Source: Candidatus Acidiferrum sp. (GTDB taxonomy: Bacteria; Acidobacteriota; Terriglobia; Acidiferrales; UBA7541). From it: a stretch of 64,000 nucleotides of DNA. The translations under genes were made by a program, and so were the position numbers. The DNA lies in NCBI GenBank assembly GCA_036513675.1, contig DATBYP010000183.1:26447-90446 (forward strand), written 5' to 3'. Shown here one piece after another: positions 1 through 64,000 of the stretch (position 1 is the stretch's first letter; every line of letters starts with the position of its first letter). The notes under the pieces were generated by a model. That model searched no databases, was not told where the DNA came from, and was given only the letters and a program-made list of their open reading frames with translations.

Positions 1-250
1 GCGCGGAAAGGGGTTGAGCATTCCACTGCGGAGTTTCACCGTCAGCTCGTCTGCTAAAGAACAATCACTGCGGGATGAAAAAGGAACGGTGTGGAGTTGC
101 TACGCGCTAGAGCCAGCGCAGGGATTCAGCGGGGCGGTTGTGGCGGCAGGCGAAAATTGGAAATTAAGATATTACGACTGGTTGGCCGAGGTGGAGACTG
201 CAGCTCCGGCGTTGCTTCAACCGTCGGATGATTGCGGCGGTGCGGATTAG
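1..250 (+). CDS. 3' end of an unidentified gene entering from the left edge
   Basis: Frame is open from the window start to TAG at 248-250 and converges on the EPS operon; no recognisable motif. Confidence 0.4.
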   Translation, partial: RGKGLSIPLRSFTVSSSAKEQSLRDEKGTVWSCYALEPAQGFSGAVVAAGENWKLRYYDWLAEVETAAPALLQPSDDCGGAD

Positions 251-531
251 GTCCAAAATCCTGCCCGTAAATCGCGCCTTCAAGAAATCAGAAGCTGCGT
301 CGCATCGTCAGATGGATGCTTAGTTTGTAACCATCCAGAGTGAGGGTGGCATTGGGTCGGCGATGTGCGAAGCCGAACATGCGGACCGAAGGAAATTCCG
401 GTGGGCATGCCAGTCTGCCAAAGGCGCATGGGCTCCCCGAAGATCGAGACGCTAAGACTCTTCATCTGTAATATGAGGCGGCCCGAGAACCGTAAGCGAC
501 AAGTGGCTACATCACAAAGCATTGTACGGTC

Positions 532-1932
532 TTAGGCGCCCGGGCTTGGCTGCGACCCGGCTAGAGTTGGGACCTCCTGAACCTGGAATTCGGAATCGAA
601 ACTGTAAGCGACGCGGCCGTTCTCCAAGCGGGCGAAGGCTATGCGGCCGCGGCCCGCGCCTGGACCTTCGATTTGCCACGTGCTTCCCTCTCTAACGAGA
701 CGCATCTGATTTCTGCTCCGCCACCAATCGTTCAGCTCTCGTGGCAGAGCGATCCACATTTTGGAATCCTGGCGAAGCTGAGCGAGGCGAGCTAGCAAGC
801 AGGAGTAGACGTCGCGAGCGCGCTTATCGAGCAAATAATCGGGATGGACGATGAAGCTGATCAAACCGTTTTGCTCAAGAATCAGTTGAATTTGCTGCTC
901 CCAAAGGTCCATCGAGTATTGACGGAGGATATTGAAAAGCGTGTAGTCCTGCGTGGCCACGACGGGGATTTCCAGGATTTTCCCGATGAAGTAAGGCTTG
1001 GTCGTACAGCAGCCGCCACGCTGCGGATCAAGATGGCCGACGTTAGGCACCGACATGTCGTAAGAACAATCGAAGAATTCATACCAATCGAGATTTCGAT
1101 AGAGAACACCAGAACGATACCCAGCCGACCGGAACTTCCTGCCGTAGTCGTTGATGCGGGCGACGCGACGAAGGAATTCCTCCCGATTGCGAAAGAGGTC
1201 TCCGTCGTGATTGAAATCGTGGACGTTGATCTCGAAGCCGCGCTCGCGAAGCCTGCGTAGAAACTCATCGGAGACTTCGTAGCGCACTTCGGGAATAAGC
1301 TGAAAGGAAGCTTTGATTCCGAAGGCGTCGTCCAAATCCATAAGCGTGTTGCAGAAGTCGCGGCCGACGGCGGTCTCGACATCATGGGTCATTGTGGCGC
1401 AACTCGAGTGGCCCTCTGGCCAAAACCAGATGAACGGAATGGGTCGGCCGGAATTCGCGCGTATGGCGCAAGCCATCATGCGATCGAACAAGCGATCAAC
1501 TGTTTGATCGATTGGCCAGGCCGGGAACTGGGCGCGATCCCATCCGCGGAGAGCGAGACGCTGCAGATGCTTTCGCACGGACGTCGGCAGGAAAGGGCGC
1601 ACGGCGTAATAGGTTTTGCGGCTGACTGCCTTGGCAACAGATGTACGGACGACAGGCATGGCGCCCTCATAACGCTCGAACCGTAGATTCTCCACAACCT
1701 CGTCGAGATCAAAGGGGAGAACGCAGGCGTTCTCTTCAAGGCTCACATCGGAAAAAACATCGTCGAGGGCACCGGTGGACTCATGACTGGTGTGACCTGC
1801 GGAGACTCGGCCGTAGCAGGTTAGATCCGGGCCAACATGGAAGAAGCCGGGATCCGAAAGCAGCTCTCCTTTCAGACGGAAATCCACGTAGTTCGCGGGA
1901 CAACGAAAATATTCCAGGAATTGCTTGTTCAT
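532..1932 (-). CDS. Polysaccharide deacetylase-like (NodB/CE4 fold) protein, EPS-associated
   Basis: THDVE, HDFNH, YRSG and HPDY motifs resemble the CE4 metal-binding and catalytic motifs; last gene of the EPS operon. Confidence 0.7.
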   Translation of the reverse strand: MNKQFLEYFRCPANYVDFRLKGELLSDPGFFHVGPDLTCYGRVSAGHTSHESTGALDDVFSDVSLEENACVLPFDLDEVVENLRFERYEGAMPVVRTSVAKAVSRKTYYAVRPFLPTSVRKHLQRLALRGWDRAQFPAWPIDQTVDRLFDRMMACAIRANSGRPIPFIWFWPEGHSSCATMTHDVETAVGRDFCNTLMDLDDAFGIKASFQLIPEVRYEVSDEFLRRLRERGFEINVHDFNHDGDLFRNREEFLRRVARINDYGRKFRSAGYRSGVLYRNLDWYEFFDCSYDMSVPNVGHLDPQRGGCCTTKPYFIGKILEIPVVATQDYTLFNILRQYSMDLWEQQIQLILEQNGLISFIVHPDYLLDKRARDVYSCLLARLAQLRQDSKMWIALPRELNDWWRSRNQMRLVREGSTWQIEGPGAGRGRIAFARLENGRVAYSFDSEFQVQEVPTLAGSQPSPGA

Positions 1933-1949
1933 TTATCTGCTTCTTGCAG

Positions 1950-2990
1950 TTAGCCTATGTGACGGTAAAGGAGCCTTCCGGTGGCGGCGAGAAGCGTGTC
2001 GGGCATCAAGGAAAAAACACCCCTTGCAACGCGCGTGCGCCATCCGGAATTCAGATGAAAGGATCGCCGCGCAGGAAGACGGTAGTAATCCAGAGGCATG
2101 CTTACGGCGCCCCAATTTTCCTTGAAGGTGACCAAGCCAGAATTATCTGTCTCTGATCGGCCTAAATCGTATTTCAGGAGACCGTTCTTCTTGGCGTCCT
2201 GGATGGCTCGCCAGAACAAAAGCGAGTTTCCGCCGAGATTATTGAAGCGAGAGTCGGAACATCCATACTTGTAAACGAGGACGTCCTTGTACTGGATGGT
2301 GACGATGCTAGCGACGGGCTGACCATCCTTTGAGACGATGCGGATAAGGAGGCGATTGCCAAGGCACGCGACGACGTTCCGAAACCAAACTAGCGGCTGC
2401 GGCGGCAAGCCGTGGCGGCGTCGCGTAAGTAACAGCAGGTCATAAAATTTCTTTAGCAGCTCATCCGAGCGGCCCTCTTCGTAGGTTAGCTTCTCGCGCT
2501 CGGCTCGCTGAATTTTCCTTTGCACGCAGCTTTTGTGAAAATTGCGGAAAAGCGTATCCAGGCTAGGGCTAAGATCGAGCACCTGCAGGGAATACGATTC
2601 GCTCTTGGTGACATCGGAGGCTCGCGCGGCACCTTCGGGGCAACACGGGCGGACCTCAATGTATTTCCAGCGTTTGCTTTGGCGCGAAGCTTTGAGCCAG
2701 TCCATCAGCTCGGCCATATCCTGCGCACCGGCAAGAGGCTGGCAGTGGTCAGAGAACGGCAATGAGACCAATCGGCTCCCACTCAACCAACTGCGAACGC
2801 GGCAAAAGGCGATACCATTGGTGAGGTCCCGGCCGGGCGGAGTGGTGGTATAAACGACCGGCTCATAGCTATAGGTTCGCCACAGAGCTTCCAACCAATG
2901 TGCGGAGTGGAAGACGGCGCCGTCTGGATGGTCGTCGACGAAGGGCTGCCACCGAGAGTCTTTTAGCGGATTGAACTGATAAACGCTCAC
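1950..2990 (-). CDS. FemAB-related GNAT acyl/aminoacyl transferase (type seen in PEP-CTERM/EPS loci)
   Basis: FHSAHW, SLPFSDH, RKIQRAER and YDLGRS...GLVTFKENWGA pattern; start overlaps the upstream stop (GTGA). Confidence 0.8.
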   Translation of the reverse strand: MSVYQFNPLKDSRWQPFVDDHPDGAVFHSAHWLEALWRTYSYEPVVYTTTPPGRDLTNGIAFCRVRSWLSGSRLVSLPFSDHCQPLAGAQDMAELMDWLKASRQSKRWKYIEVRPCCPEGAARASDVTKSESYSLQVLDLSPSLDTLFRNFHKSCVQRKIQRAEREKLTYEEGRSDELLKKFYDLLLLTRRRHGLPPQPLVWFRNVVACLGNRLLIRIVSKDGQPVASIVTIQYKDVLVYKYGCSDSRFNNLGGNSLLFWRAIQDAKKNGLLKYDLGRSETDNSGLVTFKENWGAVSMPLDYYRLPARRSFHLNSGWRTRVARGVFSLMPDTLLAATGRLLYRHIG

Positions 2991-3967
2991 TCGTTCATTC
3001 CTGAGATCTTGGTGCGATCAAAAAAACCGAACAAACGACGGAGCTGTTGCTCGCGAATGTATCGAATGAACTCGGTGTCATTGACCTGTGGGGCGCGCAG
3101 GAGATAGCTGCGCAAAAAGCCATAGGTGAGAGCCAGGGCGCCGATTAGATAGGGAGGCTTGAACAGGCGACGAGCGCACTTTGCCGCGAAAAAAAGAGGG
3201 TGATAGCCAACGATGTAGTCGGAATGCCCGTTTTTCACGGCATCGCTCCAGCGACCTAGCGCCGAACCGGTTGCGCGGTGGTGGATGAGCTGCAGATCGG
3301 GAAAAGTGAAGGTAGACCAACCGCGCATGTGGGCTTTGATCTCATCGACAGTATCCCAGCCGAGCCCGCGCAACATTCCGCCGAGGCTATCCCAGCACTG
3401 GCGACGATAGATTTTAGTAGCTCCGCGAACGTGATAGTCTACGCACTTTTCGAGGTGGAGCTCGTCGCCGATCTTGTTGTAAATTGTGCCGCCGCCGATT
3501 CCCAGGGCAGGGTCCTCGCGGAAGTACGCGAAGCATTTCTCGAAGTATTGGGGTGAAAATGTCAGATCGCCATCTAGGTTAACGAGAAATTCCCAATTCT
3601 TCGTTTTCAGCAGCTCGACCCCGTAAAGAAATCCTTCGATGCCTCCTCCCGTGGAGCGAAAACCGCGGTTTTCGCGATGGGCCGGGCGAATCCACGAGTA
3701 TTTCCGCGCATACTCGTCAATGATAGAGCCCGTCCGATCGGTGGAACCATCATCGACGATAATCCATTCTGCTGGACGAATGCTCTGTGCCGCGACGGCT
3801 TCGATGGTAGCGCCGATGAATTCCTCCTCATCGCGTACTGGCGTGATAATGCAGTACGCGACCGATACATTCGGTAGGGTAACGACGCTCCTAGACATTT
3901 GCCCGTTAGGCAAGTTGTGTTCGACGTTGGTGGAGTTGGACAATGAAAGATCTCCGTTTTTCCTCAC
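2987..3967 (-). CDS. Glycosyltransferase family 2
   Basis: IITPVRDEE, IVDDGSTD, LDGD (DxD) and GWDTVD motifs. Confidence 0.9.
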   Translation of the reverse strand: MRKNGDLSLSNSTNVEHNLPNGQMSRSVVTLPNVSVAYCIITPVRDEEEFIGATIEAVAAQSIRPAEWIIVDDGSTDRTGSIIDEYARKYSWIRPAHRENRGFRSTGGGIEGFLYGVELLKTKNWEFLVNLDGDLTFSPQYFEKCFAYFREDPALGIGGGTIYNKIGDELHLEKCVDYHVRGATKIYRRQCWDSLGGMLRGLGWDTVDEIKAHMRGWSTFTFPDLQLIHHRATGSALGRWSDAVKNGHSDYIVGYHPLFFAAKCARRLFKPPYLIGALALTYGFLRSYLLRAPQVNDTEFIRYIREQQLRRLFGFFDRTKISGMNE

Positions 3968-5811
3968 CTTGATTGCCGTGATGGAGAGAGCCTCAAGTGC
4001 TGCTTTATTCTGCCGGCCGTACGGCTGAGAAGCTCACTTTGGGAAAGGTAGTTGTCACGGAACTCCGAGAGATACCGCCTAAGGCGCGTTTTTGCGCCAT
4101 ATCCAACGCCGGTACGCGTTGTATTCGTACCTAGTTTGTCGAAGTAGATGATCTGAACCTCCATCGTTTGCTTGGGACAAAGCGTTACGTTGAACCGAAT
4201 ATTTCTTCCTTCGGAGGTGCAATCAACTGGTTCTTGATTGACAAGGACAGCTTTGATGCAATCCAAGTCTCCTTCTTCTTTCACAATAAGCGCCTGGCGA
4301 GGCTCGGTGGACGGATTCTCGATGACTAACTTTTCGCCGTACATCTGAATGATGTTGGTTCCATCCCACTCCTTGCGGATTTTGAAAGTACGGACGATAG
4401 CATCACCCAAAGGACGCCAATGAAGAGTCCAGTTCAAGGAATTAAGCCTGGCAATAAAATCCACCAAATCGTGCCCATGATCCCTGAAGGTGTCGTGGTG
4501 GCCAACGATGAAGCAAGGCTTGCCAAGGAGTTCATCGAACGCGAAATTTTCAATTCCATGGCTTAGATAGCGCCTAGTGAATATAGGGAAGGTCCCATAC
4601 TTCATAATGGCAACGTTCCAGACGTCGGCGATTCTCGTGTCGTTGAGGATGTCATTGAACGGTGCCACTTCGGTATTCACCGCCGCGACAAAACCATTTA
4701 GCTTGAGAGCTAAGCCCGCTTGCGGCGAAAAGGCTCCCTGCGGAAATATCATTACGTAGTCGTGCTCGAGGGACGTTTTTTGACGAAGAAGCTCCATTCG
4801 ATGGCGTGCCGCCTTGATTCTCGTGTTTAGCAAGGCAGTAGAGGGTGTGGCGAATTCGCTAGCGGTGTGGTCACAGCCGTGAACAGAGATCGAAAGTCTG
4901 TCAGAACGCTGCTGAAACATGCGCACCGTAGAAGGACTTGTCCGCCGCCAGTTCCACGGAATAAACCCGATGGTGGTCGCGAAGTCTTGCTTGTCCATCA
5001 GGTCCAAGGCCTCGCGAAACTGCAGGAAGCCGTAACGAGACTTTAGGAGCGGGTCATCAACAATCAGGCAGGCGCTGGTTTCGGAACTGTTCCAGCAGAC
5101 GTCGCCGCAGGCCCACTTGAGGTACATTGTGGCGGGAACAGCGCTGGAGAAAAATTCTTTTACGTCGAAATACTTTGCGACCGTGCGCGTAAGGTCGATA
5201 GTATTGCAACAGGCATTCAAGTAAAAACGCACTCCACCATACATGATTCCACAAAAGACGATTCCCTGATCGGCGGTGATTATGCTCTGGAATCCGTCAG
5301 GTAGAAGGCGCAAGTCAAAGGCGATCTCGCCTTCGTTTAGTTTTGCTTGCGCGCATATTCCGGACATGGACTTGCACATTTCGGGAAAATCGCTGGTGAC
5401 GGACATGAAGGCGTGCTGCCCACGGAGAGTGCGAATGTTCGCGCCGGGATCCTTGGTCAAAAGTCGCAACAACGTTTGACATAACAGTGAATCTTCAAAC
5501 CCAGAGACATAGACAGAATCTACGCCTTGCATCCACGGAGGCAAGGCACCGTTGGAGGTTTCGAGGCCTTGCAGGGCTACAGCCATGTGAGACGCGGAGC
5601 TCAGCATGCAAGACTTACTTTTGGCAAGATGCGAAGGCAACGCGCGGCCACGAACGACCTCGTCAAGAGTTACTGAGTTCCAAGGCACGCCAAAAAAATC
5701 GAGCAATGCGGCGAGATTCCGATCATTCGATGAAACATTCTGCCCGTGAAGCACGAGTGCCCCTTGCGAGCGATCCATCACAGAAGTCGAGCGGTCGTTA
5801 AATCCGGGCAT
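3964..5811 (-). CDS. Hypothetical EPS protein with a central deacetylase-like (CE4/DUF2334-like) domain
   Basis: IVDDP, HGCDH, FPQG and GHH motifs; 615 aa ORF in the operon. Confidence 0.55.
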   Translation of the reverse strand: MPGFNDRSTSVMDRSQGALVLHGQNVSSNDRNLAALLDFFGVPWNSVTLDEVVRGRALPSHLAKSKSCMLSSASHMAVALQGLETSNGALPPWMQGVDSVYVSGFEDSLLCQTLLRLLTKDPGANIRTLRGQHAFMSVTSDFPEMCKSMSGICAQAKLNEGEIAFDLRLLPDGFQSIITADQGIVFCGIMYGGVRFYLNACCNTIDLTRTVAKYFDVKEFFSSAVPATMYLKWACGDVCWNSSETSACLIVDDPLLKSRYGFLQFREALDLMDKQDFATTIGFIPWNWRRTSPSTVRMFQQRSDRLSISVHGCDHTASEFATPSTALLNTRIKAARHRMELLRQKTSLEHDYVMIFPQGAFSPQAGLALKLNGFVAAVNTEVAPFNDILNDTRIADVWNVAIMKYGTFPIFTRRYLSHGIENFAFDELLGKPCFIVGHHDTFRDHGHDLVDFIARLNSLNWTLHWRPLGDAIVRTFKIRKEWDGTNIIQMYGEKLVIENPSTEPRQALIVKEEGDLDCIKAVLVNQEPVDCTSEGRNIRFNVTLCPKQTMEVQIIYFDKLGTNTTRTGVGYGAKTRLRRYLSEFRDNYLSQSELLSRTAGRIKQHLRLSPSRQSR

Positions 5812-5883
5812 AAGAATGATCGAGCTGCTGTGCGGGGATTCAATAACTGAAACACTTGAGCTGGAAGCTTACGAACGGCGCGG

Positions 5884-6735
5884 CTATATTTTCCGGGCGA
5901 CCACCAGGGACCGCATCGCGCGGCTTGGGACAATCGCGCTGAGCACTGGCGTCAGAGCCTTCATCACGGAGGTGAGCCCACGACCGGCCGAGTGAGGCAC
6001 CCAACAGAAATTGTGTTTCTTGAGAATCTCGAAACCGGCGGAGGAAAACGGCTGGGCGTATTCGTCTAATGTCGGCAGATAGTAGGCGTTTTCCTCTTTA
6101 GTCAGACGGTCATGAAATCGGCTGCGGAACGCCGGGAACTTATTGTTCATATCGATGACAATGCAAACTCCTCCAGGGGAAAGAAGGTCGAAAATCGCTG
6201 CCACACACTCGTTCTCATTCATCAAGCGATGGCAATAACGGATAGTATTGACACCCACGATGAGGTCAAAGGATCCGAGGAGAGAATCCTCGGGAAGTCC
6301 GAGCGCCGACGTCGCGTCTCCAATAAGATTTTCGTTCCTGGCCACGCAAAACCGTACTTTTTTGTTTTGCTTGGGTGGGAGGTATTTGTTTGCTTCGAGG
6401 TTGGCCGCTTCGATGAGGGTTTCAGAAAAGTCCGTACCGAAAGCGCAGTCCAGAGGTATTCCGCGGCGGTCCAACGTGGAAACGAGATGTAGAAGGTTCA
6501 TGCCGCCGCCGCAGCCGAACTCCCATAAGCGAATACCTTTTTGTATTCTGGGCTTAGGAATGTAGTTCTGGAGTACATCGAGATAAATGCTGCCGTAGTC
6601 GTGTTCCAAAAGATAGGCGATCCCGCTGCCGGCGGTCTCCCTCGTGTATTTGCGGATGCTTTCCATCGAGTTGTATTCTTCGAGGAATCCGCCATTGAGT
6701 TTCGGAACAACATCGGTGCTCTGTGCTCTACTCAT
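5884..6735 (-). CDS. Class I SAM-dependent methyltransferase
   Basis: WEFGCGGG motif I, GTDFS, FDLIV and LLSPGG motifs. Confidence 0.85.
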   Translation of the reverse strand: MSRAQSTDVVPKLNGGFLEEYNSMESIRKYTRETAGSGIAYLLEHDYGSIYLDVLQNYIPKPRIQKGIRLWEFGCGGGMNLLHLVSTLDRRGIPLDCAFGTDFSETLIEAANLEANKYLPPKQNKKVRFCVARNENLIGDATSALGLPEDSLLGSFDLIVGVNTIRYCHRLMNENECVAAIFDLLSPGGVCIVIDMNNKFPAFRSRFHDRLTKEENAYYLPTLDEYAQPFSSAGFEILKKHNFCWVPHSAGRGLTSVMKALTPVLSAIVPSRAMRSLVVARKI

Positions 6736-6909
6736 CGGTTTGCTCCCAAGATTCGCAAGATACCCATGGACTGGATTGAGTCTTTACGGCAGGTCAGCAC
6801 ATCTCGGATTGGTATCCGGCGGTGAAAGATCCAATGGTCGACCTCAGTAACTGAGACAGAGACTGGAACGTCGAACGCAACTGCAGACCCGCACCACCGT
6901 GCTGCAGAA

Positions 6910-8337
6910 CTAAGGTTTGAAATGTGATTGCTGTTTCAAAGCAAAAAACGGTTTCGGCCGAGACGTGAGAGGCGCTGAATAAGCCGGCTTCAAGTGGCGA
7001 TATCCCGGACGAGGCGCTTCCTTGAGGACTTTTTTTACGGCGAGGTAGGGGGCTGTGGCGGTCACAATGAAAGCCAAAGTCGCGAACCACAAGACGCGAG
7101 TCTGGTCAAAATAGCTAACCCCGAAGAACGCGGTAACGTGCGAGAGGAGAGTGGCGCCGAGCAACCAAAAGTACCATTCTTTCTCACGATCGCCTTCCAC
7201 GTTTTTTCTTGCCGTGCCTATCCTTGAAAAGCCGAGAACAACCATGGCCACAAAACACGCGAACGTAGCCAAGCCGCCCAGCTCGCCCTCAGAGACAAAC
7301 TGATTACACAAGTCCCACATGGTATAGCCCCACTGAGCATTGTCAGCAGTGCCTATAAGCCACCAATCGCGAAAATGCGTGATGAAATCATTCACGAGCA
7401 TGGCACGGTGGTAGCCAGACGAACCGCCTACGATGTCGACGCGGGCAATCAGAAACCATACGGGAGCCTTCATTGCTAAATGCAGGGCAACCAACACGAG
7501 AACAACGGCCCACCGAACTGGGCGCATGTGCCTCCGCAGAGGCCACGCGCAGATGGCAATGAGGGCCGCGCCATAGGCCAGTACGGACGTGCTCGAGTGA
7601 GAGGTCACAACCATTACAGTTGAGGAGATCGCGCCGAGGACAGCGAGGATTTGAGACGTGCCACGTTTCCAGAGAAGAAAGAAGAGGGGGAGGAGAGTGG
7701 CGCCGAAGGTACCCGCCAGCAGCTCATGCTGAAACGGACCTTCCGCGCGCACAGAACCTAAGCGAACTTCCGGAGCCGCCCGGACTCCGCCCAGCAATCC
7801 GAACACGTTGACCTGATGAAACTTTTCAAAAAGCATGCAACCGGCGATGATCACGGAGATGACGGCAAACACGCGAATGGCTTTGTAAATGTCATCATCA
7901 TCGCGGATCAAGTATCTGAGCACAAAATAACCGCCCAAGGCATCAAGCAAGAAACCGCCTTGATAAACGATCGCGCTGGAATTGAGAGAGAAAACCAATA
8001 CGCCAGCCAGAGCACGGAAGAGGGCCCAGAAGACAAATATAGTGTCCAGAGTACTCCAACGATTACCGAAGGCGCCTTCGGGCGATGTGAACATCGAGGC
8101 GAATATGCGGGCCGACACAGCGAGAATGATGATTCGTATAACGAAGAAATGAAGACCGCCGACAAGGACCGTCTGCCCGATGGGAATGAGAAAGGCAGTG
8201 ACTAAAACGGGCCAGATGACGTACTTGCGGGGAAGCAGGAAAATCAGAACTATGGCGATGAGCATCGCGGCAAGCACGATGGGGTGCAGGAGCGTTTCCG
8301 AAGCACCGCCGCCAAATCTAAGATTCTCTGGTGGCAT
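6910..8337 (-). CDS. Wzy/O-antigen ligase-family polysaccharide polymerase
   Basis: About 11-12 hydrophobic segments; RAEGPFQH, SHSST and HR...W.IG...DLCNQF loop motifs; EPS context. Confidence 0.8.
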   Translation of the reverse strand: MPPENLRFGGGASETLLHPIVLAAMLIAIVLIFLLPRKYVIWPVLVTAFLIPIGQTVLVGGLHFFVIRIIILAVSARIFASMFTSPEGAFGNRWSTLDTIFVFWALFRALAGVLVFSLNSSAIVYQGGFLLDALGGYFVLRYLIRDDDDIYKAIRVFAVISVIIAGCMLFEKFHQVNVFGLLGGVRAAPEVRLGSVRAEGPFQHELLAGTFGATLLPLFFLLWKRGTSQILAVLGAISSTVMVVTSHSSTSVLAYGAALIAICAWPLRRHMRPVRWAVVLVLVALHLAMKAPVWFLIARVDIVGGSSGYHRAMLVNDFITHFRDWWLIGTADNAQWGYTMWDLCNQFVSEGELGGLATFACFVAMVVLGFSRIGTARKNVEGDREKEWYFWLLGATLLSHVTAFFGVSYFDQTRVLWFATLAFIVTATAPYLAVKKVLKEAPRPGYRHLKPAYSAPLTSRPKPFFALKQQSHFKP

Positions 8338-11111
8338 TAGTCACCTTCCGCTTGAAGTGGGATGGTCAAAGCAGGGTCAGTCGTAACCGAAGCCAACCGG
8401 CGTTCCGCAGATTTCCGCTGAACGGTGCCGTTGATGAACTCCTCGAGCAAATCGGAGCTACGCCTCCAGGTGAACTGCTTGATGCGTTCGTTAGCGGCGC
8501 GGGCCAAACGAATTCGGAGGTCGTTGTCGGCCAAAAGCAAGCAGAGGTTTTTGGCGAGAGCTTGCGGGTCGCCAGGAGGGGATAGCAAAGCAGTGACGCC
8601 GTGCTCGGCGAAGTCGCGAATGCCACCACTGTCTGTGGCAACAATGGCGCAACCGCAGGCGGCTCCTTCGGCTGGCGGAAGTGCAAAACCCTCGCTCAGG
8701 CTCGGGCTTAAAACGATGCTGGCCTTATTGTAGTACTCCTTTACGATGCGGTCTTGCGGCGGGTTTTTTGCGTAGGTGATCCACTTAGGCACCCAAGCTG
8801 GGCGGCGGCTGTTTCCGAAAAACATCACTTTCAGGTCGGGAAACGCCGTCTTGGCAATTTCCAAGGCTCTTATTCCGTCCCGGGAAGCCTTTAGCTTGAC
8901 AGGGGAACAGACCATTACGACTTGGCGGGTGCGCTGCGAGATCGGACGGATCAAGCGATAAACCTTCCCATCGATGGCGTTTGGAACGTAGGTCAGATCG
9001 CTGGCACCAAGGGATATGCCGAGCTCAAAGAGCCAGCGAGAAACGACTACTTTCCTGGTGGGCGTGCGCCAAGTGTCCTGCACCAGGTCCTCCGGACCCA
9101 TCCAGGTCTCATAACCCTGCATGAAATGACACTTTTCACCTTTCGCCGAGGAACACTCCATTATGGGACGAGAGGTCTGCCAACTGGTGGCGAAGAGCAC
9201 GTCGGCGTCAGGGATGTGGCGCTCGTCTGAGCTCGGAACGAAAAGGAGACGAACCCGTTTGTCAATGGCCTGCCAGGAGATAGAGGGGCGCGCCACGAGT
9301 GCCATCAGTGCCAATTTCTTGCTCCGAACGCGCTGACGGAATGTAACCTCGGGCGTCGGAGAATATTTCATTCGTCGCGGATGGACAAGAGAAACTGAGT
9401 GACCACGGGCCACGAGACGGTTGGCATGCTCGTATATGACTCGAAATCCGCCAGAAGGTGCCCAAGCGTAACCCGGAAGCAAGAACGTGATTCTCAGTTT
9501 GTTCGCAAAAGCGTGTGTTCGTCGAGGATGTAATGAGAAGCTGGCATCATTGCCAGTTACCTGAAGTGCTGAAGTCCTGCGCCGACTTCGCAAGATTGCA
9601 AGTGTCCTTTCGCGAAGGCTAGAAATGGTAGTTCTGTCTTCCTCGTCCACAGCTACGGCCCAGAAGACTACCGCATACACCAGAAAACACAGGAGCGTAA
9701 GGGGCGCGGCGAGGAGCAGCTTCAAATGAGTGGATTGGATAGTGAAAACCGCAGCCAAAAGTCCAGCACTTACCAGAATTGCACGGAACAAGGGACCTGA
9801 TACCAGGTCTCTGAATGAAAAAGCGTTAAGCCGCGAGGCAAAGGTGTACAGAATAAAACAATCCGTGACGGTAAGCAGCAACTTGGCGAACGCCGCTCCA
9901 TTGATACCATAGTGGCGCATGAGCCACCAGGCGACAGCGGCATAAATGGGAATCATAAGAAGGTCTTGAATAGCCTTCAGATCGGGTCTACCGAGGGCTT
10001 GGACAGAGGTGTAAGGAACATACGCTAAGCCGTTGAAAACGAAGACCACGGTGACGATTTGGAGAACAAGCGTGCTCTGGGCGGCAAATTGAGGTCCAAG
10101 CCAGAGCAGCATGATGTCATGTGCAAAAAAGACAAAGATTGCGACGGCAGGAGTGAACACGAGAAGGAGGTACTTGATGGCCCTGGAAGTGATTTCTGAA
10201 ACCTCGCCACTCTTTTTGCTGCCGTGATAGCTGAAATATGGAAAGAGTGAAGGCACGATGGCCATGGGAAAAATCAATAGCTTGGAAACTAGCTCGTACG
10301 GTGCGGAGTAGAAGGTAAGGGTGCTCACCGAGAGTAAAGAGGCAATCATGAAGCGTTCGAGATAAGCGAAAACTGGACCGGCCACATTGCTGACCATGAT
10401 CCAGCCGCCAAAGATGGCCAGTGGGCGGAGGGAAGCTCTGGAGAATCGCAAGTGCTTGCCGAGACCAGGAATCACACGGAAGCAAAAGAAGAAATAGGCA
10501 ACAGTGGAAATGAGCCGGATCCCTACCATGAGAGAGACAATGCCTGCGACATGCACGCCCAACGGAATTGCCAACGCCGCGACGAGATAAAAGAGCACAC
10601 TCGAGGGCACTTTCACCAAGTTCACAAGATCAAAGCGCTGCGCGGCCTCGAGAACTCCACGTAGCGCATTGTTCCCGAGCATCACAGGCATCGAGACACA
10701 CAGGACAAAGAGCGCGACACGAGCTTCGCCGGCAAGAGCAGGCGGCATCTTGAAAACGTGGGTGACCGAGATGGGAACGAAGAAGGCAGCGATAGCGCCA
10801 CCAATGCAACCCAAAATAACAAGAAGGGATAGCGAAGTCCAAATGAGCTCGGGAACCTTATGAACCTGATCGGAGTCGAGATTCTCTGCGACAAATTTGA
10901 CAGTGGCACGACTCAGCCCGAGGTCGAAAATATTGAAATAACCGAGCAACATCATGGCAATGGACAAGATTCCATACCCGTCCGTGCCTAGACCCCGCAC
11001 GATGTAAGGGATCGTGAGCACACCGGCGAGCAAGGGCAAAACCTGGCCCGCTAGATTCAAAATGCTGTTCTTCGCGATCAAACGTCTGCCGCGTTGCTTG
11101 TGGTCATCCAT
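8337..11111 (-). CDS. Wzx flippase (N-terminal ~510 aa) fused to a GT4 glycosyltransferase (C-terminal ~380 aa)
   Basis: KNSILNLAGQVLP..GYGILS..FDLGLSRA flippase start with many TM segments, then SGGFRVIYEHAN, ATSWQT and EGFALPPAEGAACG (GT-B Ex7E) in one uninterrupted ORF. Confidence 0.85.
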   Translation of the reverse strand: MDDHKQRGRRLIAKNSILNLAGQVLPLLAGVLTIPYIVRGLGTDGYGILSIAMMLLGYFNIFDLGLSRATVKFVAENLDSDQVHKVPELIWTSLSLLVILGCIGGAIAAFFVPISVTHVFKMPPALAGEARVALFVLCVSMPVMLGNNALRGVLEAAQRFDLVNLVKVPSSVLFYLVAALAIPLGVHVAGIVSLMVGIRLISTVAYFFFCFRVIPGLGKHLRFSRASLRPLAIFGGWIMVSNVAGPVFAYLERFMIASLLSVSTLTFYSAPYELVSKLLIFPMAIVPSLFPYFSYHGSKKSGEVSEITSRAIKYLLLVFTPAVAIFVFFAHDIMLLWLGPQFAAQSTLVLQIVTVVFVFNGLAYVPYTSVQALGRPDLKAIQDLLMIPIYAAVAWWLMRHYGINGAAFAKLLLTVTDCFILYTFASRLNAFSFRDLVSGPLFRAILVSAGLLAAVFTIQSTHLKLLLAAPLTLLCFLVYAVVFWAVAVDEEDRTTISSLRERTLAILRSRRRTSALQVTGNDASFSLHPRRTHAFANKLRITFLLPGYAWAPSGGFRVIYEHANRLVARGHSVSLVHPRRMKYSPTPEVTFRQRVRSKKLALMALVARPSISWQAIDKRVRLLFVPSSDERHIPDADVLFATSWQTSRPIMECSSAKGEKCHFMQGYETWMGPEDLVQDTWRTPTRKVVVSRWLFELGISLGASDLTYVPNAIDGKVYRLIRPISQRTRQVVMVCSPVKLKASRDGIRALEIAKTAFPDLKVMFFGNSRRPAWVPKWITYAKNPPQDRIVKEYYNKASIVLSPSLSEGFALPPAEGAACGCAIVATDSGGIRDFAEHGVTALLSPPGDPQALAKNLCLLLADNDLRIRLARAANERIKQFTWRRSSDLLEEFINGTVQRKSAERRLASVTTDPALTIPLQAEGD

Positions 11112-11298
11112 TTTTTGGGGTGGTACCTCGATCAGTGGATCGGTGCGTGTCGAGCGGGAGTGAGGAGCGCAGCAACTACTTCGGCAAATATGGGAGTGGA
11201 AAAAAGATCCACTCTCATTTCCAAATTCGGCTTTTCAGATTGTTAATTAATTTTGTCTTTGAAAAAAGAAGCCTAATCCATCAGCCGCACGTAACGCT

Positions 11299-12864
11299 CT
11301 ACTGGATTATCGCGCTGAGACCGCTGGGCGACGAAGGCGGAACCGTCGAGCCAAATTTATATGCACCGGCGTCCCAACTGCCGCTTAGCTGGCGTGCCGC
11401 TCCAACCCTATCTTTGGAGAGTGCGGACAGGCCACCGACACTCATGTTGAGCAAATTTGCGGCAGAGCTGATAGCCACAGACCCGGACAATAACTGGCCC
11501 AGACTGCTGGCGTTGATTTTTGAGGCCGGTACCAGCTTGGATCTTGAATCGCAGTGACAGGCGCTTTGCCAGGACGCAATGTCCCGATAGCTGTGACCTT
11601 GATAGCTAAATGAATTATATATGCCTGCGTCCGCCAACAAATCCTCGTAAATGTTGTTGTTGATTCCTGTGGAAGACAGAGAGCCGCCGCCCTGTACCGA
11701 AATATTGGAGTTGCCACCGAGGAGTACGTTATTTACGGCCGAAAAGTTGTTCTGGGCGTTGGCGAATATCGCCGAACCGCGATCGTGCCCTCCGGCACGG
11801 ATGAAGTTGTTGTAAGCAGAATTTCCTGTAGCAGGTCCACCCGGCAAGACTCCGGTGGTCGTAATGCCATTAAACCAGAGCGCCTGGATCGTGCGATTTG
11901 CGGGGACGAGGAAGACGTTGTTGTAGACAGCAACATTCTTCACGGAGTCCTGGAGGTAGATGTGACCAGTGATGTTGACGCCGGAATCCCCATCAAACAC
12001 GTTGTTGTAAATGGAACCGTTGGTGACGATCCCACCGCGTTGCCCCCACATATGCACACCATCATGGTGGTAAGCATTTGTGGGTGAATCCCAGTTCACG
12101 TAATTATGGAAATGGTTGTCGTTGATTTGGAAGCCGGAACTTGTGGCTGACGGACCAAACGCGAGTCCATGGTCGACGTTATACATATTGGAGTAGGACA
12201 AAGTAAAATTGTTGCCGAAACCCGCGAAGGCCCAGCCGGTGTCGTGGCAGGTCACACGCGTGATCGTAAAATTGTTGGCGTTGAGAAAATAGATGCAGTT
12301 TACGCCCTGCTGAACTACGGCTAAATCATTATACGAGGTGCGTACATACAAATCGGCGATAGTGAGGTTCTTGACGACGCAACCATTGCAGTTCGCGGCA
12401 AAAACGCCCCTGCTGGACTGTGCGTTTCCGCGACCGGTGCCGTTCGCAGTATTCTTAATGATGCCGTTCGTGCCGCCGTCAATGACGATGTAGCTCCGGC
12501 CGTTTTCGTATATGGCACCCTGTGAGGACCAGTATGGGGCGCTGAGAATGGCGTTGGTCTCGAATTTGATGGTGATCGGGCTGGTGCTGGTCCCGTTGCC
12601 GCCCACAACCAGCAGTTGCTGACCCGGCATACCGACGAATGTGCCACAGAGATGCACTGTGGTACCCGGGCCTATCTGCGCGGCTCCGGTTCCCCAGGTC
12701 GATGCGGTGTTAAACCAAGTATATGCCTTGGCCGTCGAACACCCGGTGCCAGTTCCGGTGCCAGCCTGCTTGGCTGCGATATAGAAATCTTTTGCTACAG
12801 CCGGTAGTGCACTAAACAACACAGTGAGTAAGAAACCTAAAACTAAAGTGGACCTGCGCATCAT
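11299..12864 (-). CDS. Secreted Asn/Gly/Ser-rich parallel beta-helix protein (pectin-lyase-like fold; possible glycanase)
   Basis: Signal peptide (..AVA-KD), GPGTTVHLCGT, repeated IYNN.F/VYNNVF/AYNNF strands, HHDGVH and C-terminal WDAGAY. Confidence 0.65.
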   Translation of the reverse strand: MMRRSTLVLGFLLTVLFSALPAVAKDFYIAAKQAGTGTGTGCSTAKAYTWFNTASTWGTGAAQIGPGTTVHLCGTFVGMPGQQLLVVGGNGTSTSPITIKFETNAILSAPYWSSQGAIYENGRSYIVIDGGTNGIIKNTANGTGRGNAQSSRGVFAANCNGCVVKNLTIADLYVRTSYNDLAVVQQGVNCIYFLNANNFTITRVTCHDTGWAFAGFGNNFTLSYSNMYNVDHGLAFGPSATSSGFQINDNHFHNYVNWDSPTNAYHHDGVHMWGQRGGIVTNGSIYNNVFDGDSGVNITGHIYLQDSVKNVAVYNNVFLVPANRTIQALWFNGITTTGVLPGGPATGNSAYNNFIRAGGHDRGSAIFANAQNNFSAVNNVLLGGNSNISVQGGGSLSSTGINNNIYEDLLADAGIYNSFSYQGHSYRDIASWQSACHCDSRSKLVPASKINASSLGQLLSGSVAISSAANLLNMSVGGLSALSKDRVGAARQLSGSWDAGAYKFGSTVPPSSPSGLSAIIQ

Positions 12865-13123
12865 CTATCTGCCCCCTCGATGGAAAGCTCTCTGAGAGGA
12901 CGAAGATAGGCCGCCTGCCTGTTAGCAAGGTCGACCCGGGACATGAGAGCGAGAGATTCCGACCATTTATTATCTATAAAACAACTTCCTGTACCTTGGA
13001 GGTTACAGAGGAGGAAAGCCCAATTCTACTGTACATAGGAACAATTCGAGGACAGGTGCGCGTCCAGGATGCTCCTGGGTTCGGTTGCTAAAGTGCCACA
13101 AATAGTAAATCCCGGCCCATTTA

Positions 13124-14593
13124 CTACGGGCGAGGCTGGACGGAACCCGAATTAGCGGGTGACGCAGTGACCGGGGAAACGCCGGATCCCACACCCATGG
13201 CGATCGGCAGCCGATCCCCGGAGGCTCGCACCTGTGGCAGTTGGGCGGCGCAAGGCTCCTTGCCGATGCAGACGTATTGAAATCCGTGTGCCGTGACCTC
13301 CTCCGCGGAGTACAAGTTACGACCGTCGATCAGCAACGGGTGAGCGACGCTGTTAGCGAGGGTGCCCCAGTCTGGCTTTCGGAACTCGTCCCATTCGGTG
13401 AGCACAAGGATTGCGTCGGCGTGTTGAGCCGCCTCGTAATGGCTGAGGCAGTATGTGATTTCGGGGAGCTCGTCTTTTGCCTTTTGCATCGCTTGGGGGT
13501 CGTAGGCGCGTATGCTGGCGCCCTCAGCTACGAGGCGCCTTATTATATTTAGTGCAGGAGCAAAGCGGACATCGTCGGTGTCTGGCTTGAATGCCAATCC
13601 CCAAACAGCGAGTGTTTTGCCGCGCAACACCCAGAGCTCCTTCTTAACCTTGGCTACAAATTGCTCGGCGCGGCGCAAATTGATCTTCTCCACTTCCCTG
13701 AGAAGAGAAAAGTCGCATCCGAGCTTTTCGCCGATGCGAACAAAAGCCTGAACATCTTTTGGGAAGCAGAACCCACCGAAACCGATTCCCGGATTGAGGA
13801 AAGATTGTCCGATACGCCTGTCGCTGCCGATGCCTTCGGCTACCTTTGCAATGTCGGCACCAGCTGCCTCGCACGCATCCGCCACCAAGTTTATGAATGA
13901 GATCTTCATAGCCAAGAATGAGTTGGAGGCGTGCTTCACGAGTTCTGCGCTGTTGGTGTCGGTCACGATGAGGGGGATTTCGTGCGCCGGCGGACACTGC
14001 GAATGGACAGGGCAAGTGGAGGTCGACTTAAGGACAGGGCGGTAGATTTCCTTCATCATCGCTATGGCACGGGGAGACTCGGCTCCAATAACGATGCGGT
14101 CGGGATGAAAAAAGTCGCCGACGGCGGAGCCTTCGCGGAGGAACTCCGGGTTAGAGACAACATCAAACTCAAGGCCGTTAACATTGTAGATAGAGAGGTG
14201 CTTCCAGAGGCGCTTCGCGGTTTGTACGGGCACGGTGCTTTTTTCGATCACCAAGCGATATCCGTGCGCGGCGGAGGCGATGGTACGAGCTACGGATTCA
14301 ATGGCGCTAAGATCCGCTTCGCCATTTTCCAGAGGTGGCGTGCCGACGCAAATAAAAATGGCGTTTCCCTTCTCGATGGCTTCTGCAGGCGACACAAATT
14401 GCAGGCGGCCAGAAGCAGCATTGCGTTTAACCAGCGAATCCAGGTGAGGCTCAAAGAACGGCAGGCGACCAGCGTTAAGCTTTTTTAGTTTGTCCAGGTC
14501 ATTATCCGCACAAAACACCCGATGGCCGATTTCCGCGAGACAAGCGGCAGTCGTCAAACCAACATAACCAGCACCTATGACTGAAATTTGCAT
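13124..14593 (-). CDS. ugd: UDP-glucose 6-dehydrogenase
   Basis: GAGYVG, KSTVP, SNPEFLREG, GFGGFCFPKD (catalytic Cys) and GLAFKPDTDD. Confidence 0.9.
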   Translation of the reverse strand: MQISVIGAGYVGLTTAACLAEIGHRVFCADNDLDKLKKLNAGRLPFFEPHLDSLVKRNAASGRLQFVSPAEAIEKGNAIFICVGTPPLENGEADLSAIESVARTIASAAHGYRLVIEKSTVPVQTAKRLWKHLSIYNVNGLEFDVVSNPEFLREGSAVGDFFHPDRIVIGAESPRAIAMMKEIYRPVLKSTSTCPVHSQCPPAHEIPLIVTDTNSAELVKHASNSFLAMKISFINLVADACEAAGADIAKVAEGIGSDRRIGQSFLNPGIGFGGFCFPKDVQAFVRIGEKLGCDFSLLREVEKINLRRAEQFVAKVKKELWVLRGKTLAVWGLAFKPDTDDVRFAPALNIIRRLVAEGASIRAYDPQAMQKAKDELPEITYCLSHYEAAQHADAILVLTEWDEFRKPDWGTLANSVAHPLLIDGRNLYSAEEVTAHGFQYVCIGKEPCAAQLPQVRASGDRLPIAMGVGSGVSPVTASPANSGSVQPRP

Positions 14594-14599
14594 TCGTCT

Positions 14600-15874
14600 T
14601 TACCCCTGATTCGTTTTGGAATTAGCAATGGCGCAAGGTTCGAGCGGTGCGGGCGGCGGAGACTGAAGCACCGGTTCCTTGGCCACAAGAGAATCGACAA
14701 TACCGAGATACTGATACCTTTCGACATCCCAACTGTGGGCCTCGACGTAGTTCAAGGCGTTGGTCACTTGCTGCCGACGGAGCTCGGGATTTTTCCTAAG
14801 CAGAACGATGTTTTCCGCGAGTGCGGCCTCATCGTCACTGTCGTAGTACTTAACCAATGTATCGGTGTAGTAGTACTGATGGATTCGGGTCCGCGATACG
14901 ACGAGCGGTACGCCGACGGCCATGAATTCAAAAATTTTCATACTGAGCGCTTCATTGCCAAATTGGGAACCTGCGCGCTTAGGCTCGACCGCGAGGTCTG
15001 TGTCGGCCATGACCTGCACGATCTGCTCGGTCGGCAGCAAATTGTGAAAAACGACTCGCTGATTTAGACCGAGAGAGTCCGCCAAACGGATCAACGATTG
15101 TTTTGCTGGACCTTCACCATAGATATGGAATTCAGCATCGGGCATTTCGTCCTTGATCTTTGCGAAAGCGGCGATGGCGACGTCAACGCCCTGGTGCCAA
15201 TTCAGCGAGCCAGGGTAGGTGATCAAGAATTTTCCATTGCTCCTGCTCCGGATATTGGGGTTGAAGAGACCGCGTGCGGGATAGTTGCGAATGGGCGAGC
15301 ACTTTCGCGGCATTCCGCAACGCTGGGCGACCCGCTCGCACCACAGATGATTGGCCACGATGGCATGATCGGCAAAAGCGATCGACAATCTCTCGACCAG
15401 AACCAGACAACGAAAGACGAAAGAGCCACGGTCTACGTGAAACTTGCTGGCATAGAATTCCGGCAGCACGTCGTGAATGTCCAACACCACCGGTGTCCCG
15501 AGAAGTTTGGGTAAGACCGCGGCGAATACCAAGAAATCCGGAACAGAGTGCACATGGATTAGTTGGTATTTCTGCGAAAGCTGACGGCGTGCGATAAACG
15601 CGGCTGCGACCAGCAAAAATCGCATGATTCGGAAAAGATATGATAAGGGGCCGCGCTCATTAATCTTTCTGGTCTGAATGCGGAAGACATTTACGCCGTT
15701 CATGACGGAGCGCACTGGCTGGCCCGGTTGACGGAGAGCGATGACGTCGACGGAGTCGCCGCGCTCGACCAAAGCCCTTGCGTACTGCTTTATGCGTGCG
15801 TCCGTCTCGTAAAACGAGTACGCGAGCATGCAGATTTTAAGGGATTGGCGTTGCGAATGTATCGAATCGGGCAT
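14600..15874 (-). CDS. Glycosyltransferase family 4
   Basis: DARIK, HVHSVPD, LDIHD and KIFEFMAVGVP motifs. Confidence 0.9.
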   Translation of the reverse strand: MPDSIHSQRQSLKICMLAYSFYETDARIKQYARALVERGDSVDVIALRQPGQPVRSVMNGVNVFRIQTRKINERGPLSYLFRIMRFLLVAAAFIARRQLSQKYQLIHVHSVPDFLVFAAVLPKLLGTPVVLDIHDVLPEFYASKFHVDRGSFVFRCLVLVERLSIAFADHAIVANHLWCERVAQRCGMPRKCSPIRNYPARGLFNPNIRSRSNGKFLITYPGSLNWHQGVDVAIAAFAKIKDEMPDAEFHIYGEGPAKQSLIRLADSLGLNQRVVFHNLLPTEQIVQVMADTDLAVEPKRAGSQFGNEALSMKIFEFMAVGVPLVVSRTRIHQYYYTDTLVKYYDSDDEAALAENIVLLRKNPELRRQQVTNALNYVEAHSWDVERYQYLGIVDSLVAKEPVLQSPPPAPLEPCAIANSKTNQG

Positions 15875-15897
15875 ATGACCGGGGGGAATGTGCCGCG

Positions 15898-17133
15898 TTA
15901 AAGGGCGACTGGCTGAACCTGCTCTGCGCTAACGGCTTCACGCCCGAAGGAAAGGAAAGCCGCAACTTCCCCTACTACGCGCTGAATCTGGTCGGCGCGG
16001 AGTTGGGGATACATGGGCAAGGATAGGATTTCCGAAGCAACGCGCTCACATATCGGAAAGCTCCCTACAGAATACTGGAGATTGCGATAGGCCTCCTGGA
16101 GATGAAGAGGAACGGGATAGTGGATTCCTGTTCCAATTCCAGATTTGGCCAGGTGCTTCTGAAGAGCATCGCGCTCACGCACGCGAATCACATACAAGTG
16201 ATAAACAGAGCGGGCGGAATCTGGGCAGAAGGGAGCCACCACGCCATCGATGGCGGCGAAGGCTTGGTCGTAATGCTTTGCAGCCTGCAGACGTTTGCGA
16301 TTCCAATCCGCGAGATGACGAAGTTTCGTGGTTAGAAAACCCGCTTGCAGCGCATCGAGGCGACCGTTGTAGCCTTCGATTTGGTGATAATACTTCTGGG
16401 CCTGGCCGTGGTCCCGAAGGATGCGCATGGTTCGAGCCATCGCTTCGTTGTTCGTGGTTACCGCGCCAGCTTCCCCGCAAGCTCCAAGGTTTTTCCCGGG
16501 ATAGAAGCTGAAGGCTGCAGCGTGACCAAGGCTTCCCGCTTTCTGCCAAGTGTTGGCGGTTTTCGAATGGTACTCGGCGCCGTGTGCCTGGCAAGCATCC
16601 TCGACAACGATGAGGTTGTACTTACGAGCGAGGTCGAGGATTGGATCCATATCGGCCATTTGACCGTAGATGTGAACGGGCACAAGCGCGGTGACGGGCG
16701 CTTGCAGCTTTCGGTTAATGAGTTTGCCGGTCTTTGCGTCCACGGAGCAATGACGCTCGAGATATTCCTCAAGCTTGCGCGGATCCATGCAGTAGGTGCG
16801 CTCGTCGATGTCGACAAACTCGGGACGCGCGCCGGCTTGGCTGATCGCTTCGGTGGTGGCGATGAAGGTGTGCGGAACAGTGACCACGACGTCGCCGGGC
16901 TTTACGCCGGCAGCGGTCAAGGCGAATCGAACTGCGTCTGTTCCGCTAGCTACGCCAACACAGTGCGATGCGTCACAGAATTTTGCAAACTCCCGCTCAA
17001 ATTCTTCCACCTTCGGACCGCCAACAAATCCGGCCGTGCGCAACGTATCCCTAAGGGTCGACAACAGGTCTTCTTCTAGTTCCTTGTGAAGCGTTATCAA
17101 ATCCAGAAACGGGACTTGTTCGGTGTTGGACAT
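15898..17133 (-). CDS. DegT/DnrJ/EryC1/StrS family PLP sugar aminotransferase
   Basis: SGTDA, PVHIYGQ, EDACQAHG, FSFYPGKNLG and HYPVPLH motifs. Confidence 0.93.
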   Translation of the reverse strand: MSNTEQVPFLDLITLHKELEEDLLSTLRDTLRTAGFVGGPKVEEFEREFAKFCDASHCVGVASGTDAVRFALTAAGVKPGDVVVTVPHTFIATTEAISQAGARPEFVDIDERTYCMDPRKLEEYLERHCSVDAKTGKLINRKLQAPVTALVPVHIYGQMADMDPILDLARKYNLIVVEDACQAHGAEYHSKTANTWQKAGSLGHAAAFSFYPGKNLGACGEAGAVTTNNEAMARTMRILRDHGQAQKYYHQIEGYNGRLDALQAGFLTTKLRHLADWNRKRLQAAKHYDQAFAAIDGVVAPFCPDSARSVYHLYVIRVRERDALQKHLAKSGIGTGIHYPVPLHLQEAYRNLQYSVGSFPICERVASEILSLPMYPQLRADQIQRVVGEVAAFLSFGREAVSAEQVQPVAL

Positions 17134-17685
17134 TTAGGCGATCCTCTGCTCCTGTGTGATATAACGGAGAAACTTAGCCGGATTTCCGGCGACAATAGCG
17201 TTTGCGGGAACATCTTTCGTGACAACGCTACCTGCGCCCACAATGGCGTTTTCACCGATGACCACATTGGAGAGAATCGTGGATCCGGAACCGATAGAGG
17301 CGCCTTTTTTTACGACTGTCCGCTCGACGACCCAATCCTGCTCGGTCTGCAGGGCTCCGTCACCAGTAACGGCACGAGGGTAACTGTCGTTGATGAATGT
17401 GACGCCGTGACCTATGAAGACGCCTTCTTCTACATCGACACCTTCACAGATGAACGTATGACTCGAAATCTTGCAATTCTTGCCGATAGTCGCGTTCTTT
17501 TGTATCTCGACGAAGGCGCCGATTTTTGTGTTATCGCCGATCTGGCACCCGTAGAGGTTAATAAACTTGGAGAGCTTTACGTTTGCTCCCAAACGCACAT
17601 CGGGTGCGATGGAGAGATGCTCACCTACTGCGGGGTGCGTCTTCCCGTTGCATCCGCTTGGTGACTTCTGATGGTCGGTTTTCAT
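17134..17685 (-). CDS. Hexapeptide-repeat sugar N-acyltransferase (WbpD/WlbB-like)
   Basis: Left-handed beta-helix repeats, FIGHGVTFIND.YPR and GAGSVVTKDVP..GNPAK; start set at MKTDHQ (ATG 17685). Confidence 0.88.
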   Translation of the reverse strand: MKTDHQKSPSGCNGKTHPAVGEHLSIAPDVRLGANVKLSKFINLYGCQIGDNTKIGAFVEIQKNATIGKNCKISSHTFICEGVDVEEGVFIGHGVTFINDSYPRAVTGDGALQTEQDWVVERTVVKKGASIGSGSTILSNVVIGENAIVGAGSVVTKDVPANAIVAGNPAKFLRYITQEQRIA

Positions 17686-17690
17686 GCTTG

Positions 17691-18701
17691 TTAGACTCGC
17701 ACGCGAGCCACGCTGGCCCAACTTGGCGGCAAGTTCTTCGGGATTTCGATATCCTCGAAGACGCTGCTTTCTCGCGAGCCATGATCTTTCACCCACGCAG
17801 CCATCGTTCTGATTCCATCTTGCAGGGGCACCTTACGCCGCAAACCGAAGGCACTTTCTGCGCGGGAATGATCTGAAAAGGCGATCTTGACTTCATTGCG
17901 CGGATCGAGGCGAACGACGTTGCACTCCTTGCTCATTGCGTCCGCCACAATTTGCGCGAGGTAATTCACCGTGTGAGGAACGTCGGCGCCCACATTGAAC
18001 ACTTGATTGCGGGCACCAAGAACATTGACGGAATCCGCGATTACAGGAGCTACGTCATTGATGTGGGTAAAAGCGCGTTGCTGCTCGCCATCACCAAAGA
18101 TGGTCATGGGCTCGCCTTTCATGAGTTGGTTCATAAAAATTCCCACGACATTGCGATAGCGATCGCCAATGTTTTGGCGCTCGCCATAGACGTTGTGTGG
18201 ACGGAAGATCACGTAGTCGAGGCCAAACATTTCATGCGTTACCTTCAATTCTCTTTCGACGGCAAGCTTGGCGATTCCGTAGGAATCTTCCGGCTGGGGC
18301 ACCATGTCTTCCGTCATGGGTGACTGTCCGGCGCCATAAACAGCAATGGAGGAGGTGAAGACGAAGCAGCGCACGCCGTAGTTGACAGAGGCGTTGATCA
18401 GGTTCACGGAGCCAATCAGATTGTTGTTGTAGTTAAAGCGCTTTATGAAATGGCTCAGGCCCTCTGCTGCGTAAGCGGCGAGATGATAGACGTAACTGAA
18501 ATTGTAACGGTCGAAGAGCCGGTCGATTAGCTCAGCGTCCAAAATGGAACCCTTTACGAATACCGCGCCGCTCGGAACGTTGTCTTCAAATCCACCACTC
18601 AGATCGTCGAGAACAACAACCTTGTGACCGCGGGCGAGGAGTTCGTCAGCAAGGTGCGATCCGATAAAGCCGGCGCCTCCCGTCACCAATGAAGTGGACA
18701 T
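17691..18701 (-). CDS. NAD-dependent nucleotide-sugar epimerase/dehydratase (extended SDR)
   Basis: TGGAGFIGSH, TSS.AVYG, YGIAK and NVYG motifs. Confidence 0.9.
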   Translation of the reverse strand: MSTSLVTGGAGFIGSHLADELLARGHKVVVLDDLSGGFEDNVPSGAVFVKGSILDAELIDRLFDRYNFSYVYHLAAYAAEGLSHFIKRFNYNNNLIGSVNLINASVNYGVRCFVFTSSIAVYGAGQSPMTEDMVPQPEDSYGIAKLAVERELKVTHEMFGLDYVIFRPHNVYGERQNIGDRYRNVVGIFMNQLMKGEPMTIFGDGEQQRAFTHINDVAPVIADSVNVLGARNQVFNVGADVPHTVNYLAQIVADAMSKECNVVRLDPRNEVKIAFSDHSRAESAFGLRRKVPLQDGIRTMAAWVKDHGSRESSVFEDIEIPKNLPPSWASVARVRV

Positions 18702-18758
18702 CTTTCCTTATTCCTTTCGTTTGCGCTTGGAATTTTGCAAAGAGATGGAAGAGTGAAA

Positions 18759-19742
18759 CTAGATAGAAACCTGAGGAACGGAGGTTTGTTCGAGGCGCGG
18801 CTCTTCCCCTCTTTCGACAAACCCCAGGGGGTCGAGCGCCTGATTCCAGCGGACCACTTCGCGATACATGTCGAGCCGACGCTGAATAGTTTCCTCTGGC
18901 TTAAGCAGGTTGAGTAGGCCGTAGCCGAGCTGGCGCACTCGAATCCTGGCGATCGATAAACGCCGGCAACGCCGCGCCGCCCCGGCACCAAAGTGTTTGT
19001 AGAAGTAGCGGTAGCGGCTACGATGCTTTTCAATCTCGAAACGCACAGGAAAACGATTGACGGACTGTCCCCCCAGATGGGTGATTACAGGTTCTGGAGT
19101 AAAAAGGATCGGACGACCTGAACTCCGAACGCGGCGGCAAAGGTCCACTTCCTCGAAGTGGTAAAAGAATTGTTCGTCGAATCCACCGAGACTCTTGAGG
19201 AGGTCTCCGCGGAACATCACGCAGCAGCCGGACTGCCAGTCAATTGACCTCTCCGTTTCACCGTGCCAGTGCCGATATTCTTCATAGGTGAAAAGAGAGG
19301 AGAGCTTCGCGAGGCCAAGTGCAGCTACCCAATAACGGTAGACCGTTGGAAAAAGACGCGCGGAGACTTGATAGGTTCCATCGGGGTTCAAGACGCGGCA
19401 ACCGAAGGCTCCCGCCTCAGAGTGGCGATCTGCAAACGCTACAAATTTGTCCAAGGAACCGTCATGGATGATTGTGTCGGGATTCAAGATGAGGACGTAT
19501 TCGCCACGCGTGGCACAGATGCCGGCGTTATTGCCTCGAGCAAAACCGAGATTTTGTTGATTCTCGACAAGGCGCACTTGCGGATAGTGCTTGCGAATGA
19601 ATTCAATCGAATCGTCAACTGAGCCGTTATCCGAAACGATGACTTCAAAGCTCGTTGTGTGCGTGCCCTCGTAGATGGAGCGCAAGCAATCGCGGATAAC
19701 GCGAAGGTCATTCCAACAGATGATTACGACGGAAAGTTTCAT
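18759..19742 (-). CDS. Glycosyltransferase family 2 (rhamnosyltransferase-like subgroup)
   Basis: SDNGSVD, NLGFARGNN, LNPD and GGFDEQFF..EEVDLC motifs. Confidence 0.9.
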   Translation of the reverse strand: MKLSVVIICWNDLRVIRDCLRSIYEGTHTTSFEVIVSDNGSVDDSIEFIRKHYPQVRLVENQQNLGFARGNNAGICATRGEYVLILNPDTIIHDGSLDKFVAFADRHSEAGAFGCRVLNPDGTYQVSARLFPTVYRYWVAALGLAKLSSLFTYEEYRHWHGETERSIDWQSGCCVMFRGDLLKSLGGFDEQFFYHFEEVDLCRRVRSSGRPILFTPEPVITHLGGQSVNRFPVRFEIEKHRSRYRYFYKHFGAGAARRCRRLSIARIRVRQLGYGLLNLLKPEETIQRRLDMYREVVRWNQALDPLGFVERGEEPRLEQTSVPQVSI

Positions 19743-19772
19743 TATTGGTTTTCCAAGAGCTCGAGCTGGCTG

Positions 19773-20840
19773 CTACAACTTCACAACCTTCCCTTTGTGC
19801 TTGAGGGACTCGTCGGCGGCCTCCAGCATGCGAACAATGCGCAGCCCGGCCTCCCCGTCGTTAAAGGGGCGTTTGTCATTGCGAATGCAATCGATGAAGT
19901 AGGAAGCTTCGACTTTCAGGGCTTCGATCTGCTCGATGTTGGGAGACCACATGTCGCCGGTCCGATAGCTCACCAACTGCTGATAAACCGCCTCGCCGCT
20001 CATCATCTGCACGCCACGGTCATACACCTTGACCTTTTCATCGGCGTCCAAGTCGTTCCAAACCAGCATTTTTTTCTCGCCGCCTAGCAAGGTAGTGCGG
20101 ATTTTTACCGGCGAAAGCCAATTCACATTGATATGCGCAATCAAATTATTTGGGTAATAGATGGTGAGAAAGGCCACGTCCGCATGGCCGTTAAGATGAT
20201 TTGCGCCCGTAGCGACGATTGCCTCGGGCTTCGACATGATGAGGTGGTCCATGATGGACAAGTCGTGCGGGGCGAGATCCCAAATTACGTTGCAGTCATG
20301 CTGAAACAGTCCAAGGTTTACGCGGGTGGAATCGTAGTAGTAGAGCGCTCCCAAGGTGCCGTCATCGACAAACTGCTTGATCCTTTTCACGGCGCCGGTG
20401 AAAAGGAACGTGTGGTCGACCATGATCTTCAGGTTCTTGCGCTCGGCCAGCTCAATCAACTGTTCGGCTTGCGCCGCGGTACAGGTGAATGGTTTCTCGA
20501 CAAATACATGCTTTCCGTTCTCGAGCGCGAGCTTTGCAAGCTCAAAGTGGGTCCAAACGGGCGTGACGACCGCCACCACGTCCACCTGTGTGCTGGTCAG
20601 TACTTCCATTTGATCGGAGGTCACCGGCACTTCCGGGTGAGCGCGACGCACTCGCGAGAGCGACTTGGGATTTTTGTCGCAGACCGCAACAACATCGGCC
20701 TTTTCGTGACCCTGAAAATTGCGAACGATGTTGGGACCCCAATAACCGTAACCGATTACGCCCACGCGGATCACATCGCGGGTGAAGCTTGCGCCTAGCG
20801 GAAGATTGGCGGAAGTTCCAACGGAAAAGCTAGTAGCCAT
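19773..20840 (-). CDS. Gfo/Idh/MocA family NAD(P) oxidoreductase (sugar 3-dehydrogenase-like)
   Basis: GYGYWG, HVFVEKP and WDLAPHD motifs. Confidence 0.9.
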   Translation of the reverse strand: MATSFSVGTSANLPLGASFTRDVIRVGVIGYGYWGPNIVRNFQGHEKADVVAVCDKNPKSLSRVRRAHPEVPVTSDQMEVLTSTQVDVVAVVTPVWTHFELAKLALENGKHVFVEKPFTCTAAQAEQLIELAERKNLKIMVDHTFLFTGAVKRIKQFVDDGTLGALYYYDSTRVNLGLFQHDCNVIWDLAPHDLSIMDHLIMSKPEAIVATGANHLNGHADVAFLTIYYPNNLIAHINVNWLSPVKIRTTLLGGEKKMLVWNDLDADEKVKVYDRGVQMMSGEAVYQQLVSYRTGDMWSPNIEQIEALKVEASYFIDCIRNDKRPFNDGEAGLRIVRMLEAADESLKHKGKVVKL

Positions 20841-20942
20841 CCACATTCACCTTGAGTTGCGGATTTATATTGCGCACGTGCGACGGAGAGGATGGGTGGC
20901 TCCGTTTGAAACAAAACTTGCGGACAACTGCGCGCCTGGGCC

Positions 20943-22127
20943 TCAGTACGCACCGTCGCCCGAAAACACCGCTCGGGGAGTCTGCAGAAGAATCTTGAGG
21001 TCAGAGACTGGCGAACACATTCGCGAGTAGCGCAGATCGAGGCGAACCATGTCATCAAAAGTGGTCCTGCTGCGTCCATGCACCTGCCAAAGTCCGGTAA
21101 TACCGGGCTTGGCTTCGAGCAATCGCCGACGGTGCCAGATCTCATACACTTCAATTTCATAGCCAATGGGCGGCCGCGGCCCGACAAGCGACATCTGTCC
21201 CATCAGAACGTTCCAGAATTGTGGAATTTCATCCAGGCTAGTGCGACGCATGAACTTGCCAATCCAGGTGACACGGGGATCGTTGGTCAACTTGTAGACG
21301 CGTCGCTGGCGACCGTTAGCGGAGTTGGGCTCTGCGCGGCCGGCGATGAAGTTTTTCACATACTCCCGGTGAATTTCTGTATCCGTCGTCACATGCATCG
21401 ACCGAAACTTTAGAAATGCAAATGGAACTTGAAACTGGCCGAGACGCTGCTGCCGGAAAAAGACCGGCCCCTTCGAAGTGAGCTTGATGAGCAACGCCAA
21501 AGTGGCAAACACCGGGGACAGAAGGATCAGAGCGGATGCGCTACCCACGATGTCGATCAAGCGCTTTAGCAGAAGAGAGGCCCTCTTGCTTTCATTCAAA
21601 TCGAAAAGATCGGGATAGAGGACCGGATCGAGAGTAAGAGTAACACCGCCGTCTTTCCAGCTTTGCGGGTAGGAATAGAATGAGATTTCCAAAGCTTCCA
21701 CTTGAGTGGCATGAAGTGTGCGATGAAGAGCCGCGAGCGTTTTCGATTCAATACTCTCAACCGCGGCGCTTAGTTCGGCGCCACCGAGCTCACTGAAGAT
21801 GACGCCAAGCACGCTGTTTGAGTCAAACCACCCGAGAGTATCTGTTTCGCGAATCAAGCCGCCAAGGGGCTTGATGACCCGTTCCCACGCAGGCTTTTCG
21901 TCATGCAGCTTCGGAGTCTTGTGTTGCACCAGCATCAACAAGAAGCTCTTGCGCGAGCGCTCCGACCGTTTCCGCTCCTGACACAACAGCCGGCGAAATT
22001 CGGTTTCCGGCAATGGCTTTACAAAGCTGCCGACAACCTCGCCAACGGCGCCAAGTATCTCTTCGGTCTTAGTTACCTTTAATTCCGGACTAATCGTTGC
22101 GTCTAGAACTCTAGAAAATAAGGACAT
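20943..22127 (-). CDS. Priming polyprenyl-phosphate sugar-1-phosphate transferase with an N-terminal GGDEF-like extension
   Basis: [34 protein letters not shown] and [10 protein letters not shown]; N-terminal [16 protein letters not shown]. Confidence 0.9.
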
Positions 22128-22158
22128 GGGGTCTCTGAGATCTGGCCGGGAAACTGTT

Positions 22159-22713
22159 TTACGAGCGGGCGTTCTGAAACGCATGCACAACGCTGACGGC
22201 GTCTGAATCGATCTCGACCGCGACAGAGCGCTGGAGGAGCGTTATTGATAAGACGAGTCTTCGCTTGCCCTTAATGTCCATTAGGATGCCTTCTAGTCCG
22301 CGCAAGGCACCGGCTTCGATGCGAACCTTGCTGCCGACTTCAAGATAGGCGCACGGAAAGTTCGGCACGCCGGAAGCAACAAGTCTCCGAATCGCCTCGA
22401 TCTCTTGCTCATCTACCGGAACAGGAACATGGTTGTAGCCCACGATTTGAGTGACGCCCGGTGTTTTCAAAATTGGCAGACGATCGTGAGGATTAAACCG
22501 GCAAAAGAGGTAGCCGGGGAAGAGCGGAGAGTCGACTTGCTTTACCCGATCAGACCAGCGGCGCCGCGTCTTGTAGAGGGGGAGAAACCACTCATAGCCT
22601 TTGCCTTGCAAGTGTTCCACAACGCCACCCTCATGACGCATGCGAACTTGCAACGCAAACCAAGGGTACCCGGCGCCGACAAAGTCTAGAGATTCAACAT
22701 CTCCACCCTGCAT
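22159..22713 (-). CDS. NusG paralog (UpxY/RfaH/LoaP-type antiterminator)
   Basis: WFALQV and PLFPGYLF (NGN) plus GSKVRIEAGALRGLEG (KOW); start uncertain (22713 or 22785). Confidence 0.9.
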   Translation of the reverse strand: MQGGDVESLDFVGAGYPWFALQVRMRHEGGVVEHLQGKGYEWFLPLYKTRRRWSDRVKQVDSPLFPGYLFCRFNPHDRLPILKTPGVTQIVGYNHVPVPVDEQEIEAIRRLVASGVPNFPCAYLEVGSKVRIEAGALRGLEGILMDIKGKRRLVLSITLLQRSVAVEIDSDAVSVVHAFQNARS

Positions 22714-22746
22714 TGAGCCCGGGATGTCTTGAAGTTCTGATCGCGC

Positions 22747-22758
22747 CAAGCTACCGCC
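22747..22758 (-). promoter_or_regulatory. ops-like element GGCGGTAGCTTG
   Basis: Matches the RfaH ops consensus GGCGGTAGnnTG on the coding strand immediately 5' of the NusG paralog. Confidence 0.5.
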
Positions 22759-23004
22759 ATGAAAGTCCCAGAGGACCTTCCCCATTTTCTGTTTACACTC
22801 GCTCCCTAGGGTCTGTCGGCCGCTAGGGCGAAACGGCTCTACTCAATCTATGTAGCACGACGCACGGTAAGTACCCATACCGTGCTTCCCGTAAGCCCAA
22901 CAAGGGAACTGCTGTACCGGGCTTTTCTTCAAGCGCACACCTGTTCCGTAAGCGGCATCGATGAATCAACTTTGGCGGAAATTCGCCGAGGTTGGAGGGC
23001 CGGC

Positions 23005-23928
23005 CTAGTTGGCGACCCCGGCTGTCACTTCTTCGCTGTAATAGGAGCCGTACGCGGCGGCGTCATCAGCACAATTCAGGGCTACACCAAGCAAATTCTT
23101 TTCGCGAAGCTGGTGACACGATTTTTGCGCGCTATCAAATCCTGTTTGCGCCGCACGGATCACGGTGAGAACACCGTCGCACAATTCGGCCAAGGTCAGC
23201 GCATCCGAAACGGGCAGAGTCGGAGGCGAGTCAACTATTACCCAGTCGAAAACGGGGCCGATCGTTTGCAGAAGAGGTTTTAGGCGTCCATTTGCGAGCA
23301 ATTCTGCGGGATTTTCCGCCTTGTTGCCGCCGGGAATGAAACACAGATACTCAGGCATCCCTCGCTGGATGATGGTCACTTCAGTTGCTTCACCCTTCAG
23401 GTATTCCGCCAGGCCGGGAGAGCTCGGCGCACCGAAACCACGATGGAGATCGGGTCGCCGCAGATCGGCATCTATCAACAGGACTCGGCAATTCTGCTGG
23501 CGTGCCAGAGCATGCGCAAGGTTGTTAGCCACAAAAGTTTTTCCTTCGCCAGGCAGCGAACTAGTTACCAGAATACTTCGCAGTGGCTGCTTGTCCCGAA
23601 TTTGGTAGAGACGCGATCGTAAAGTCCGGAATTGTTCCCGCACGGCCGGAGGAGCAGCCGGATCGATAAAGACATTGCGCTCGAGATCCAAGCGCCAGCC
23701 TGGATTGGCACACTGAGTCCAGATGTCGTCGAAGCGAAGAAATTCTGCGGCTCTTGTCTTGGCGTCAATCTGGGAGTGCGCCAGCGGATCCACCATCTCT
23801 GGAGGAGCGGTCGTTGGCAAATCCGCGACCTGACCCTGGAGCTCTGAAACCATGGGAGGGGGAGGCACCTCCAGTGGTACGGTCCTTTGCTGTTCGGCGC
23901 GCTTTAATGCTTCGTGGATCCTGCTCAT
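23005..23928 (-). CDS. CpsD/CapB-type protein tyrosine kinase (stand-alone Wzc C-terminal part)
   Basis: MSRIHEALKRA start, EQFRTLRS, GEGKT, LIDADLRRP, VIVDSPP and Tyr-containing tail YGSYY. Confidence 0.92.
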   Translation of the reverse strand: MSRIHEALKRAEQQRTVPLEVPPPPMVSELQGQVADLPTTAPPEMVDPLAHSQIDAKTRAAEFLRFDDIWTQCANPGWRLDLERNVFIDPAAPPAVREQFRTLRSRLYQIRDKQPLRSILVTSSLPGEGKTFVANNLAHALARQQNCRVLLIDADLRRPDLHRGFGAPSSPGLAEYLKGEATEVTIIQRGMPEYLCFIPGGNKAENPAELLANGRLKPLLQTIGPVFDWVIVDSPPTLPVSDALTLAELCDGVLTVIRAAQTGFDSAQKSCHQLREKNLLGVALNCADDAAAYGSYYSEEVTAGVAN

Positions 23929-24881
23929 GGCTTCCTTTCGTGTGCTGCGCTTGATATTGAATTATTGCGACCCATTTCTTCCAAAAGGTGATTCAAGCTA
24001 CGCAGAAGGCCTTCCACCGTCTTTGACGGGTCCTCGCCGTTGCGGATCACTGGGCGGGCCATAGGATCCAGTTCGTCGAGCTCAAATTCATGCGCAGCTT
24101 CATGCACAACTCCCGGCGGGACAGGCTTCACCTGATCGACGAAAGAGTTGATGAGTGAGTTCTCGCACAGCAGATTTGCCACGCGAGGGATGCCGCGCGA
24201 ATACTTGTAAATAGCTTCGACGGCCTCTGGAGAAAAAATAGGGGCTCCGTTTGCTCCGCCAATTCGCAGTCGTTCATTGATGTATCCAGTCAATTCTTCG
24301 TGGGAGAGAGGCTGCGTTCGGCAGCGCATCGTAATCCGTTGGCGCAACTGGCGGAGCCGGGGATCGCGCAACTTCTCCTCAAGCTCAGGCTGACCGGAGA
24401 GTACGATTTGGAGCAGCTTTTCGCTTGCTGTTTCGAAATTCGTGAGTAGGCGAATTTCCTCAAGGACTTCGAAAGAGAGATTTTGCGCTTCGTCCACGAT
24501 CAGGACAGAAGTCTTGCGATCACGATAGCGTTGCAGCAGCCAGTGGTTGAGACGCATCAACACATGGCTCTTGTCGCGGCTCTCACAAGGAATGCCGAAG
24601 TCCGCCATCATAAAGTCGAAGAGCTGGCTTGTGTCGAGCTGCGAGTTGAAGATGTAGGCGGTGGCGACGCCTTCAAGGTTTAGCCAGTCCAGCAAGCGAT
24701 TGAGCAGCGTCGTCTTGCCGGTGCCCACTTCACCCGTGAGCAGGATAAACCCCTTGCGATTCTTGATGCCATAGGCGAGACCCGCCAGCGCCTCCTGGAT
24801 TTCCTTCGTCAAGAATAGATAACGGGGATCCGGATTGGCGTTAAACGGGTTTTCTCGCAGTCCAAAAAACGATTTATACAT
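23925..24881 (-). CDS. ExeA-like AAA ATPase (type associated with PEP-CTERM/EPS loci)
   Basis: FFGLRENPF, GEVGTGKT, IVDEAQNL, GQPEL and GIPR motifs. Confidence 0.9.
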   Translation of the reverse strand: MYKSFFGLRENPFNANPDPRYLFLTKEIQEALAGLAYGIKNRKGFILLTGEVGTGKTTLLNRLLDWLNLEGVATAYIFNSQLDTSQLFDFMMADFGIPCESRDKSHVLMRLNHWLLQRYRDRKTSVLIVDEAQNLSFEVLEEIRLLTNFETASEKLLQIVLSGQPELEEKLRDPRLRQLRQRITMRCRTQPLSHEELTGYINERLRIGGANGAPIFSPEAVEAIYKYSRGIPRVANLLCENSLINSFVDQVKPVPPGVVHEAAHEFELDELDPMARPVIRNGEDPSKTVEGLLRSLNHLLEEMGRNNSISSAAHERKP

Positions 24882-24890
24882 GAATTAGTC

Positions 24891-26381
24891 TCAAGCGCTC
24901 GCGACCAGCCTAGGGCCTTCGGAAGAGTCCTTTCTAGCGGCATGGCGCCGGGCACTTTGGACCGAAGGAATGTTGGCGAGCGTGGGTAGTTGGAGGAAGA
25001 ACTCGACGTCTTCCTCAGTGCGTAAAGTCTTGTCGCGCAATTCTCGCAGCGCGATGATGCCGAAACCCAGTGCGAGCCCGAGAGCGAGCCCGCCCAGTGA
25101 AAAGTACAGCGGGTTGGGAAAGGATGCCCCTTCGGGCAGATTTGCAGAGTCGAGGATGCGAAATTCTGCGCTTTCGGCTTGGTGATTCATGTCGCTGAAC
25201 ATCGCAGATTCGCTGCGCTTCTTCAGTAAGGCATTGTAGAAATCAAGCGCCGCCTGATAATCCCGTGTGAGTTGTTTGTATTGCTCTTCGACATTAGGAC
25301 TGAGTTGCAGGCGGCTCTGGTACACACCGATCTGCCTTTGAATATCGCGCTGCTGCGCGGTCTTTTCTTTTAAGATGGAATCATACTGGTGCGCTTGTGC
25401 GCGCAATTGCTGAATTTCCGGGGTGTCCGCTCCCGCGGTAATCGCTGTGTTCGCCGCAGGGGCACCTTGAGAAGAAGCGATTTTCTGCTTCAAATCGGCG
25501 ATACTTTGGCGCAATCGGATGACGTCGGGATGGTCTTCCGTATCCTTGGCGAGGAGGGCCGAAAGCTCGCTTTGCATGTCGGCTAATTGCTTTTGAGCCG
25601 AGGGATTATCGGCGGAACGCGATGCAAGTTGCTGCGCGAGCATGGATTCGGTAAAAGACTTGTCTTGCTGCGCACGACTGAGAGCTTGTGTGGCCGCATC
25701 GAGCTGCGTGTTCAGTCCCGACAGCACATTTAGATTTGCTTGCTGTTCATCAGGAAGCATTCCTGTGTGAAGGCTTTTGAATGCGGCGAGTTTAGAGTCC
25801 TGGTCATCCAGCTTGACCTTCGCGTCCTGAACCTGCTTGGTCAGGAACACTGTGGTTCCGCTTGCCTGGTCATGCTTCACGCGTTGATTCTCTTGCATGA
25901 ATACGGAGACAACTTCGTTGCACACTTTCTGCGCGCGTGCGGGATCGCGGTCAGTCACTTTAATAGTGAATCCCGGGAGCTGCGTGCTATTCGATTCGGC
26001 CATGGGCTTCACCGGGGTTACGGTGATTTTCTTACGGAGGCGATCCACCAATACTTCCATCGAGACTTGCTGCTTTCGCTCTTTTGGATAGAGCTCGAAT
26101 TTGTTGATGATTCCTTCGAGCCTCGACCGGCTTAGTATCTGTTCCTGCAGCGTTGTTAGTCGCTGTTTCAAATCTCCAGTGTTAATGTCTGTTACATAGC
26201 TGGCCGAAACAGCCGGCTGCTCCACGAGAATCACCGTTTGCGACGTATATTCCTTCGGTAAAATGAAGCACAAAAGATAGCCCACCGCCGGCCCCAGGAT
26301 GGCCAGGAGAATCAGGGTGCGCTTGTGACGGCGAAACATTGCCGTATAGTCTTCCATGGTTAGCTGTCGATGTCCGATCAT
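24891..26381 (-). CDS. Polysaccharide co-polymerase (Wzc N-terminal part/GumC)
   Basis: Two TM segments flanking a long coiled coil; LSRSRL, HPDVI and FRILDSA..P motifs. Confidence 0.88.
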   Translation of the reverse strand: MIGHRQLTMEDYTAMFRRHKRTLILLAILGPAVGYLLCFILPKEYTSQTVILVEQPAVSASYVTDINTGDLKQRLTTLQEQILSRSRLEGIINKFELYPKERKQQVSMEVLVDRLRKKITVTPVKPMAESNSTQLPGFTIKVTDRDPARAQKVCNEVVSVFMQENQRVKHDQASGTTVFLTKQVQDAKVKLDDQDSKLAAFKSLHTGMLPDEQQANLNVLSGLNTQLDAATQALSRAQQDKSFTESMLAQQLASRSADNPSAQKQLADMQSELSALLAKDTEDHPDVIRLRQSIADLKQKIASSQGAPAANTAITAGADTPEIQQLRAQAHQYDSILKEKTAQQRDIQRQIGVYQSRLQLSPNVEEQYKQLTRDYQAALDFYNALLKKRSESAMFSDMNHQAESAEFRILDSANLPEGASFPNPLYFSLGGLALGLALGFGIIALRELRDKTLRTEEDVEFFLQLPTLANIPSVQSARRHAARKDSSEGPRLVASA

Positions 26382-26405
26382 GTTCTTTTTTTCTCCAATT
26401 GCGGT

Positions 26406-27968
26406 TCAACCGATAGGAACAGGCTTGAGATGCCAGGAAAATCCGAAATTCAATTGATGTCCGACGAGGTTTGAGCCGTTACAGATACCTTGGGGGCACA
26501 CGATGAAGCTGGCAGTCTGATAACGGCCTATGTACCCGAAAAATACCTCAGAATCTCTGCCGACGCGACGCCGTAGCTCAATGCCACCGTAAACCGAGTC
26601 ATAACTAGCATCTGCAGGCGCTACAATGGTTGTGTTGTTGAACAGCGGGACCAAATTTCGATTGTGCGCGTAATTCACGGTGACATTCAGGTCCCATACA
26701 CGAGAAAGCTGGCGATTAACTCCCGCGAAGGCTCGATCGGTAATTGCTCCAAGGAACACGCCGCTGCCGCTGCTCAAGAAGTGGTCGTACCCGGCGCTCA
26801 CATCCAGGCCGCGCCTCATTTGATAACGAAACGAGGTGTCGGCAGCCCAAGAAACCCGGGTCTCGGAAGACGCCGGGCTGCCTGGAACGTTTGGAGCGTG
26901 AATGAAACTAATCTCCGGACCAGCGCCTATCTGAAAAATGAGCCGCTCTCCGAGCTGCCGCTGATACGCGCCCTCTACAATGTTGTCTCGCACGCTCACC
27001 GGAAACCCGCTAAACCACAGATCATTGAACCGATATACAACCGCGAAGGTATCTCGGCGCGAGCGCTGATATCCGATGCCGGTCTGGAAACCCGCGGCGG
27101 AGCTGTTGATCAAATTGAAGGCACTTATTTGGAGTCCAGCTGGCGCGCCGTTGCTTAGCTGTGAATTGTAAAAATGCAAGATGCTGTAATTTCCGACGAC
27201 TGTGAAAAAAATTCGCCGGCTCAAATGGTTATTGACTTGAGCCACCAAGGAGTTGCTCAAGCGAGGACCGAACGGCGTGAAGACTCCCTGCCCAGGAAGA
27301 AAGGAATTTCGCAGGATCACGGGGCCCGTGCTGGAGGACAGTCCTGGGATTGTATTTAACCCATCGAATGGCGAGGCTCCGCCAAGAAACGAAGCCTGAG
27401 AGCTGTATCCAAGCTTGTCCAAGACGAAGCCATCCCAGCGTCCACGAGACCACAGCTCCGAAGCTGCAGCTTGGTGCGTCGTGGAATCGTAGGCGCCGCC
27501 CGAATTGGAAAAGGAACGCCCCGCCAAATAGCCTAAATTCAACTGCGAAGCGCGGCCGACCTTCTGCACGGCGAGGCTGCCCATCAGTGTATTGATTGAT
27601 GCGAAACGATAATTTCCGAAAGTGTTGTTAGCGTTGGAGTCTAACTGCCCAAAGAAATAAACGCTGGGAACGACATAGCTGCGCGAAGCGACGAGCCCGA
27701 TGATCGGCTGAGAAGCGCCCGTGATCGGAGCATCAGTGGACGTGCCCGCCACGACTGGCGAGGTCGGAGCTTGGTCCTGATTGTCTTTGTTACTCTTGTC
27801 GTCTGAGGATTTCGCCGGCTGCTGCGGCTGCGCGGGTTGCGCTGGCTCTTGTCCGGGCGGACTCTGGGTCTGCGATCCGGAGGTCTGGGCGTAACTGCCC
27901 CCACTCGCAGCAAGCACCAGCGCGACGGCCATCAGGTATGCGCTCAGCTTCAACGTACGCTCCATCAC
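26406..27968 (-). CDS. Outer-membrane beta-barrel, probable polysaccharide secretion porin
   Basis: Signal peptide, P/Q-rich linker, alternating aromatic beta-strands and C-terminal LNFGFSW; lies between the OPX and co-polymerase genes. Confidence 0.7.
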   Translation of the reverse strand: MMERTLKLSAYLMAVALVLAASGGSYAQTSGSQTQSPPGQEPAQPAQPQQPAKSSDDKSNKDNQDQAPTSPVVAGTSTDAPITGASQPIIGLVASRSYVVPSVYFFGQLDSNANNTFGNYRFASINTLMGSLAVQKVGRASQLNLGYLAGRSFSNSGGAYDSTTHQAAASELWSRGRWDGFVLDKLGYSSQASFLGGASPFDGLNTIPGLSSSTGPVILRNSFLPGQGVFTPFGPRLSNSLVAQVNNHLSRRIFFTVVGNYSILHFYNSQLSNGAPAGLQISAFNLINSSAAGFQTGIGYQRSRRDTFAVVYRFNDLWFSGFPVSVRDNIVEGAYQRQLGERLIFQIGAGPEISFIHAPNVPGSPASSETRVSWAADTSFRYQMRRGLDVSAGYDHFLSSGSGVFLGAITDRAFAGVNRQLSRVWDLNVTVNYAHNRNLVPLFNNTTIVAPADASYDSVYGGIELRRRVGRDSEVFFGYIGRYQTASFIVCPQGICNGSNLVGHQLNFGFSWHLKPVPIG

Positions 27969-28624
27969 GGCACAACAATCGTGTCGCCGGCTTTGACTGG
28001 CAGATTTTCCTCGGCCTTGCGTCCGTCTAGCACTTCCTTGTAGCTGAAGGGATGTTTGGTCTGAATATGGTTTTCATCGCGCATCAGAAAGATTTTCTTT
28101 CCATTGGCGAACTGCGTCAGTCCGCCGGCACTCGTAATTGCCTGTAGGATCGTCATGCCCGGAAGCACGGGGTACGCTCCCGGCCTGGTCACCTCGCCGG
28201 TCACGTAAACGCGTTGACTGTTAATTTGCGTAAGAATCACGGTGACTTGCGGCGCAGTGAGATATTTCTTTAATCTCTCGCTAACGGTCTCCGCCAATTG
28301 TGCAGGAGTCATACCCGCCGCTTGGACGTCGCCCAGCAGCGGCATGGAAATCTTGCCGTCCGGGCGCACCTGCAAAGAGCGAGTAAGCTCTTGCTCCTTC
28401 CACACGCTGACGTCCAAAACATCATCGGCTCCAATCACGTAGTCCTTGCCGACCTTTACAGGCAGGTTTACCCCTTCCGGACGCGCTGCTGCCGGCCTGC
28501 TGGATGCTGTCTGCGTCGTCTGCGAGGATTCCTGTGGATTTTGCCCTTGCGGAAGAACAGGCGCGCTCAGGGCCACCACAACCGCCGTCACTAAGAGAAT
28601 CATGCAGCTTCGTTGCGTTTTCAC
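27965..28624 (-). CDS. Short OPX (Wza-like) polysaccharide export protein
   Basis: YVIGADDVL, VRPDGKISMPLLGDV (Poly_export) and an SLBB domain ending GDTIVVP; GTG start with AGGAG RBS. Confidence 0.9.
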   Translation of the reverse strand: MKTQRSCMILLVTAVVVALSAPVLPQGQNPQESSQTTQTASSRPAAARPEGVNLPVKVGKDYVIGADDVLDVSVWKEQELTRSLQVRPDGKISMPLLGDVQAAGMTPAQLAETVSERLKKYLTAPQVTVILTQINSQRVYVTGEVTRPGAYPVLPGMTILQAITSAGGLTQFANGKKIFLMRDENHIQTKHPFSYKEVLDGRKAEENLPVKAGDTIVVP

Positions 28625-29267
28625 ACGTCACTCCTTTGAGCGTTGACCTGGTTTGATCTCGCGGGAAAGTAAGAATCACCGAACGCGAACAAGCTCATCG
28701 TTGTGCTGGCGTTTGACATTGGAGACGAGACTCTAAATAAGGCGTTAGATTTCGCCGTGGGATGAATTGAGCGCGTTATATACAACCGCGCACCCCGACT
28801 GCCAGTTCTGGCTCAGTACTCAATCTCCGCAAGCATCCAGACTGAAGCGCCTGCCGAACATTTGGTCCTTCAGTGCGAGTGTTCTGGCAATGCTTCCGAG
28901 AATAAAGTGACTCAAGAAGTTACAAACTCACAGCCCACTCTTATCTCCTGAGCCTCCCTGAATGTCGATAAGGCCCTCCTTGTACACGACTCCGGATTTT
29001 CCTGTACCCCTCAGCTCCAAATAGAAGGCCACAAAGTGCTCCGGCAGGGGAAAGATGGATACCCAGAAATCTGTAGGGATATACCGTCTGTCACTTATCG
29101 ACATTTAGAGCGAATCGGCTAACGTGAATACGCGCGTTGTGTCATTCGCGGCGGTCTAATAATCGATGAAAGAAGCAGTTTTTGAGCCTGGCTCCCCGAC
29201 GAGCCAGAACGCCGAGAGTGAAGTTGCGCTAATCCTATTAACGGGGCAGTCGCTTTAATTAGCTCGA

Positions 29268-30863
29268 ATGAGCAGCACCTCCCATTATTATTTGAAGCCA
29301 AACGTCGTTGCGGAACCCCTTGTTGATGGCTGGTATGCCTGGGCCCATTTGATTCCGCCGGCGCCTCTGTCTCGGAACATTACCGAACGGCACCTGAAGA
29401 TTATGGATTCGTATATCGAGTCGCCGGAAACGCACGAAGCTGCCGTGAAAAACCCGCAGCTCCTCGGCGGTCCTTTTATGGATCTCAAACAGAGGCAAGT
29501 GGAGCAGGTAGCGAACCTACGCGGGCGCACGCTGCGTAAAAGCGCCCATTTAGTGACCTTATCGCGCGCCATTGAAGAATTGGACGCACTGCTGAGGGAA
29601 AAAGCGGCCGGCTTTAGTCTTGAGCCGCTATATGCACAAGTGCCAAAGGCTCTTCAAGGGTACGTGGAACTGGTCTACGATCTCAACAACCATCCATCTT
29701 TCCGGCTCATCGAGCCGCTCCTGTACAAGAGCCCTTATTACAACTGTTGGCTTCAGACGATAGCGCTCTCCGAAATCAGCGGCGACGAAAGGCCGTTTGT
29801 GCTCAGTACGCCGAGATTGGACAACGGCGACGCCCTTCAACTGCAGATACCTTTCGCGAGCGAGCGCCTTGACTCGCTCTTTCGTATGAAGCACACGCCC
29901 TCATCGGAAGAGGAGATCAGCGGAGCGCTTGGCCTGGAAGATCAGGACCGTGCGCGGTTTGGCTCGTTTCTCACAACCGAGCGTCCGCGCCCTTACGCTG
30001 GATATGATGGGGACGGTGCACGCTGGCGCTACTTTGGTCACGCTTGCATCCTGCTGGAAAAGGGCGGCGTCAGTGTGCTCCTTGATCCCGTTCTCAGCTA
30101 TACGTACGAGAGTGATATTTCCCGGTATACATACGAAGACCTGCCCGATGTCATTGACTACGTCCTGATAACGCACAATCATCAGGACCACATTCTGTTC
30201 GAGACTCTACTGCAGCTTCGCCACCGGATCGGGCACATCGTGGTCCCACGAAACGGTTCGGGCGCACTGCAAGATCCATCGCTGAAGCTTCTTTTGCAAC
30301 AGTGTGGCTTCCGCAACGTGATCGAAATCTCCGAGATGGAGGAAGTCCGCTTCGAGCAAGGGTCGATCACCGCGCTCCCTTTTCTCGGCGAACATGGCGA
30401 CCTGAATGTGCTCACAAAATCTGCTTACCTCCTCAGAATGGGCAAGCACAAGCTCATGTTCGCGGCGGATTCCTGCAACATTTCACCGGAAGTCTACCAG
30501 CACGTGCATCGCGATGTGGGTGACGTGGACGCGCTGTTTGTGGGCATGGAATGCGATGGCGCACCGGTGTCTTGGATTTACGGGCCATTACTCACTCAAA
30601 AACTTGAACGGCAAAAGGACCACTCGCGCCGCTTGGCTGGCTCGAATTACGAACGAGCGCTCGCAATCGTCGAGCAATTTCGCTGCAAGGAAGTCTACGT
30701 GTACGCCATGGGACAGGAACCTTGGCTCAACTACGTGATGAGCATCAAGTACACCGAACAATCGAATCCGATCATCCACTCGAATCGCCTGATGGAAACC
30801 TGCCACAGCCGCGGGATCACAGCAGAACGACTTTTCGGCGAAAAAGAAATTCTTTTGGATTGA
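29268..30863 (+). CDS. CmlA-family metallo-beta-lactamase-fold diiron beta-hydroxylase acting on PCP-bound amino acids
   Basis: 531 aa; EPLVDGWYAW, GHAC, DPVLSY, THNHQDH, PFLGEHGDL, FAADS, GME, SRRL.GS and YAMGQEPW follow the pattern I recall for chloramphenicol CmlA. Confidence 0.85.
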   Translation: MSSTSHYYLKPNVVAEPLVDGWYAWAHLIPPAPLSRNITERHLKIMDSYIESPETHEAAVKNPQLLGGPFMDLKQRQVEQVANLRGRTLRKSAHLVTLSRAIEELDALLREKAAGFSLEPLYAQVPKALQGYVELVYDLNNHPSFRLIEPLLYKSPYYNCWLQTIALSEISGDERPFVLSTPRLDNGDALQLQIPFASERLDSLFRMKHTPSSEEEISGALGLEDQDRARFGSFLTTERPRPYAGYDGDGARWRYFGHACILLEKGGVSVLLDPVLSYTYESDISRYTYEDLPDVIDYVLITHNHQDHILFETLLQLRHRIGHIVVPRNGSGALQDPSLKLLLQQCGFRNVIEISEMEEVRFEQGSITALPFLGEHGDLNVLTKSAYLLRMGKHKLMFAADSCNISPEVYQHVHRDVGDVDALFVGMECDGAPVSWIYGPLLTQKLERQKDHSRRLAGSNYERALAIVEQFRCKEVYVYAMGQEPWLNYVMSIKYTEQSNPIIHSNRLMETCHSRGITAERLFGEKEILLD

Positions 30864-30871
30864 GTTTGCGA

Positions 30872-32845
30872 ATGCAGCCGATCATCTCTAGCCCTGAGCG
30901 ATCTGCCGAAGTAGCGCCAGCCATGCCGGTGCGGTCTCTCCCCGAGCCGTTACGAACGTGGGGCCGAACCTCGACCGAATATCCCCGCAGCGAAACTGTC
31001 GCCACAGTATTTGAAGAAATCGCGAACGTGCATCCGAACGCTGTGGCTCTGGTCCAAAGTAATGTCGAGCTCACTTACGGCGAGTTAAACAGCCGCGCGA
31101 ATCGCCTAGCCCATCGCCTTCGCCTCGCCGGCGTGACACTGGAGACATTGGTTCCCTGCTGCTTTGAGCGCTCGATTGAAGTGATCATCGCCTTCCTCGC
31201 AGTCCTCAAAGCGGGCGGCGCGTATGTCCCGCTCGATCCTGGCTATCCAAAAGCACGCCTGGATTTGATTTTGGAGGACGCAGGCAAGCCCCTGGTTCTC
31301 ACCCGTAAATCGCTGGCTTCATCTCTTCGGCCAAACGAATCTACTCGAATTCTTTTCATGGATGATGAGTCCGAGGCCTTCTCCCCTTCCGGAACCGACC
31401 AAAACCCCCACGAAGTCGCAGGACCAACAAGCCTCGCCTACGTGATGTACACATCCGGCTCCACCGGACGGCCAAAGGGAGTGATGGTCGAACATCGCGG
31501 CATCGTACGTCTTGTTCGAGGGGCAAATTATTGTCACTTCGGGCCGGACGAAACGTTCCTTCAATTCGCGCCTCTGTCCTTCGACGCCTCCACCTTCGAG
31601 ATCTGGGGTGCGCTGCTGAACGGCGGCCGCCTGGTGCTCATGCCGCCGGAGTCTTCATCGCTCGAAGACCTTGTCCGCGCTGTTCGCAAGCACGGCGTGA
31701 CTACGCTTTGGCTTACCGCGGGTCTGTTTCACTTAATGGTTGAGGAACAGCCTGACGGTCTACGAACGCTGCGCCAGCTCCTGGCTGGCGGCGACGTCTT
31801 GTCGCCGCGTCATGTGCACTTGTTTCTTAAACACGCGCCCGAAACGAATTTAATAAACGGATACGGTCCGACGGAAAACACGACGTTCACGTGCTGCCAT
31901 ACTATGCGCGCCGACGACTCTCTTCCTGAATCGATTCCGATCGGCAAACCCATCGCAAACACTCGCGTTTATATCCTTGATGAAGACATGAACCCGGTGG
32001 CACCCGGTGAAACCGGCGAGCTGTATGCGGCGGGCGACGGTGTAGCTCGCGGATACCTCAACGCGCCAGACGTGACCTCCAGCAAATTCCTAGATGATCC
32101 GTTCGAGGCGGAACCGCACCGGCGCATGTACCGCACCGGGGATCTGGCTCGCTGGCGGACCGATGGCACCATCGAATTTCTCGGCCGTATGGATAACCAG
32201 GTAAAGATTCTCGGATACCGAATCGAGCCTGCTGAAATTGAGACCACGCTCCGGCGGCACGGACAAGTGAAGCAGGCTTGCGTCGGCGAGCGAACCGAAA
32301 ACGGCGGCAAGCGTCTGGTCGCCTATTTTGTTCCCTCTACTTCTGGGCCAACGCCTGAGGAGTTGCGCGACTTTGTTGCGTCACAGTTGCCGCAACACAT
32401 GGTTCCTGCATTTTTTGTGGCGCTCCCATCGCTTCCGCTTTCGGAGCACGGAAAGATTGACCGTGCGGCTCTCGCCAAACTGCACCTAGCTCCTAAACAC
32501 GAATCCACTCCACCACACCTTCCTGAGGGTGATCTCGAGCGGACGCTCGCGCAACTCTGGCAACGTGTTCTGAAAGTTCCGAACGTGGGGCTCGAGGACA
32601 ATTTCTTCGATCTTGGCGGCGATTCCCTGCTTCTCGTCGCCGTGCATTCCAATTTGCAAAAAATCCTGCAAATCGAAATCTCTCTTACTGACCTCTTCGA
32701 ATTTGCCACCATACGCAAGCTTGCCCGGCATTTGGGCCACACGGAATCAAAAAGCGCACCGTTGTCTGATGTGCAAGAGCGGGCGCGGCAGCAACGGGAA
32801 GCCTTCACGCGTTTTCGCGGCCAGCACCCTGGCGGTGACTCGTGA
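30872..32845 (+). CDS. Stand-alone NRPS A-PCP didomain (specificity code read as DAFWLGGTFK, Val-like)
   Basis: YTSGSTGRPKG, FDAS, NGYGPTE, YRTGD, GKIDR and LGGDSL; start set at ATG 30872, just after the upstream stop. Confidence 0.9.
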   Translation: MQPIISSPERSAEVAPAMPVRSLPEPLRTWGRTSTEYPRSETVATVFEEIANVHPNAVALVQSNVELTYGELNSRANRLAHRLRLAGVTLETLVPCCFERSIEVIIAFLAVLKAGGAYVPLDPGYPKARLDLILEDAGKPLVLTRKSLASSLRPNESTRILFMDDESEAFSPSGTDQNPHEVAGPTSLAYVMYTSGSTGRPKGVMVEHRGIVRLVRGANYCHFGPDETFLQFAPLSFDASTFEIWGALLNGGRLVLMPPESSSLEDLVRAVRKHGVTTLWLTAGLFHLMVEEQPDGLRTLRQLLAGGDVLSPRHVHLFLKHAPETNLINGYGPTENTTFTCCHTMRADDSLPESIPIGKPIANTRVYILDEDMNPVAPGETGELYAAGDGVARGYLNAPDVTSSKFLDDPFEAEPHRRMYRTGDLARWRTDGTIEFLGRMDNQVKILGYRIEPAEIETTLRRHGQVKQACVGERTENGGKRLVAYFVPSTSGPTPEELRDFVASQLPQHMVPAFFVALPSLPLSEHGKIDRAALAKLHLAPKHESTPPHLPEGDLERTLAQLWQRVLKVPNVGLEDNFFDLGGDSLLLVAVHSNLQKILQIEISLTDLFEFATIRKLARHLGHTESKSAPLSDVQERARQQREAFTRFRGQHPGGDS

Positions 32846-35800
32846 GCCGTATTGACTCTCCTCCCCCGCTTGAAGGAGTCGCGATCATCGGCATGGCCGG
32901 CCGATTTCCCGGAGCGAGGAGCGTTGCCGAGTTCTGGCGCAACCAGCTCGAGGGCGTGGAAGCAATTTCGCACTTTACAGTGGAAGAGCTGGAGGTCCCC
33001 CGCGCACGCGAGGTTTCTGAACGCCCCACCTATGTACGCGCTCGTTCGATCTTGGCCGACGTAGAGCTGTTCGACGCTGAGTTCTTCGGCATCTACCCGC
33101 GCGAAGCAGAGCTGATGGATCCGCAGCATCGTCTTTTTCTTGAGTGCTGTTGGCAGGCGCTCGAAGATGCAGCCTACGATCCCTTCACTTATCCAGGTTC
33201 CATCGGAGTGCACGCGGGTTGCAGTATGCCCACCTACTTTTTGTCGCGACTGTGCACCAATGACGATTTCATTCAGAAATTCACCGGCGGCTATCAGGTC
33301 AGGAATTATCTGGAAATGCTTGGCAACAGCCTGGATTTCCTCTCCACGCGCGTCTCCTACAAATTGAATCTCCGCGGCCCGAGCTTCACGCTGCAGGCCG
33401 GCTGCTCGACATCGCTGGTGGCGGTGTGCCAAGCCTTCCAATCCTTAATGACGTATCAGAGCGATATGGCTCTTGCGGGCGGCTGCTCAATCACGTTGCC
33501 CCAAAAACGTGGCACTGAGTATCAGGAAGGCGGAATGACTTCTCCCGACGGGCATTGCCGCGCTTTCGACGCCGGCGCGAAGGGGACAGTGTTTGGCAGT
33601 GGCGTAGGCGTTGTTTTGCTGAAGAGAATGGAAGACGCGGTTCGCGACGGTGATCAGATTTATGCTGTCATTCGCGGCTGCGCGCTCAACAACGACGGCT
33701 CGTCAAAAGTAGGCTTCACGGCTCCCAGCATCGACGGACAGTCGCGCGTCATCGCGATGGCTCTGGAAGCTGCTGGAGTGAGCCCAGACAGTATTGGCTA
33801 TATCGAAGCGCACGGGACGGGAACACCTCTTGGCGACCCGATTGAATTGGCGGCGCTAACGCAAGCGTTTCGCGCAAAGGCGAGCGCAAAGCAATTCTGC
33901 GCAATTGGGACTGCTAAGACAAATGTTGGTCACCTGGATGTGGCGGCAGGCGTAACTGGGCTGATCAATGCAACGAACATTCTGCGCCATGGGATCTTGC
34001 CCCCGACACTGCATTTCCAAGAGCCAAATCCAACATTCGATCTTGGAAATAGCCCGTTTTACGTAAATGCCAAGCGCACCGAATGGAAGCAGCAGGAGCT
34101 ACCCAGGCGAGCCGGCGTCAGTGCGTTCGGAGTAGGCGGCACAAATGCCCATGTCATTCTTGAAGAGCCGCCCGCGCGACCTTCAATCGACTCGGCGCGT
34201 CCAGCACAGTTGCTGCTCTTGTCCGCCCGCTCAGAACAAGCCCTCGAGAAGGCGACTGACAATCTCGCCGAGCATTTGAGAGCGCAGCAAGGCCCGCATT
34301 TGGCCGATGTTGCCTGGACTTTGCAAGTGGGGCGTCGCAGATTCCCTTACCGTCGCACTGCAGTTGTCCACGATATTCCCGACGCTATTCAGGCGCTCTC
34401 GCAACGCGACCCCAAGCGCGTGCAGGCGCGTTCCAGCTCGAACGATTCCGCTGCCGTTTACTTTCTGTTTCCGGGCCAGGGCTCTCAACACCCGAATATG
34501 GGCCGCCAAGTCTATGAGTCCGAGCCCGTCTTCCGTCAGTGGGTTCAACGTTGCTGCGAAATCCTTCGTCCGCATCTTGCCGAGGACCTTCTTCCTTTGT
34601 TGTACCCGTCTCATGAAGTATCCGAGTCAGAAAGCCGCGGCCTTACAGAAACAGCTCTGGCGCAGCCAGCGATCTTCACCGTGGAATACGCGCTGGCGCA
34701 GCTCTGGATCAGTTGGGGAATTCAACCGCAAGGGATGCTCGGCCATAGTGTGGGCGAATTCGTCGCTGCGTGCTTCGCAGGCGTTTTCCCTCTTGAAGAC
34801 GCTCTTGCCTTGATAGCCTCGCGCGGCCGTATGATGCAAAAAATTGCGCCCGGTGGGATGCTTTCGGTACGTTTGCCAGAATCCGAAGTACGCGCGCGGC
34901 TGAACGGCCACCTCGCTATTGCGGCAGTAAATGCGCCTTCGCTCTGCGTCGTTGCGGGACCCTTTGACGCCCTGGATGGCCTGGAATCACAACTGAATAA
35001 CGAGGGCGTTGCGACCCGGCGCCTGGTGACGTCCCACGCCTTCCATTCTCCGATGATGGATCCTATTCTGGATCAGTTTTCCTCCCGCGTGGTGCAAACC
35101 CCTCTTCGTCCACCGCAGATTCCCTTCGTCTCTTGCGTTTCAGGCACTTGGATAAACGAAAGGGAAGCAACGGACCCTTCCTATTGGGCCCGTCACCTCC
35201 GTGCTCCAGTGCAATTTTCCGCTGGAGTTAAGGAGCTGCTAAAGAGGAGCGGAGCGGTTCTGCTGGAGGTTGGTCCGGGTAATGTGCTGAGCACTCTGGC
35301 TAGGCAACATGTGCCTCGGCAAAATGGGAACGCGCGCGACAGCGCGCAAGACGCTGTGACGATCGTCTCCTCCTTCGGAGATGCAACGTCGGGCGAGAGC
35401 AGCTCGCTCCATTTACTCAACGCGGTCGGCTCACTCTGGGCCGCAGGCTTGCAACCCAAGTGGGAGGCACTGCATGCCGGAGAGCATCGCCGGCGAGTCT
35501 CCCTGCCCACCTATCCTTTCGAGCGAAAAAAGTTTTGGCTGGAGGCACTCGCCTCCCAAACGCAAGCGCCTTCTGAAATGAATCCGATCCCGGCGACGGA
35601 AGCCACAGGCAGTGATATGTCCTTTGAGGAGACTCAGAGCGTGACTCACAATTCGCAAGGTCCAACCCTCGATCAGCCACCCGCAGCCGATCGCGCCGCA
35701 GTCATATCTACCATTGTGTCTGAAATATTCACAGACCTTTCCGGCGTCCAAATTCAATCCTCCGATGCATCATCCACTTTCCTCGAGATGGGCTTTGACT

Positions 35801-38800
35801 CGCTCTTTCTTACGCAAGTAACACAGGCGTTACAGAACAAATTTGGTCTGAAGATCACGTTTCGGCAACTTCTGGGCGACGAATCATCGCTAAAATCGCT
35901 TACCGAATTCATAGACGCTCACTTGCCCGCCGACGCCTTCGCTCCGAAGGCAGTGCCTGCACGCCGTGAGGTCGAGCCTGAGCCCGCAGCTACGTCTACC
36001 ACTCCCCAGTTGAGGACCCAACCGCCAGCACCTGCCGACAACGCGAGCAGCACGACTGGAGCGGCCGTTGAGCGCCTAATGCATGAACAGATGCAAGCAA
36101 TGAACCAACTCTTTGCAAAGCAACTTGACGCATTGCGAGGCACTTCCGTGGAATCGCCCGCGAAGCCACAGAATGCATTGCCGCAAACCACCCCGACATC
36201 AGTCGCGAAAGTAGCTCCTTCATCTACGCCAAGCGCTGCTGCCCCCCAGGAGACGCGCGAATTCAAGCCTTTTGGACCGTACAAACCGCCGCAGAAAGGA
36301 ACCTCTGCGCAGCTCACCGAGCGCCAGCAGCAGCACATTCGAGAGCTAGTTGAGCGCTGTACAAAGCGGACCCCAAAATCCAAGAGCATGACGCAGCAAT
36401 ATCGCGCACGGCTCGCCGACCCGCGTGTCGTCTCCGGCTTTCGCACGCAGTGGAAGGAAATGGTTTATCCGATTCTGACCGTACGTTCGAAAGGGTCGCA
36501 CCTCTGGGACGTCGACGGCAATGAATACATCGACATTCTCAACGGCTTCGGCCCAATCATGCTTGGCCACCGTCCTGACTTTGTCGAGCGCGCTATCGAA
36601 CAGCAGCTTCGCGAAGGATTCGAGATCGGCCCTCAGACGCCTCTGGCTGGTCAAATCGCCGAGATGTTTTGCGAAATGACTGGCAATGAGCGCATGACGT
36701 TCTGCAACACGGGTTCTGAAGCAGTAATCGCCGCGCTCCGAGTCGCGCGCACCGCCACGGGCCGCAGTAAGGTCGTGCTCTTCGCTGGTTCGTACCACGG
36801 GATGTTCGACGAAGTCCTGGTAAAAGGCGTAAAGGGTTCCGACACGCCGCGCTCTTTACCGATTGCGCCAGGCATCCCGCGGGAAAGCGTTGGCAATGTC
36901 GTCGTTCTAGACTACGGCACCCCCGAATCGCTTGAATGGATTCGCACGCACGCGCGTGAACTCGCCGCGGTCCTCGTCGAGCCGGTCCAGAGTCGCCACC
37001 CCAATCTCCAGCCTCGCGAATTCCTCTGCGAAATTCGCCAAATCACTCAGGATTCAGGCGCTGCATTGATCTTCGACGAGGTGGTCACCGGCTTCCGTGT
37101 TCACCCAGGCGGCTGCCAAGCGTTATTCAATATTCGCGCAGACCTCGCCACGTACGGGAAGGTTCTCGCCGGCGGCTTGCCGATCGGCGTTCTGGCCGGC
37201 AAGTCTCAGTTCATGGATGCCCTCGATGGCGGCACATGGCAGTTCGGCGACGACTCTTATCCGTCTGTCGGCGTAACGTTTTTTGCCGGCACCTTCCACC
37301 GTCACCCGCTCACCCTTGCTGCTGTGAAAGCGGTGCTCGAGCACTTCCGCCAGCAAGGCCCGCAGTTGCAACAAGAGCTTAGCGCAAAGACGTCATCGCT
37401 GGTCGGCGCATTGAACTCACTCTTTGAGAAAGCTAGCGTTCCCTCTCGCATCGAGACTTTCGGCAGCATCTTCTATTTCAGCTTTCCCACGGACTTCCCG
37501 CTTGGCAGCCTGCTCCACTATCACCTACGCGAAAAGGGTGTTTACATCCTCGAAGGCTTCCCGTGCTTCCTAACCACCGCGCACTCCGACGCGGACATCG
37601 CAAAGATTGTCCGCGCGTTCGATCAATCAATCGCGGAAATGCAGGCGGCCGGAATTCTGCCAGAACGCTCAGGTCTGACCGCAGTTGAAAACGAAAAGCG
37701 TTCGAGCGTCACACCGGCAGCATCTCCCGCAGTTCAGGATCCAGCGCCTAGCATTGAAGTTCCCCTAACAGAAGCGCAAATGGAGATTTGGCTATCGGCG
37801 CAGCTCGGCGACGATGCGTCATGCGCGTTTAACGAGTCTTTCACTCTGCTCATGCGCGGACGACTCGATACGCAAGCTCTGCGTGATTCCCTGCGGGATC
37901 TCGTCAATCGCCATCAGGCCCTGCGCGCTACGATTATCCCGGAGCGAAATTCGCTTCGCTTTTCCGGTCCGGGCAAATTCTCCGTCGCTTTCGAGGACCT
38001 GTCTTCTGCATCGGAATCGCAACGCGCGACGGCCCTGCAAAAGGCCAAGCAAGAAGAAGCGTCCACGCCTTTCGATCTCATCAACGGTCCGGTAATTCGA
38101 CTGCGCCTCTTCCGCCTCGAACCTCAGGTTCACACGCTCATTGTCACCAGTCACCACATCGTCTGCGATGGCTGGTCGACCAACGTTCTACTGAACGAAC
38201 TCAGCACGCTCTACACGGCTCGTCGCGCGGCAACGAGCCCTGCTCTGCCTTCTGCTTTGCAGTTCAGCGAATACGCAAAGCAGCAGTCCCAGAACAAGGA
38301 CGACAAGGAAGTTGCTGCTTACTGGCGGCAGCGCTTTGAGCAAACGCCTCCGGTCCTAGAGCTACCGACCGATCGCCCGCGCCCCGGCGTCAAATCGTTC
38401 AAAGGCGCAACTTACCGCACGCAAATCGACGCGGCCATTTATAAGCAGATCAGACAAGCCGGCGCGAAACAGGGCTGCACTCTCTTCGCGACTCTGCTAA
38501 CTGGCTTCGCGTCCCTCTTGCATCGTTTAACCACTCAAACCGATATCGTTATCGGCATTCCTACCGCCGGGCAATCTCTGTTAGATAACGGGAACCTTGT
38601 CGGCCATTGCGTGAATTTCCTTCCAATTCGCGTCGACCTGTTCGAGGGCCAGTCTGCCGCCGAACTTCTCCAGCAGGTAAAGCGTACGCTTCTCGACGCA
38701 CAGGACCATCAGTCCTATACCTACGGCACATTGGTCCGCAATCTAAAGCTCCGTCGCGACCCAAGCCGCCTCCCGCTTGTCGAGGTTCAGTTCAATCTCG

Positions 38801-40938
38801 AAAAGGTCGGCGCAAATCTCAATTTCCCCGGTCTGCAAGTGGAAGTCGACCCCAATCCCAAGGCAGCAGTAAATTTCGATCTGTTTGTCAATATCGTCGA
38901 ATCCGACCGCGGCCTTGTAATCGACTGCGACTACAACTCCGATCTCTTTGACCGCGAGACGATCGCGCGCTGGCTCACGCATTTCGAAACTCTGTTAAAG
39001 GGCCTGGCTGCCAATATCCAACAAGAAGTCGATCGACTCCCACTCCTGAACGATGCCGAGCTTCGGCAGATCCTTCACGACTGGAATGCCACACACAGTG
39101 ACTATCCTCGCGACAAATGCGTCCACGAACTCATCGAGGAGCAGGCCGCGCGCAATCCTGACGCCGTCGCCATCTCATTTGAGGGATCCACTCTCACCTA
39201 TGCCCAGCTCGACAAGCGCGCTAATCAACTCGCCAGGCACTTGATTAAGATCGGCGTTGAGCCGGGTTCCTTGGTTGGCATTGCGCTCGATCGCTCCCTC
39301 GACCTGCTGGTGGGTTTACTCGCTATTTGGAAAGCAGGTGCTGCCTATCTCCCTCTCGACGCAGCATACCCTCGCGACCGCATCGCATTCGTCATGGAAG
39401 AGACCTCCTTAGCCACTCTGCTGACCCATTCAAAGCTGCTTCCGAATCTTCCAATCTTTGATACTCGCCCGATCTGCCTTGATCGTGATTGGGTTCTCAT
39501 TGAGCGTGAACGGGAGACGTGCCCTGCCATCAACCTTGAACCGTCGTCCGTCGCCTACACAATCTACACTTCCGGATCCACTGGGAAACCGAAGGGCGTT
39601 GAAGTTACCCACCGCAATGTCGTCAACTTACTTTGGTCCATGCGCCAGACGCCTGGGCTCCACGATCGCGACCGCCTGCTCGCGGTCACAACACTGTCCT
39701 TCGACATCGCGGCTCTAGAGCTCTTTCTTCCGCTCGTCGCTGGCGCTCAAGTCATTCTCGCAAGCCGCGAGACAGCGCAAGACCCACGTCTATTGATCCA
39801 GTTATTGAACAAATCGAAGCCCACGGTAATGCAAGCGACACCGGCCACCTGGCGCTTGCTGCTCGAAGTCGGTTGGCCAGGCTTCCCCGGATTAAGAATG
39901 CTATGCGGCGGTGAAGCCCTGCCGCGAAAACTTGCCGATCAACTGTTGCAGCGCGGCGAGCTCTGGAACATGTACGGCCCGACCGAAACAACGATCTGGT
40001 CCGCAACCTCCCGCGTCGAAGCAGGCGAGGGCCCCGTCACCATCGGCCCTCCGATACACAACACCCGCTTCTACGTCCTCGACGGCAAGCAGCAACCCAC
40101 CCCCATCGGCGTCCCCGGGGAGCTCCACATCGGCGGAGACGGCGTAGCCAAGCGTTACTTCAGAAATGCACAACTTACCGCGGAACGCTTCATCCATAAT
40201 CCTGCTACCCAAGAATCTGGCGACCGTCTCTATAAGACGGGCGATTTGGTTCGTTATCGGCCAGATGGAAAGCTTGAATTCTTGGGCCGTCTGGACAATC
40301 AAGTCAAAATTCGCGGGTTCCGCATCGAACTCGGCGAAATAGAGTCGGTCCTCGCCCGCAATCCGGACATACGTGAATGCGTCGTCGCTGCACAAGAAGA
40401 CGAACCCGGCAGTAATCGCCTCGTAGCCTATTGTGTACCGCAGGAATCGCGAGAGTGTTCGTCTGAAGATCTACGTACCTGGGTCGCTGCTTCTCTTCCG
40501 GAGTACATGATCCCTTCGGTCTTCGTCCTTATGCCCGCTTTACCGCATACACCCAACGGAAAAGTTGATCGCAAAGCCTTGGTGCCCTTGGATGCGCTGA
40601 GCCTTCCGGAGCAAAAACTCTTTGTCGCCCCGCGCAACGCCGCGGAAGCAAAGCTCGCCGCCGTCTGTGCTGAGGTTCTGCACCTTGACCGTGTGAGCGT
40701 GCACGACAGTCTGTTTGATCTCGGCGCGGACTCCATTCACCTTTTCCAGATCATTGCCCGCGCAGCGCACGTCGGCATCACCCTTGCGCCCCAGCAAATC
40801 CTTCGACTGCGAACCGTTGCGGCCCTCGCCGCCGAAGCCAACGCCGCCGCCAATGGCGGCAGCAAACGCAAGCTCGAAAAGATCGCGCGCGTTCCCCGCG
40901 AGCAGTACCAGCTCGACGCCACGCCTCAGGCCACGTGA
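32842..40938 (+). CDS. Hybrid PKS-NRPS: KS-AT(malonyl)-ACP-class III aminotransferase-C-A(Gly)-PCP
   Basis: KS AGCSTS/HGTGT/GHL; AT GHSVG and HAFHS; ACP GFDSL; aminotransferase FDEVVTGFR..YGK; C HHIVCDG; A code DILQLGMIWK; PCP GADSI; no TE or reductase domain. Confidence 0.93.
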   Translation: MSRIDSPPPLEGVAIIGMAGRFPGARSVAEFWRNQLEGVEAISHFTVEELEVPRAREVSERPTYVRARSILADVELFDAEFFGIYPREAELMDPQHRLFLECCWQALEDAAYDPFTYPGSIGVHAGCSMPTYFLSRLCTNDDFIQKFTGGYQVRNYLEMLGNSLDFLSTRVSYKLNLRGPSFTLQAGCSTSLVAVCQAFQSLMTYQSDMALAGGCSITLPQKRGTEYQEGGMTSPDGHCRAFDAGAKGTVFGSGVGVVLLKRMEDAVRDGDQIYAVIRGCALNNDGSSKVGFTAPSIDGQSRVIAMALEAAGVSPDSIGYIEAHGTGTPLGDPIELAALTQAFRAKASAKQFCAIGTAKTNVGHLDVAAGVTGLINATNILRHGILPPTLHFQEPNPTFDLGNSPFYVNAKRTEWKQQELPRRAGVSAFGVGGTNAHVILEEPPARPSIDSARPAQLLLLSARSEQALEKATDNLAEHLRAQQGPHLADVAWTLQVGRRRFPYRRTAVVHDIPDAIQALSQRDPKRVQARSSSNDSAAVYFLFPGQGSQHPNMGRQVYESEPVFRQWVQRCCEILRPHLAEDLLPLLYPSHEVSESESRGLTETALAQPAIFTVEYALAQLWISWGIQPQGMLGHSVGEFVAACFAGVFPLEDALALIASRGRMMQKIAPGGMLSVRLPESEVRARLNGHLAIAAVNAPSLCVVAGPFDALDGLESQLNNEGVATRRLVTSHAFHSPMMDPILDQFSSRVVQTPLRPPQIPFVSCVSGTWINEREATDPSYWARHLRAPVQFSAGVKELLKRSGAVLLEVGPGNVLSTLARQHVPRQNGNARDSAQDAVTIVSSFGDATSGESSSLHLLNAVGSLWAAGLQPKWEALHAGEHRRRVSLPTYPFERKKFWLEALASQTQAPSEMNPIPATEATGSDMSFEETQSVTHNSQGPTLDQPPAADRAAVISTIVSEIFTDLSGVQIQSSDASSTFLEMGFDSLFLTQVTQALQNKFGLKITFRQLLGDESSLKSLTEFIDAHLPADAFAPKAVPARREVEPEPAATSTTPQLRTQPPAPADNASSTTGAAVERLMHEQMQAMNQLFAKQLDALRGTSVESPAKPQNALPQTTPTSVAKVAPSSTPSAAAPQETREFKPFGPYKPPQKGTSAQLTERQQQHIRELVERCTKRTPKSKSMTQQYRARLADPRVVSGFRTQWKEMVYPILTVRSKGSHLWDVDGNEYIDILNGFGPIMLGHRPDFVERAIEQQLREGFEIGPQTPLAGQIAEMFCEMTGNERMTFCNTGSEAVIAALRVARTATGRSKVVLFAGSYHGMFDEVLVKGVKGSDTPRSLPIAPGIPRESVGNVVVLDYGTPESLEWIRTHARELAAVLVEPVQSRHPNLQPREFLCEIRQITQDSGAALIFDEVVTGFRVHPGGCQALFNIRADLATYGKVLAGGLPIGVLAGKSQFMDALDGGTWQFGDDSYPSVGVTFFAGTFHRHPLTLAAVKAVLEHFRQQGPQLQQELSAKTSSLVGALNSLFEKASVPSRIETFGSIFYFSFPTDFPLGSLLHYHLREKGVYILEGFPCFLTTAHSDADIAKIVRAFDQSIAEMQAAGILPERSGLTAVENEKRSSVTPAASPAVQDPAPSIEVPLTEAQMEIWLSAQLGDDASCAFNESFTLLMRGRLDTQALRDSLRDLVNRHQALRATIIPERNSLRFSGPGKFSVAFEDLSSASESQRATALQKAKQEEASTPFDLINGPVIRLRLFRLEPQVHTLIVTSHHIVCDGWSTNVLLNELSTLYTARRAATSPALPSALQFSEYAKQQSQNKDDKEVAAYWRQRFEQTPPVLELPTDRPRPGVKSFKGATYRTQIDAAIYKQIRQAGAKQGCTLFATLLTGFASLLHRLTTQTDIVIGIPTAGQSLLDNGNLVGHCVNFLPIRVDLFEGQSAAELLQQVKRTLLDAQDHQSYTYGTLVRNLKLRRDPSRLPLVEVQFNLEKVGANLNFPGLQVEVDPNPKAAVNFDLFVNIVESDRGLVIDCDYNSDLFDRETIARWLTHFETLLKGLAANIQQEVDRLPLLNDAELRQILHDWNATHSDYPRDKCVHELIEEQAARNPDAVAISFEGSTLTYAQLDKRANQLARHLIKIGVEPGSLVGIALDRSLDLLVGLLAIWKAGAAYLPLDAAYPRDRIAFVMEETSLATLLTHSKLLPNLPIFDTRPICLDRDWVLIERERETCPAINLEPSSVAYTIYTSGSTGKPKGVEVTHRNVVNLLWSMRQTPGLHDRDRLLAVTTLSFDIAALELFLPLVAGAQVILASRETAQDPRLLIQLLNKSKPTVMQATPATWRLLLEVGWPGFPGLRMLCGGEALPRKLADQLLQRGELWNMYGPTETTIWSATSRVEAGEGPVTIGPPIHNTRFYVLDGKQQPTPIGVPGELHIGGDGVAKRYFRNAQLTAERFIHNPATQESGDRLYKTGDLVRYRPDGKLEFLGRLDNQVKIRGFRIELGEIESVLARNPDIRECVVAAQEDEPGSNRLVAYCVPQESRECSSEDLRTWVAASLPEYMIPSVFVLMPALPHTPNGKVDRKALVPLDALSLPEQKLFVAPRNAAEAKLAAVCAEVLHLDRVSVHDSLFDLGADSIHLFQIIARAAHVGITLAPQQILRLRTVAALAAEANAAANGGSKRKLEKIARVPREQYQLDATPQAT

Positions 40939-40939
40939 T

Positions 40940-42487
40940 ATGAACGCTAGAGGCAAGCTCCGCACTACTTCGTCGCCCGCTGCGACAACCGTCGGCTCAT
41001 TGGGCGAGCCCCTATACCGTTTCCCCACAAGCCTGGCGCAACAATCCTTTTGGTATCTCGACCGCCTCGAACCCGGCAATCCCTGCTGGAACATCGCCGT
41101 GCGCTTCCGCATGATTGGCCCCCTCGATCTTTCCATTCTGGAGCGGTCCCTTAACGAAATCATTCGCCGACACGAAATTCTTCGCACCAGCTTTGCCCTC
41201 ATCGAGGGCACTCTGGTCCAAATCGTTCACGCTGAGGCAATGGTCTTTTTGCCCGTAGATGACTTGAGTCATCGGCCCACTCCCGCTCGCGACGCCGAGG
41301 AGGAACGGGTTACCATCGCCGAAGCTGCTCTGCCCTTCGATCTGAAGACCGGCCCCCTCCTCCGAACTCGCCTCCTAAAGCTCGCTGAGCAAGACCACAT
41401 GTTGTTGATCACCGTGCACCATATCGTCTCCGACGGCTGGTCGATCGGCATCTTCAGCGATGAGGTCGCCGCGCACTATGAAGCGCTGTCCTCCGGAAAC
41501 CAAGCAACGGCACCCGACCTCCCGCTGCAATATGCCGATTATGCGATCTGGAAGAATGAGCAGAGTGAGAGCTCGGAGGGCTCGCAGCACCGTTCCTATT
41601 GGCAAACGAAACTAGCCGATCTGCCGGCCTGCGAGATACCGCCAGACCATCCCCGCCCGTCCACCAAGACCCACTGCTCGTACATTCTTTCGCTCGTGCT
41701 ACCAGTTTCACTCACCGATTCACTAACCGCATTGGCCCGAAAGCACGGTTGCACGCTCTACACGCTCTCTCTTGCCGCGTTAAAAATGCTCATCGCGCAC
41801 TATACCCATCAGGACGATGTTTATGTAGGTACGCTCTTGGCCGGTCGCGATCGCGTAGAACTGGAGCCGCTCATCGGCGTCTTCATCAATACAATTATTT
41901 TGCGCACCGATCTGTCCGGCGACCCTACCTTTTCCGAGCTGCTTGAGCGTGTGCAACGCTCTGTCGAGGAAGGCATGGCGCACCAAGACCTTCAGTTCCA
42001 GCAAGTCGTCGAAGCATTGCGCCTGAAGCGCGATCCCAATCGGCCCACCGTCTACAGCATCAACTTCATCTATCAGCGCGACTTCGTTAAGCCTCTTGAG
42101 TTTGCTGGGCTATCCATGACTCCCGTCCCATCCAAGTCACCCGGCGCCATTTACGATCTGAACTTTTTCATGGTGCAACGTTCCGATGGTTGGCGTCTCT
42201 CCTGCGAATACGACTGCGACATGTACGACGCAGCCACTGTAAATCGCATGATTGCTCAGCTCCGTCACCTGCTCACCGAAATCGCCGCAAACCCCGCTCG
42301 CAAGATATCGGAGTACGAATTCCCAGACGAGGCTGGCGACCCTCTCCCGGCCTTTGTGCCTCGCGCCAATCTCGCACCTCCGCCGTCGAACGAGCGGCTC
42401 TCGCGCATGGGAGAGCGCCCCAATACTGGCGGTCTCGTCGTCAAAAAAATTCTTAGTCGCGTCTATACGCACTTAGGAAAAATATAA
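40940..42487 (+). CDS. Free-standing condensation domain protein
   Basis: SLAQQSFW, RHEILRT, HHIVSDGWS and IGVFINT motifs; no A or PCP domain; ATG 1 nt after the PKS-NRPS stop. Confidence 0.9.
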   Translation: MNARGKLRTTSSPAATTVGSLGEPLYRFPTSLAQQSFWYLDRLEPGNPCWNIAVRFRMIGPLDLSILERSLNEIIRRHEILRTSFALIEGTLVQIVHAEAMVFLPVDDLSHRPTPARDAEEERVTIAEAALPFDLKTGPLLRTRLLKLAEQDHMLLITVHHIVSDGWSIGIFSDEVAAHYEALSSGNQATAPDLPLQYADYAIWKNEQSESSEGSQHRSYWQTKLADLPACEIPPDHPRPSTKTHCSYILSLVLPVSLTDSLTALARKHGCTLYTLSLAALKMLIAHYTHQDDVYVGTLLAGRDRVELEPLIGVFINTIILRTDLSGDPTFSELLERVQRSVEEGMAHQDLQFQQVVEALRLKRDPNRPTVYSINFIYQRDFVKPLEFAGLSMTPVPSKSPGAIYDLNFFMVQRSDGWRLSCEYDCDMYDAATVNRMIAQLRHLLTEIAANPARKISEYEFPDEAGDPLPAFVPRANLAPPPSNERLSRMGERPNTGGLVVKKILSRVYTHLGKI

Positions 42488-42567
42488 TTCAAACCTCTAC
42501 AGCCATTCCCGATCTGCCGGAACAAGCTGCAAACGAATCTGCGCCGCGCGCCATCGAAAAAGCGGCC

Positions 42568-43416
42568 ATGCCTCGCCCTTCTCTTCTCTTGCGTCTTCGC
42601 ATCTTCCAGATTCGCGCGCTGGCTTCATTTCTCAATTCCCTGGGCAGCCTTTCGGTCGGCCGGCGATTCATTACCCGCCTACGATCCAACCGCGCGACTC
42701 GAGCTCCGCTGGATGCGTGCCTCGGCTTCCGGCGCGTTTTCCCCTCGTTCACAGTGGCACAAGCCTGCGCATCGAACTACATTCCTGCCGGGCATGAGCA
42801 TCCGGACGAAATCCGCTTTCACACTTCAATCGCTGAGACCGTGCGCGAAAGCGACTATCCTGTCCTCTTCTATCTCGCCCCGCTTGCCCCTGAACTGCGG
42901 CAAGTCTTCGATCTCGGCGGCAATGTAGGGAACCTGTTCTATTCCTACCAAACCAAAATAGATTTCCCCCCCGCGCTTCTTTGGACCGTCTATGACTTGC
43001 CGAGTAAGAAGCCGCTCGGCGAAAAACTCGCGTCCGAGCGCGCCGAAACCCGTATCCGCTTCGCGGATACTCTCGCCGAAGCGAGCGGCTCCGATGTATT
43101 TGTCGCTTCAGGCTCACTCCATTATTTCGAAAAACCCCTTCATGAAATCCTCCGCTCGCTCGAAGACCCTCCGAAGCACGTCTTCGTCAATCGCACGCCC
43201 CTTTCTATCGGCCCAGACTTCATCACCGTTCAAGACAACCGCTCCTATCTCGTTCCCTGCAAACTGCACAACCGCACGACACTCATCACCGGGATGCAAG
43301 CTCTCGGTTACACGCTACAGTCCGAGTGGCCCGTGCACGAGCGACGCTTGCCGGTTCCGACACACCCAGACCTCTGCACACGAACCTACTCGGGTTTCTA
43401 TTTTCGGAAGAAATAA
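42568..43416 (+). CDS. Putative SAM methyltransferase (resembles the TIGR04325/LIC12133 family)
   Basis: DYPVLFYL, VFDLGGNVG, WTVYDLP and ASGSLHY motifs. Confidence 0.7.
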   Translation: MPRPSLLLRLRIFQIRALASFLNSLGSLSVGRRFITRLRSNRATRAPLDACLGFRRVFPSFTVAQACASNYIPAGHEHPDEIRFHTSIAETVRESDYPVLFYLAPLAPELRQVFDLGGNVGNLFYSYQTKIDFPPALLWTVYDLPSKKPLGEKLASERAETRIRFADTLAEASGSDVFVASGSLHYFEKPLHEILRSLEDPPKHVFVNRTPLSIGPDFITVQDNRSYLVPCKLHNRTTLITGMQALGYTLQSEWPVHERRLPVPTHPDLCTRTYSGFYFRKK

Positions 43417-43444
43417 GACGCTGCGGGGTTCCGCCGCGTGCTTG

Positions 43445-44356
43445 TCAAGCCCAGGGCTTTCTACCCCGCGCGATGTTTTTCGCCCATACCATCGGCAAAA
43501 CTACCACGCTCTTCACCTTGTCCATGGCTGGCGAAGCACCCGGCGGCGTTGGTTGAAGACCCATCCTCCGGAGGAGAAAATTCAGGCGATACAAATTCGC
43601 CCGCATCGTGTCCCGGTATTGGAAGTTGACGTTCAACGAAATCGAGATGTTGTCCCCGTTCTGCACCCAATGCGGCGCGTTCACCGGAATGTGGACTCCA
43701 ATTCCGGGCCGCATCTCGTATACCGTTGCGTGATTCTGCAATTCGGGTTTGTAGCGCGGTGCATTGTGATCCACGGACCAAAAGCGCTCGATTTCTTCCT
43801 CGGAAAGCACCTCGCGATCATTTCGATCGAAAATGCTGATATGTTTGTCGCCCTGGATCTGCAACAACAAACTGCATTCACGGTCGATATGATATGTCGT
43901 GACTCGCTTCGGCGAAGTAATGAACAAAATCACTTCTTGAACCTTCATTACCCGGTCCAGGTTTAAACCCGTGAACTCCTGCAATTCCGCCATGCACTCC
44001 TTCAACACCGCCGCATATTCTGCGTTCTTGTCGGCTCGTTTCAGCACGATCCACGCCCCGCAATGCTCAATCCTCTGAATTGCATCGCGTGCGCTGAACT
44101 CCGGCTTCGGAGTCCGATCCCACCGCTGGTTCACGTCGATCGTTCCCGCGTCGTAGTAAAGATCTGCAGGCCGCGTGTTTTGTGTCTCTTGCGCCAGCTC
44201 CATCAGCCGGCCCAGCTCGAAAACCGGGTGCCCGGCTAATTTGTGTCGGAAGGCAAAGCTGTACTCGTCGAATTTCGTCCGAAATTCGTTATTCCGTTCG
44301 ATAAGATTGGTTCCGAGTAGCAACTGCTCCGGAATGGACCGCAAAGCTGTCGCCAT
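43445..44356 (-). CDS. Cupin/JmjC-like Fe(II)-2OG oxygenase
   Basis: YHIDRE (HxD), QIQGDK and HIPVNAPHWVQNG distal His; start set at MATALRS. Confidence 0.75.
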   Translation of the reverse strand: MATALRSIPEQLLLGTNLIERNNEFRTKFDEYSFAFRHKLAGHPVFELGRLMELAQETQNTRPADLYYDAGTIDVNQRWDRTPKPEFSARDAIQRIEHCGAWIVLKRADKNAEYAAVLKECMAELQEFTGLNLDRVMKVQEVILFITSPKRVTTYHIDRECSLLLQIQGDKHISIFDRNDREVLSEEEIERFWSVDHNAPRYKPELQNHATVYEMRPGIGVHIPVNAPHWVQNGDNISISLNVNFQYRDTMRANLYRLNFLLRRMGLQPTPPGASPAMDKVKSVVVLPMVWAKNIARGRKPWA

Positions 44357-44516
44357 AGCCACACCAACTCCCCTGCATTCGAGAAGCAAAATGCAAATCG
44401 CGTTGAACATAGGGGCGATTAGGCTGAATTGCAATCGGGTAAGTCATCTACTTCCGGGAATTTGCGGTGCAAACCGGCACGTGCGGAGCTAAAATCCGCC
44501 CCGGTAGATCTACCGC

Positions 44517-45548
44517 CTATCCCACTGGAACGGTTGCGCTTATTTGCGGCGAATATTCGCTCTCAACTTGATCGGCGTCCAACGAGGTCACTACATAATA
44601 GTAGGTATGTCCGGCCGCCAGCCCCGTATCAACATATTCGGCAGATGGCACGGCTGGGGAAATCCGGACGTATGGACCCGCGGATTCCGCGGACCGGTAA
44701 ACAACATACCCAGCGACGCTGGCTGGACTTTCCTCCCAATTGAGCTTCACTGCGCTTTGCGACGATGGCGCGCCCGTCGCCGTTAGTGGAATCGTCAGTA
44801 ATGAACCACCATCGCCGCTGGCGACCGTTAAGGTCCCGGTTTGACGCCGAGCGCTTTTCGGTGAGAAGTCCACTTCCAGGCTAACATTCTGTCCGGGACT
44901 CAAGTTCACGGCGGTCGCCCCAGACAGACTGAAATTCCGACCTGAAACCGATATCCCGCCAATCCTCAGATCGCGATTTCCCGAATTTGTCAGCAACACT
45001 TCCTTCTTGCCTGAATTTCCTACGGCGACATCTCCAAAATCAATCCCGGCGTCACTCGCCGTCAGCTCGCTCTGCGACCTCGCCGTCGAGGCTTTCACTT
45101 GGAGTACGAGCGGGGCATCATTAGAACTCGTCAAAATGGAGATCTGGCCTTCCGCCGTGCCCTCGGCCTTTCCTCGAAACGCGATCGTGAAGCTTTCGCT
45201 GGTCCCGTGCGCCACAACGACCGGCAGCAGAATCCCGGCAATTCGGAAGTCCTTACTCGAGGTCGTGATTCTCTTGATCTGGAGCGTGCCCTCGGCTAGG
45301 TTCTTGAGCCGCACCGTCTGCGTATATGTGTCGCCCGCAGGTACATTTACGAAGGTAACCTCCTCTGGAGTCACTTCCATCAGAGCCGGTGGCGTGGCGA
45401 CGGGAGCGGTCGCGGTCGCAGCCGCGCCGCTTGTCGCCGCTCGCATGCCCTTTGTGTGAATCGTCAGCAAGGAAAAAATCGAAAGGAAAAGAAACGCGCT
45501 GAATAAGGTCCTCGAATTCAGACACTTACAGAAACGACCTCCGACCAT
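44517..45548 (-). CDS. Exported protein with two ASH/choice-of-anchor-D Ig-like domains and a C-terminal Fn3-like domain
   Basis: N-terminal hydrophobic segment, DFGDV..LTNSG..F.P repeats and LNW..GYVVYRS..Y.D..TYYYVVT..ES.YS. Confidence 0.75.
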   Translation of the reverse strand: MVGGRFCKCLNSRTLFSAFLFLSIFSLLTIHTKGMRAATSGAAATATAPVATPPALMEVTPEEVTFVNVPAGDTYTQTVRLKNLAEGTLQIKRITTSSKDFRIAGILLPVVVAHGTSESFTIAFRGKAEGTAEGQISILTSSNDAPLVLQVKASTARSQSELTASDAGIDFGDVAVGNSGKKEVLLTNSGNRDLRIGGISVSGRNFSLSGATAVNLSPGQNVSLEVDFSPKSARRQTGTLTVASGDGGSLLTIPLTATGAPSSQSAVKLNWEESPASVAGYVVYRSAESAGPYVRISPAVPSAEYVDTGLAAGHTYYYVVTSLDADQVESEYSPQISATVPVG

Positions 45549-45769
45549 GCCTGCCCCCTTAACCGCTTGCCCGCCTCACAAAGTGGTCGGATTCTTACTC
45601 AAGGCGCTCTCGGAGGCTACTGGTCAGGAGTTCACAAAGGGGACAGGTTAAGGCCTTGTACAGTATTCTCCCTAGGCCAAAGTACAGGATTAACCCTATA
45701 GGCCCGGTGAAGGCAAAGCCTTGGGCGATGTCGCGTCACGGAAATTCTTACAGACCGTGACGACGAAGC

Positions 45770-46837
45770 TCACGGAATTGTGGCCAGCACGGGATCCGAA
45801 TAGTCGCTTTCCACGTTGTCGGCATCGACTGCGGTCACGACGTATGTGTAAGTCTGCCCACTTTGGATATTCGCGTCCGTATAGCCCGTCAGCACCACTG
45901 GAGCGGAGTTGATCTTTGCGTACGTGCCATCCGCCGGAGCCCGGTAAACGTAATACCCAATCACGTCCGACGTGCTCGGGTCCCAATTCAACGCAACGGT
46001 ATGCGAACTCAACTGCCCCCCACTACCCGCCAGCGCAATGGCCACCCCTCCCGCGCTGCTGGTAACCGCGATGGACCCCACAACGCTCCCCGTCGCGGTC
46101 GGTGCAAACGTTGCATTTAGCGTTGCCGTTTGCCCCGGCACCAACGTCGTATTGGCGCCTGCGCCGCTCACATTGAATCCCGCACCGCTTACGATCACGT
46201 TGGAAATTATAACATTCGCATTCCCGCTATTTGTGAGTGTAGCGCCAAGCGAACTACTGCTCCCCACCACCACGCTTCCAAAATCCAAGCTGCTCGTGCT
46301 GGAAGTCAGCAGCGCGGTTGCTGCCGTGGAGCTGCCGCTCGTGAAAATTACCAGCGGAGAATTGGGTGCATTGCTCGTCAGCAAAATCGATCCTGTAACA
46401 TTCCCTGCGGAACTCGGCGTGAACATCACGTTAAACGTCGCGTTTTGGCCCGCTGCGATGCTCATCGGAAGTGTTAGACCCGACGTTCCAAAGCCGCTTC
46501 CCGTCACGCTCGCGCTGGAAATAGTCACGCTGCCAGTCCCGCCGTTCTGCAGTGTAATGGTTTGTGAGCCGCTTGCGCCGGTGGTGACCGTAGGAAAGCT
46601 GGCGCTCGTCGGTATCGCAGAAAGCTGTGGCTGTGGGGTATTGGTCGGGGATGGCGTGCCGGCTGCGGGAGTGCCATTGCTTCCCGAAGAGCTCGACCCC
46701 ATCACAACACCCGCGCAGCCGTTTCCGGCAAGCGCAGCGGCCAACACCAATGCCACCAGGCACTTTGACGCCTTGTTTTTGTCCGACCACTGCCCCGACT
46801 TCAGCCGCGACCCCAGATCCGACCGTTGTTCCCCCAT
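45770..46837 (-). CDS. Putative lipoprotein with two ASH Ig-like domains and a C-terminal Fn3-like domain (paralog of its neighbour)
   Basis: LAGNG-C lipobox-like site, LDFGSV..LTNSGN and LNWDPS..GYYVYR..TYTYVVTAVD..ESDYS. Confidence 0.75.
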   Translation of the reverse strand: MGEQRSDLGSRLKSGQWSDKNKASKCLVALVLAAALAGNGCAGVVMGSSSSGSNGTPAAGTPSPTNTPQPQLSAIPTSASFPTVTTGASGSQTITLQNGGTGSVTISSASVTGSGFGTSGLTLPMSIAAGQNATFNVMFTPSSAGNVTGSILLTSNAPNSPLVIFTSGSSTAATALLTSSTSSLDFGSVVVGSSSSLGATLTNSGNANVIISNVIVSGAGFNVSGAGANTTLVPGQTATLNATFAPTATGSVVGSIAVTSSAGGVAIALAGSGGQLSSHTVALNWDPSTSDVIGYYVYRAPADGTYAKINSAPVVLTGYTDANIQSGQTYTYVVTAVDADNVESDYSDPVLATIP

Positions 46838-47052
46838 AGTGCCGCAAGTCTAGAAACGCGTGCCACGGCGAACTACTGGTCGAATGGCCAGAGAAAGTGC
46901 GGACAGTTAACTAACCGGCGACATAGATTCCCCCGTATCGTGGTGATTTAGCGTGTTATTTCAAAGTCGATGACACCAATTAATAGGGAAATGCTGTATT
47001 GCTCCCGAGCAGCGACTTACCCTAGACTCCCACTACCTCGCCCAGCAGCGCT

Positions 47053-48687
47053 ATGCCGACAATCTTCGATTTCTTTGGTCTTCGCGAAAACCCGTTTAAA
47101 ATCAACCCCGATCCCCGTTTTCTCTTTCTCACGGATCAAGCTCGCGCCACCTCGGATGAGCTCGCCTATGCCATTCGCACTCGCAAAGGCTTGATCCTCC
47201 TCACCGGCGAAGTCGGTACCGGCAAAACCATGCTCCTTCGCCGTCTTCTCGACTGGCTCACCGAGCAAAAAATGCCGACCGCGCTTATCTTCAACTCTCA
47301 TATCCAGCCCGAACACCTGCTCGATTTCATCCTCAACGATTTCGGCGTGCAGTGCGCGTCGACCCTGAAGAGTGAAAAACTCATGGCCCTCAATCGCTGG
47401 CTGCTTGAGCAGTATCGTGCCGGCCAAATTCCGGTGTTGATTGTCGACGAGGCGCAGGGCTTGGATACCGCCGCGCTCGAGGAAGTCAGGCTGCTCCTGA
47501 ATTTCGAGACACCCCGCGAGAAGCTTCTGCAAATCGTCCTTGGAGGCCAACCGGAGCTGGAAATCAAGCTCAAGCGTCATGAACTCCGTCAGCTTCGCCA
47601 GCGCATCACCGTCCGCTGCAGGACAGCTCCTCTAACCCTCGAACAGACTCATGGGTATATCCGCGAGCGGCTCGGTATCGCAGGTGCCGATCGCGGAAAC
47701 ACTATCTTTGCGCCCGATGCGATCGGCTCCGTCTATGCTTATTCCCGTGGCATTCCCCGTGTGATTAATGTTCTCTGCGAGCATTCGCTCATCAATGCCT
47801 GCGCCGAGGGTGTCAGCACGGTTCGCACAGATGCCGTAGAACGGGCCGCCCGCGACTGCGAACTTGATCGCGCCGATTCCATCGCTCGCATTCTAAGCAC
47901 CGGCTCCTACTCGACCACCAGCCTCACCGACATTAGTTCCATACTCGCCGCCATCTCCACCGGCTCAGATTCCGCGACCGAGCCCATACGGCAGGCGCAA
48001 TCCTCAGAAGCACTTATGCCAGCCCCCGGGGATGCCTATCAGGATGCACATGCTAGATCCGCAGCCGAGCAAGTCAGCAGCGCATCCATCGCGACGAATC
48101 TGTCGGAGGAGATCGCAGCTCAAAACGAAGCGCCAGCAGCGGTGCCGCGGTATGTTCAGGAACTAGTCCCGGCACCTCAAGCGCCTCCTGTGCAGACGGA
48201 GACAATCGCTGCGCGGACTTCTCCCGCTCCGTCAAATCCGTTATTCCTCCACTTCTTACGGCTTTTCAGTACGAGCTTCGTTGCCGATGCTCGCGCGACT
48301 TCCCGTCAAGTCCGCCGCGCGATCCGCTCTTTTGAGTTCCGCCGTTGGAATCCGTTCATTCGCAATCTGCGCCGCGAACTGCACCAACTGCGTATGCAAG
48401 TCTCGCGCATTTCTTCGGATCCTCGCTGGACACATCTTCGCACTCAAGTTGCCACCGCGTGGCAAGCCTCCCGGCTCCGGTTCAAATCCGCAATGCCGTC
48501 TTGGCTCGCCGAACCTCTAGGTATTCGCCAACAAAAAACCCGCAAACGTGCGCAAAGCGCCGCCGCCGGTGCCGCATCGCACGCAAATCGACACCGCGCT
48601 ATGCTGTTTTTGCGGCGATGGCTCCATGAACCACTCATCACCCAACGGAAACGATCCCACGCAAATACGCGCCGCTCCCTAAGTTAA
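47053..48687 (+). CDS. Second ExeA-like AAA ATPase with a long C-terminal extension
   Basis: FFGLRENPF, GEVGTGKT, VDEAQ, GQPEL and GIPR; Ala/Pro linker followed by an Arg-rich tail. Confidence 0.88.
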   Translation: MPTIFDFFGLRENPFKINPDPRFLFLTDQARATSDELAYAIRTRKGLILLTGEVGTGKTMLLRRLLDWLTEQKMPTALIFNSHIQPEHLLDFILNDFGVQCASTLKSEKLMALNRWLLEQYRAGQIPVLIVDEAQGLDTAALEEVRLLLNFETPREKLLQIVLGGQPELEIKLKRHELRQLRQRITVRCRTAPLTLEQTHGYIRERLGIAGADRGNTIFAPDAIGSVYAYSRGIPRVINVLCEHSLINACAEGVSTVRTDAVERAARDCELDRADSIARILSTGSYSTTSLTDISSILAAISTGSDSATEPIRQAQSSEALMPAPGDAYQDAHARSAAEQVSSASIATNLSEEIAAQNEAPAAVPRYVQELVPAPQAPPVQTETIAARTSPAPSNPLFLHFLRLFSTSFVADARATSRQVRRAIRSFEFRRWNPFIRNLRRELHQLRMQVSRISSDPRWTHLRTQVATAWQASRLRFKSAMPSWLAEPLGIRQQKTRKRAQSAAAGAASHANRHRAMLFLRRWLHEPLITQRKRSHANTRRSLS

Positions 48688-48750
48688 TCGTCCAAAGCCT
48701 CACTTCGCTCTCTCAACCTCGCTGGAACCCGGCATCTTTCGGAAATTCAC

Positions 48751-50073
48751 CTATCGCTTTTTCTCCACAGTCGTCACCCGTCGCTTTCCTTTGATCAATA
48801 CGTCCGCCGGGTCCGGCGACCCGTTCCAGAAATCCAGTCGCACTCGTCCATCCGACAACATGCTCACCGTTGCAGGAATCGCGCTCGCTGCCACATACCA
48901 CCCTTCCGGCAGCACCACGGCATTCCGAGGCCGGCCCAAGCTCCGGTCAAATATCAAATCCTCCTCCTCGAGCCGGTAACTTCCGATCGCCGTATACGTC
49001 TCTGAAATCCGAAGTCTTATCGATTGCCCCTTCTTCACAGGCGCAAACCGGACGACCACGACCTGACCAGTGGGCGATACCACCTCGCCCGCATCGATCT
49101 TCGCCAATGCCAACTGCTCTCCCGTGAGGATTTGCGTCGCAAGCCTTTCTCCCGTGTCCAACACATATGCCGACGGCTCAGAAACCGTGCTCCCCGCACG
49201 CACTACATTCACGTACTTATCCACGCCAGGACGTGACTCCGTGTAATCGTGATACAGACGGAATGCATGACTCACCGGCTCCTTCAAGAAATAAACAATG
49301 TCGCGATCCTGATGCGCCCGCTCCGAGAGCCGCTCCTTCTCCGTTTCCCCGGCGAACGGCGCTTCCCAACTAACCGCAGTCATCAACGGTCGAGGAACTG
49401 CGGCCGCCCCTGTTTGCGCGCCCACCTTGGCTCGCACAATTAGCGGAGCCTCTCCTGCGCTTCCGTTCATGAAGCTAACCGCAGTTCGCCCGTCCGGCTC
49501 CGGCAAAATCTGCGACGCCACATTGCACTCCAGCAATTCATATCCTGCCGGAAGCACTACGCTATTTCTCTTGATCCCCAGCGACCGGCTAAACACAATG
49601 GCATCCCCGTCCCGGTAATAGCTCTTCGCGTCCTTATATGTCTTCAGAATGATCAGCCGGCCCTGCCCGTCCTTCGGCACAGGTCGCGCCAGGTGCACCT
49701 TGATATAGTTCGTCCCGGCATCCGCGTCCGCCATTAAGGGGTCCTTCCGCGCCTCTTCCCCGCTCACAATTTCAAATTGCAGCGCCTCGCCGGTCATCGC
49801 ATCGTACACGGCCTCATCGCTGGCCACGCTCCCCTTTCGGATCGGGTTGTAATAATATTTCGCGCCTGCTGTCGTCGCCGTCACCTCATAACGAATCCGA
49901 AAGCTCGCGCTCTCGGCGGCCAGTAATTCGTACCTGGTGTATTCATCAGTTTCCGTCTGTCGCGCCGCCGCGTCTGTAGTTGGTATTCCGCTTGGGCTCT
50001 GCCATCGTGCATGCAATCCTTCACCCGAGGCTAACAGCGCTATCCCAACGCAAGCTGCAATCCATTTCCTCAC
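48751..50073 (-). CDS. Secreted hypothetical protein with two homologous ~190 aa domains
   Basis: Signal peptide; RSLGIKRNSVVLPAGY..DGR in the first half versus RSLGRPRNAVVLPEGW..DGR in the second; GTG start with GAGGAG RBS. Confidence 0.75.
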   Translation of the reverse strand: MRKWIAACVGIALLASGEGLHARWQSPSGIPTTDAAARQTETDEYTRYELLAAESASFRIRYEVTATTAGAKYYYNPIRKGSVASDEAVYDAMTGEALQFEIVSGEEARKDPLMADADAGTNYIKVHLARPVPKDGQGRLIILKTYKDAKSYYRDGDAIVFSRSLGIKRNSVVLPAGYELLECNVASQILPEPDGRTAVSFMNGSAGEAPLIVRAKVGAQTGAAAVPRPLMTAVSWEAPFAGETEKERLSERAHQDRDIVYFLKEPVSHAFRLYHDYTESRPGVDKYVNVVRAGSTVSEPSAYVLDTGERLATQILTGEQLALAKIDAGEVVSPTGQVVVVRFAPVKKGQSIRLRISETYTAIGSYRLEEEDLIFDRSLGRPRNAVVLPEGWYVAASAIPATVSMLSDGRVRLDFWNGSPDPADVLIKGKRRVTTVEKKR

Positions 50074-50182
50074 GTGCATCTCCTCGGACAAACCAGCGCC
50101 CGCATCATACTGGGCCCGCAGCCGCGGTAACTACCATAACTCGCGCGATTGGTTTGCGCGTAGATCTCCTCTGAGAGTCCTC

Positions 50183-50743
50183 ATGCAGCCGAACTTCCGC
50201 ATCCGTCCCGCAATCCAAGCAGACCTGCCCGTCCTGCACGCACTCATCGAAGCTTCTGTCCGTCAACTCCAGGGGGAAGACTACACATATTCGCAACGGG
50301 AAAGTGCGCTCGCCACCGTCTTCGGTGTCGACACCCAGCTCATCGCTGACGGCACATATTTGGTCGTCGAGTATTGTGCCGCGGAATCGCAAGTCCCGCC
50401 GCTCATGGTTGCCTGTGGCGGCTGGAGCAAACGCAAGACTCTCTACGGTGCCGATCAATGGACCGACCGGCACGACGACCTTCTCGACCCTCACAATGAC
50501 GCAGCCAAGATTCGCGCCTTCTTCATTCATCCGGATTGGGCCCGCCGCGGCATCGGCACTCTCCTCCTCGACGCCTGCGAAAACGCAGCAAAGTCCGCGG
50601 GCTTCTCGCGCTTCGAGATGGGCGCCACCCTCACGGGCGCGAAGCTCTTCCGCACCCGAGGCTATCTCCCCGTCAGGAATCTGGAAGTCCCTTTGCTCAA
50701 CGGCGAGTCTCTGCCGATTATTCAGATGGAAAAACAATGCTAG
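50183..50743 (+). CDS. GNAT N-acetyltransferase
   Basis: IRPA, VACGGWS, FFIHPDWARRGIG (acetyl-CoA motif) and ATLTG..F...GY. Confidence 0.88.
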   Translation: MQPNFRIRPAIQADLPVLHALIEASVRQLQGEDYTYSQRESALATVFGVDTQLIADGTYLVVEYCAAESQVPPLMVACGGWSKRKTLYGADQWTDRHDDLLDPHNDAAKIRAFFIHPDWARRGIGTLLLDACENAAKSAGFSRFEMGATLTGAKLFRTRGYLPVRNLEVPLLNGESLPIIQMEKQC

Positions 50744-51055
50744 CCCGGAAGCGCTTCGCCCCGGCTGCAGGTTTGGCGGTTCACAGAACCCTGCTAAGCG
50801 GCGGCAGCGTTCCGCAGGTAGGCGCAAGGCTTGCAATGAGCTAGTTTCTAGATGCACCCCCAAAAGCCCGCCGCTGAAGTCGGTTTGCAACTATTTGCCA
50901 CTTTTGTGTCCTCGCCCAACTCTTCAGTTCAACTGCCTCACTGACTTAATCTCATTATGTTACTGATAAGATTGCGGATAGTAGAAGCCGCACATTTGGC
51001 GACTCCCGTGCTACTGGTCAAGCGGGTTCGACTGTCCCTCGGCCCTGGAGACCCT

Positions 51056-51655
51056 TTGACGAACCCAACTCGCCTGCTCTGGCTTCTCCCTATACTTCTA
51101 CTCACTAGCGTTAGTGCAAAGGCCGACACCGCCTCCGTGTACGTAAACGGCAGCTATGCGTTTGCAAGCTACGGCTATGGAATCGGGCCCTATGGGGGCA
51201 CGCTCAACGGCAGCGCCGCTTCCTTTTACTGCATTGACTTTAATCATGACATTGTTGGAAATACGGGCTGGACAGCCAACGTCACGAGTTTAGCCATTTC
51301 TGGGACCGGCACTCGTCTTGACAACCCAACCATTTACACAGAAATGGCTTGGATGATCACCCAGATGATGGGTACCAGCGATCAGACCCTTCAGGCAGAA
51401 TACCAGTGGGCCATTTGGTCCTTGTCCGTCGGCAATAACTCGGCCGCGCCGCACGACTACTACGGCACCAACGCGAGCATAATTGGAGACGCGCAAAAGG
51501 CCGTCAAAGGCTGGAGCGCCGGGAATTGGGAGATTCTCACCCCCAAAGGCAACTACGGGCAAGAGTTCATGGTGCTCGCAACGCCGGAACCTAAGTCCCT
51601 CCTGCTTCTTCTTGTCGGCTTAGCCGCTTTCGCCGTTTTCGCGCTGCGGAAATAG
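51056..51655 (+). CDS. PEP-CTERM sorting-domain protein
   Basis: Signal peptide (AKA-D), YCIDF and QWAIW motifs, C-terminal TPEP + TM + RK; TTG start with GGAG RBS. Confidence 0.85.
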   Translation: MTNPTRLLWLLPILLLTSVSAKADTASVYVNGSYAFASYGYGIGPYGGTLNGSAASFYCIDFNHDIVGNTGWTANVTSLAISGTGTRLDNPTIYTEMAWMITQMMGTSDQTLQAEYQWAIWSLSVGNNSAAPHDYYGTNASIIGDAQKAVKGWSAGNWEILTPKGNYGQEFMVLATPEPKSLLLLLVGLAAFAVFALRK

Positions 51656-51950
51656 GACCGAAGGCTCGTAGCCCGGCCCACGCGGAAAGGATTACTCCCG
51701 CCGATCCGTCAATCCTGATTCTGAATGTAGCGGTGTGGGTTGGCGAAGGTGGCTAGCGAGTGCGGCTCTTGGGAAGTCTTTTGCATACCTGGCGCCGCAG
51801 GCGGTAATTAAATTCCTTAGAATCATAAACTTAGAATCTATAAAATTTGGACCCGCACCTGCTGTGTGAAACCGGGGAGCATGGGGCATCGCTCCATTGA
51901 AGCGTGGAATCTACTTAGAGTCTTCAGGTTCCCAATCAGGAAGGCGGCAC

Positions 51951-52451
51951 ATGATCGCTCGAGGCCGTATGAAAACTTTGATCCGATGCTTGGGGATGAT
52001 CAGTACTGTGCTGTTGCTCTCGACCGTACCCGCCAAGGCCGATACGATCCTGAATTATCGGATGAATGGGACCGGATTTTCAGCAAGTTTTAGCCTAGCT
52101 CAGCACCCGGTGCCTAGTGCACTGCTCCCATTTGGCTTAGGGTTTGACATTGCCTCCGTGCCAGTGAACGTGAACGGGGCGTGGACGTCCCTGACCCTCT
52201 ATTTCTATACTACTCCACTGGGCGGGGGCGGCGTCGCGGCGCTGAATAGTTTCGCTCTGCTAGGCCCCCAGTTATTCTCTTCTTCTTCCAACACGCCCGT
52301 CATGAAGACTGGAACGTCCACCCTGTTCGGGGGCTCGGCGAGTAGCGGGGGTTATTACACGTTGACTGTAAGCCCTGTTCCGGAGCCAAATGCTCTAGTC
52401 CTATTAGGAATTGGTGGACTGGTGCTCTTAGGATTGCTCCGGCGACGTTAG
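51951..52451 (+). CDS. PEP-CTERM sorting-domain protein
   Basis: Signal peptide (AKA-D) and C-terminal VPEPNALVLLGIGGLVLLGLLRRR; start 51951 or 51969. Confidence 0.88.
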   Translation: MIARGRMKTLIRCLGMISTVLLLSTVPAKADTILNYRMNGTGFSASFSLAQHPVPSALLPFGLGFDIASVPVNVNGAWTSLTLYFYTTPLGGGGVAALNSFALLGPQLFSSSSNTPVMKTGTSTLFGGSASSGGYYTLTVSPVPEPNALVLLGIGGLVLLGLLRRR

Positions 52452-52472
52452 CCAACACCTCTTTTTTCTTTG

Positions 52473-52502
52473 AAGGACGCGCAATTTTGCGCGTCCTTTT
52501 TT
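52473..52502 (+). terminator. Rho-independent terminator
   Basis: AAGGACGCGCAA-TT-TTGCGCGTCCTT perfect hairpin followed by a T run, after the PEP-CTERM gene. Confidence 0.8.
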
Positions 52503-52695
52503 GCGAGGTTCCGCCGCAATCACATCTGCAAAGCGGCGCTGGTATACGTGACGGCAGTGGCTGATTTCAAACTATGAGTGAGCTGCCACTTAGTTAAATT
52601 CGAGGGACGGCACGGGAAGTCCGCTTTCTGCGCATATTGAGTCGGCTTCGATGCAGTAGTCACTGTCCCATGTTGCAGTAAGAAGGACCCAGCCT

Positions 52696-53181
52696 CTATG
52701 TCCCGGCCTGCTTCTTTTTCACCAGCGTCGGCCTGTGCTTCGCATGGTCGTTCATGCGCTTAAGGTGACGGTCCAGCACTACCTGCGCAATCTTAGGCGT
52801 GAAAAACGTTTTGTTGGAGCGCACCGCGTCCACTGCGGCGATTAGGTCCCGCATCGCGTCTGATTTCAGTACATAACCCTTCGCCCCCGAATCTAGCACC
52901 TGCTGGATCACATCTAGCGAGTCGTGAACAGATAGAATTAAAATCTTCGTTCGGCTGCCCCGTCCCAGGATCTCTCGCGCCGCTTCCAAACCACTTAAGC
53001 CCGGCATACTAATGTCCAGCAGGGCAACGTCCGGCTCTAGCAAAAATACTTTCTCAACCGCTTCTTTTCCATCGGCGGCTTCTCCAACCACCGACCATCC
53101 GAACTGCGACTCCAGCAAGTTTCTCAATCCAAACCGTACAATTTCGTGATCGTCAGCCAAAAAAAGGCGTAGCGGTATCAT
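52696..53181 (-). CDS. NarL-type receiver-domain response regulator lacking the HTH
   Basis: LADDH, LLDISMP, ILSVH and YVLKS; the ORF ends about 25 aa after FFTP. Confidence 0.85.
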   Translation of the reverse strand: MIPLRLFLADDHEIVRFGLRNLLESQFGWSVVGEAADGKEAVEKVFLLEPDVALLDISMPGLSGLEAAREILGRGSRTKILILSVHDSLDVIQQVLDSGAKGYVLKSDAMRDLIAAVDAVRSNKTFFTPKIAQVVLDRHLKRMNDHAKHRPTLVKKKQAGT

Positions 53182-53451
53182 CGCTCACCTCTCAAGCGGT
53201 CTCAGCACGCTCGAAAGCGCGTTGTGGGCTCACAAAACCCTCATTCACACCGGCACTACACAACAATTAGCACAACACCTCCAAGGTGAACATCGGGCAT
53301 TTACTGCATCTTGATCCTGTCGCTAACTTTCTTTGCTTTCCAGATGCGCCAGACCGCGCGACTTTCAAACACGGACACCTTGCCAACTACAAATGAAAAA
53401 AGAGGAAGCTCTCGCTTCCTCTTTCCTCAAACATCGTCAGTTACAAATCAA

Positions 53452-54018
53452 CTACTCAACGCCTCCGGCCCCCCGTCGCATTGCAGTCTTCGAATTCACC
53501 GAAGCTTCGCTGGTCGATGAGACGTCCTCGCCACCGGTGCGCCCGATAATTTCCTTCGCGCGCTTCACTTCGTCGGAGCTCGCGCAGTGCACCGAGAGCA
53601 AGATTCCGCCCTTCTGAATCCTTCCCTCGTACCGCTTTGCTTCGTATTCCGGGATTCCCATTCCCACTAACGCGCCCGTAATGCCGCCAATTCCGCCTCC
53701 GACTCCTACTCCCGCCAGCGTAGCCATAATCGGACCCGCCGCAATGAGTGGTCCTACCCCTGGAATCGCCAAAGCTCCAATCCCCGCAAGCAACCCTAAC
53801 GTACCACCCAGCACGGCGCCTGTGCTCCCGCCGGCCGTAGCTCCTTCCGGAGCCTTCGTGGCCTTTTCCGTTCCGATCGCCCGGTTCCCGAGATTTTCGG
53901 GCAACAACACCGAAATGTCCGCCGGCGAAAAACCCGCGTTCACGATCGCATCGGCTGCACGCTCCGCGGCCTCGCGACTAGAGTAGATTCCAAACACTGC
54001 GGTCTTTTTCTCTGCCAT
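53452..54018 (-). CDS. General stress membrane protein (Gly-zipper type)
   Basis: AVFGIY, GF...DISVL, Gly-rich LAIPGVGPLIAAGP and GIPEYEAKRYE. Confidence 0.8.
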   Translation of the reverse strand: MAEKKTAVFGIYSSREAAERAADAIVNAGFSPADISVLLPENLGNRAIGTEKATKAPEGATAGGSTGAVLGGTLGLLAGIGALAIPGVGPLIAAGPIMATLAGVGVGGGIGGITGALVGMGIPEYEAKRYEGRIQKGGILLSVHCASSDEVKRAKEIIGRTGGEDVSSTSEASVNSKTAMRRGAGGVE

Positions 54019-54045
54019 TTTTCTTTTCTCCTTGTGACTTTGCTC

Positions 54046-54483
54046 TTACGATTTTGGCGGCGCCACTTCCAACTGATTGATTACATTCGCCGCCCCAGCG
54101 ATTTCAGTTGCTTTCGCTTCGATTGCGCTCTTCTCTTCTTCCGAGCGTACCGGGCCCTTCAGCGTCACTTTTCCGTCTTGCGCCACGATCTTGATGTTAT
54201 GTGCGTAAGTGGAAAGCGATTTGTCATCCACGATTGCCGAGCGGATCCGCTTTGCCAGATCCCGGTCCGTGGCATTCATCTTCTGCCGGTCGGCCGTTGG
54301 CGAACTCTTGTCGCGGTCCCGTTTATTCGTCTTGCTGTTGTCGGGTGCCGGCTGCTGGCTATTGTCCTGCTTTGGCATGGGTCCGGCCATCAGCGCGGTT
54401 GCCAAGGCCGCCGCACCGAGGAACAGGATCACCAAACCTTTGACTGCCCTCGTAGTAAAACGCATACCCGTCCTTGCAAGCAC
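54046..54483 (-). CDS. BON-domain (OsmY-like) exported protein
   Basis: DNSKTNKRDR..TAD.Q and IKIVAQDGKVTLKGPV..A..IAG..VINQLEV. Confidence 0.85.
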   Translation of the reverse strand: MLARTGMRFTTRAVKGLVILFLGAAALATALMAGPMPKQDNSQQPAPDNSKTNKRDRDKSSPTADRQKMNATDRDLAKRIRSAIVDDKSLSTYAHNIKIVAQDGKVTLKGPVRSEEEKSAIEAKATEIAGAANVINQLEVAPPKS

Positions 54484-54679
54484 ACAAATAACTTGCTATT
54501 GCTTGGACTGGGAATTAGTTCAGGGATGAGATGAAATTGGGGAGACTACCGAACAAGAACAAGACTGCTGCCCATCCCGCCGGGCGTCTACTATTTGACA
54601 TTAGTCCGTGGCTCTAGAACGGACCATCGGGTTAACAACGTAGTCGTATCAGCGGGCTGGCCGTACCGGCCACTAGATC

Positions 54680-54928
54680 TTACGCTTTCCTCTTTGCCCG
54701 TCGCGTACCGCCTCTACGTATCCGTGCGCCCTTGGCTGGCGGCCTTTTGCCTTTTCTGACCACTCCCTTCACGGCACGGCGGGCCCGTGGTTTCGCAGCC
54801 GCCACCTTTTTCGTCAACGCCTTCTGGACCGACCCGGCTTTAGCCGCGATCGTCCCCAGCGTTGCCCCAATCGATTCAGCTACGCTCGTGAGGATCGCTT
54901 CGTCCTTCGATGATCTCTGGCTGTCCAC
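54680..54928 (-). CDS. Small Lys/Arg/Ala-rich basic protein
   Basis: AESIGATLGTIA followed by a histone-like tail; GGGG RBS-like run before GTG. Confidence 0.6.
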   Translation of the reverse strand: MDSQRSSKDEAILTSVAESIGATLGTIAAKAGSVQKALTKKVAAAKPRARRAVKGVVRKGKRPPAKGARIRRGGTRRAKRKA

Positions 54929-54993
54929 GGTAAACCCCCTTTGCTGACACTAATTCATAGCAATGTCGCATCAGCTAAATTTCTAGACGCACT

Positions 54994-55149
54994 CTAAACC
55001 GGCCGTCGTCCCTGAATCACTCGAATCAGCACAACTATGATCGCCAGCACCAGCAGAAGGTGAATGAATCCGCCCAACGTGTATGACGTCACCAGTCCCA
55101 ACAGCCACATAATCAGCAGGATTACCGCAATCGTCCAAAGCAAGTCCAT
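54994..55149 (-). CDS. lmo0937-family small membrane protein (51 aa; not in the ORF track)
   Basis: Translated by hand: MDLLWTIAVILLIMWLLGLVTSYTLGGFIHLLLVLAIIVVLIRVIQGRRPV; AAGGAG RBS. Confidence 0.9.
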   Translation of the reverse strand: MDLLWTIAVILLIMWLLGLVTSYTLGGFIHLLLVLAIIVVLIRVIQGRRPV

Positions 55150-55205
55150 TTCTCTCTCCTTCGACTAATTCTCGACCCCCACGTGCTTTCCCTGAGCCCG
55201 AACTT

Positions 55206-55472
55206 CTAAGAATTGCGTGCTTCCCGATAGGCACTTTGGCCCGCATCCACCGCGTCGTTGACAAATTCCCGAGCGTTGTCTGCTGCTCTTTGCGCCTTCC
55301 GTGCCACCTTTTTCCCTTGCGCAACGGCTTCGTCAACTCCGTCCTGCGCTTTGTCGCGCAGCATCGCCCGTGTCTTTTCTCCCGATTGCGGCGCCCACAT
55401 CATCCCAACAATCGCGCCTACTCCCAACCCAATGGCGAAAGCCGAGCTAATTTCCGGCCAGTTTTTGCGCAT
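55206..55472 (-). CDS. YtxH-domain protein
   Basis: FAIGLGVGAIVGMMWAPQSGEKTR motif. Confidence 0.88.
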   Translation of the reverse strand: MRKNWPEISSAFAIGLGVGAIVGMMWAPQSGEKTRAMLRDKAQDGVDEAVAQGKKVARKAQRAADNAREFVNDAVDAGQSAYREARNS

Positions 55473-55757
55473 CGTCACTCCCCTCGCTTCCAATTTGATT
55501 CCGCACGAACCCTTGCGTCTCGCCCAAGGACATCACAAATACCCAGCTCGAAATTCTATGGTTCTCCGACGCTTCACAATCGCGGATCGTAGCGCGCTAC
55601 CGCCTGCGCAACCATCCGGTAAACGGCGTAGAGCACGCTCGCATCATCTTGTAGCGCTATATTTGGGATGGCTAGGTCTTACCCCTGGTTTTAGGGTCTC
55701 CCCAGGTTAACGGCCGCGCATAGCGGGCTCTTGCCCCGGCGGTGCGCCGATACGCGA

Positions 55758-56498
55758 TTACATCTCCCCGGTGTACCGCTGAATCACGCCATAGCATTCG
55801 CAAGAGATCCTCTCGAGCTCCGCCCGATTCACGATCTTCACCGACCCGCGGTTGTATTCGATCACTTTGGCTTTCTGCAGCGCCCCGGCCGCCAGGCTGA
55901 CGCTTGGCCGGTCTGTCCCGAGCATCGTCGCCAGGAAATCGTGCGTGATCGGAAGAAACTCCGAGTTCATGCGGTCCTGCGCCATTAGCAGCCATCGCGC
56001 CAAACGCTGCTCCACATCGTGGAGACGGTTGCATCCCGCCGTCTGCGCCACCTGCAACCCCAGAACTACCGAGAATCGCTCCAATTGGTAGCGCAGTTGC
56101 GGCGCACTCGCCAGCAACTCCCGCAGCAACGAAACCGATATCCGCAGTCCGTTCCCGCTAATTTGCACTACTTCGCGCAACGGACTCCGGTTCAACCCGG
56201 CAATGGCCGGAATGCCCACTAGCCCTTCCTTCCCCACAATCCCGGCCTCCACTGTTTTCCCTTCGGCCGTAAGAACCACCAATGAAAGTAAGCCATCGTT
56301 CGGAAAGTAGGCGTACTCCAAGATCTCATGCGACTCGTGAAGAATTTGGTGCGATTCCAGCTCCACCGCTTCCAACTGTGGTCGAATTGCCCAAAATTCG
56401 CTGTCTGGAATCGTTAGCAGAATTTTATTTTCTACGCGCTTGTTGGTCGCGTCCGTACGCTCCTGCGGCGGAAAGAATTGTAGGGTTTGATGTGCCAC
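55758..56498 (-). CDS. Crp/Fnr family transcriptional regulator
   Basis: YAYFP..G, VGKEG, CNRLHDVEQRLARWLL and THDFLATMLGTDRPSVS HTH. Confidence 0.9.
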   Translation of the reverse strand: MAHQTLQFFPPQERTDATNKRVENKILLTIPDSEFWAIRPQLEAVELESHQILHESHEILEYAYFPNDGLLSLVVLTAEGKTVEAGIVGKEGLVGIPAIAGLNRSPLREVVQISGNGLRISVSLLRELLASAPQLRYQLERFSVVLGLQVAQTAGCNRLHDVEQRLARWLLMAQDRMNSEFLPITHDFLATMLGTDRPSVSLAAGALQKAKVIEYNRGSVKIVNRAELERISCECYGVIQRYTGEM

Positions 56499-56582
56499 AA
56501 TAAACCTTTTTTATTGGATTCCCAATGGAAGCCAAAAGTTGGCGGCGCGTTCGAATTCTTGCTCGTTGATGTACCGCGGCGC

Positions 56583-56777
56583 TCAGGCTGTTGGCTGGTT
56601 CGCGATTTTCGCGACAATCTGCTGACTTCGCTGATCAAAAACAAAATATTCGCCTGGATCTGTGCTCGCCAGTCGCGACAATCGCTGTTCCGCCTCCTGC
56701 ATGTCACTTGCCGCCTCGATCCAAACGAAGCTGCCGTCACTCTGCCTTTTCAGTATGTCCAGATGGGGTGCGCGCAT
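56583..56777 (-). CDS. Small hypothetical protein
   Basis: 64 aa with a GAGG RBS; DILKR..DGSFVWIEA..PGEYFVFD looks like a genuine folded mini-domain. Confidence 0.6.
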   Translation of the reverse strand: MRAPHLDILKRQSDGSFVWIEAASDMQEAEQRLSRLASTDPGEYFVFDQRSQQIVAKIANQPTA

Positions 56778-57040
56778 AATCCTCGCTCTCCGGTAGATTG
56801 GCTACCCTATCTACTCGAATTGCATGCCCGCTGCCAATTCACGCTCCCTCATGAAATGTTACGGTTAGCAGGCGTAGTCGGGCGCTTTCGTACCCGCGCT
56901 CGGGCGAACGCTGTAGCGCGAAAAGCTAAGGCTCCCCCATCGCGCTCGTACTTTTTACCCATACCGTCAATCCCTTAGCACCTCGCTTCGCCGGGCGTTT
57001 CTCTCTCGGTGTGCTCGTTCAGATCATGTGTGAGGCTCGG

Positions 57041-57070
57041 TGGACGAATCAGAAGCCCTGGTGCTAACAT
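57041..57070 (+). promoter_or_regulatory. Possible sigma70 promoter of tRNA-Ala
   Basis: TGGACG-N18-TAACAT with an extended TGn. Confidence 0.35.
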
Positions 57071-57154
57071 AAATCACGCAGGACTCGGTAGGCCGTGGCG
57101 CTGCTGGAAACGCGTCCCGGTAGCGCCGGGAAGTTTGTGCATCTCTCAATCGGT

Positions 57155-57230
<76 letters not shown>

Positions 57231-57563
57231 ACTCTGTTTCTTCTCTTAATCCGATAGCAACATCCTTAAAACCGAGGGCGATACGAAGCAGGCACCTTCG
57301 TTATGCACTGCGCTCTTATTTTCATCCGTTAATTTCTCCTAGGACGTTCAGCTGTCGGAACTGCTGATCTTGCGGCAGGCCGTTCTGGTAGAAGATTTGT
57401 TGTGTCGCGCGCAAGAAAAGCGTAGGATGCGTGAATCAGAAGTCCAAATCGGAAATTCCGATTTGCTTACCCGTTCGGTCCTAGACTCATTTTCAACTAA
57501 TCGCCCACCTGATCCCAACGGGGAGGCCCAGCAGTTCTCTCAGGATGCAACGAAGGTGCACTC

Positions 57564-58649
57564 ATGCCAGCTCGGTACACGGTCAGATGGCGATTTATTG
57601 CCTCGCTATTTTCTGTGCTTACTCTCTTGCCGCCCGATTACGCGCTCGCAGCTAATCGCTACAACTGGGTCGAAATCGGGTCACGTCCTGCTGGAAGTGG
57701 GATCATCCGCGGGCTCAGTGACAATGGCGATGTAGTGGGACGCTCCGGGTATCTGCATGGTACGAAGACCCACGCCTTCGTTCAGACTGCGGGCGGTACG
57801 ACAGAGCAAATTGGTGGGCTGTCGGGCGGCGAGAATAGCCGCGCAATTGCCATGAACAATTATCGGCAGGCCGTCGGCTTTTCGAACACGCAAACCTCTA
57901 TACGCGCGTTCCTGTGGTCACGCGAAACGGGCGTTCAGGATCTGGGCACGCTTCTTGGAGATTCCGGTAGCAAAGCCTACGCTATTAATGACGCAAATCA
58001 AATTGTGGGATCATCGAGCGGCGCCGGCGGAATCCGAGCTTTCCTGTGGACCAGGAGCGGCGGCATGCGCGAAATAAGTGGTCTGCCCGGAGCTGATTAC
58101 ACCGAAGCCTTGGCCATAAATAGTTCCGGACAGATCATCGGCGCTTCCGGCAACTCTCGAATCCGACATGCATTCCTCTGGACGCCGAGTGGCGGCACGC
58201 AAGATCTTGGCATCCTGCCGAACGATGTCAGCAGCGCTGCCAATGCCATCAACGACTCTGGCAAAGTTGTGGGCGTTTCCGTAGGACCCTACGGCAGCCG
58301 GGCATTCATCTGGACAAGCTCAGAAGGAATGCGCGATCTGGGGGCGCTTCCCGGAGCGACTGAAACTGAAGCCGTCGCTATCAACAACACCGGTGATGTG
58401 GTCGGCACGTCCGGTGATGGGGTCAGCGTCCGTGCGTTCTTATGGACACGTAGCAGTGGTATTCAGGACCTCAATGCTTTTGTACCTGCAAATTTTCCGG
58501 TTCTGCTAGAGGGCGCCTTCGGCATCAACAACCGGGGTCAAATCATAGCGATCGGCAATGTGATTAACATGCCCGGGCAAGATCGATCCGGCGCTCAGGT
58601 TCACCACTCTGGCCCTAACCGGATGTTTCTGCTCACGCCGCAGAGTTAA
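57564..58649 (+). CDS. Secreted HAF-repeat protein
   Basis: About 6-7 repeats of A.AIN..GQ.VG.S....(H/R)AFLWT...G..DLG.L. Confidence 0.88.
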   Translation: MPARYTVRWRFIASLFSVLTLLPPDYALAANRYNWVEIGSRPAGSGIIRGLSDNGDVVGRSGYLHGTKTHAFVQTAGGTTEQIGGLSGGENSRAIAMNNYRQAVGFSNTQTSIRAFLWSRETGVQDLGTLLGDSGSKAYAINDANQIVGSSSGAGGIRAFLWTRSGGMREISGLPGADYTEALAINSSGQIIGASGNSRIRHAFLWTPSGGTQDLGILPNDVSSAANAINDSGKVVGVSVGPYGSRAFIWTSSEGMRDLGALPGATETEAVAINNTGDVVGTSGDGVSVRAFLWTRSSGIQDLNAFVPANFPVLLEGAFGINNRGQIIAIGNVINMPGQDRSGAQVHHSGPNRMFLLTPQS

Positions 58650-58653
58650 TCTC

Positions 58654-61600
58654 ATGAATACAGAACCCAACCCGCAGGTACGTGCATTCATTTTGCACAT
58701 GCTAGGTGGATTCCTTTTCCGATTCTGTTCAGTCATTCTGTTGGTTGTTTGCTCTTGCGCTCATTTGAACGGACAAAACCCTGCGACGACGGGTCAATGG
58801 TCTGCCCTATTCAGCACTGCCTACGAACCCACTCACGTCGTAATGCTACCCAACGGCAAAGTATTGTTCTGGTCTATTCAGGGCGAGTCTCTATATCCCC
58901 AACTCTGGGACCCAACGACGGGTATCACCACTCCAACACCCCTTCCCGGATATCAACTCTTCTGCGCCGGTCAGTCTTTTCTGGGAAATAACCAAGTGCT
59001 CGTAACCGGCGGCAATCTGGGCGATTTCGTGGGCGTGCCCTTTGCCACCCTCTATGATTTCGTAGCGAATACGTGGACTCGCGTGCCGGATATGAATGCA
59101 GGAAGGTGGTATCCCACGAACACGACGCTGGCGAATGGCGATGTTCTGGTTATTTCCGGGGAGATTAACAACTCGGCCGGTGTGAATACGCTTCCACAAG
59201 TGTGGCAAGCGGCCACACAACGCTGGCGGGATCTCACAACGGCTCAGCTCGCTTTGTCGTTGTACCCTCGTATGTTTTTAGCGCCCAATGGAAAAGTGTT
59301 CTATGCCACGCCTGAATCGCCCTCACGCTATTTAGATACGTCGGCAACAGGAAGTTGGACACCTGTAGCCAACCTCAATCTTAATTTCCGCGATTATGAC
59401 ACCGTGGTGCTATACGACGTCGGAAAGGTGCTCGTGGCGGGCGGTGGCGATCCACCGACTGCAACAGCAGAAGTCATTGACCTCAATGCAGCTTCACCGG
59501 GATGGCGGTATGTCGGATCCATGGCTAGAGCGCGGCGACAACTCAACGGCACAATACTTGCCGACGGGAAAGTGTTGATCACAGGAGGCAGCAGCGGATC
59601 TGGATTTGATAACGCGTCTTCTCCTGTTTACTTGACGGAAATGTGGGACCCCGCAAGCGAACAATTCACCCCGATGGCGAGCTTCACGAAATATCGCGGC
59701 TATCACTCCACTGCTGTGTTGTTGCCGGATGGGCGTGTTCTTTCTGCCGGTGGAGACGTCGGCGGAGCGACTGCCGAGATTTTTTCGCCCCCTTATTTGT
59801 TCAAGGGAACGAGACCGACAATTTCAGGCGCTCCAAGCACGATCAACTATGGACAAACCTTTCCACTCACTACCCCCGACGCGGCTAATACTACGCAAGT
59901 GAACTTGATTCGTTTGAGTTCCGTTACCCATTCGTTCAACCAGGACCAGCGCATCAACCGGTTGAGCTTCAGCATTTCATCAGGCAGCCTCAACATCACT
60001 GCGCCAGCTAACGGGAACCTCGCCCCGCCCGGTCCTTATATGATTTTCATTCTGAACGGCAGTGGAGTGCCCTCCGTGGCACAGATTGTTCAATTGACCG
60101 CGGATCTGCCGCCCGTTGCAGCGGCTAATGCGACACCAACCAGCGGACCCGCCCCTCTGAGCGTCAGCTTCTCCAGCAGCGGGAGCCGAGATCCTGATGG
60201 AAGTATCGCCACATACTCGTGGGATTTTGGGGACGGACAGACCTCCACGCAATCGAATCCTACTCACACGTATATCTCAACCGGTACGTACGCTGCTAAG
60301 TTGAGCCTAACCGATAATTCAGGATCGACCGGGAGCGTCGCGCTATTCATTACAGCGACGGTGGTCAACCCTCCGCCGCCGATGGTCAGCGCTGCAAACC
60401 CGAGTAGTGGCACACGAGGGGCCACGGTGACTGCCGTTGTTACCGGTACGAATTTCCAGAGTGGGGCGACATGCGGCTTTGGTTCTGGCATCAACGCGAG
60501 GTGTACTTTTGATTCGCCCACACAATTGACGGGACATTTGTCTATCGATGCGGCTGCCCCAGTCGGGAATCACGATGTGACGGTGGTAAATCCCGACCTA
60601 CACAGCGGCACCTTGCCAGGCGGTTTCTTGGTGAATCCTCTTCCCGCGCCGACTTCGGTCACCCCCAATAGCGGTTCTCAAGGACAACTCATTACCGTCG
60701 TCATCAAGGGCAATAATTTTCAGAATCAGTCTGCGTGTAGTTTTGGCGCGGGCACTATCGTGAATTCGTGTGTTCTCAATTCACCAACGCAACTCACGGC
60801 TGCTGTCTCGATTGGCTCGACGGCAGTCGTCGGACCACGAGATGTCACCGTCACAAGCCCTGATGGTCAGGGCGGCGCACTGATCGGTGGCTTTTCCGTG
60901 ACTTCAACGGCAACCATTCTCCTCGTTCAGAAAGCTACATTCAGTCTGCAGCCTACTTCCGGGGGAACGGTCACCCTTACGCTGCCCCAGGCCACCGCTG
61001 CCGGACACACCTTGATCGTGGGAATGAGCTTCTGGCCACTGGATATCAGCAGTGTGACCGACGGTTCCGGAGACGCGTTTACGCGCGGACTGACCACTTC
61101 GATCTACCACAATGTCGCTGGCAGCGCCACGTACAGCAACTTCTATTACGCCAAGTCGACTGCCGGGGGAACCACCGCACTGAGTTTGAACTTCAGCGGC
61201 GGCAGCACTTATTTGTTGGTAGCCGTGGCTGAGGTGGCGGGACTCGATCCCACCGCGCCTCTCGATCAATCCGGCTTCCACGAATCACTCACGGCCACCG
61301 CCACATGGTCGTCAGCCGCAGTCACCACCACGGCAGCAAACGAATACCTGTTCTCTTGGGCTGCCTCGGAAGCCTCGAATGCAACGTGCGCGAGTCCTGC
61401 GACTGGATGGGTGATTGAGAGTCAGACCAATCCGGCTACGGTGTGTCTGCTGGACCGCATCGTCTCGGCCACCGGATCGTATCAGGCATCCGTGACTGAC
61501 AGCGCGGCACAAAATTATGCGATGGAGATCGTCACCTTCAAGGGCGGGTCATCGCCGCCGCCACCCCCGCCCTCCGCGAGTTCTGTCAATCCGAACTCCG

Positions 61601-62775
61601 GAGCTCAAGGGCAGAGCCTCCCGAGCGTAGTGATCACCGGCGGCAGCTTCCAGAGCGGGGCAACTTGCAGCTTTGGTGCGGGTATCGCGGTGAACTCCTG
61701 CGCGCTCAACTCCCCCACACAACTCACCGCCAGCATCACCATCAGCTCCACAGCTACGCTCGGCACACGCCACGTCACCGTCACCAATCCCGACAGCCAA
61801 ACCGGCACATTGCCGAACGGCTTCACGGTGACCACGGCTGGCCCGCCTCCACCGCCCACGGTGAGCTCTGTCAATCCCAATTCTGGCGCTCAGGGGCGCA
61901 GTTTGCCGAGCGTCATCATCACCGGCAGCAACTTCCAGAGCGGGGCAACTTGCAGCTTTGGTGCGGGTATCACGGTGAGCTCCTGCGCGTTTAACTCCCC
62001 CACACAACTCACCGCCAGCATCACCATCAACTCCACAGCTACGCTAGGCACACGCAACGTCACCGTCACTAATCCCGACAGCCACAGCAACACTCTGCCC
62101 AATGGTTTCTCCGTGACCGCTCCCTCCGCCATTTCTTTGATCCAGAAAGCCACCTTCAGCCGTGAGCCTACTTCCGGCGGAACGGTCACACTTACCCTGC
62201 CCCAAGCGACCGGTGCAGGGCATGCGATTATTGTTGGCCTGAGCTTCTGGCCGCTCGATATCAGCAGTGTGACCGACGGTTCCGGAGATACGTTCACGCG
62301 CGGCCTGGCAACTTCGATCTACCACAACGTCTCCGGCAGCGCCACGTACACCAACTTCTATTACGCCAAGTCCACCGCCGGGGGAACTACCGCGCTGACT
62401 CTAAACTTCAGTGGCGGCAGCACCTATCTATTGGTCGCCGTGGCTGAGGTGGCGGGACTCGATCCGTCCGCGCCGCTCGATCAATCCGGCTTCCACGAAT
62501 CACTCACGGCGACCATCGCGTGGTCGTCTGCTGCAGTCACGACCACAGCAGCAAACGAATATCTGTTCTCCTGGGCTGCCACGGAAGCTTCTAATCCAAC
62601 GTGCGCGAGTCCTGCGACTGGCTGGATAATTCAGAGTCAAACCAATGATTCGACTGGCGCGACGGTTTGCTTGCTCGACCGCATCGTCTCGGCCACCGGA
62701 TCGTATCAGGCATCTGTTACAGCCAGCAGCGCAAGGGATTACGTGATGGAGCTTGCCACTTTCAAAGGCAATTGA
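58654..62775 (+). CDS. Galactose/glyoxal oxidase-type copper-radical oxidase (AA5) with PKD, four IPT/TIG-like and two copies of an unknown ~210 aa domain
   Basis: LFCAG, RWYPT, RGYHS and VTHS ligand motifs; PPGPYMIF; PKD WDFGDG; internal repeats. Confidence 0.85.
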   Translation: MNTEPNPQVRAFILHMLGGFLFRFCSVILLVVCSCAHLNGQNPATTGQWSALFSTAYEPTHVVMLPNGKVLFWSIQGESLYPQLWDPTTGITTPTPLPGYQLFCAGQSFLGNNQVLVTGGNLGDFVGVPFATLYDFVANTWTRVPDMNAGRWYPTNTTLANGDVLVISGEINNSAGVNTLPQVWQAATQRWRDLTTAQLALSLYPRMFLAPNGKVFYATPESPSRYLDTSATGSWTPVANLNLNFRDYDTVVLYDVGKVLVAGGGDPPTATAEVIDLNAASPGWRYVGSMARARRQLNGTILADGKVLITGGSSGSGFDNASSPVYLTEMWDPASEQFTPMASFTKYRGYHSTAVLLPDGRVLSAGGDVGGATAEIFSPPYLFKGTRPTISGAPSTINYGQTFPLTTPDAANTTQVNLIRLSSVTHSFNQDQRINRLSFSISSGSLNITAPANGNLAPPGPYMIFILNGSGVPSVAQIVQLTADLPPVAAANATPTSGPAPLSVSFSSSGSRDPDGSIATYSWDFGDGQTSTQSNPTHTYISTGTYAAKLSLTDNSGSTGSVALFITATVVNPPPPMVSAANPSSGTRGATVTAVVTGTNFQSGATCGFGSGINARCTFDSPTQLTGHLSIDAAAPVGNHDVTVVNPDLHSGTLPGGFLVNPLPAPTSVTPNSGSQGQLITVVIKGNNFQNQSACSFGAGTIVNSCVLNSPTQLTAAVSIGSTAVVGPRDVTVTSPDGQGGALIGGFSVTSTATILLVQKATFSLQPTSGGTVTLTLPQATAAGHTLIVGMSFWPLDISSVTDGSGDAFTRGLTTSIYHNVAGSATYSNFYYAKSTAGGTTALSLNFSGGSTYLLVAVAEVAGLDPTAPLDQSGFHESLTATATWSSAAVTTTAANEYLFSWAASEASNATCASPATGWVIESQTNPATVCLLDRIVSATGSYQASVTDSAAQNYAMEIVTFKGGSSPPPPPPSASSVNPNSGAQGQSLPSVVITGGSFQSGATCSFGAGIAVNSCALNSPTQLTASITISSTATLGTRHVTVTNPDSQTGTLPNGFTVTTAGPPPPPTVSSVNPNSGAQGRSLPSVIITGSNFQSGATCSFGAGITVSSCAFNSPTQLTASITINSTATLGTRNVTVTNPDSHSNTLPNGFSVTAPSAISLIQKATFSREPTSGGTVTLTLPQATGAGHAIIVGLSFWPLDISSVTDGSGDTFTRGLATSIYHNVSGSATYTNFYYAKSTAGGTTALTLNFSGGSTYLLVAVAEVAGLDPSAPLDQSGFHESLTATIAWSSAAVTTTAANEYLFSWAATEASNPTCASPATGWIIQSQTNDSTGATVCLLDRIVSATGSYQASVTASSARDYVMELATFKGN
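60910..62772 (+). repeat. Intragenic duplications: ~630 bp at 60910-61545 vs 62128-62772 and ~260 bp at 61573-61833 vs 61855-62118
   Basis: Long shared DNA runs, e.g. gatatcagcagtgtgaccgacggttccggaga and aactcccccacacaactcaccgccagcatcaccatca. Confidence 0.9.
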
Positions 62776-62784
62776 TCGGCTCCA
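62775..62784 (+). repeat. 10 bp copy of the tRNA-Ala 3' end (ATCGGCTCCA; also at 57218-57227), possible att remnant
   Basis: Exact direct repeat located at the oxidase stop codon. Confidence 0.45.
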
Positions 62785-62989
62785 GGGCCGCCACCACCTT
62801 AGCGGATGGAATGGACCATGCTTAGACTGAAATCCAAGTCTGTGCCGGTCCAGAAAAATAGCGGGAAGACCGATCGTCTTCAACGAACGTCCAAACCTGC
62901 ATCGCTTATCACCGCGCAAATTACTCGCTCTTCAAACACTTCACTGCTCCTCGCTATCCGATCTGCGCTCTGCGTGAAATCTAGTCTCG

Positions 62990-63868
62990 CTACGTTTGCG
63001 CGGAAGTCCGCAAGTGCGCCAAAAACGCCCGGTGCAGCCGCGTAAGAGATCGTCCCCGCAACACCACAGCGCCCACCGTCCGCGCCGCCTCTGCATCCTC
63101 GATTCGAACAAAGCGGCAGCCTGATTTCTTCTCCACCGCCATGGCCGGCACAATGGAAACTCCCATCCCCGCGCCAACCATGCTTAATATGCTGCTGAAC
63201 TGGCCGCTCTCAAAAATTATCTGCGGATGAAGCCGCGCCCGGTCGCAAGCCGCCACAGCCGTGTCACGAAAACAGTGCCCATCGCGTAACAAAAGAAACG
63301 GCTCCGCACGAAGTTCCTTCAGCGAGAGCGAAGACCGCTTGCCGTACTTATGTTGCTTGGGTAGCGCCGCAAACAAGTGCTCCGTCAGCAGTGGAAACGC
63401 CTCGAACTCGTGCCCACGAATCGGCAGCGCCAAAATCGCGACGTCCACAACGCTCGCGCGCAGCCGATCGAGCAATACCGGCGTGATCTCCTCCACCACG
63501 GTCACCTGCGCTTCGGGAAACCGTCGTGACAAAAAAGTCAGTTGCGCCGGCAAAAAGTAAGGCGCAATTGTCGGAATTACGCCGACGCAAATCGCGCCGC
63601 CCACAGAATCCTTCCGCTCCACTACGTCTCCGCGCGCTGCCTCCAACTCCCGCAACACCGCTCGCGCTCGCGGCAAAAACGTCTTCCCCACCTCTGTCAG
63701 CCGTACCGAGCGTCCGAGCCGGTCAAACAGCCGCGCCCCAAGTTCATCCTCCAATTTAAGAATCTGCTGCGAAAGGGACGGCTGCGAAACGTGCGACTGC
63801 TCCGCCGCCCGGCTGAATGATCCGCTGTCCGCCACCGCGCAAAAATACCGAAGTTGATGCAGTTCCAC
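62990..63868 (-). CDS. oxyR: OxyR hydrogen-peroxide sensor (LysR family)
   Basis: LysR HTH (SFSRAA..VSQPSLS), IPTIAPY and DGHCFRDTAVAAC carrying both redox cysteines (Cx8C); GTG start with AGGAG RBS. Confidence 0.85.
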   Translation of the reverse strand: MELHQLRYFCAVADSGSFSRAAEQSHVSQPSLSQQILKLEDELGARLFDRLGRSVRLTEVGKTFLPRARAVLRELEAARGDVVERKDSVGGAICVGVIPTIAPYFLPAQLTFLSRRFPEAQVTVVEEITPVLLDRLRASVVDVAILALPIRGHEFEAFPLLTEHLFAALPKQHKYGKRSSLSLKELRAEPFLLLRDGHCFRDTAVAACDRARLHPQIIFESGQFSSILSMVGAGMGVSIVPAMAVEKKSGCRFVRIEDAEAARTVGAVVLRGRSLTRLHRAFLAHLRTSAQT

Positions 63869-63878
63869 CGCTTCTCCT

Positions 63879-63915
63879 ATAGGCAATGCCTATCTTCTTT
63901 ATCCAATCTATATAT
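63879..63915. promoter_or_regulatory. OxyR-type operator
   Basis: ATAG-N7-CTAT-N7-ATCC-N7-ATAT between oxyR and the divergent gene. Confidence 0.65.
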
Positions 63916-63971
63916 TGGCAGTATAGCTCGCCGCGGCCCACACTGTTACGTGCAGCACCTGAGGAGGACGA

Positions 63972-64000
63972 ATGGCCGAAGAAAAGAAAAACATCATGAC
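63972..64000 (+). CDS. 5' end of a divergent gene (MAEEKKNIMT...), probably catalase
   Basis: GAGGAGG RBS; N-terminus resembles the KK.(L/M)TT start of monofunctional catalases; next to oxyR; truncated by the window edge. Confidence 0.5.

Follow-up and report, generated by a model that had tools for sequence, protein, structure and literature searches.

What does a hybrid NRPS/PKS assembly line do when its genes lie against an exopolysaccharide (EPS) locus? The question is raised by a 64,000-nucleotide stretch of Candidatus Acidiferrum sp. DNA (the window; GCA_036513675.1, contig DATBYP010000183.1). A gene reading of the contig places NRPS/PKS genes at both ends of one 28-kb EPS operon. We give roughly even chances to the explanation that these genes constitute one predicted assembly line, the product of which goes onto the polysaccharide. 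This best explanation is based on domain order, intact motifs, the presence of a thioesterase (TE) and a phosphopantetheinyl transferase (PPTase) at the far end, and the recurrence of the cassette in polysaccharide loci.

Gene layout of the window

The genes of the window look intact and lie where a preliminary description had placed them (Table 1). A minus-strand Wzx/Wzy locus of the PEP-CTERM type (532-28624), confirmed by profile search, is divergent from the assembly-line genes across a 643 bp gap (28625-29267), in which no sigma-70 promoter or terminator match was found. The locus encodes OPX, Wzz, ExeA-like ATPase, tyrosine kinase, UpxY-type NusG, priming transferase, Gfo dehydrogenase, LbH acetyltransferase, DegT, UDP-sugar dehydrogenase, Wzx-GT4, Wzy-like and FemAB/GNAT proteins. 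All elements of a Wzx/Wzy-dependent EPS system (priming transferase, Wzx, Wzy, Wzz/kinase and OPX) are present, the Wzy match being weak (E 1e-3); the PEP-CTERM equivalog models score below their cut-offs here. No informative solved relative was found for the Gfo dehydrogenase. The two genes previously described as deacetylase-like are present, but their matches are weak (PF01522 at E 0.01, below the cut-off, for one and only DUF2334 at E 0.13 for the other). The right flank does contain ASH/choice-of-anchor-D proteins, a second ExeA-like ATPase and two PEP-CTERM-like proteins; there is no evidence that the ASH proteins or this ATPase play a role in the assembly line.

Table 1 Features of the EPS locus and of the assembly-line genes at its two ends. 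Positions are those of the window, or of its contig where prefixed C183.
Feature	Position	Strand	Remarks
567-aa gene: degenerate N-terminal half of C + PCP + thioesterase	C183:24198-25901 (2248 to 545 bases left of base 1)	+
Sfp/HetI-type PPTase, 3' end	1..250 (starts 535 bases left of window)	+	directly follows PCP-TE gene
Deacetylase-like genes	532-1932, 3964-5811	-	distal EPS genes
FemAB/GNAT	1950-2990	-	distal EPS genes
GT2 + methyltransferase	within 532..12864	-	distal EPS genes
Wzy-like	6910-8337	-	distal EPS genes
Wzx-GT4	8337-11111	-	distal EPS genes
Secreted beta-helix protein	11299-12864	-	distal EPS genes
Nucleotide-sugar and repeat-unit gene block	13124..22785	-
UDP-sugar dehydrogenase, GT4, epimerase, GT2	within 13124..22785	-
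DegT C3-type aminotransferase	15898-17133	-
LbH N-acetyltransferase	17134 to about 17631	-
Gfo dehydrogenase, priming transferase, UpxY-type NusG	within 13124..22785	-
EPS export/chain-length block: tyrosine kinase, ExeA-like ATPase, Wzz, OPX	23005..28624	-
520-aa protein, signal-like N-terminus	within 23005..28624	-	in export/chain-length block
CmlA-like di-iron beta-hydroxylase	29268-30863	+	PF18456 E 3e-90; PDB 8a90 E 3e-148; CmlA 4jo0 E 7e-129
Loading module A-PCP, Val-type pocket	about 30875-32845	+
KS-AT(malonyl type)-ACP-AMT-C-A(Gly)-PCP	32842-40938	+	catalytic motifs present; AMT vs MycA AMT PDB 6kfm/6kfu E 2e-139
Stand-alone condensation domain with HHxxxDG	40940-42487	+	clade: C domains fused to PCP-TE in relatives
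TIGR04325 methyltransferase, class I SAM-dependent fold	42568-43416	+
JmjC/cupin oxygenase	43445-44434	-	frequent companion of line
ASH/choice-of-anchor-D proteins + second ExeA-like ATPase	44517..48687	.	envelope context

Contigs of one soil metatranscriptome (n = 1) lie over both the EPS and the NRPS genes. However, coverage in this data set extended to a control stretch as well, with one 2.5-kb contig spanning 54187-56667, which is largely non-coding, and DNA carry-over may therefore underlie these contigs.

Assembly-line genes and starter choice

Right of the gap, the plus-strand order hydroxylase, A-PCP, PKS-NRPS, stand-alone C domain with HHxxxDG and methyltransferase was confirmed, and a Gly code in the second A domain supports the glycine module. 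The hydroxylase belongs to the CmlA family, sharing PF18456, a metallo-beta-lactamase domain, the HxHxDH motif and the adjoining A-PCP; in contrast to CmlA, its predicted substrate is Val-PCP. Its match 8a90 is presumably FrsH. For the methyltransferase, a fold prediction from an alignment (pLDDT 82) indicates a generic SAM-dependent fold only, while the single-sequence prediction (pLDDT 39) was unusable. The hydroxylase was found in none of the 36 same-genus genomes searched and the lone C in 10 of 250 genomes searched, and the cassette is thus patchily distributed.

Across related loci, 21 starters adjacent to a CmlA-type gene have a readable code, of which 16 are Val-type and 5 Ile-type, whereas CmlA is absent from all 10 loci with a Thr-code starter. 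This fits selection for a beta-hydroxy starter. Val-type starters also occur without CmlA (G107, G242, G460, G356 and G1152), and proteobacterial starter codes vary.

A cysteine thioesterase at the far end of the operon

The assembly line had been described as lacking a TE, which is true of the window only: PCP-TE and PPTase genes lie on the same contig at the far end of the EPS operon. The C-fragment-PCP-TE protein is likely the terminal carrier and release unit of the line. Alignment reveals a Cys-Glu-His triad, with the Glu acid at the usual position. It is the only thioesterase above the Pfam cut-off in its own genome (80% complete), and the family comprises at least 120 clusters. In G244 and G280 the protein is 77-79% identical over its full length, and the same bracket arrangement around the EPS operon is found. 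The nucleophile varies: Cys occupies the position in 25 of 30 readable aligned rows, while loci from a phylum-wide draw mostly have Ser. In nine relatives the catalytic His is replaced by Pro. We considered whether the N-terminal fragment is a remnant of the second C domain of a C-C-PCP-TE protein, weakly favoured in the tree (14 bits); this was dropped, as the family profile does not favour it and G278 contains both C-C and the fragment, leaving the description C-domain N-lobe-like.

The cassette recurs in polysaccharide loci

The proposed tie between the hybrid line and a polysaccharide locus is backed by gene context in several lineages. Of the cassette loci, 12/24 have a core EPS gene no more than 10 kb away, compared with 1/56 other CmlA-type hydroxylase loci, a comparison in which the profiles were built from neighbours of cassette loci, favouring these, and in which kin are not independent. 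Across all DNA fetched, 16/24 cassette loci have a core EPS gene and 22/24 any glycosyltransferase. Polysaccharide loci house 8 of the 9 compact proteobacterial plasmid copies opened, as well as 8/12 copies from an even phylum draw and 5/8 from a further even draw. Matches in Nostoc, Planktothrix and a Burkholderia plasmid were set aside as different lines, as were G171, six phylum-draw places, G703, G1109 and G1180.

The arrangements differ. In G278 the PCP-TE and PPTase genes lie beside the hydroxylase inside the EPS locus. In G073-G076 and G079-G081 the cassette genes are interspersed among those of the EPS operon and share their direction; two of these genomes, G076 and G081, have the hydroxylase and A-PCP separated from the PKS gene and placed between Gfo and LbH/DegT. 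Cassettes pair with differing export systems, Wzx/Wzy or, in G460 and G370, Wzm/Wzt. G067 and G068 have no TE beside the cassette; C-A-PCP-TE and A-PCP-TE genes end an EPS operon elsewhere. The link holds often, not always: the 4/12 phylum-draw exceptions are intact cassettes outside polysaccharide loci (G458, G592, G496 and G356), the first three from one genus and syntenic, with the nearest OPX gene 54-131 kb off. Further exceptions are 3/8 (G1311, G1258 and G1328), Variovorax RA8 and the alphaproteobacterial G843.

The main rival to attachment, a small diffusible product, is possible, if on the unlikely side. Such a product could be an acid, lactam or lactone released by the TE and co-regulated with the matrix, or could be joined to one sugar unit and secreted with the aid of Wzx/Wzy in the manner proposed for carenaemin. 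A TE is present at almost every cassette locus, and where cassettes lie apart from EPS genes, they are still accompanied by PPTase, JmjC and a membrane-anchored hydrolase. According to the accessible parts of the respective papers, carenaemin is diffusible although a PKS-NRPS and a Wzx/Wzy locus are both needed (PMC8313283), and the characterised Cys TEs SulM and ObiF1 cyclise small products (PMC11298585). However, as previously noted, no exporter or resistance family occurs among the 41 window proteins scanned, polysaccharide export genes aside. The cassette genes are split and woven into EPS operons in varied orders, also with ABC-type export, and the His to Pro replacement in TEs would fit ordinary hydrolysis poorly.

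It is improbable that the unit instead goes to another envelope glycoconjugate, such as PEP-CTERM protein glycans or a glycolipid, through a lipid-linked donor and a GT-C membrane transferase. The locus is of the exosortase/PEP-CTERM type, the gene immediately downstream of the lone C is GT-C/PMT_2-like in G062-G065, G1267 and G1275, and contig C304 of the same genome encodes a 40% identical GT-C homologue. Nevertheless, GT-C genes are found at only 8/24, 0/12 and 0/9 loci and are unlinked here, and the stretches opened around rhizobial and roseobacter copies contain no exosortase gene. Several relatives encode membrane acyltransferases (Acyl_transf_3) or GT-C proteins nearby; the present genome (80% complete) has only sub-cut-off Acyl_transf_3 matches. 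No acceptor-making or transfer gene is common to all loci.

The lone C domain likely hands over to a carrier

The preliminary description had assigned off-loading to the lone C, which would discharge the acyl-glycine onto an external amine (a DegT amino sugar or deacetylated hexosamine). On this reading the PCP-TE would only edit or serve another step. We regard this as quite improbable. In a FastTree analysis (one duplicate row left out), the lone C shares a clade with C domains that relatives carry as fusions to PCP-TE, making it likely a hand-over domain. A downstream carrier exists, as the separate PCP-TE gene here or as a fused PCP-TE in relatives, and a TE is present at 21/24, 12/12 and 7/9 homologous loci (three sets), an outcome that had been named in advance as speaking against the system then proposed. 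Its best matches among solved structures are C domains of the ordinary elongation type (Txo1, Txo2 and TycC). In G062-G065, where the lone C is 64-67% identical, its partner is an A(Ser code)-PCP-TE protein that appears to be a split elongation module.

The HHxxxDG motif is kept in 120/120 lone-C homologues, the third carrier lacks an A domain here, tandem C-C frequently precedes PCP-TE in relatives, so that one of the two could take an external nucleophile, and Variovorax copies end in C-PCP without a TE, all in line with off-loading. Of the amine sources suggested for it, DegT is indeed present, but occurs at only 10/24, 3/8, 1/12 and 3/9 loci, and the adjacent LbH N-acetyltransferase would likely cap its amine. 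A complex prediction for the lone C with the C-fragment-PCP part (score 0.00, mark 0.32) provides evidence for neither side. Pks13 TE moves its own acyl chain onto trehalose; since a TE can transfer to a sugar, glycan decoration could still proceed by another route.

Proposed product and mechanism

For attachment to the polysaccharide, the predicted product is a 3,4-diamino-5-hydroxy-5-methylhexanoyl-glycine unit. The first three steps are well supported as predictions from the encoded domains: A1 would load Val, which the CmlA-like enzyme would hydroxylate on the carrier to beta-hydroxyvaline; KS and AT would add malonate, with the embedded aminotransferase converting the beta-ketone to an amine as in MycA; and C1 would join Gly. 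With moderate confidence, the lone C would then elongate onto the A-less third carrier, probably loaded with Gly in trans, as relatives have an explicit Gly or Ser module at that place. Finally, gene context suggests that, ahead of flipping by Wzx, the Cys thioesterase may place the peptide on a hydroxyl or amine group of a sugar, either in a nucleotide sugar or in the lipid-linked repeat unit, which would yield a cationic or zwitterionic polymer. We only tentatively propose that this represents a widespread new route, whereby an NRPS-PKS 3,4-diamino-5-hydroxy acid peptide is grafted onto exopolysaccharide by a Cys thioesterase. In peptidoglycan, a diamino acid bridges chains; given the free amines on the unit, the uronic acids made by the locus and the FemAB-like protein, the unit could conceivably even bridge polysaccharide chains.

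If attachment is correct, a class of orphan NRPS-PKS clusters mined as sources of free metabolites would be polysaccharide-tailoring enzymes instead, Dlt/Alm-type chemistry would reach beyond single amino acids to the products of assembly lines, and soil biofilm matrices would be altered in their charge, adhesion and metal binding. It can be tested now, as the cassette occurs in cultured strains of Rhizobium, Ensifer, Rhodobacter, Loktanella and Variovorax and the aminotransferase signature occurs in 28/300 genomes drawn from the same class.

Comparison with known systems

A literature search did not find a characterised member of this line. The PKS module resembles that of MycA/ItuA (mycosubtilin), a type to which McyE is similar, in having a class-III aminotransferase embedded after it, with the KS-AT-ACP-AMT-C order, the PLP lysine and intact KS, AT and ACP motifs. 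In contrast to MycA/ItuA, the line is primed by an amino-acid A-PCP rather than a fatty acyl ligase, has one or two further modules and is set in polysaccharide loci; with this start and two A domains only, it is not an iturin/mycosubtilin lipopeptide line. The PCP-TE shares its Cys with the NRPS thioesterases AB3403, ObiF1 and SulM, without sign of the beta-lactam or beta-lactone arrangement. AB3403 (4zxh, E 1e-29), the best solved match, is itself uncharacterised. An analogy with the Myxococcus spore coat, which has glycine bridges, was dropped as the search gave nothing usable.

In DltABCD and AlmEFG, an adenylation enzyme, a carrier protein and a transfer step put an amino acyl group on an envelope polymer or lipid, according to the parts available of PMC4278540 and PMC11253843. 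An A domain and carrier protein are shared with the line here, but Dlt/Alm move one unmodified amino acid whereas this line would build its unit by a multi-module PKS-NRPS, and the 41 window proteins include no DltB/AlmG counterpart or dedicated membrane or lipid acyltransferase. For the cpl locus of Collimonas arenae Cal35, the accessible text of PMC8313283 states that the PKS-NRPS product carenaemin needs a Wzx/Wzy sugar locus, its authors proposing that a flipped repeat unit carries the peptide along; compared by description only, it differs in its two unlinked loci, Gln-Ser-Leu core with reduced ketide and diffusible antifungal product. An orphan Roseobacter NRPS/PKS/glycosyltransferase/PPTase cluster is likewise a small hybrid line with an orphan product. 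Its description, in the excerpt of PMC4337385 compared, gives four genes and mentions no aminotransferase, hydroxylase or extra C, and the layout here is larger (AMT, extra C, PCP-TE). The Methylococcus NRPS, as far as described in the available part of PMC517821, is unrelated. PMC3870968 surveys embedded PLP domains, the word polysaccharide being absent from its main text. Glycosylation of C. difficile type B flagellin via an NRPS was rejected as a parallel, as the main text of PMC5207246 contains no NRPS term; the genes that it names include FemAB-like and ATP-grasp genes.

A thioesterase and PPTase beside the window

ORF calling and family scans bore out the Wzx/Wzy-type EPS locus and the divergent hybrid operon, separated by a 643-bp gap, that a preliminary description had proposed. 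The motifs of the KS, AT, ACP, aminotransferase, C and PCP domains were each found in the line, whose nearest relatives are Acidobacteriota, chiefly Acidiferrales and Terriglobia. A JmjC gene is oriented towards the hybrid operon.

The line had also been described as lacking a thioesterase, with a terminal C domain proposed to off-load an amino-acyl-glycyl unit, by amide or ester linkage, onto a nucleotide-sugar, lipid-linked repeat unit or surface glycan. The source genome was searched with the thioesterases of relatives, and a match was found on the same contig, immediately left of the window, where a PCP-thioesterase (PCP-TE) gene is accompanied by a PPTase. Both genes are convergent with the EPS operon and meet its end; the operon is thus bracketed by genes of the line, an arrangement that recurs in two relatives, G244 and G280 (PCP-TE identity 77-79%). 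Above the cut-off, this is the sole thioesterase of the source genome (80% complete). Homologous loci mostly carry one too: 21 of the 24 hydroxylase-anchored loci (hydroxylase immediately followed by A-PCP, chosen by eye among the 80 best matches), 12/12 from a phylum-wide draw, 7/9 on plasmids, 7/8 from a class-wide draw, and 6/8 from the genus, or 7/8 after a wider look. The TE-less, terminal-C mechanism is thus refuted as stated. The PCP-TE protein family comprises at least 120 clusters; the Cys is found in 116/120 and the His in 113/120, while HHxxxDG is present in the N-terminal part in 0/120. The thioesterases of nine relatives (stretches L097, L098, L103, L105, L107, L108, L110, L112 and L114) have a Cys nucleophile and Pro instead of the catalytic His.

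Features of the line, the EPS locus and their surroundings (window positions unless prefixed C183, the source contig)
Feature	Position	Strand	Remark
Degenerate half C domain + PCP + thioesterase	C183:24198-25901		Cys-Glu-His triad; left of window
PPTase	C183:25911-26696		3' part enters window at 1-250
EPS locus	532-28624	minus	Wzx/Wzy type
Wzx flippase + GT4	8337-11111		one 924-aa frame
Secreted protein	11299-12864		no Pfam match
UpxY-type NusG paralogue	22159-22785		above NCBIfam cut-off
CmlA-like hydroxylase, then A-PCP		plus	start of operon; ORF calling, family scans
KS-AT-ACP-AMT-C-A-PCP		plus	2698 aa; ORF calling, family scans
Lone C domain		plus	515 aa; ORF calling, family scans
TIGR04325 methyltransferase		plus	last in operon; family scans
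Secreted-looking protein	48751-50091		446 aa; no Pfam/NCBIfam match; 83-86% identity to G244, G280 counterparts
HAF-repeat protein, then galactose-oxidase/GlxA-like Kelch-PKD protein	57564-62775		latter 1373 aa, with choice-of-anchor-Z repeats

The Wzx and GT4 parts of the joint frame are two separate ORFs in G244 and G280, and the frame is either a real fusion or the result of a lost stop. Atlas neighbours of the secreted protein that follows it are right-handed beta-helix (Pel9A-like) proteins, which makes it a possible candidate polysaccharide lyase; its homologue stays near DegT in several relatives. The NusG paralogue is likely an antiterminator for the long EPS operon.

Predicted chemistry

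The residues lining each A-domain pocket were taken from an alignment, at the GrsA-numbered positions. Compared with the codes listed in PMC12283262, the pocket of the loading domain (A1) is one or two places off Val codes, and that of the second A domain (A2) is an exact match to a Gly code. The aminotransferase domain matches that of MycA, and the hydroxylase matches CmlA. Read through established enzymology, these codes and matches predict that beta-hydroxyvaline would be formed and then extended to a 4-amino-3-oxo thioester, which would be converted to a 3,4-diamino-5-hydroxy-5-methylhexanoyl unit before Gly is joined. Carrier-bound intermediates would then add acyl masses of +215.127 for diamino-hydroxy-acyl-Gly and +272.148 once a second Gly is attached, and the free diamino acid would have a mass of 176.116.

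CmlA is missing at all ten loci whose starter has a listed Thr code, and the 21 readable CmlA-adjacent starters divide into 16 Val-type and five with codes that we presume to be Ile-type. The rule has exceptions: CmlA is absent beside several Val-type starters, and proteobacterial starters are varied. In the second module, the Gly code of A2 recurs at 15 of the 21 hydroxylase-anchored loci that could be read, and 10/11 phylum-draw loci have a Gly-type code there; the third A domain of the terminal module, where readable, mostly reads Gly or Ser. Elsewhere in the source genome, unlinked to the locus, lies a second small NRPS made up of a C gene and an A-PCP of Leu-type code (contig C277; L162:9512-11461 plus the gene before it).

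Role of the lone C domain

The gene after the PKS-NRPS in the 24 hydroxylase-anchored loci is most commonly C-C-PCP-TE, with C-C-A-PCP-TE in three, and four loci have a lone C and a divergent A-PCP-TE. Alphaproteobacterial plasmid copies usually take the form C-PCP-TE, and the C and PCP of Rhodobacter CZR27 are separated by a small remnant of an A domain. In a FastTree analysis of 82 C domains, the lone C of the window shares one clade (SH 100) with PCP-TE-linked C domains, and the closest relatives with a solved structure are elongation domains of the ordinary kind. From these sequence comparisons we infer that it is probably the C domain of a split last module.

GT-C protein and second cupin genes follow the lone C in G062-G065, and the source genome has homologues on other contigs (C304 and C126; 40% and 69%, respectively). 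In G079 a second hybrid, A-PCP-KS-AT-ACP-C-PCP-TE, stands at the end of the EPS locus that carries the cassette (L107:1818-9602).

Association with polysaccharide loci

Within equal 10-kb flanks, at least one gene of the EPS core (OPX, Wzz, kinase, priming transferase, Wzx or Wzy) was found at 12/24 cassette loci versus 1/56 other hydroxylase loci, and at least two sugar families at 17/24 versus 1/56; one of the 24 loci, G061, is unpublished. Since the profiles were made from genes next to cassettes and the genomes share ancestry, no p-value is attached to these counts. Plasmid matches comprised 457 records, 135 covering >80% of the query. Twelve of the top 26 were opened; nine hold a compact cassette, eight of these among flippase, OPX, kinase and glycosyltransferase genes, as judged by independent annotation or, for the unannotated Ensifer record, with our own profiles. 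The independent annotation agrees with the flank result. The Variovorax RA8 cassette is the one of the nine that does not lie among such genes. Cultured, non-pathogenic strains with the cassette include Rhizobium sp. CCGE531 and SL42, Ensifer canadensis T173, Rhodobacter sp. CZR27 and Variovorax paradoxus VAI-C, whose starter residues differ from that of the window.

An even draw over the phylum gave 18 places in 17/400 genomes, including 12 compact cassettes, eight of them within a polysaccharide locus (ABC-type in two). The class draw gave matches in 28/300 genomes (two unpublished); ten were opened, chosen to span families, and eight are compact, with polysaccharide genes at five, two of which may duplicate genomes from earlier sets. 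Eight of ten same-genus matches were opened and polysaccharide genes occur at seven; one of the eight is unrelated to the cassette. Only 4/400 genomes matched in the alphaproteobacterial draw. Two were opened: sugar genes were looked for around the G843 cassette and none were seen, and G703 proved to be a different line.

The strongest qualitative sign of the link is the interleaving of genes in G076 and G081, where the hydroxylase and A-PCP lie between Gfo and LbH/DegT genes, with the PKS elsewhere in the polysaccharide locus. True exceptions are G458, G592, G496 and G1328 (all one genus), G356 and G1258. The line is real, intact, orphan and fairly widespread, and it usually, not always, sits within polysaccharide loci. 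The favoured reading, with roughly even odds, is that its product is covalently attached to the polysaccharide; a diffusible or singly glycosylated product is less likely. The logic predicted for the line resembles that of Dlt/Alm and carenaemin. Its component parts are of known kinds; no characterised example of the cassette was found in the mostly open-access literature covered.

Acceptor and transfer step

The nearest matches of DegT are C3 sugar aminotransferases (QdtB, WbpE), and those of LbH are 3-amino-sugar N-acetyltransferases; the sugar made by the locus is thus likely a 3-acetamido sugar whose amine is capped. A minority of loci have DegT. Candidates for the transfer step are the Cys thioesterase itself or the LbH enzyme in the source locus, and Acyl_transf_3, GT-C or an exosortase-associated hydrolase pair in relatives.

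In Rhizobium sp. CCGE531 the place of the Gfo/DegT pair may be taken by a GMC oxidoreductase together with DegT; curli (csg) genes lie ~13 kb from its cassette, with a Crp/Fnr regulator in between (L132:1-1618). The EPS-free cassette of G458 has an MbnB/TglH-family RiPP enzyme and DUF2063 shortly upstream (L183:10403-12213) and a CusABC-type efflux system downstream. The cassette of G072 (L020/L099) is of acidobacterial type although the bin is assigned to Alphaproteobacteria: identity of its AMT is 72%, versus 45-53% in other alphaproteobacteria, which reflects either transfer or mis-binning.
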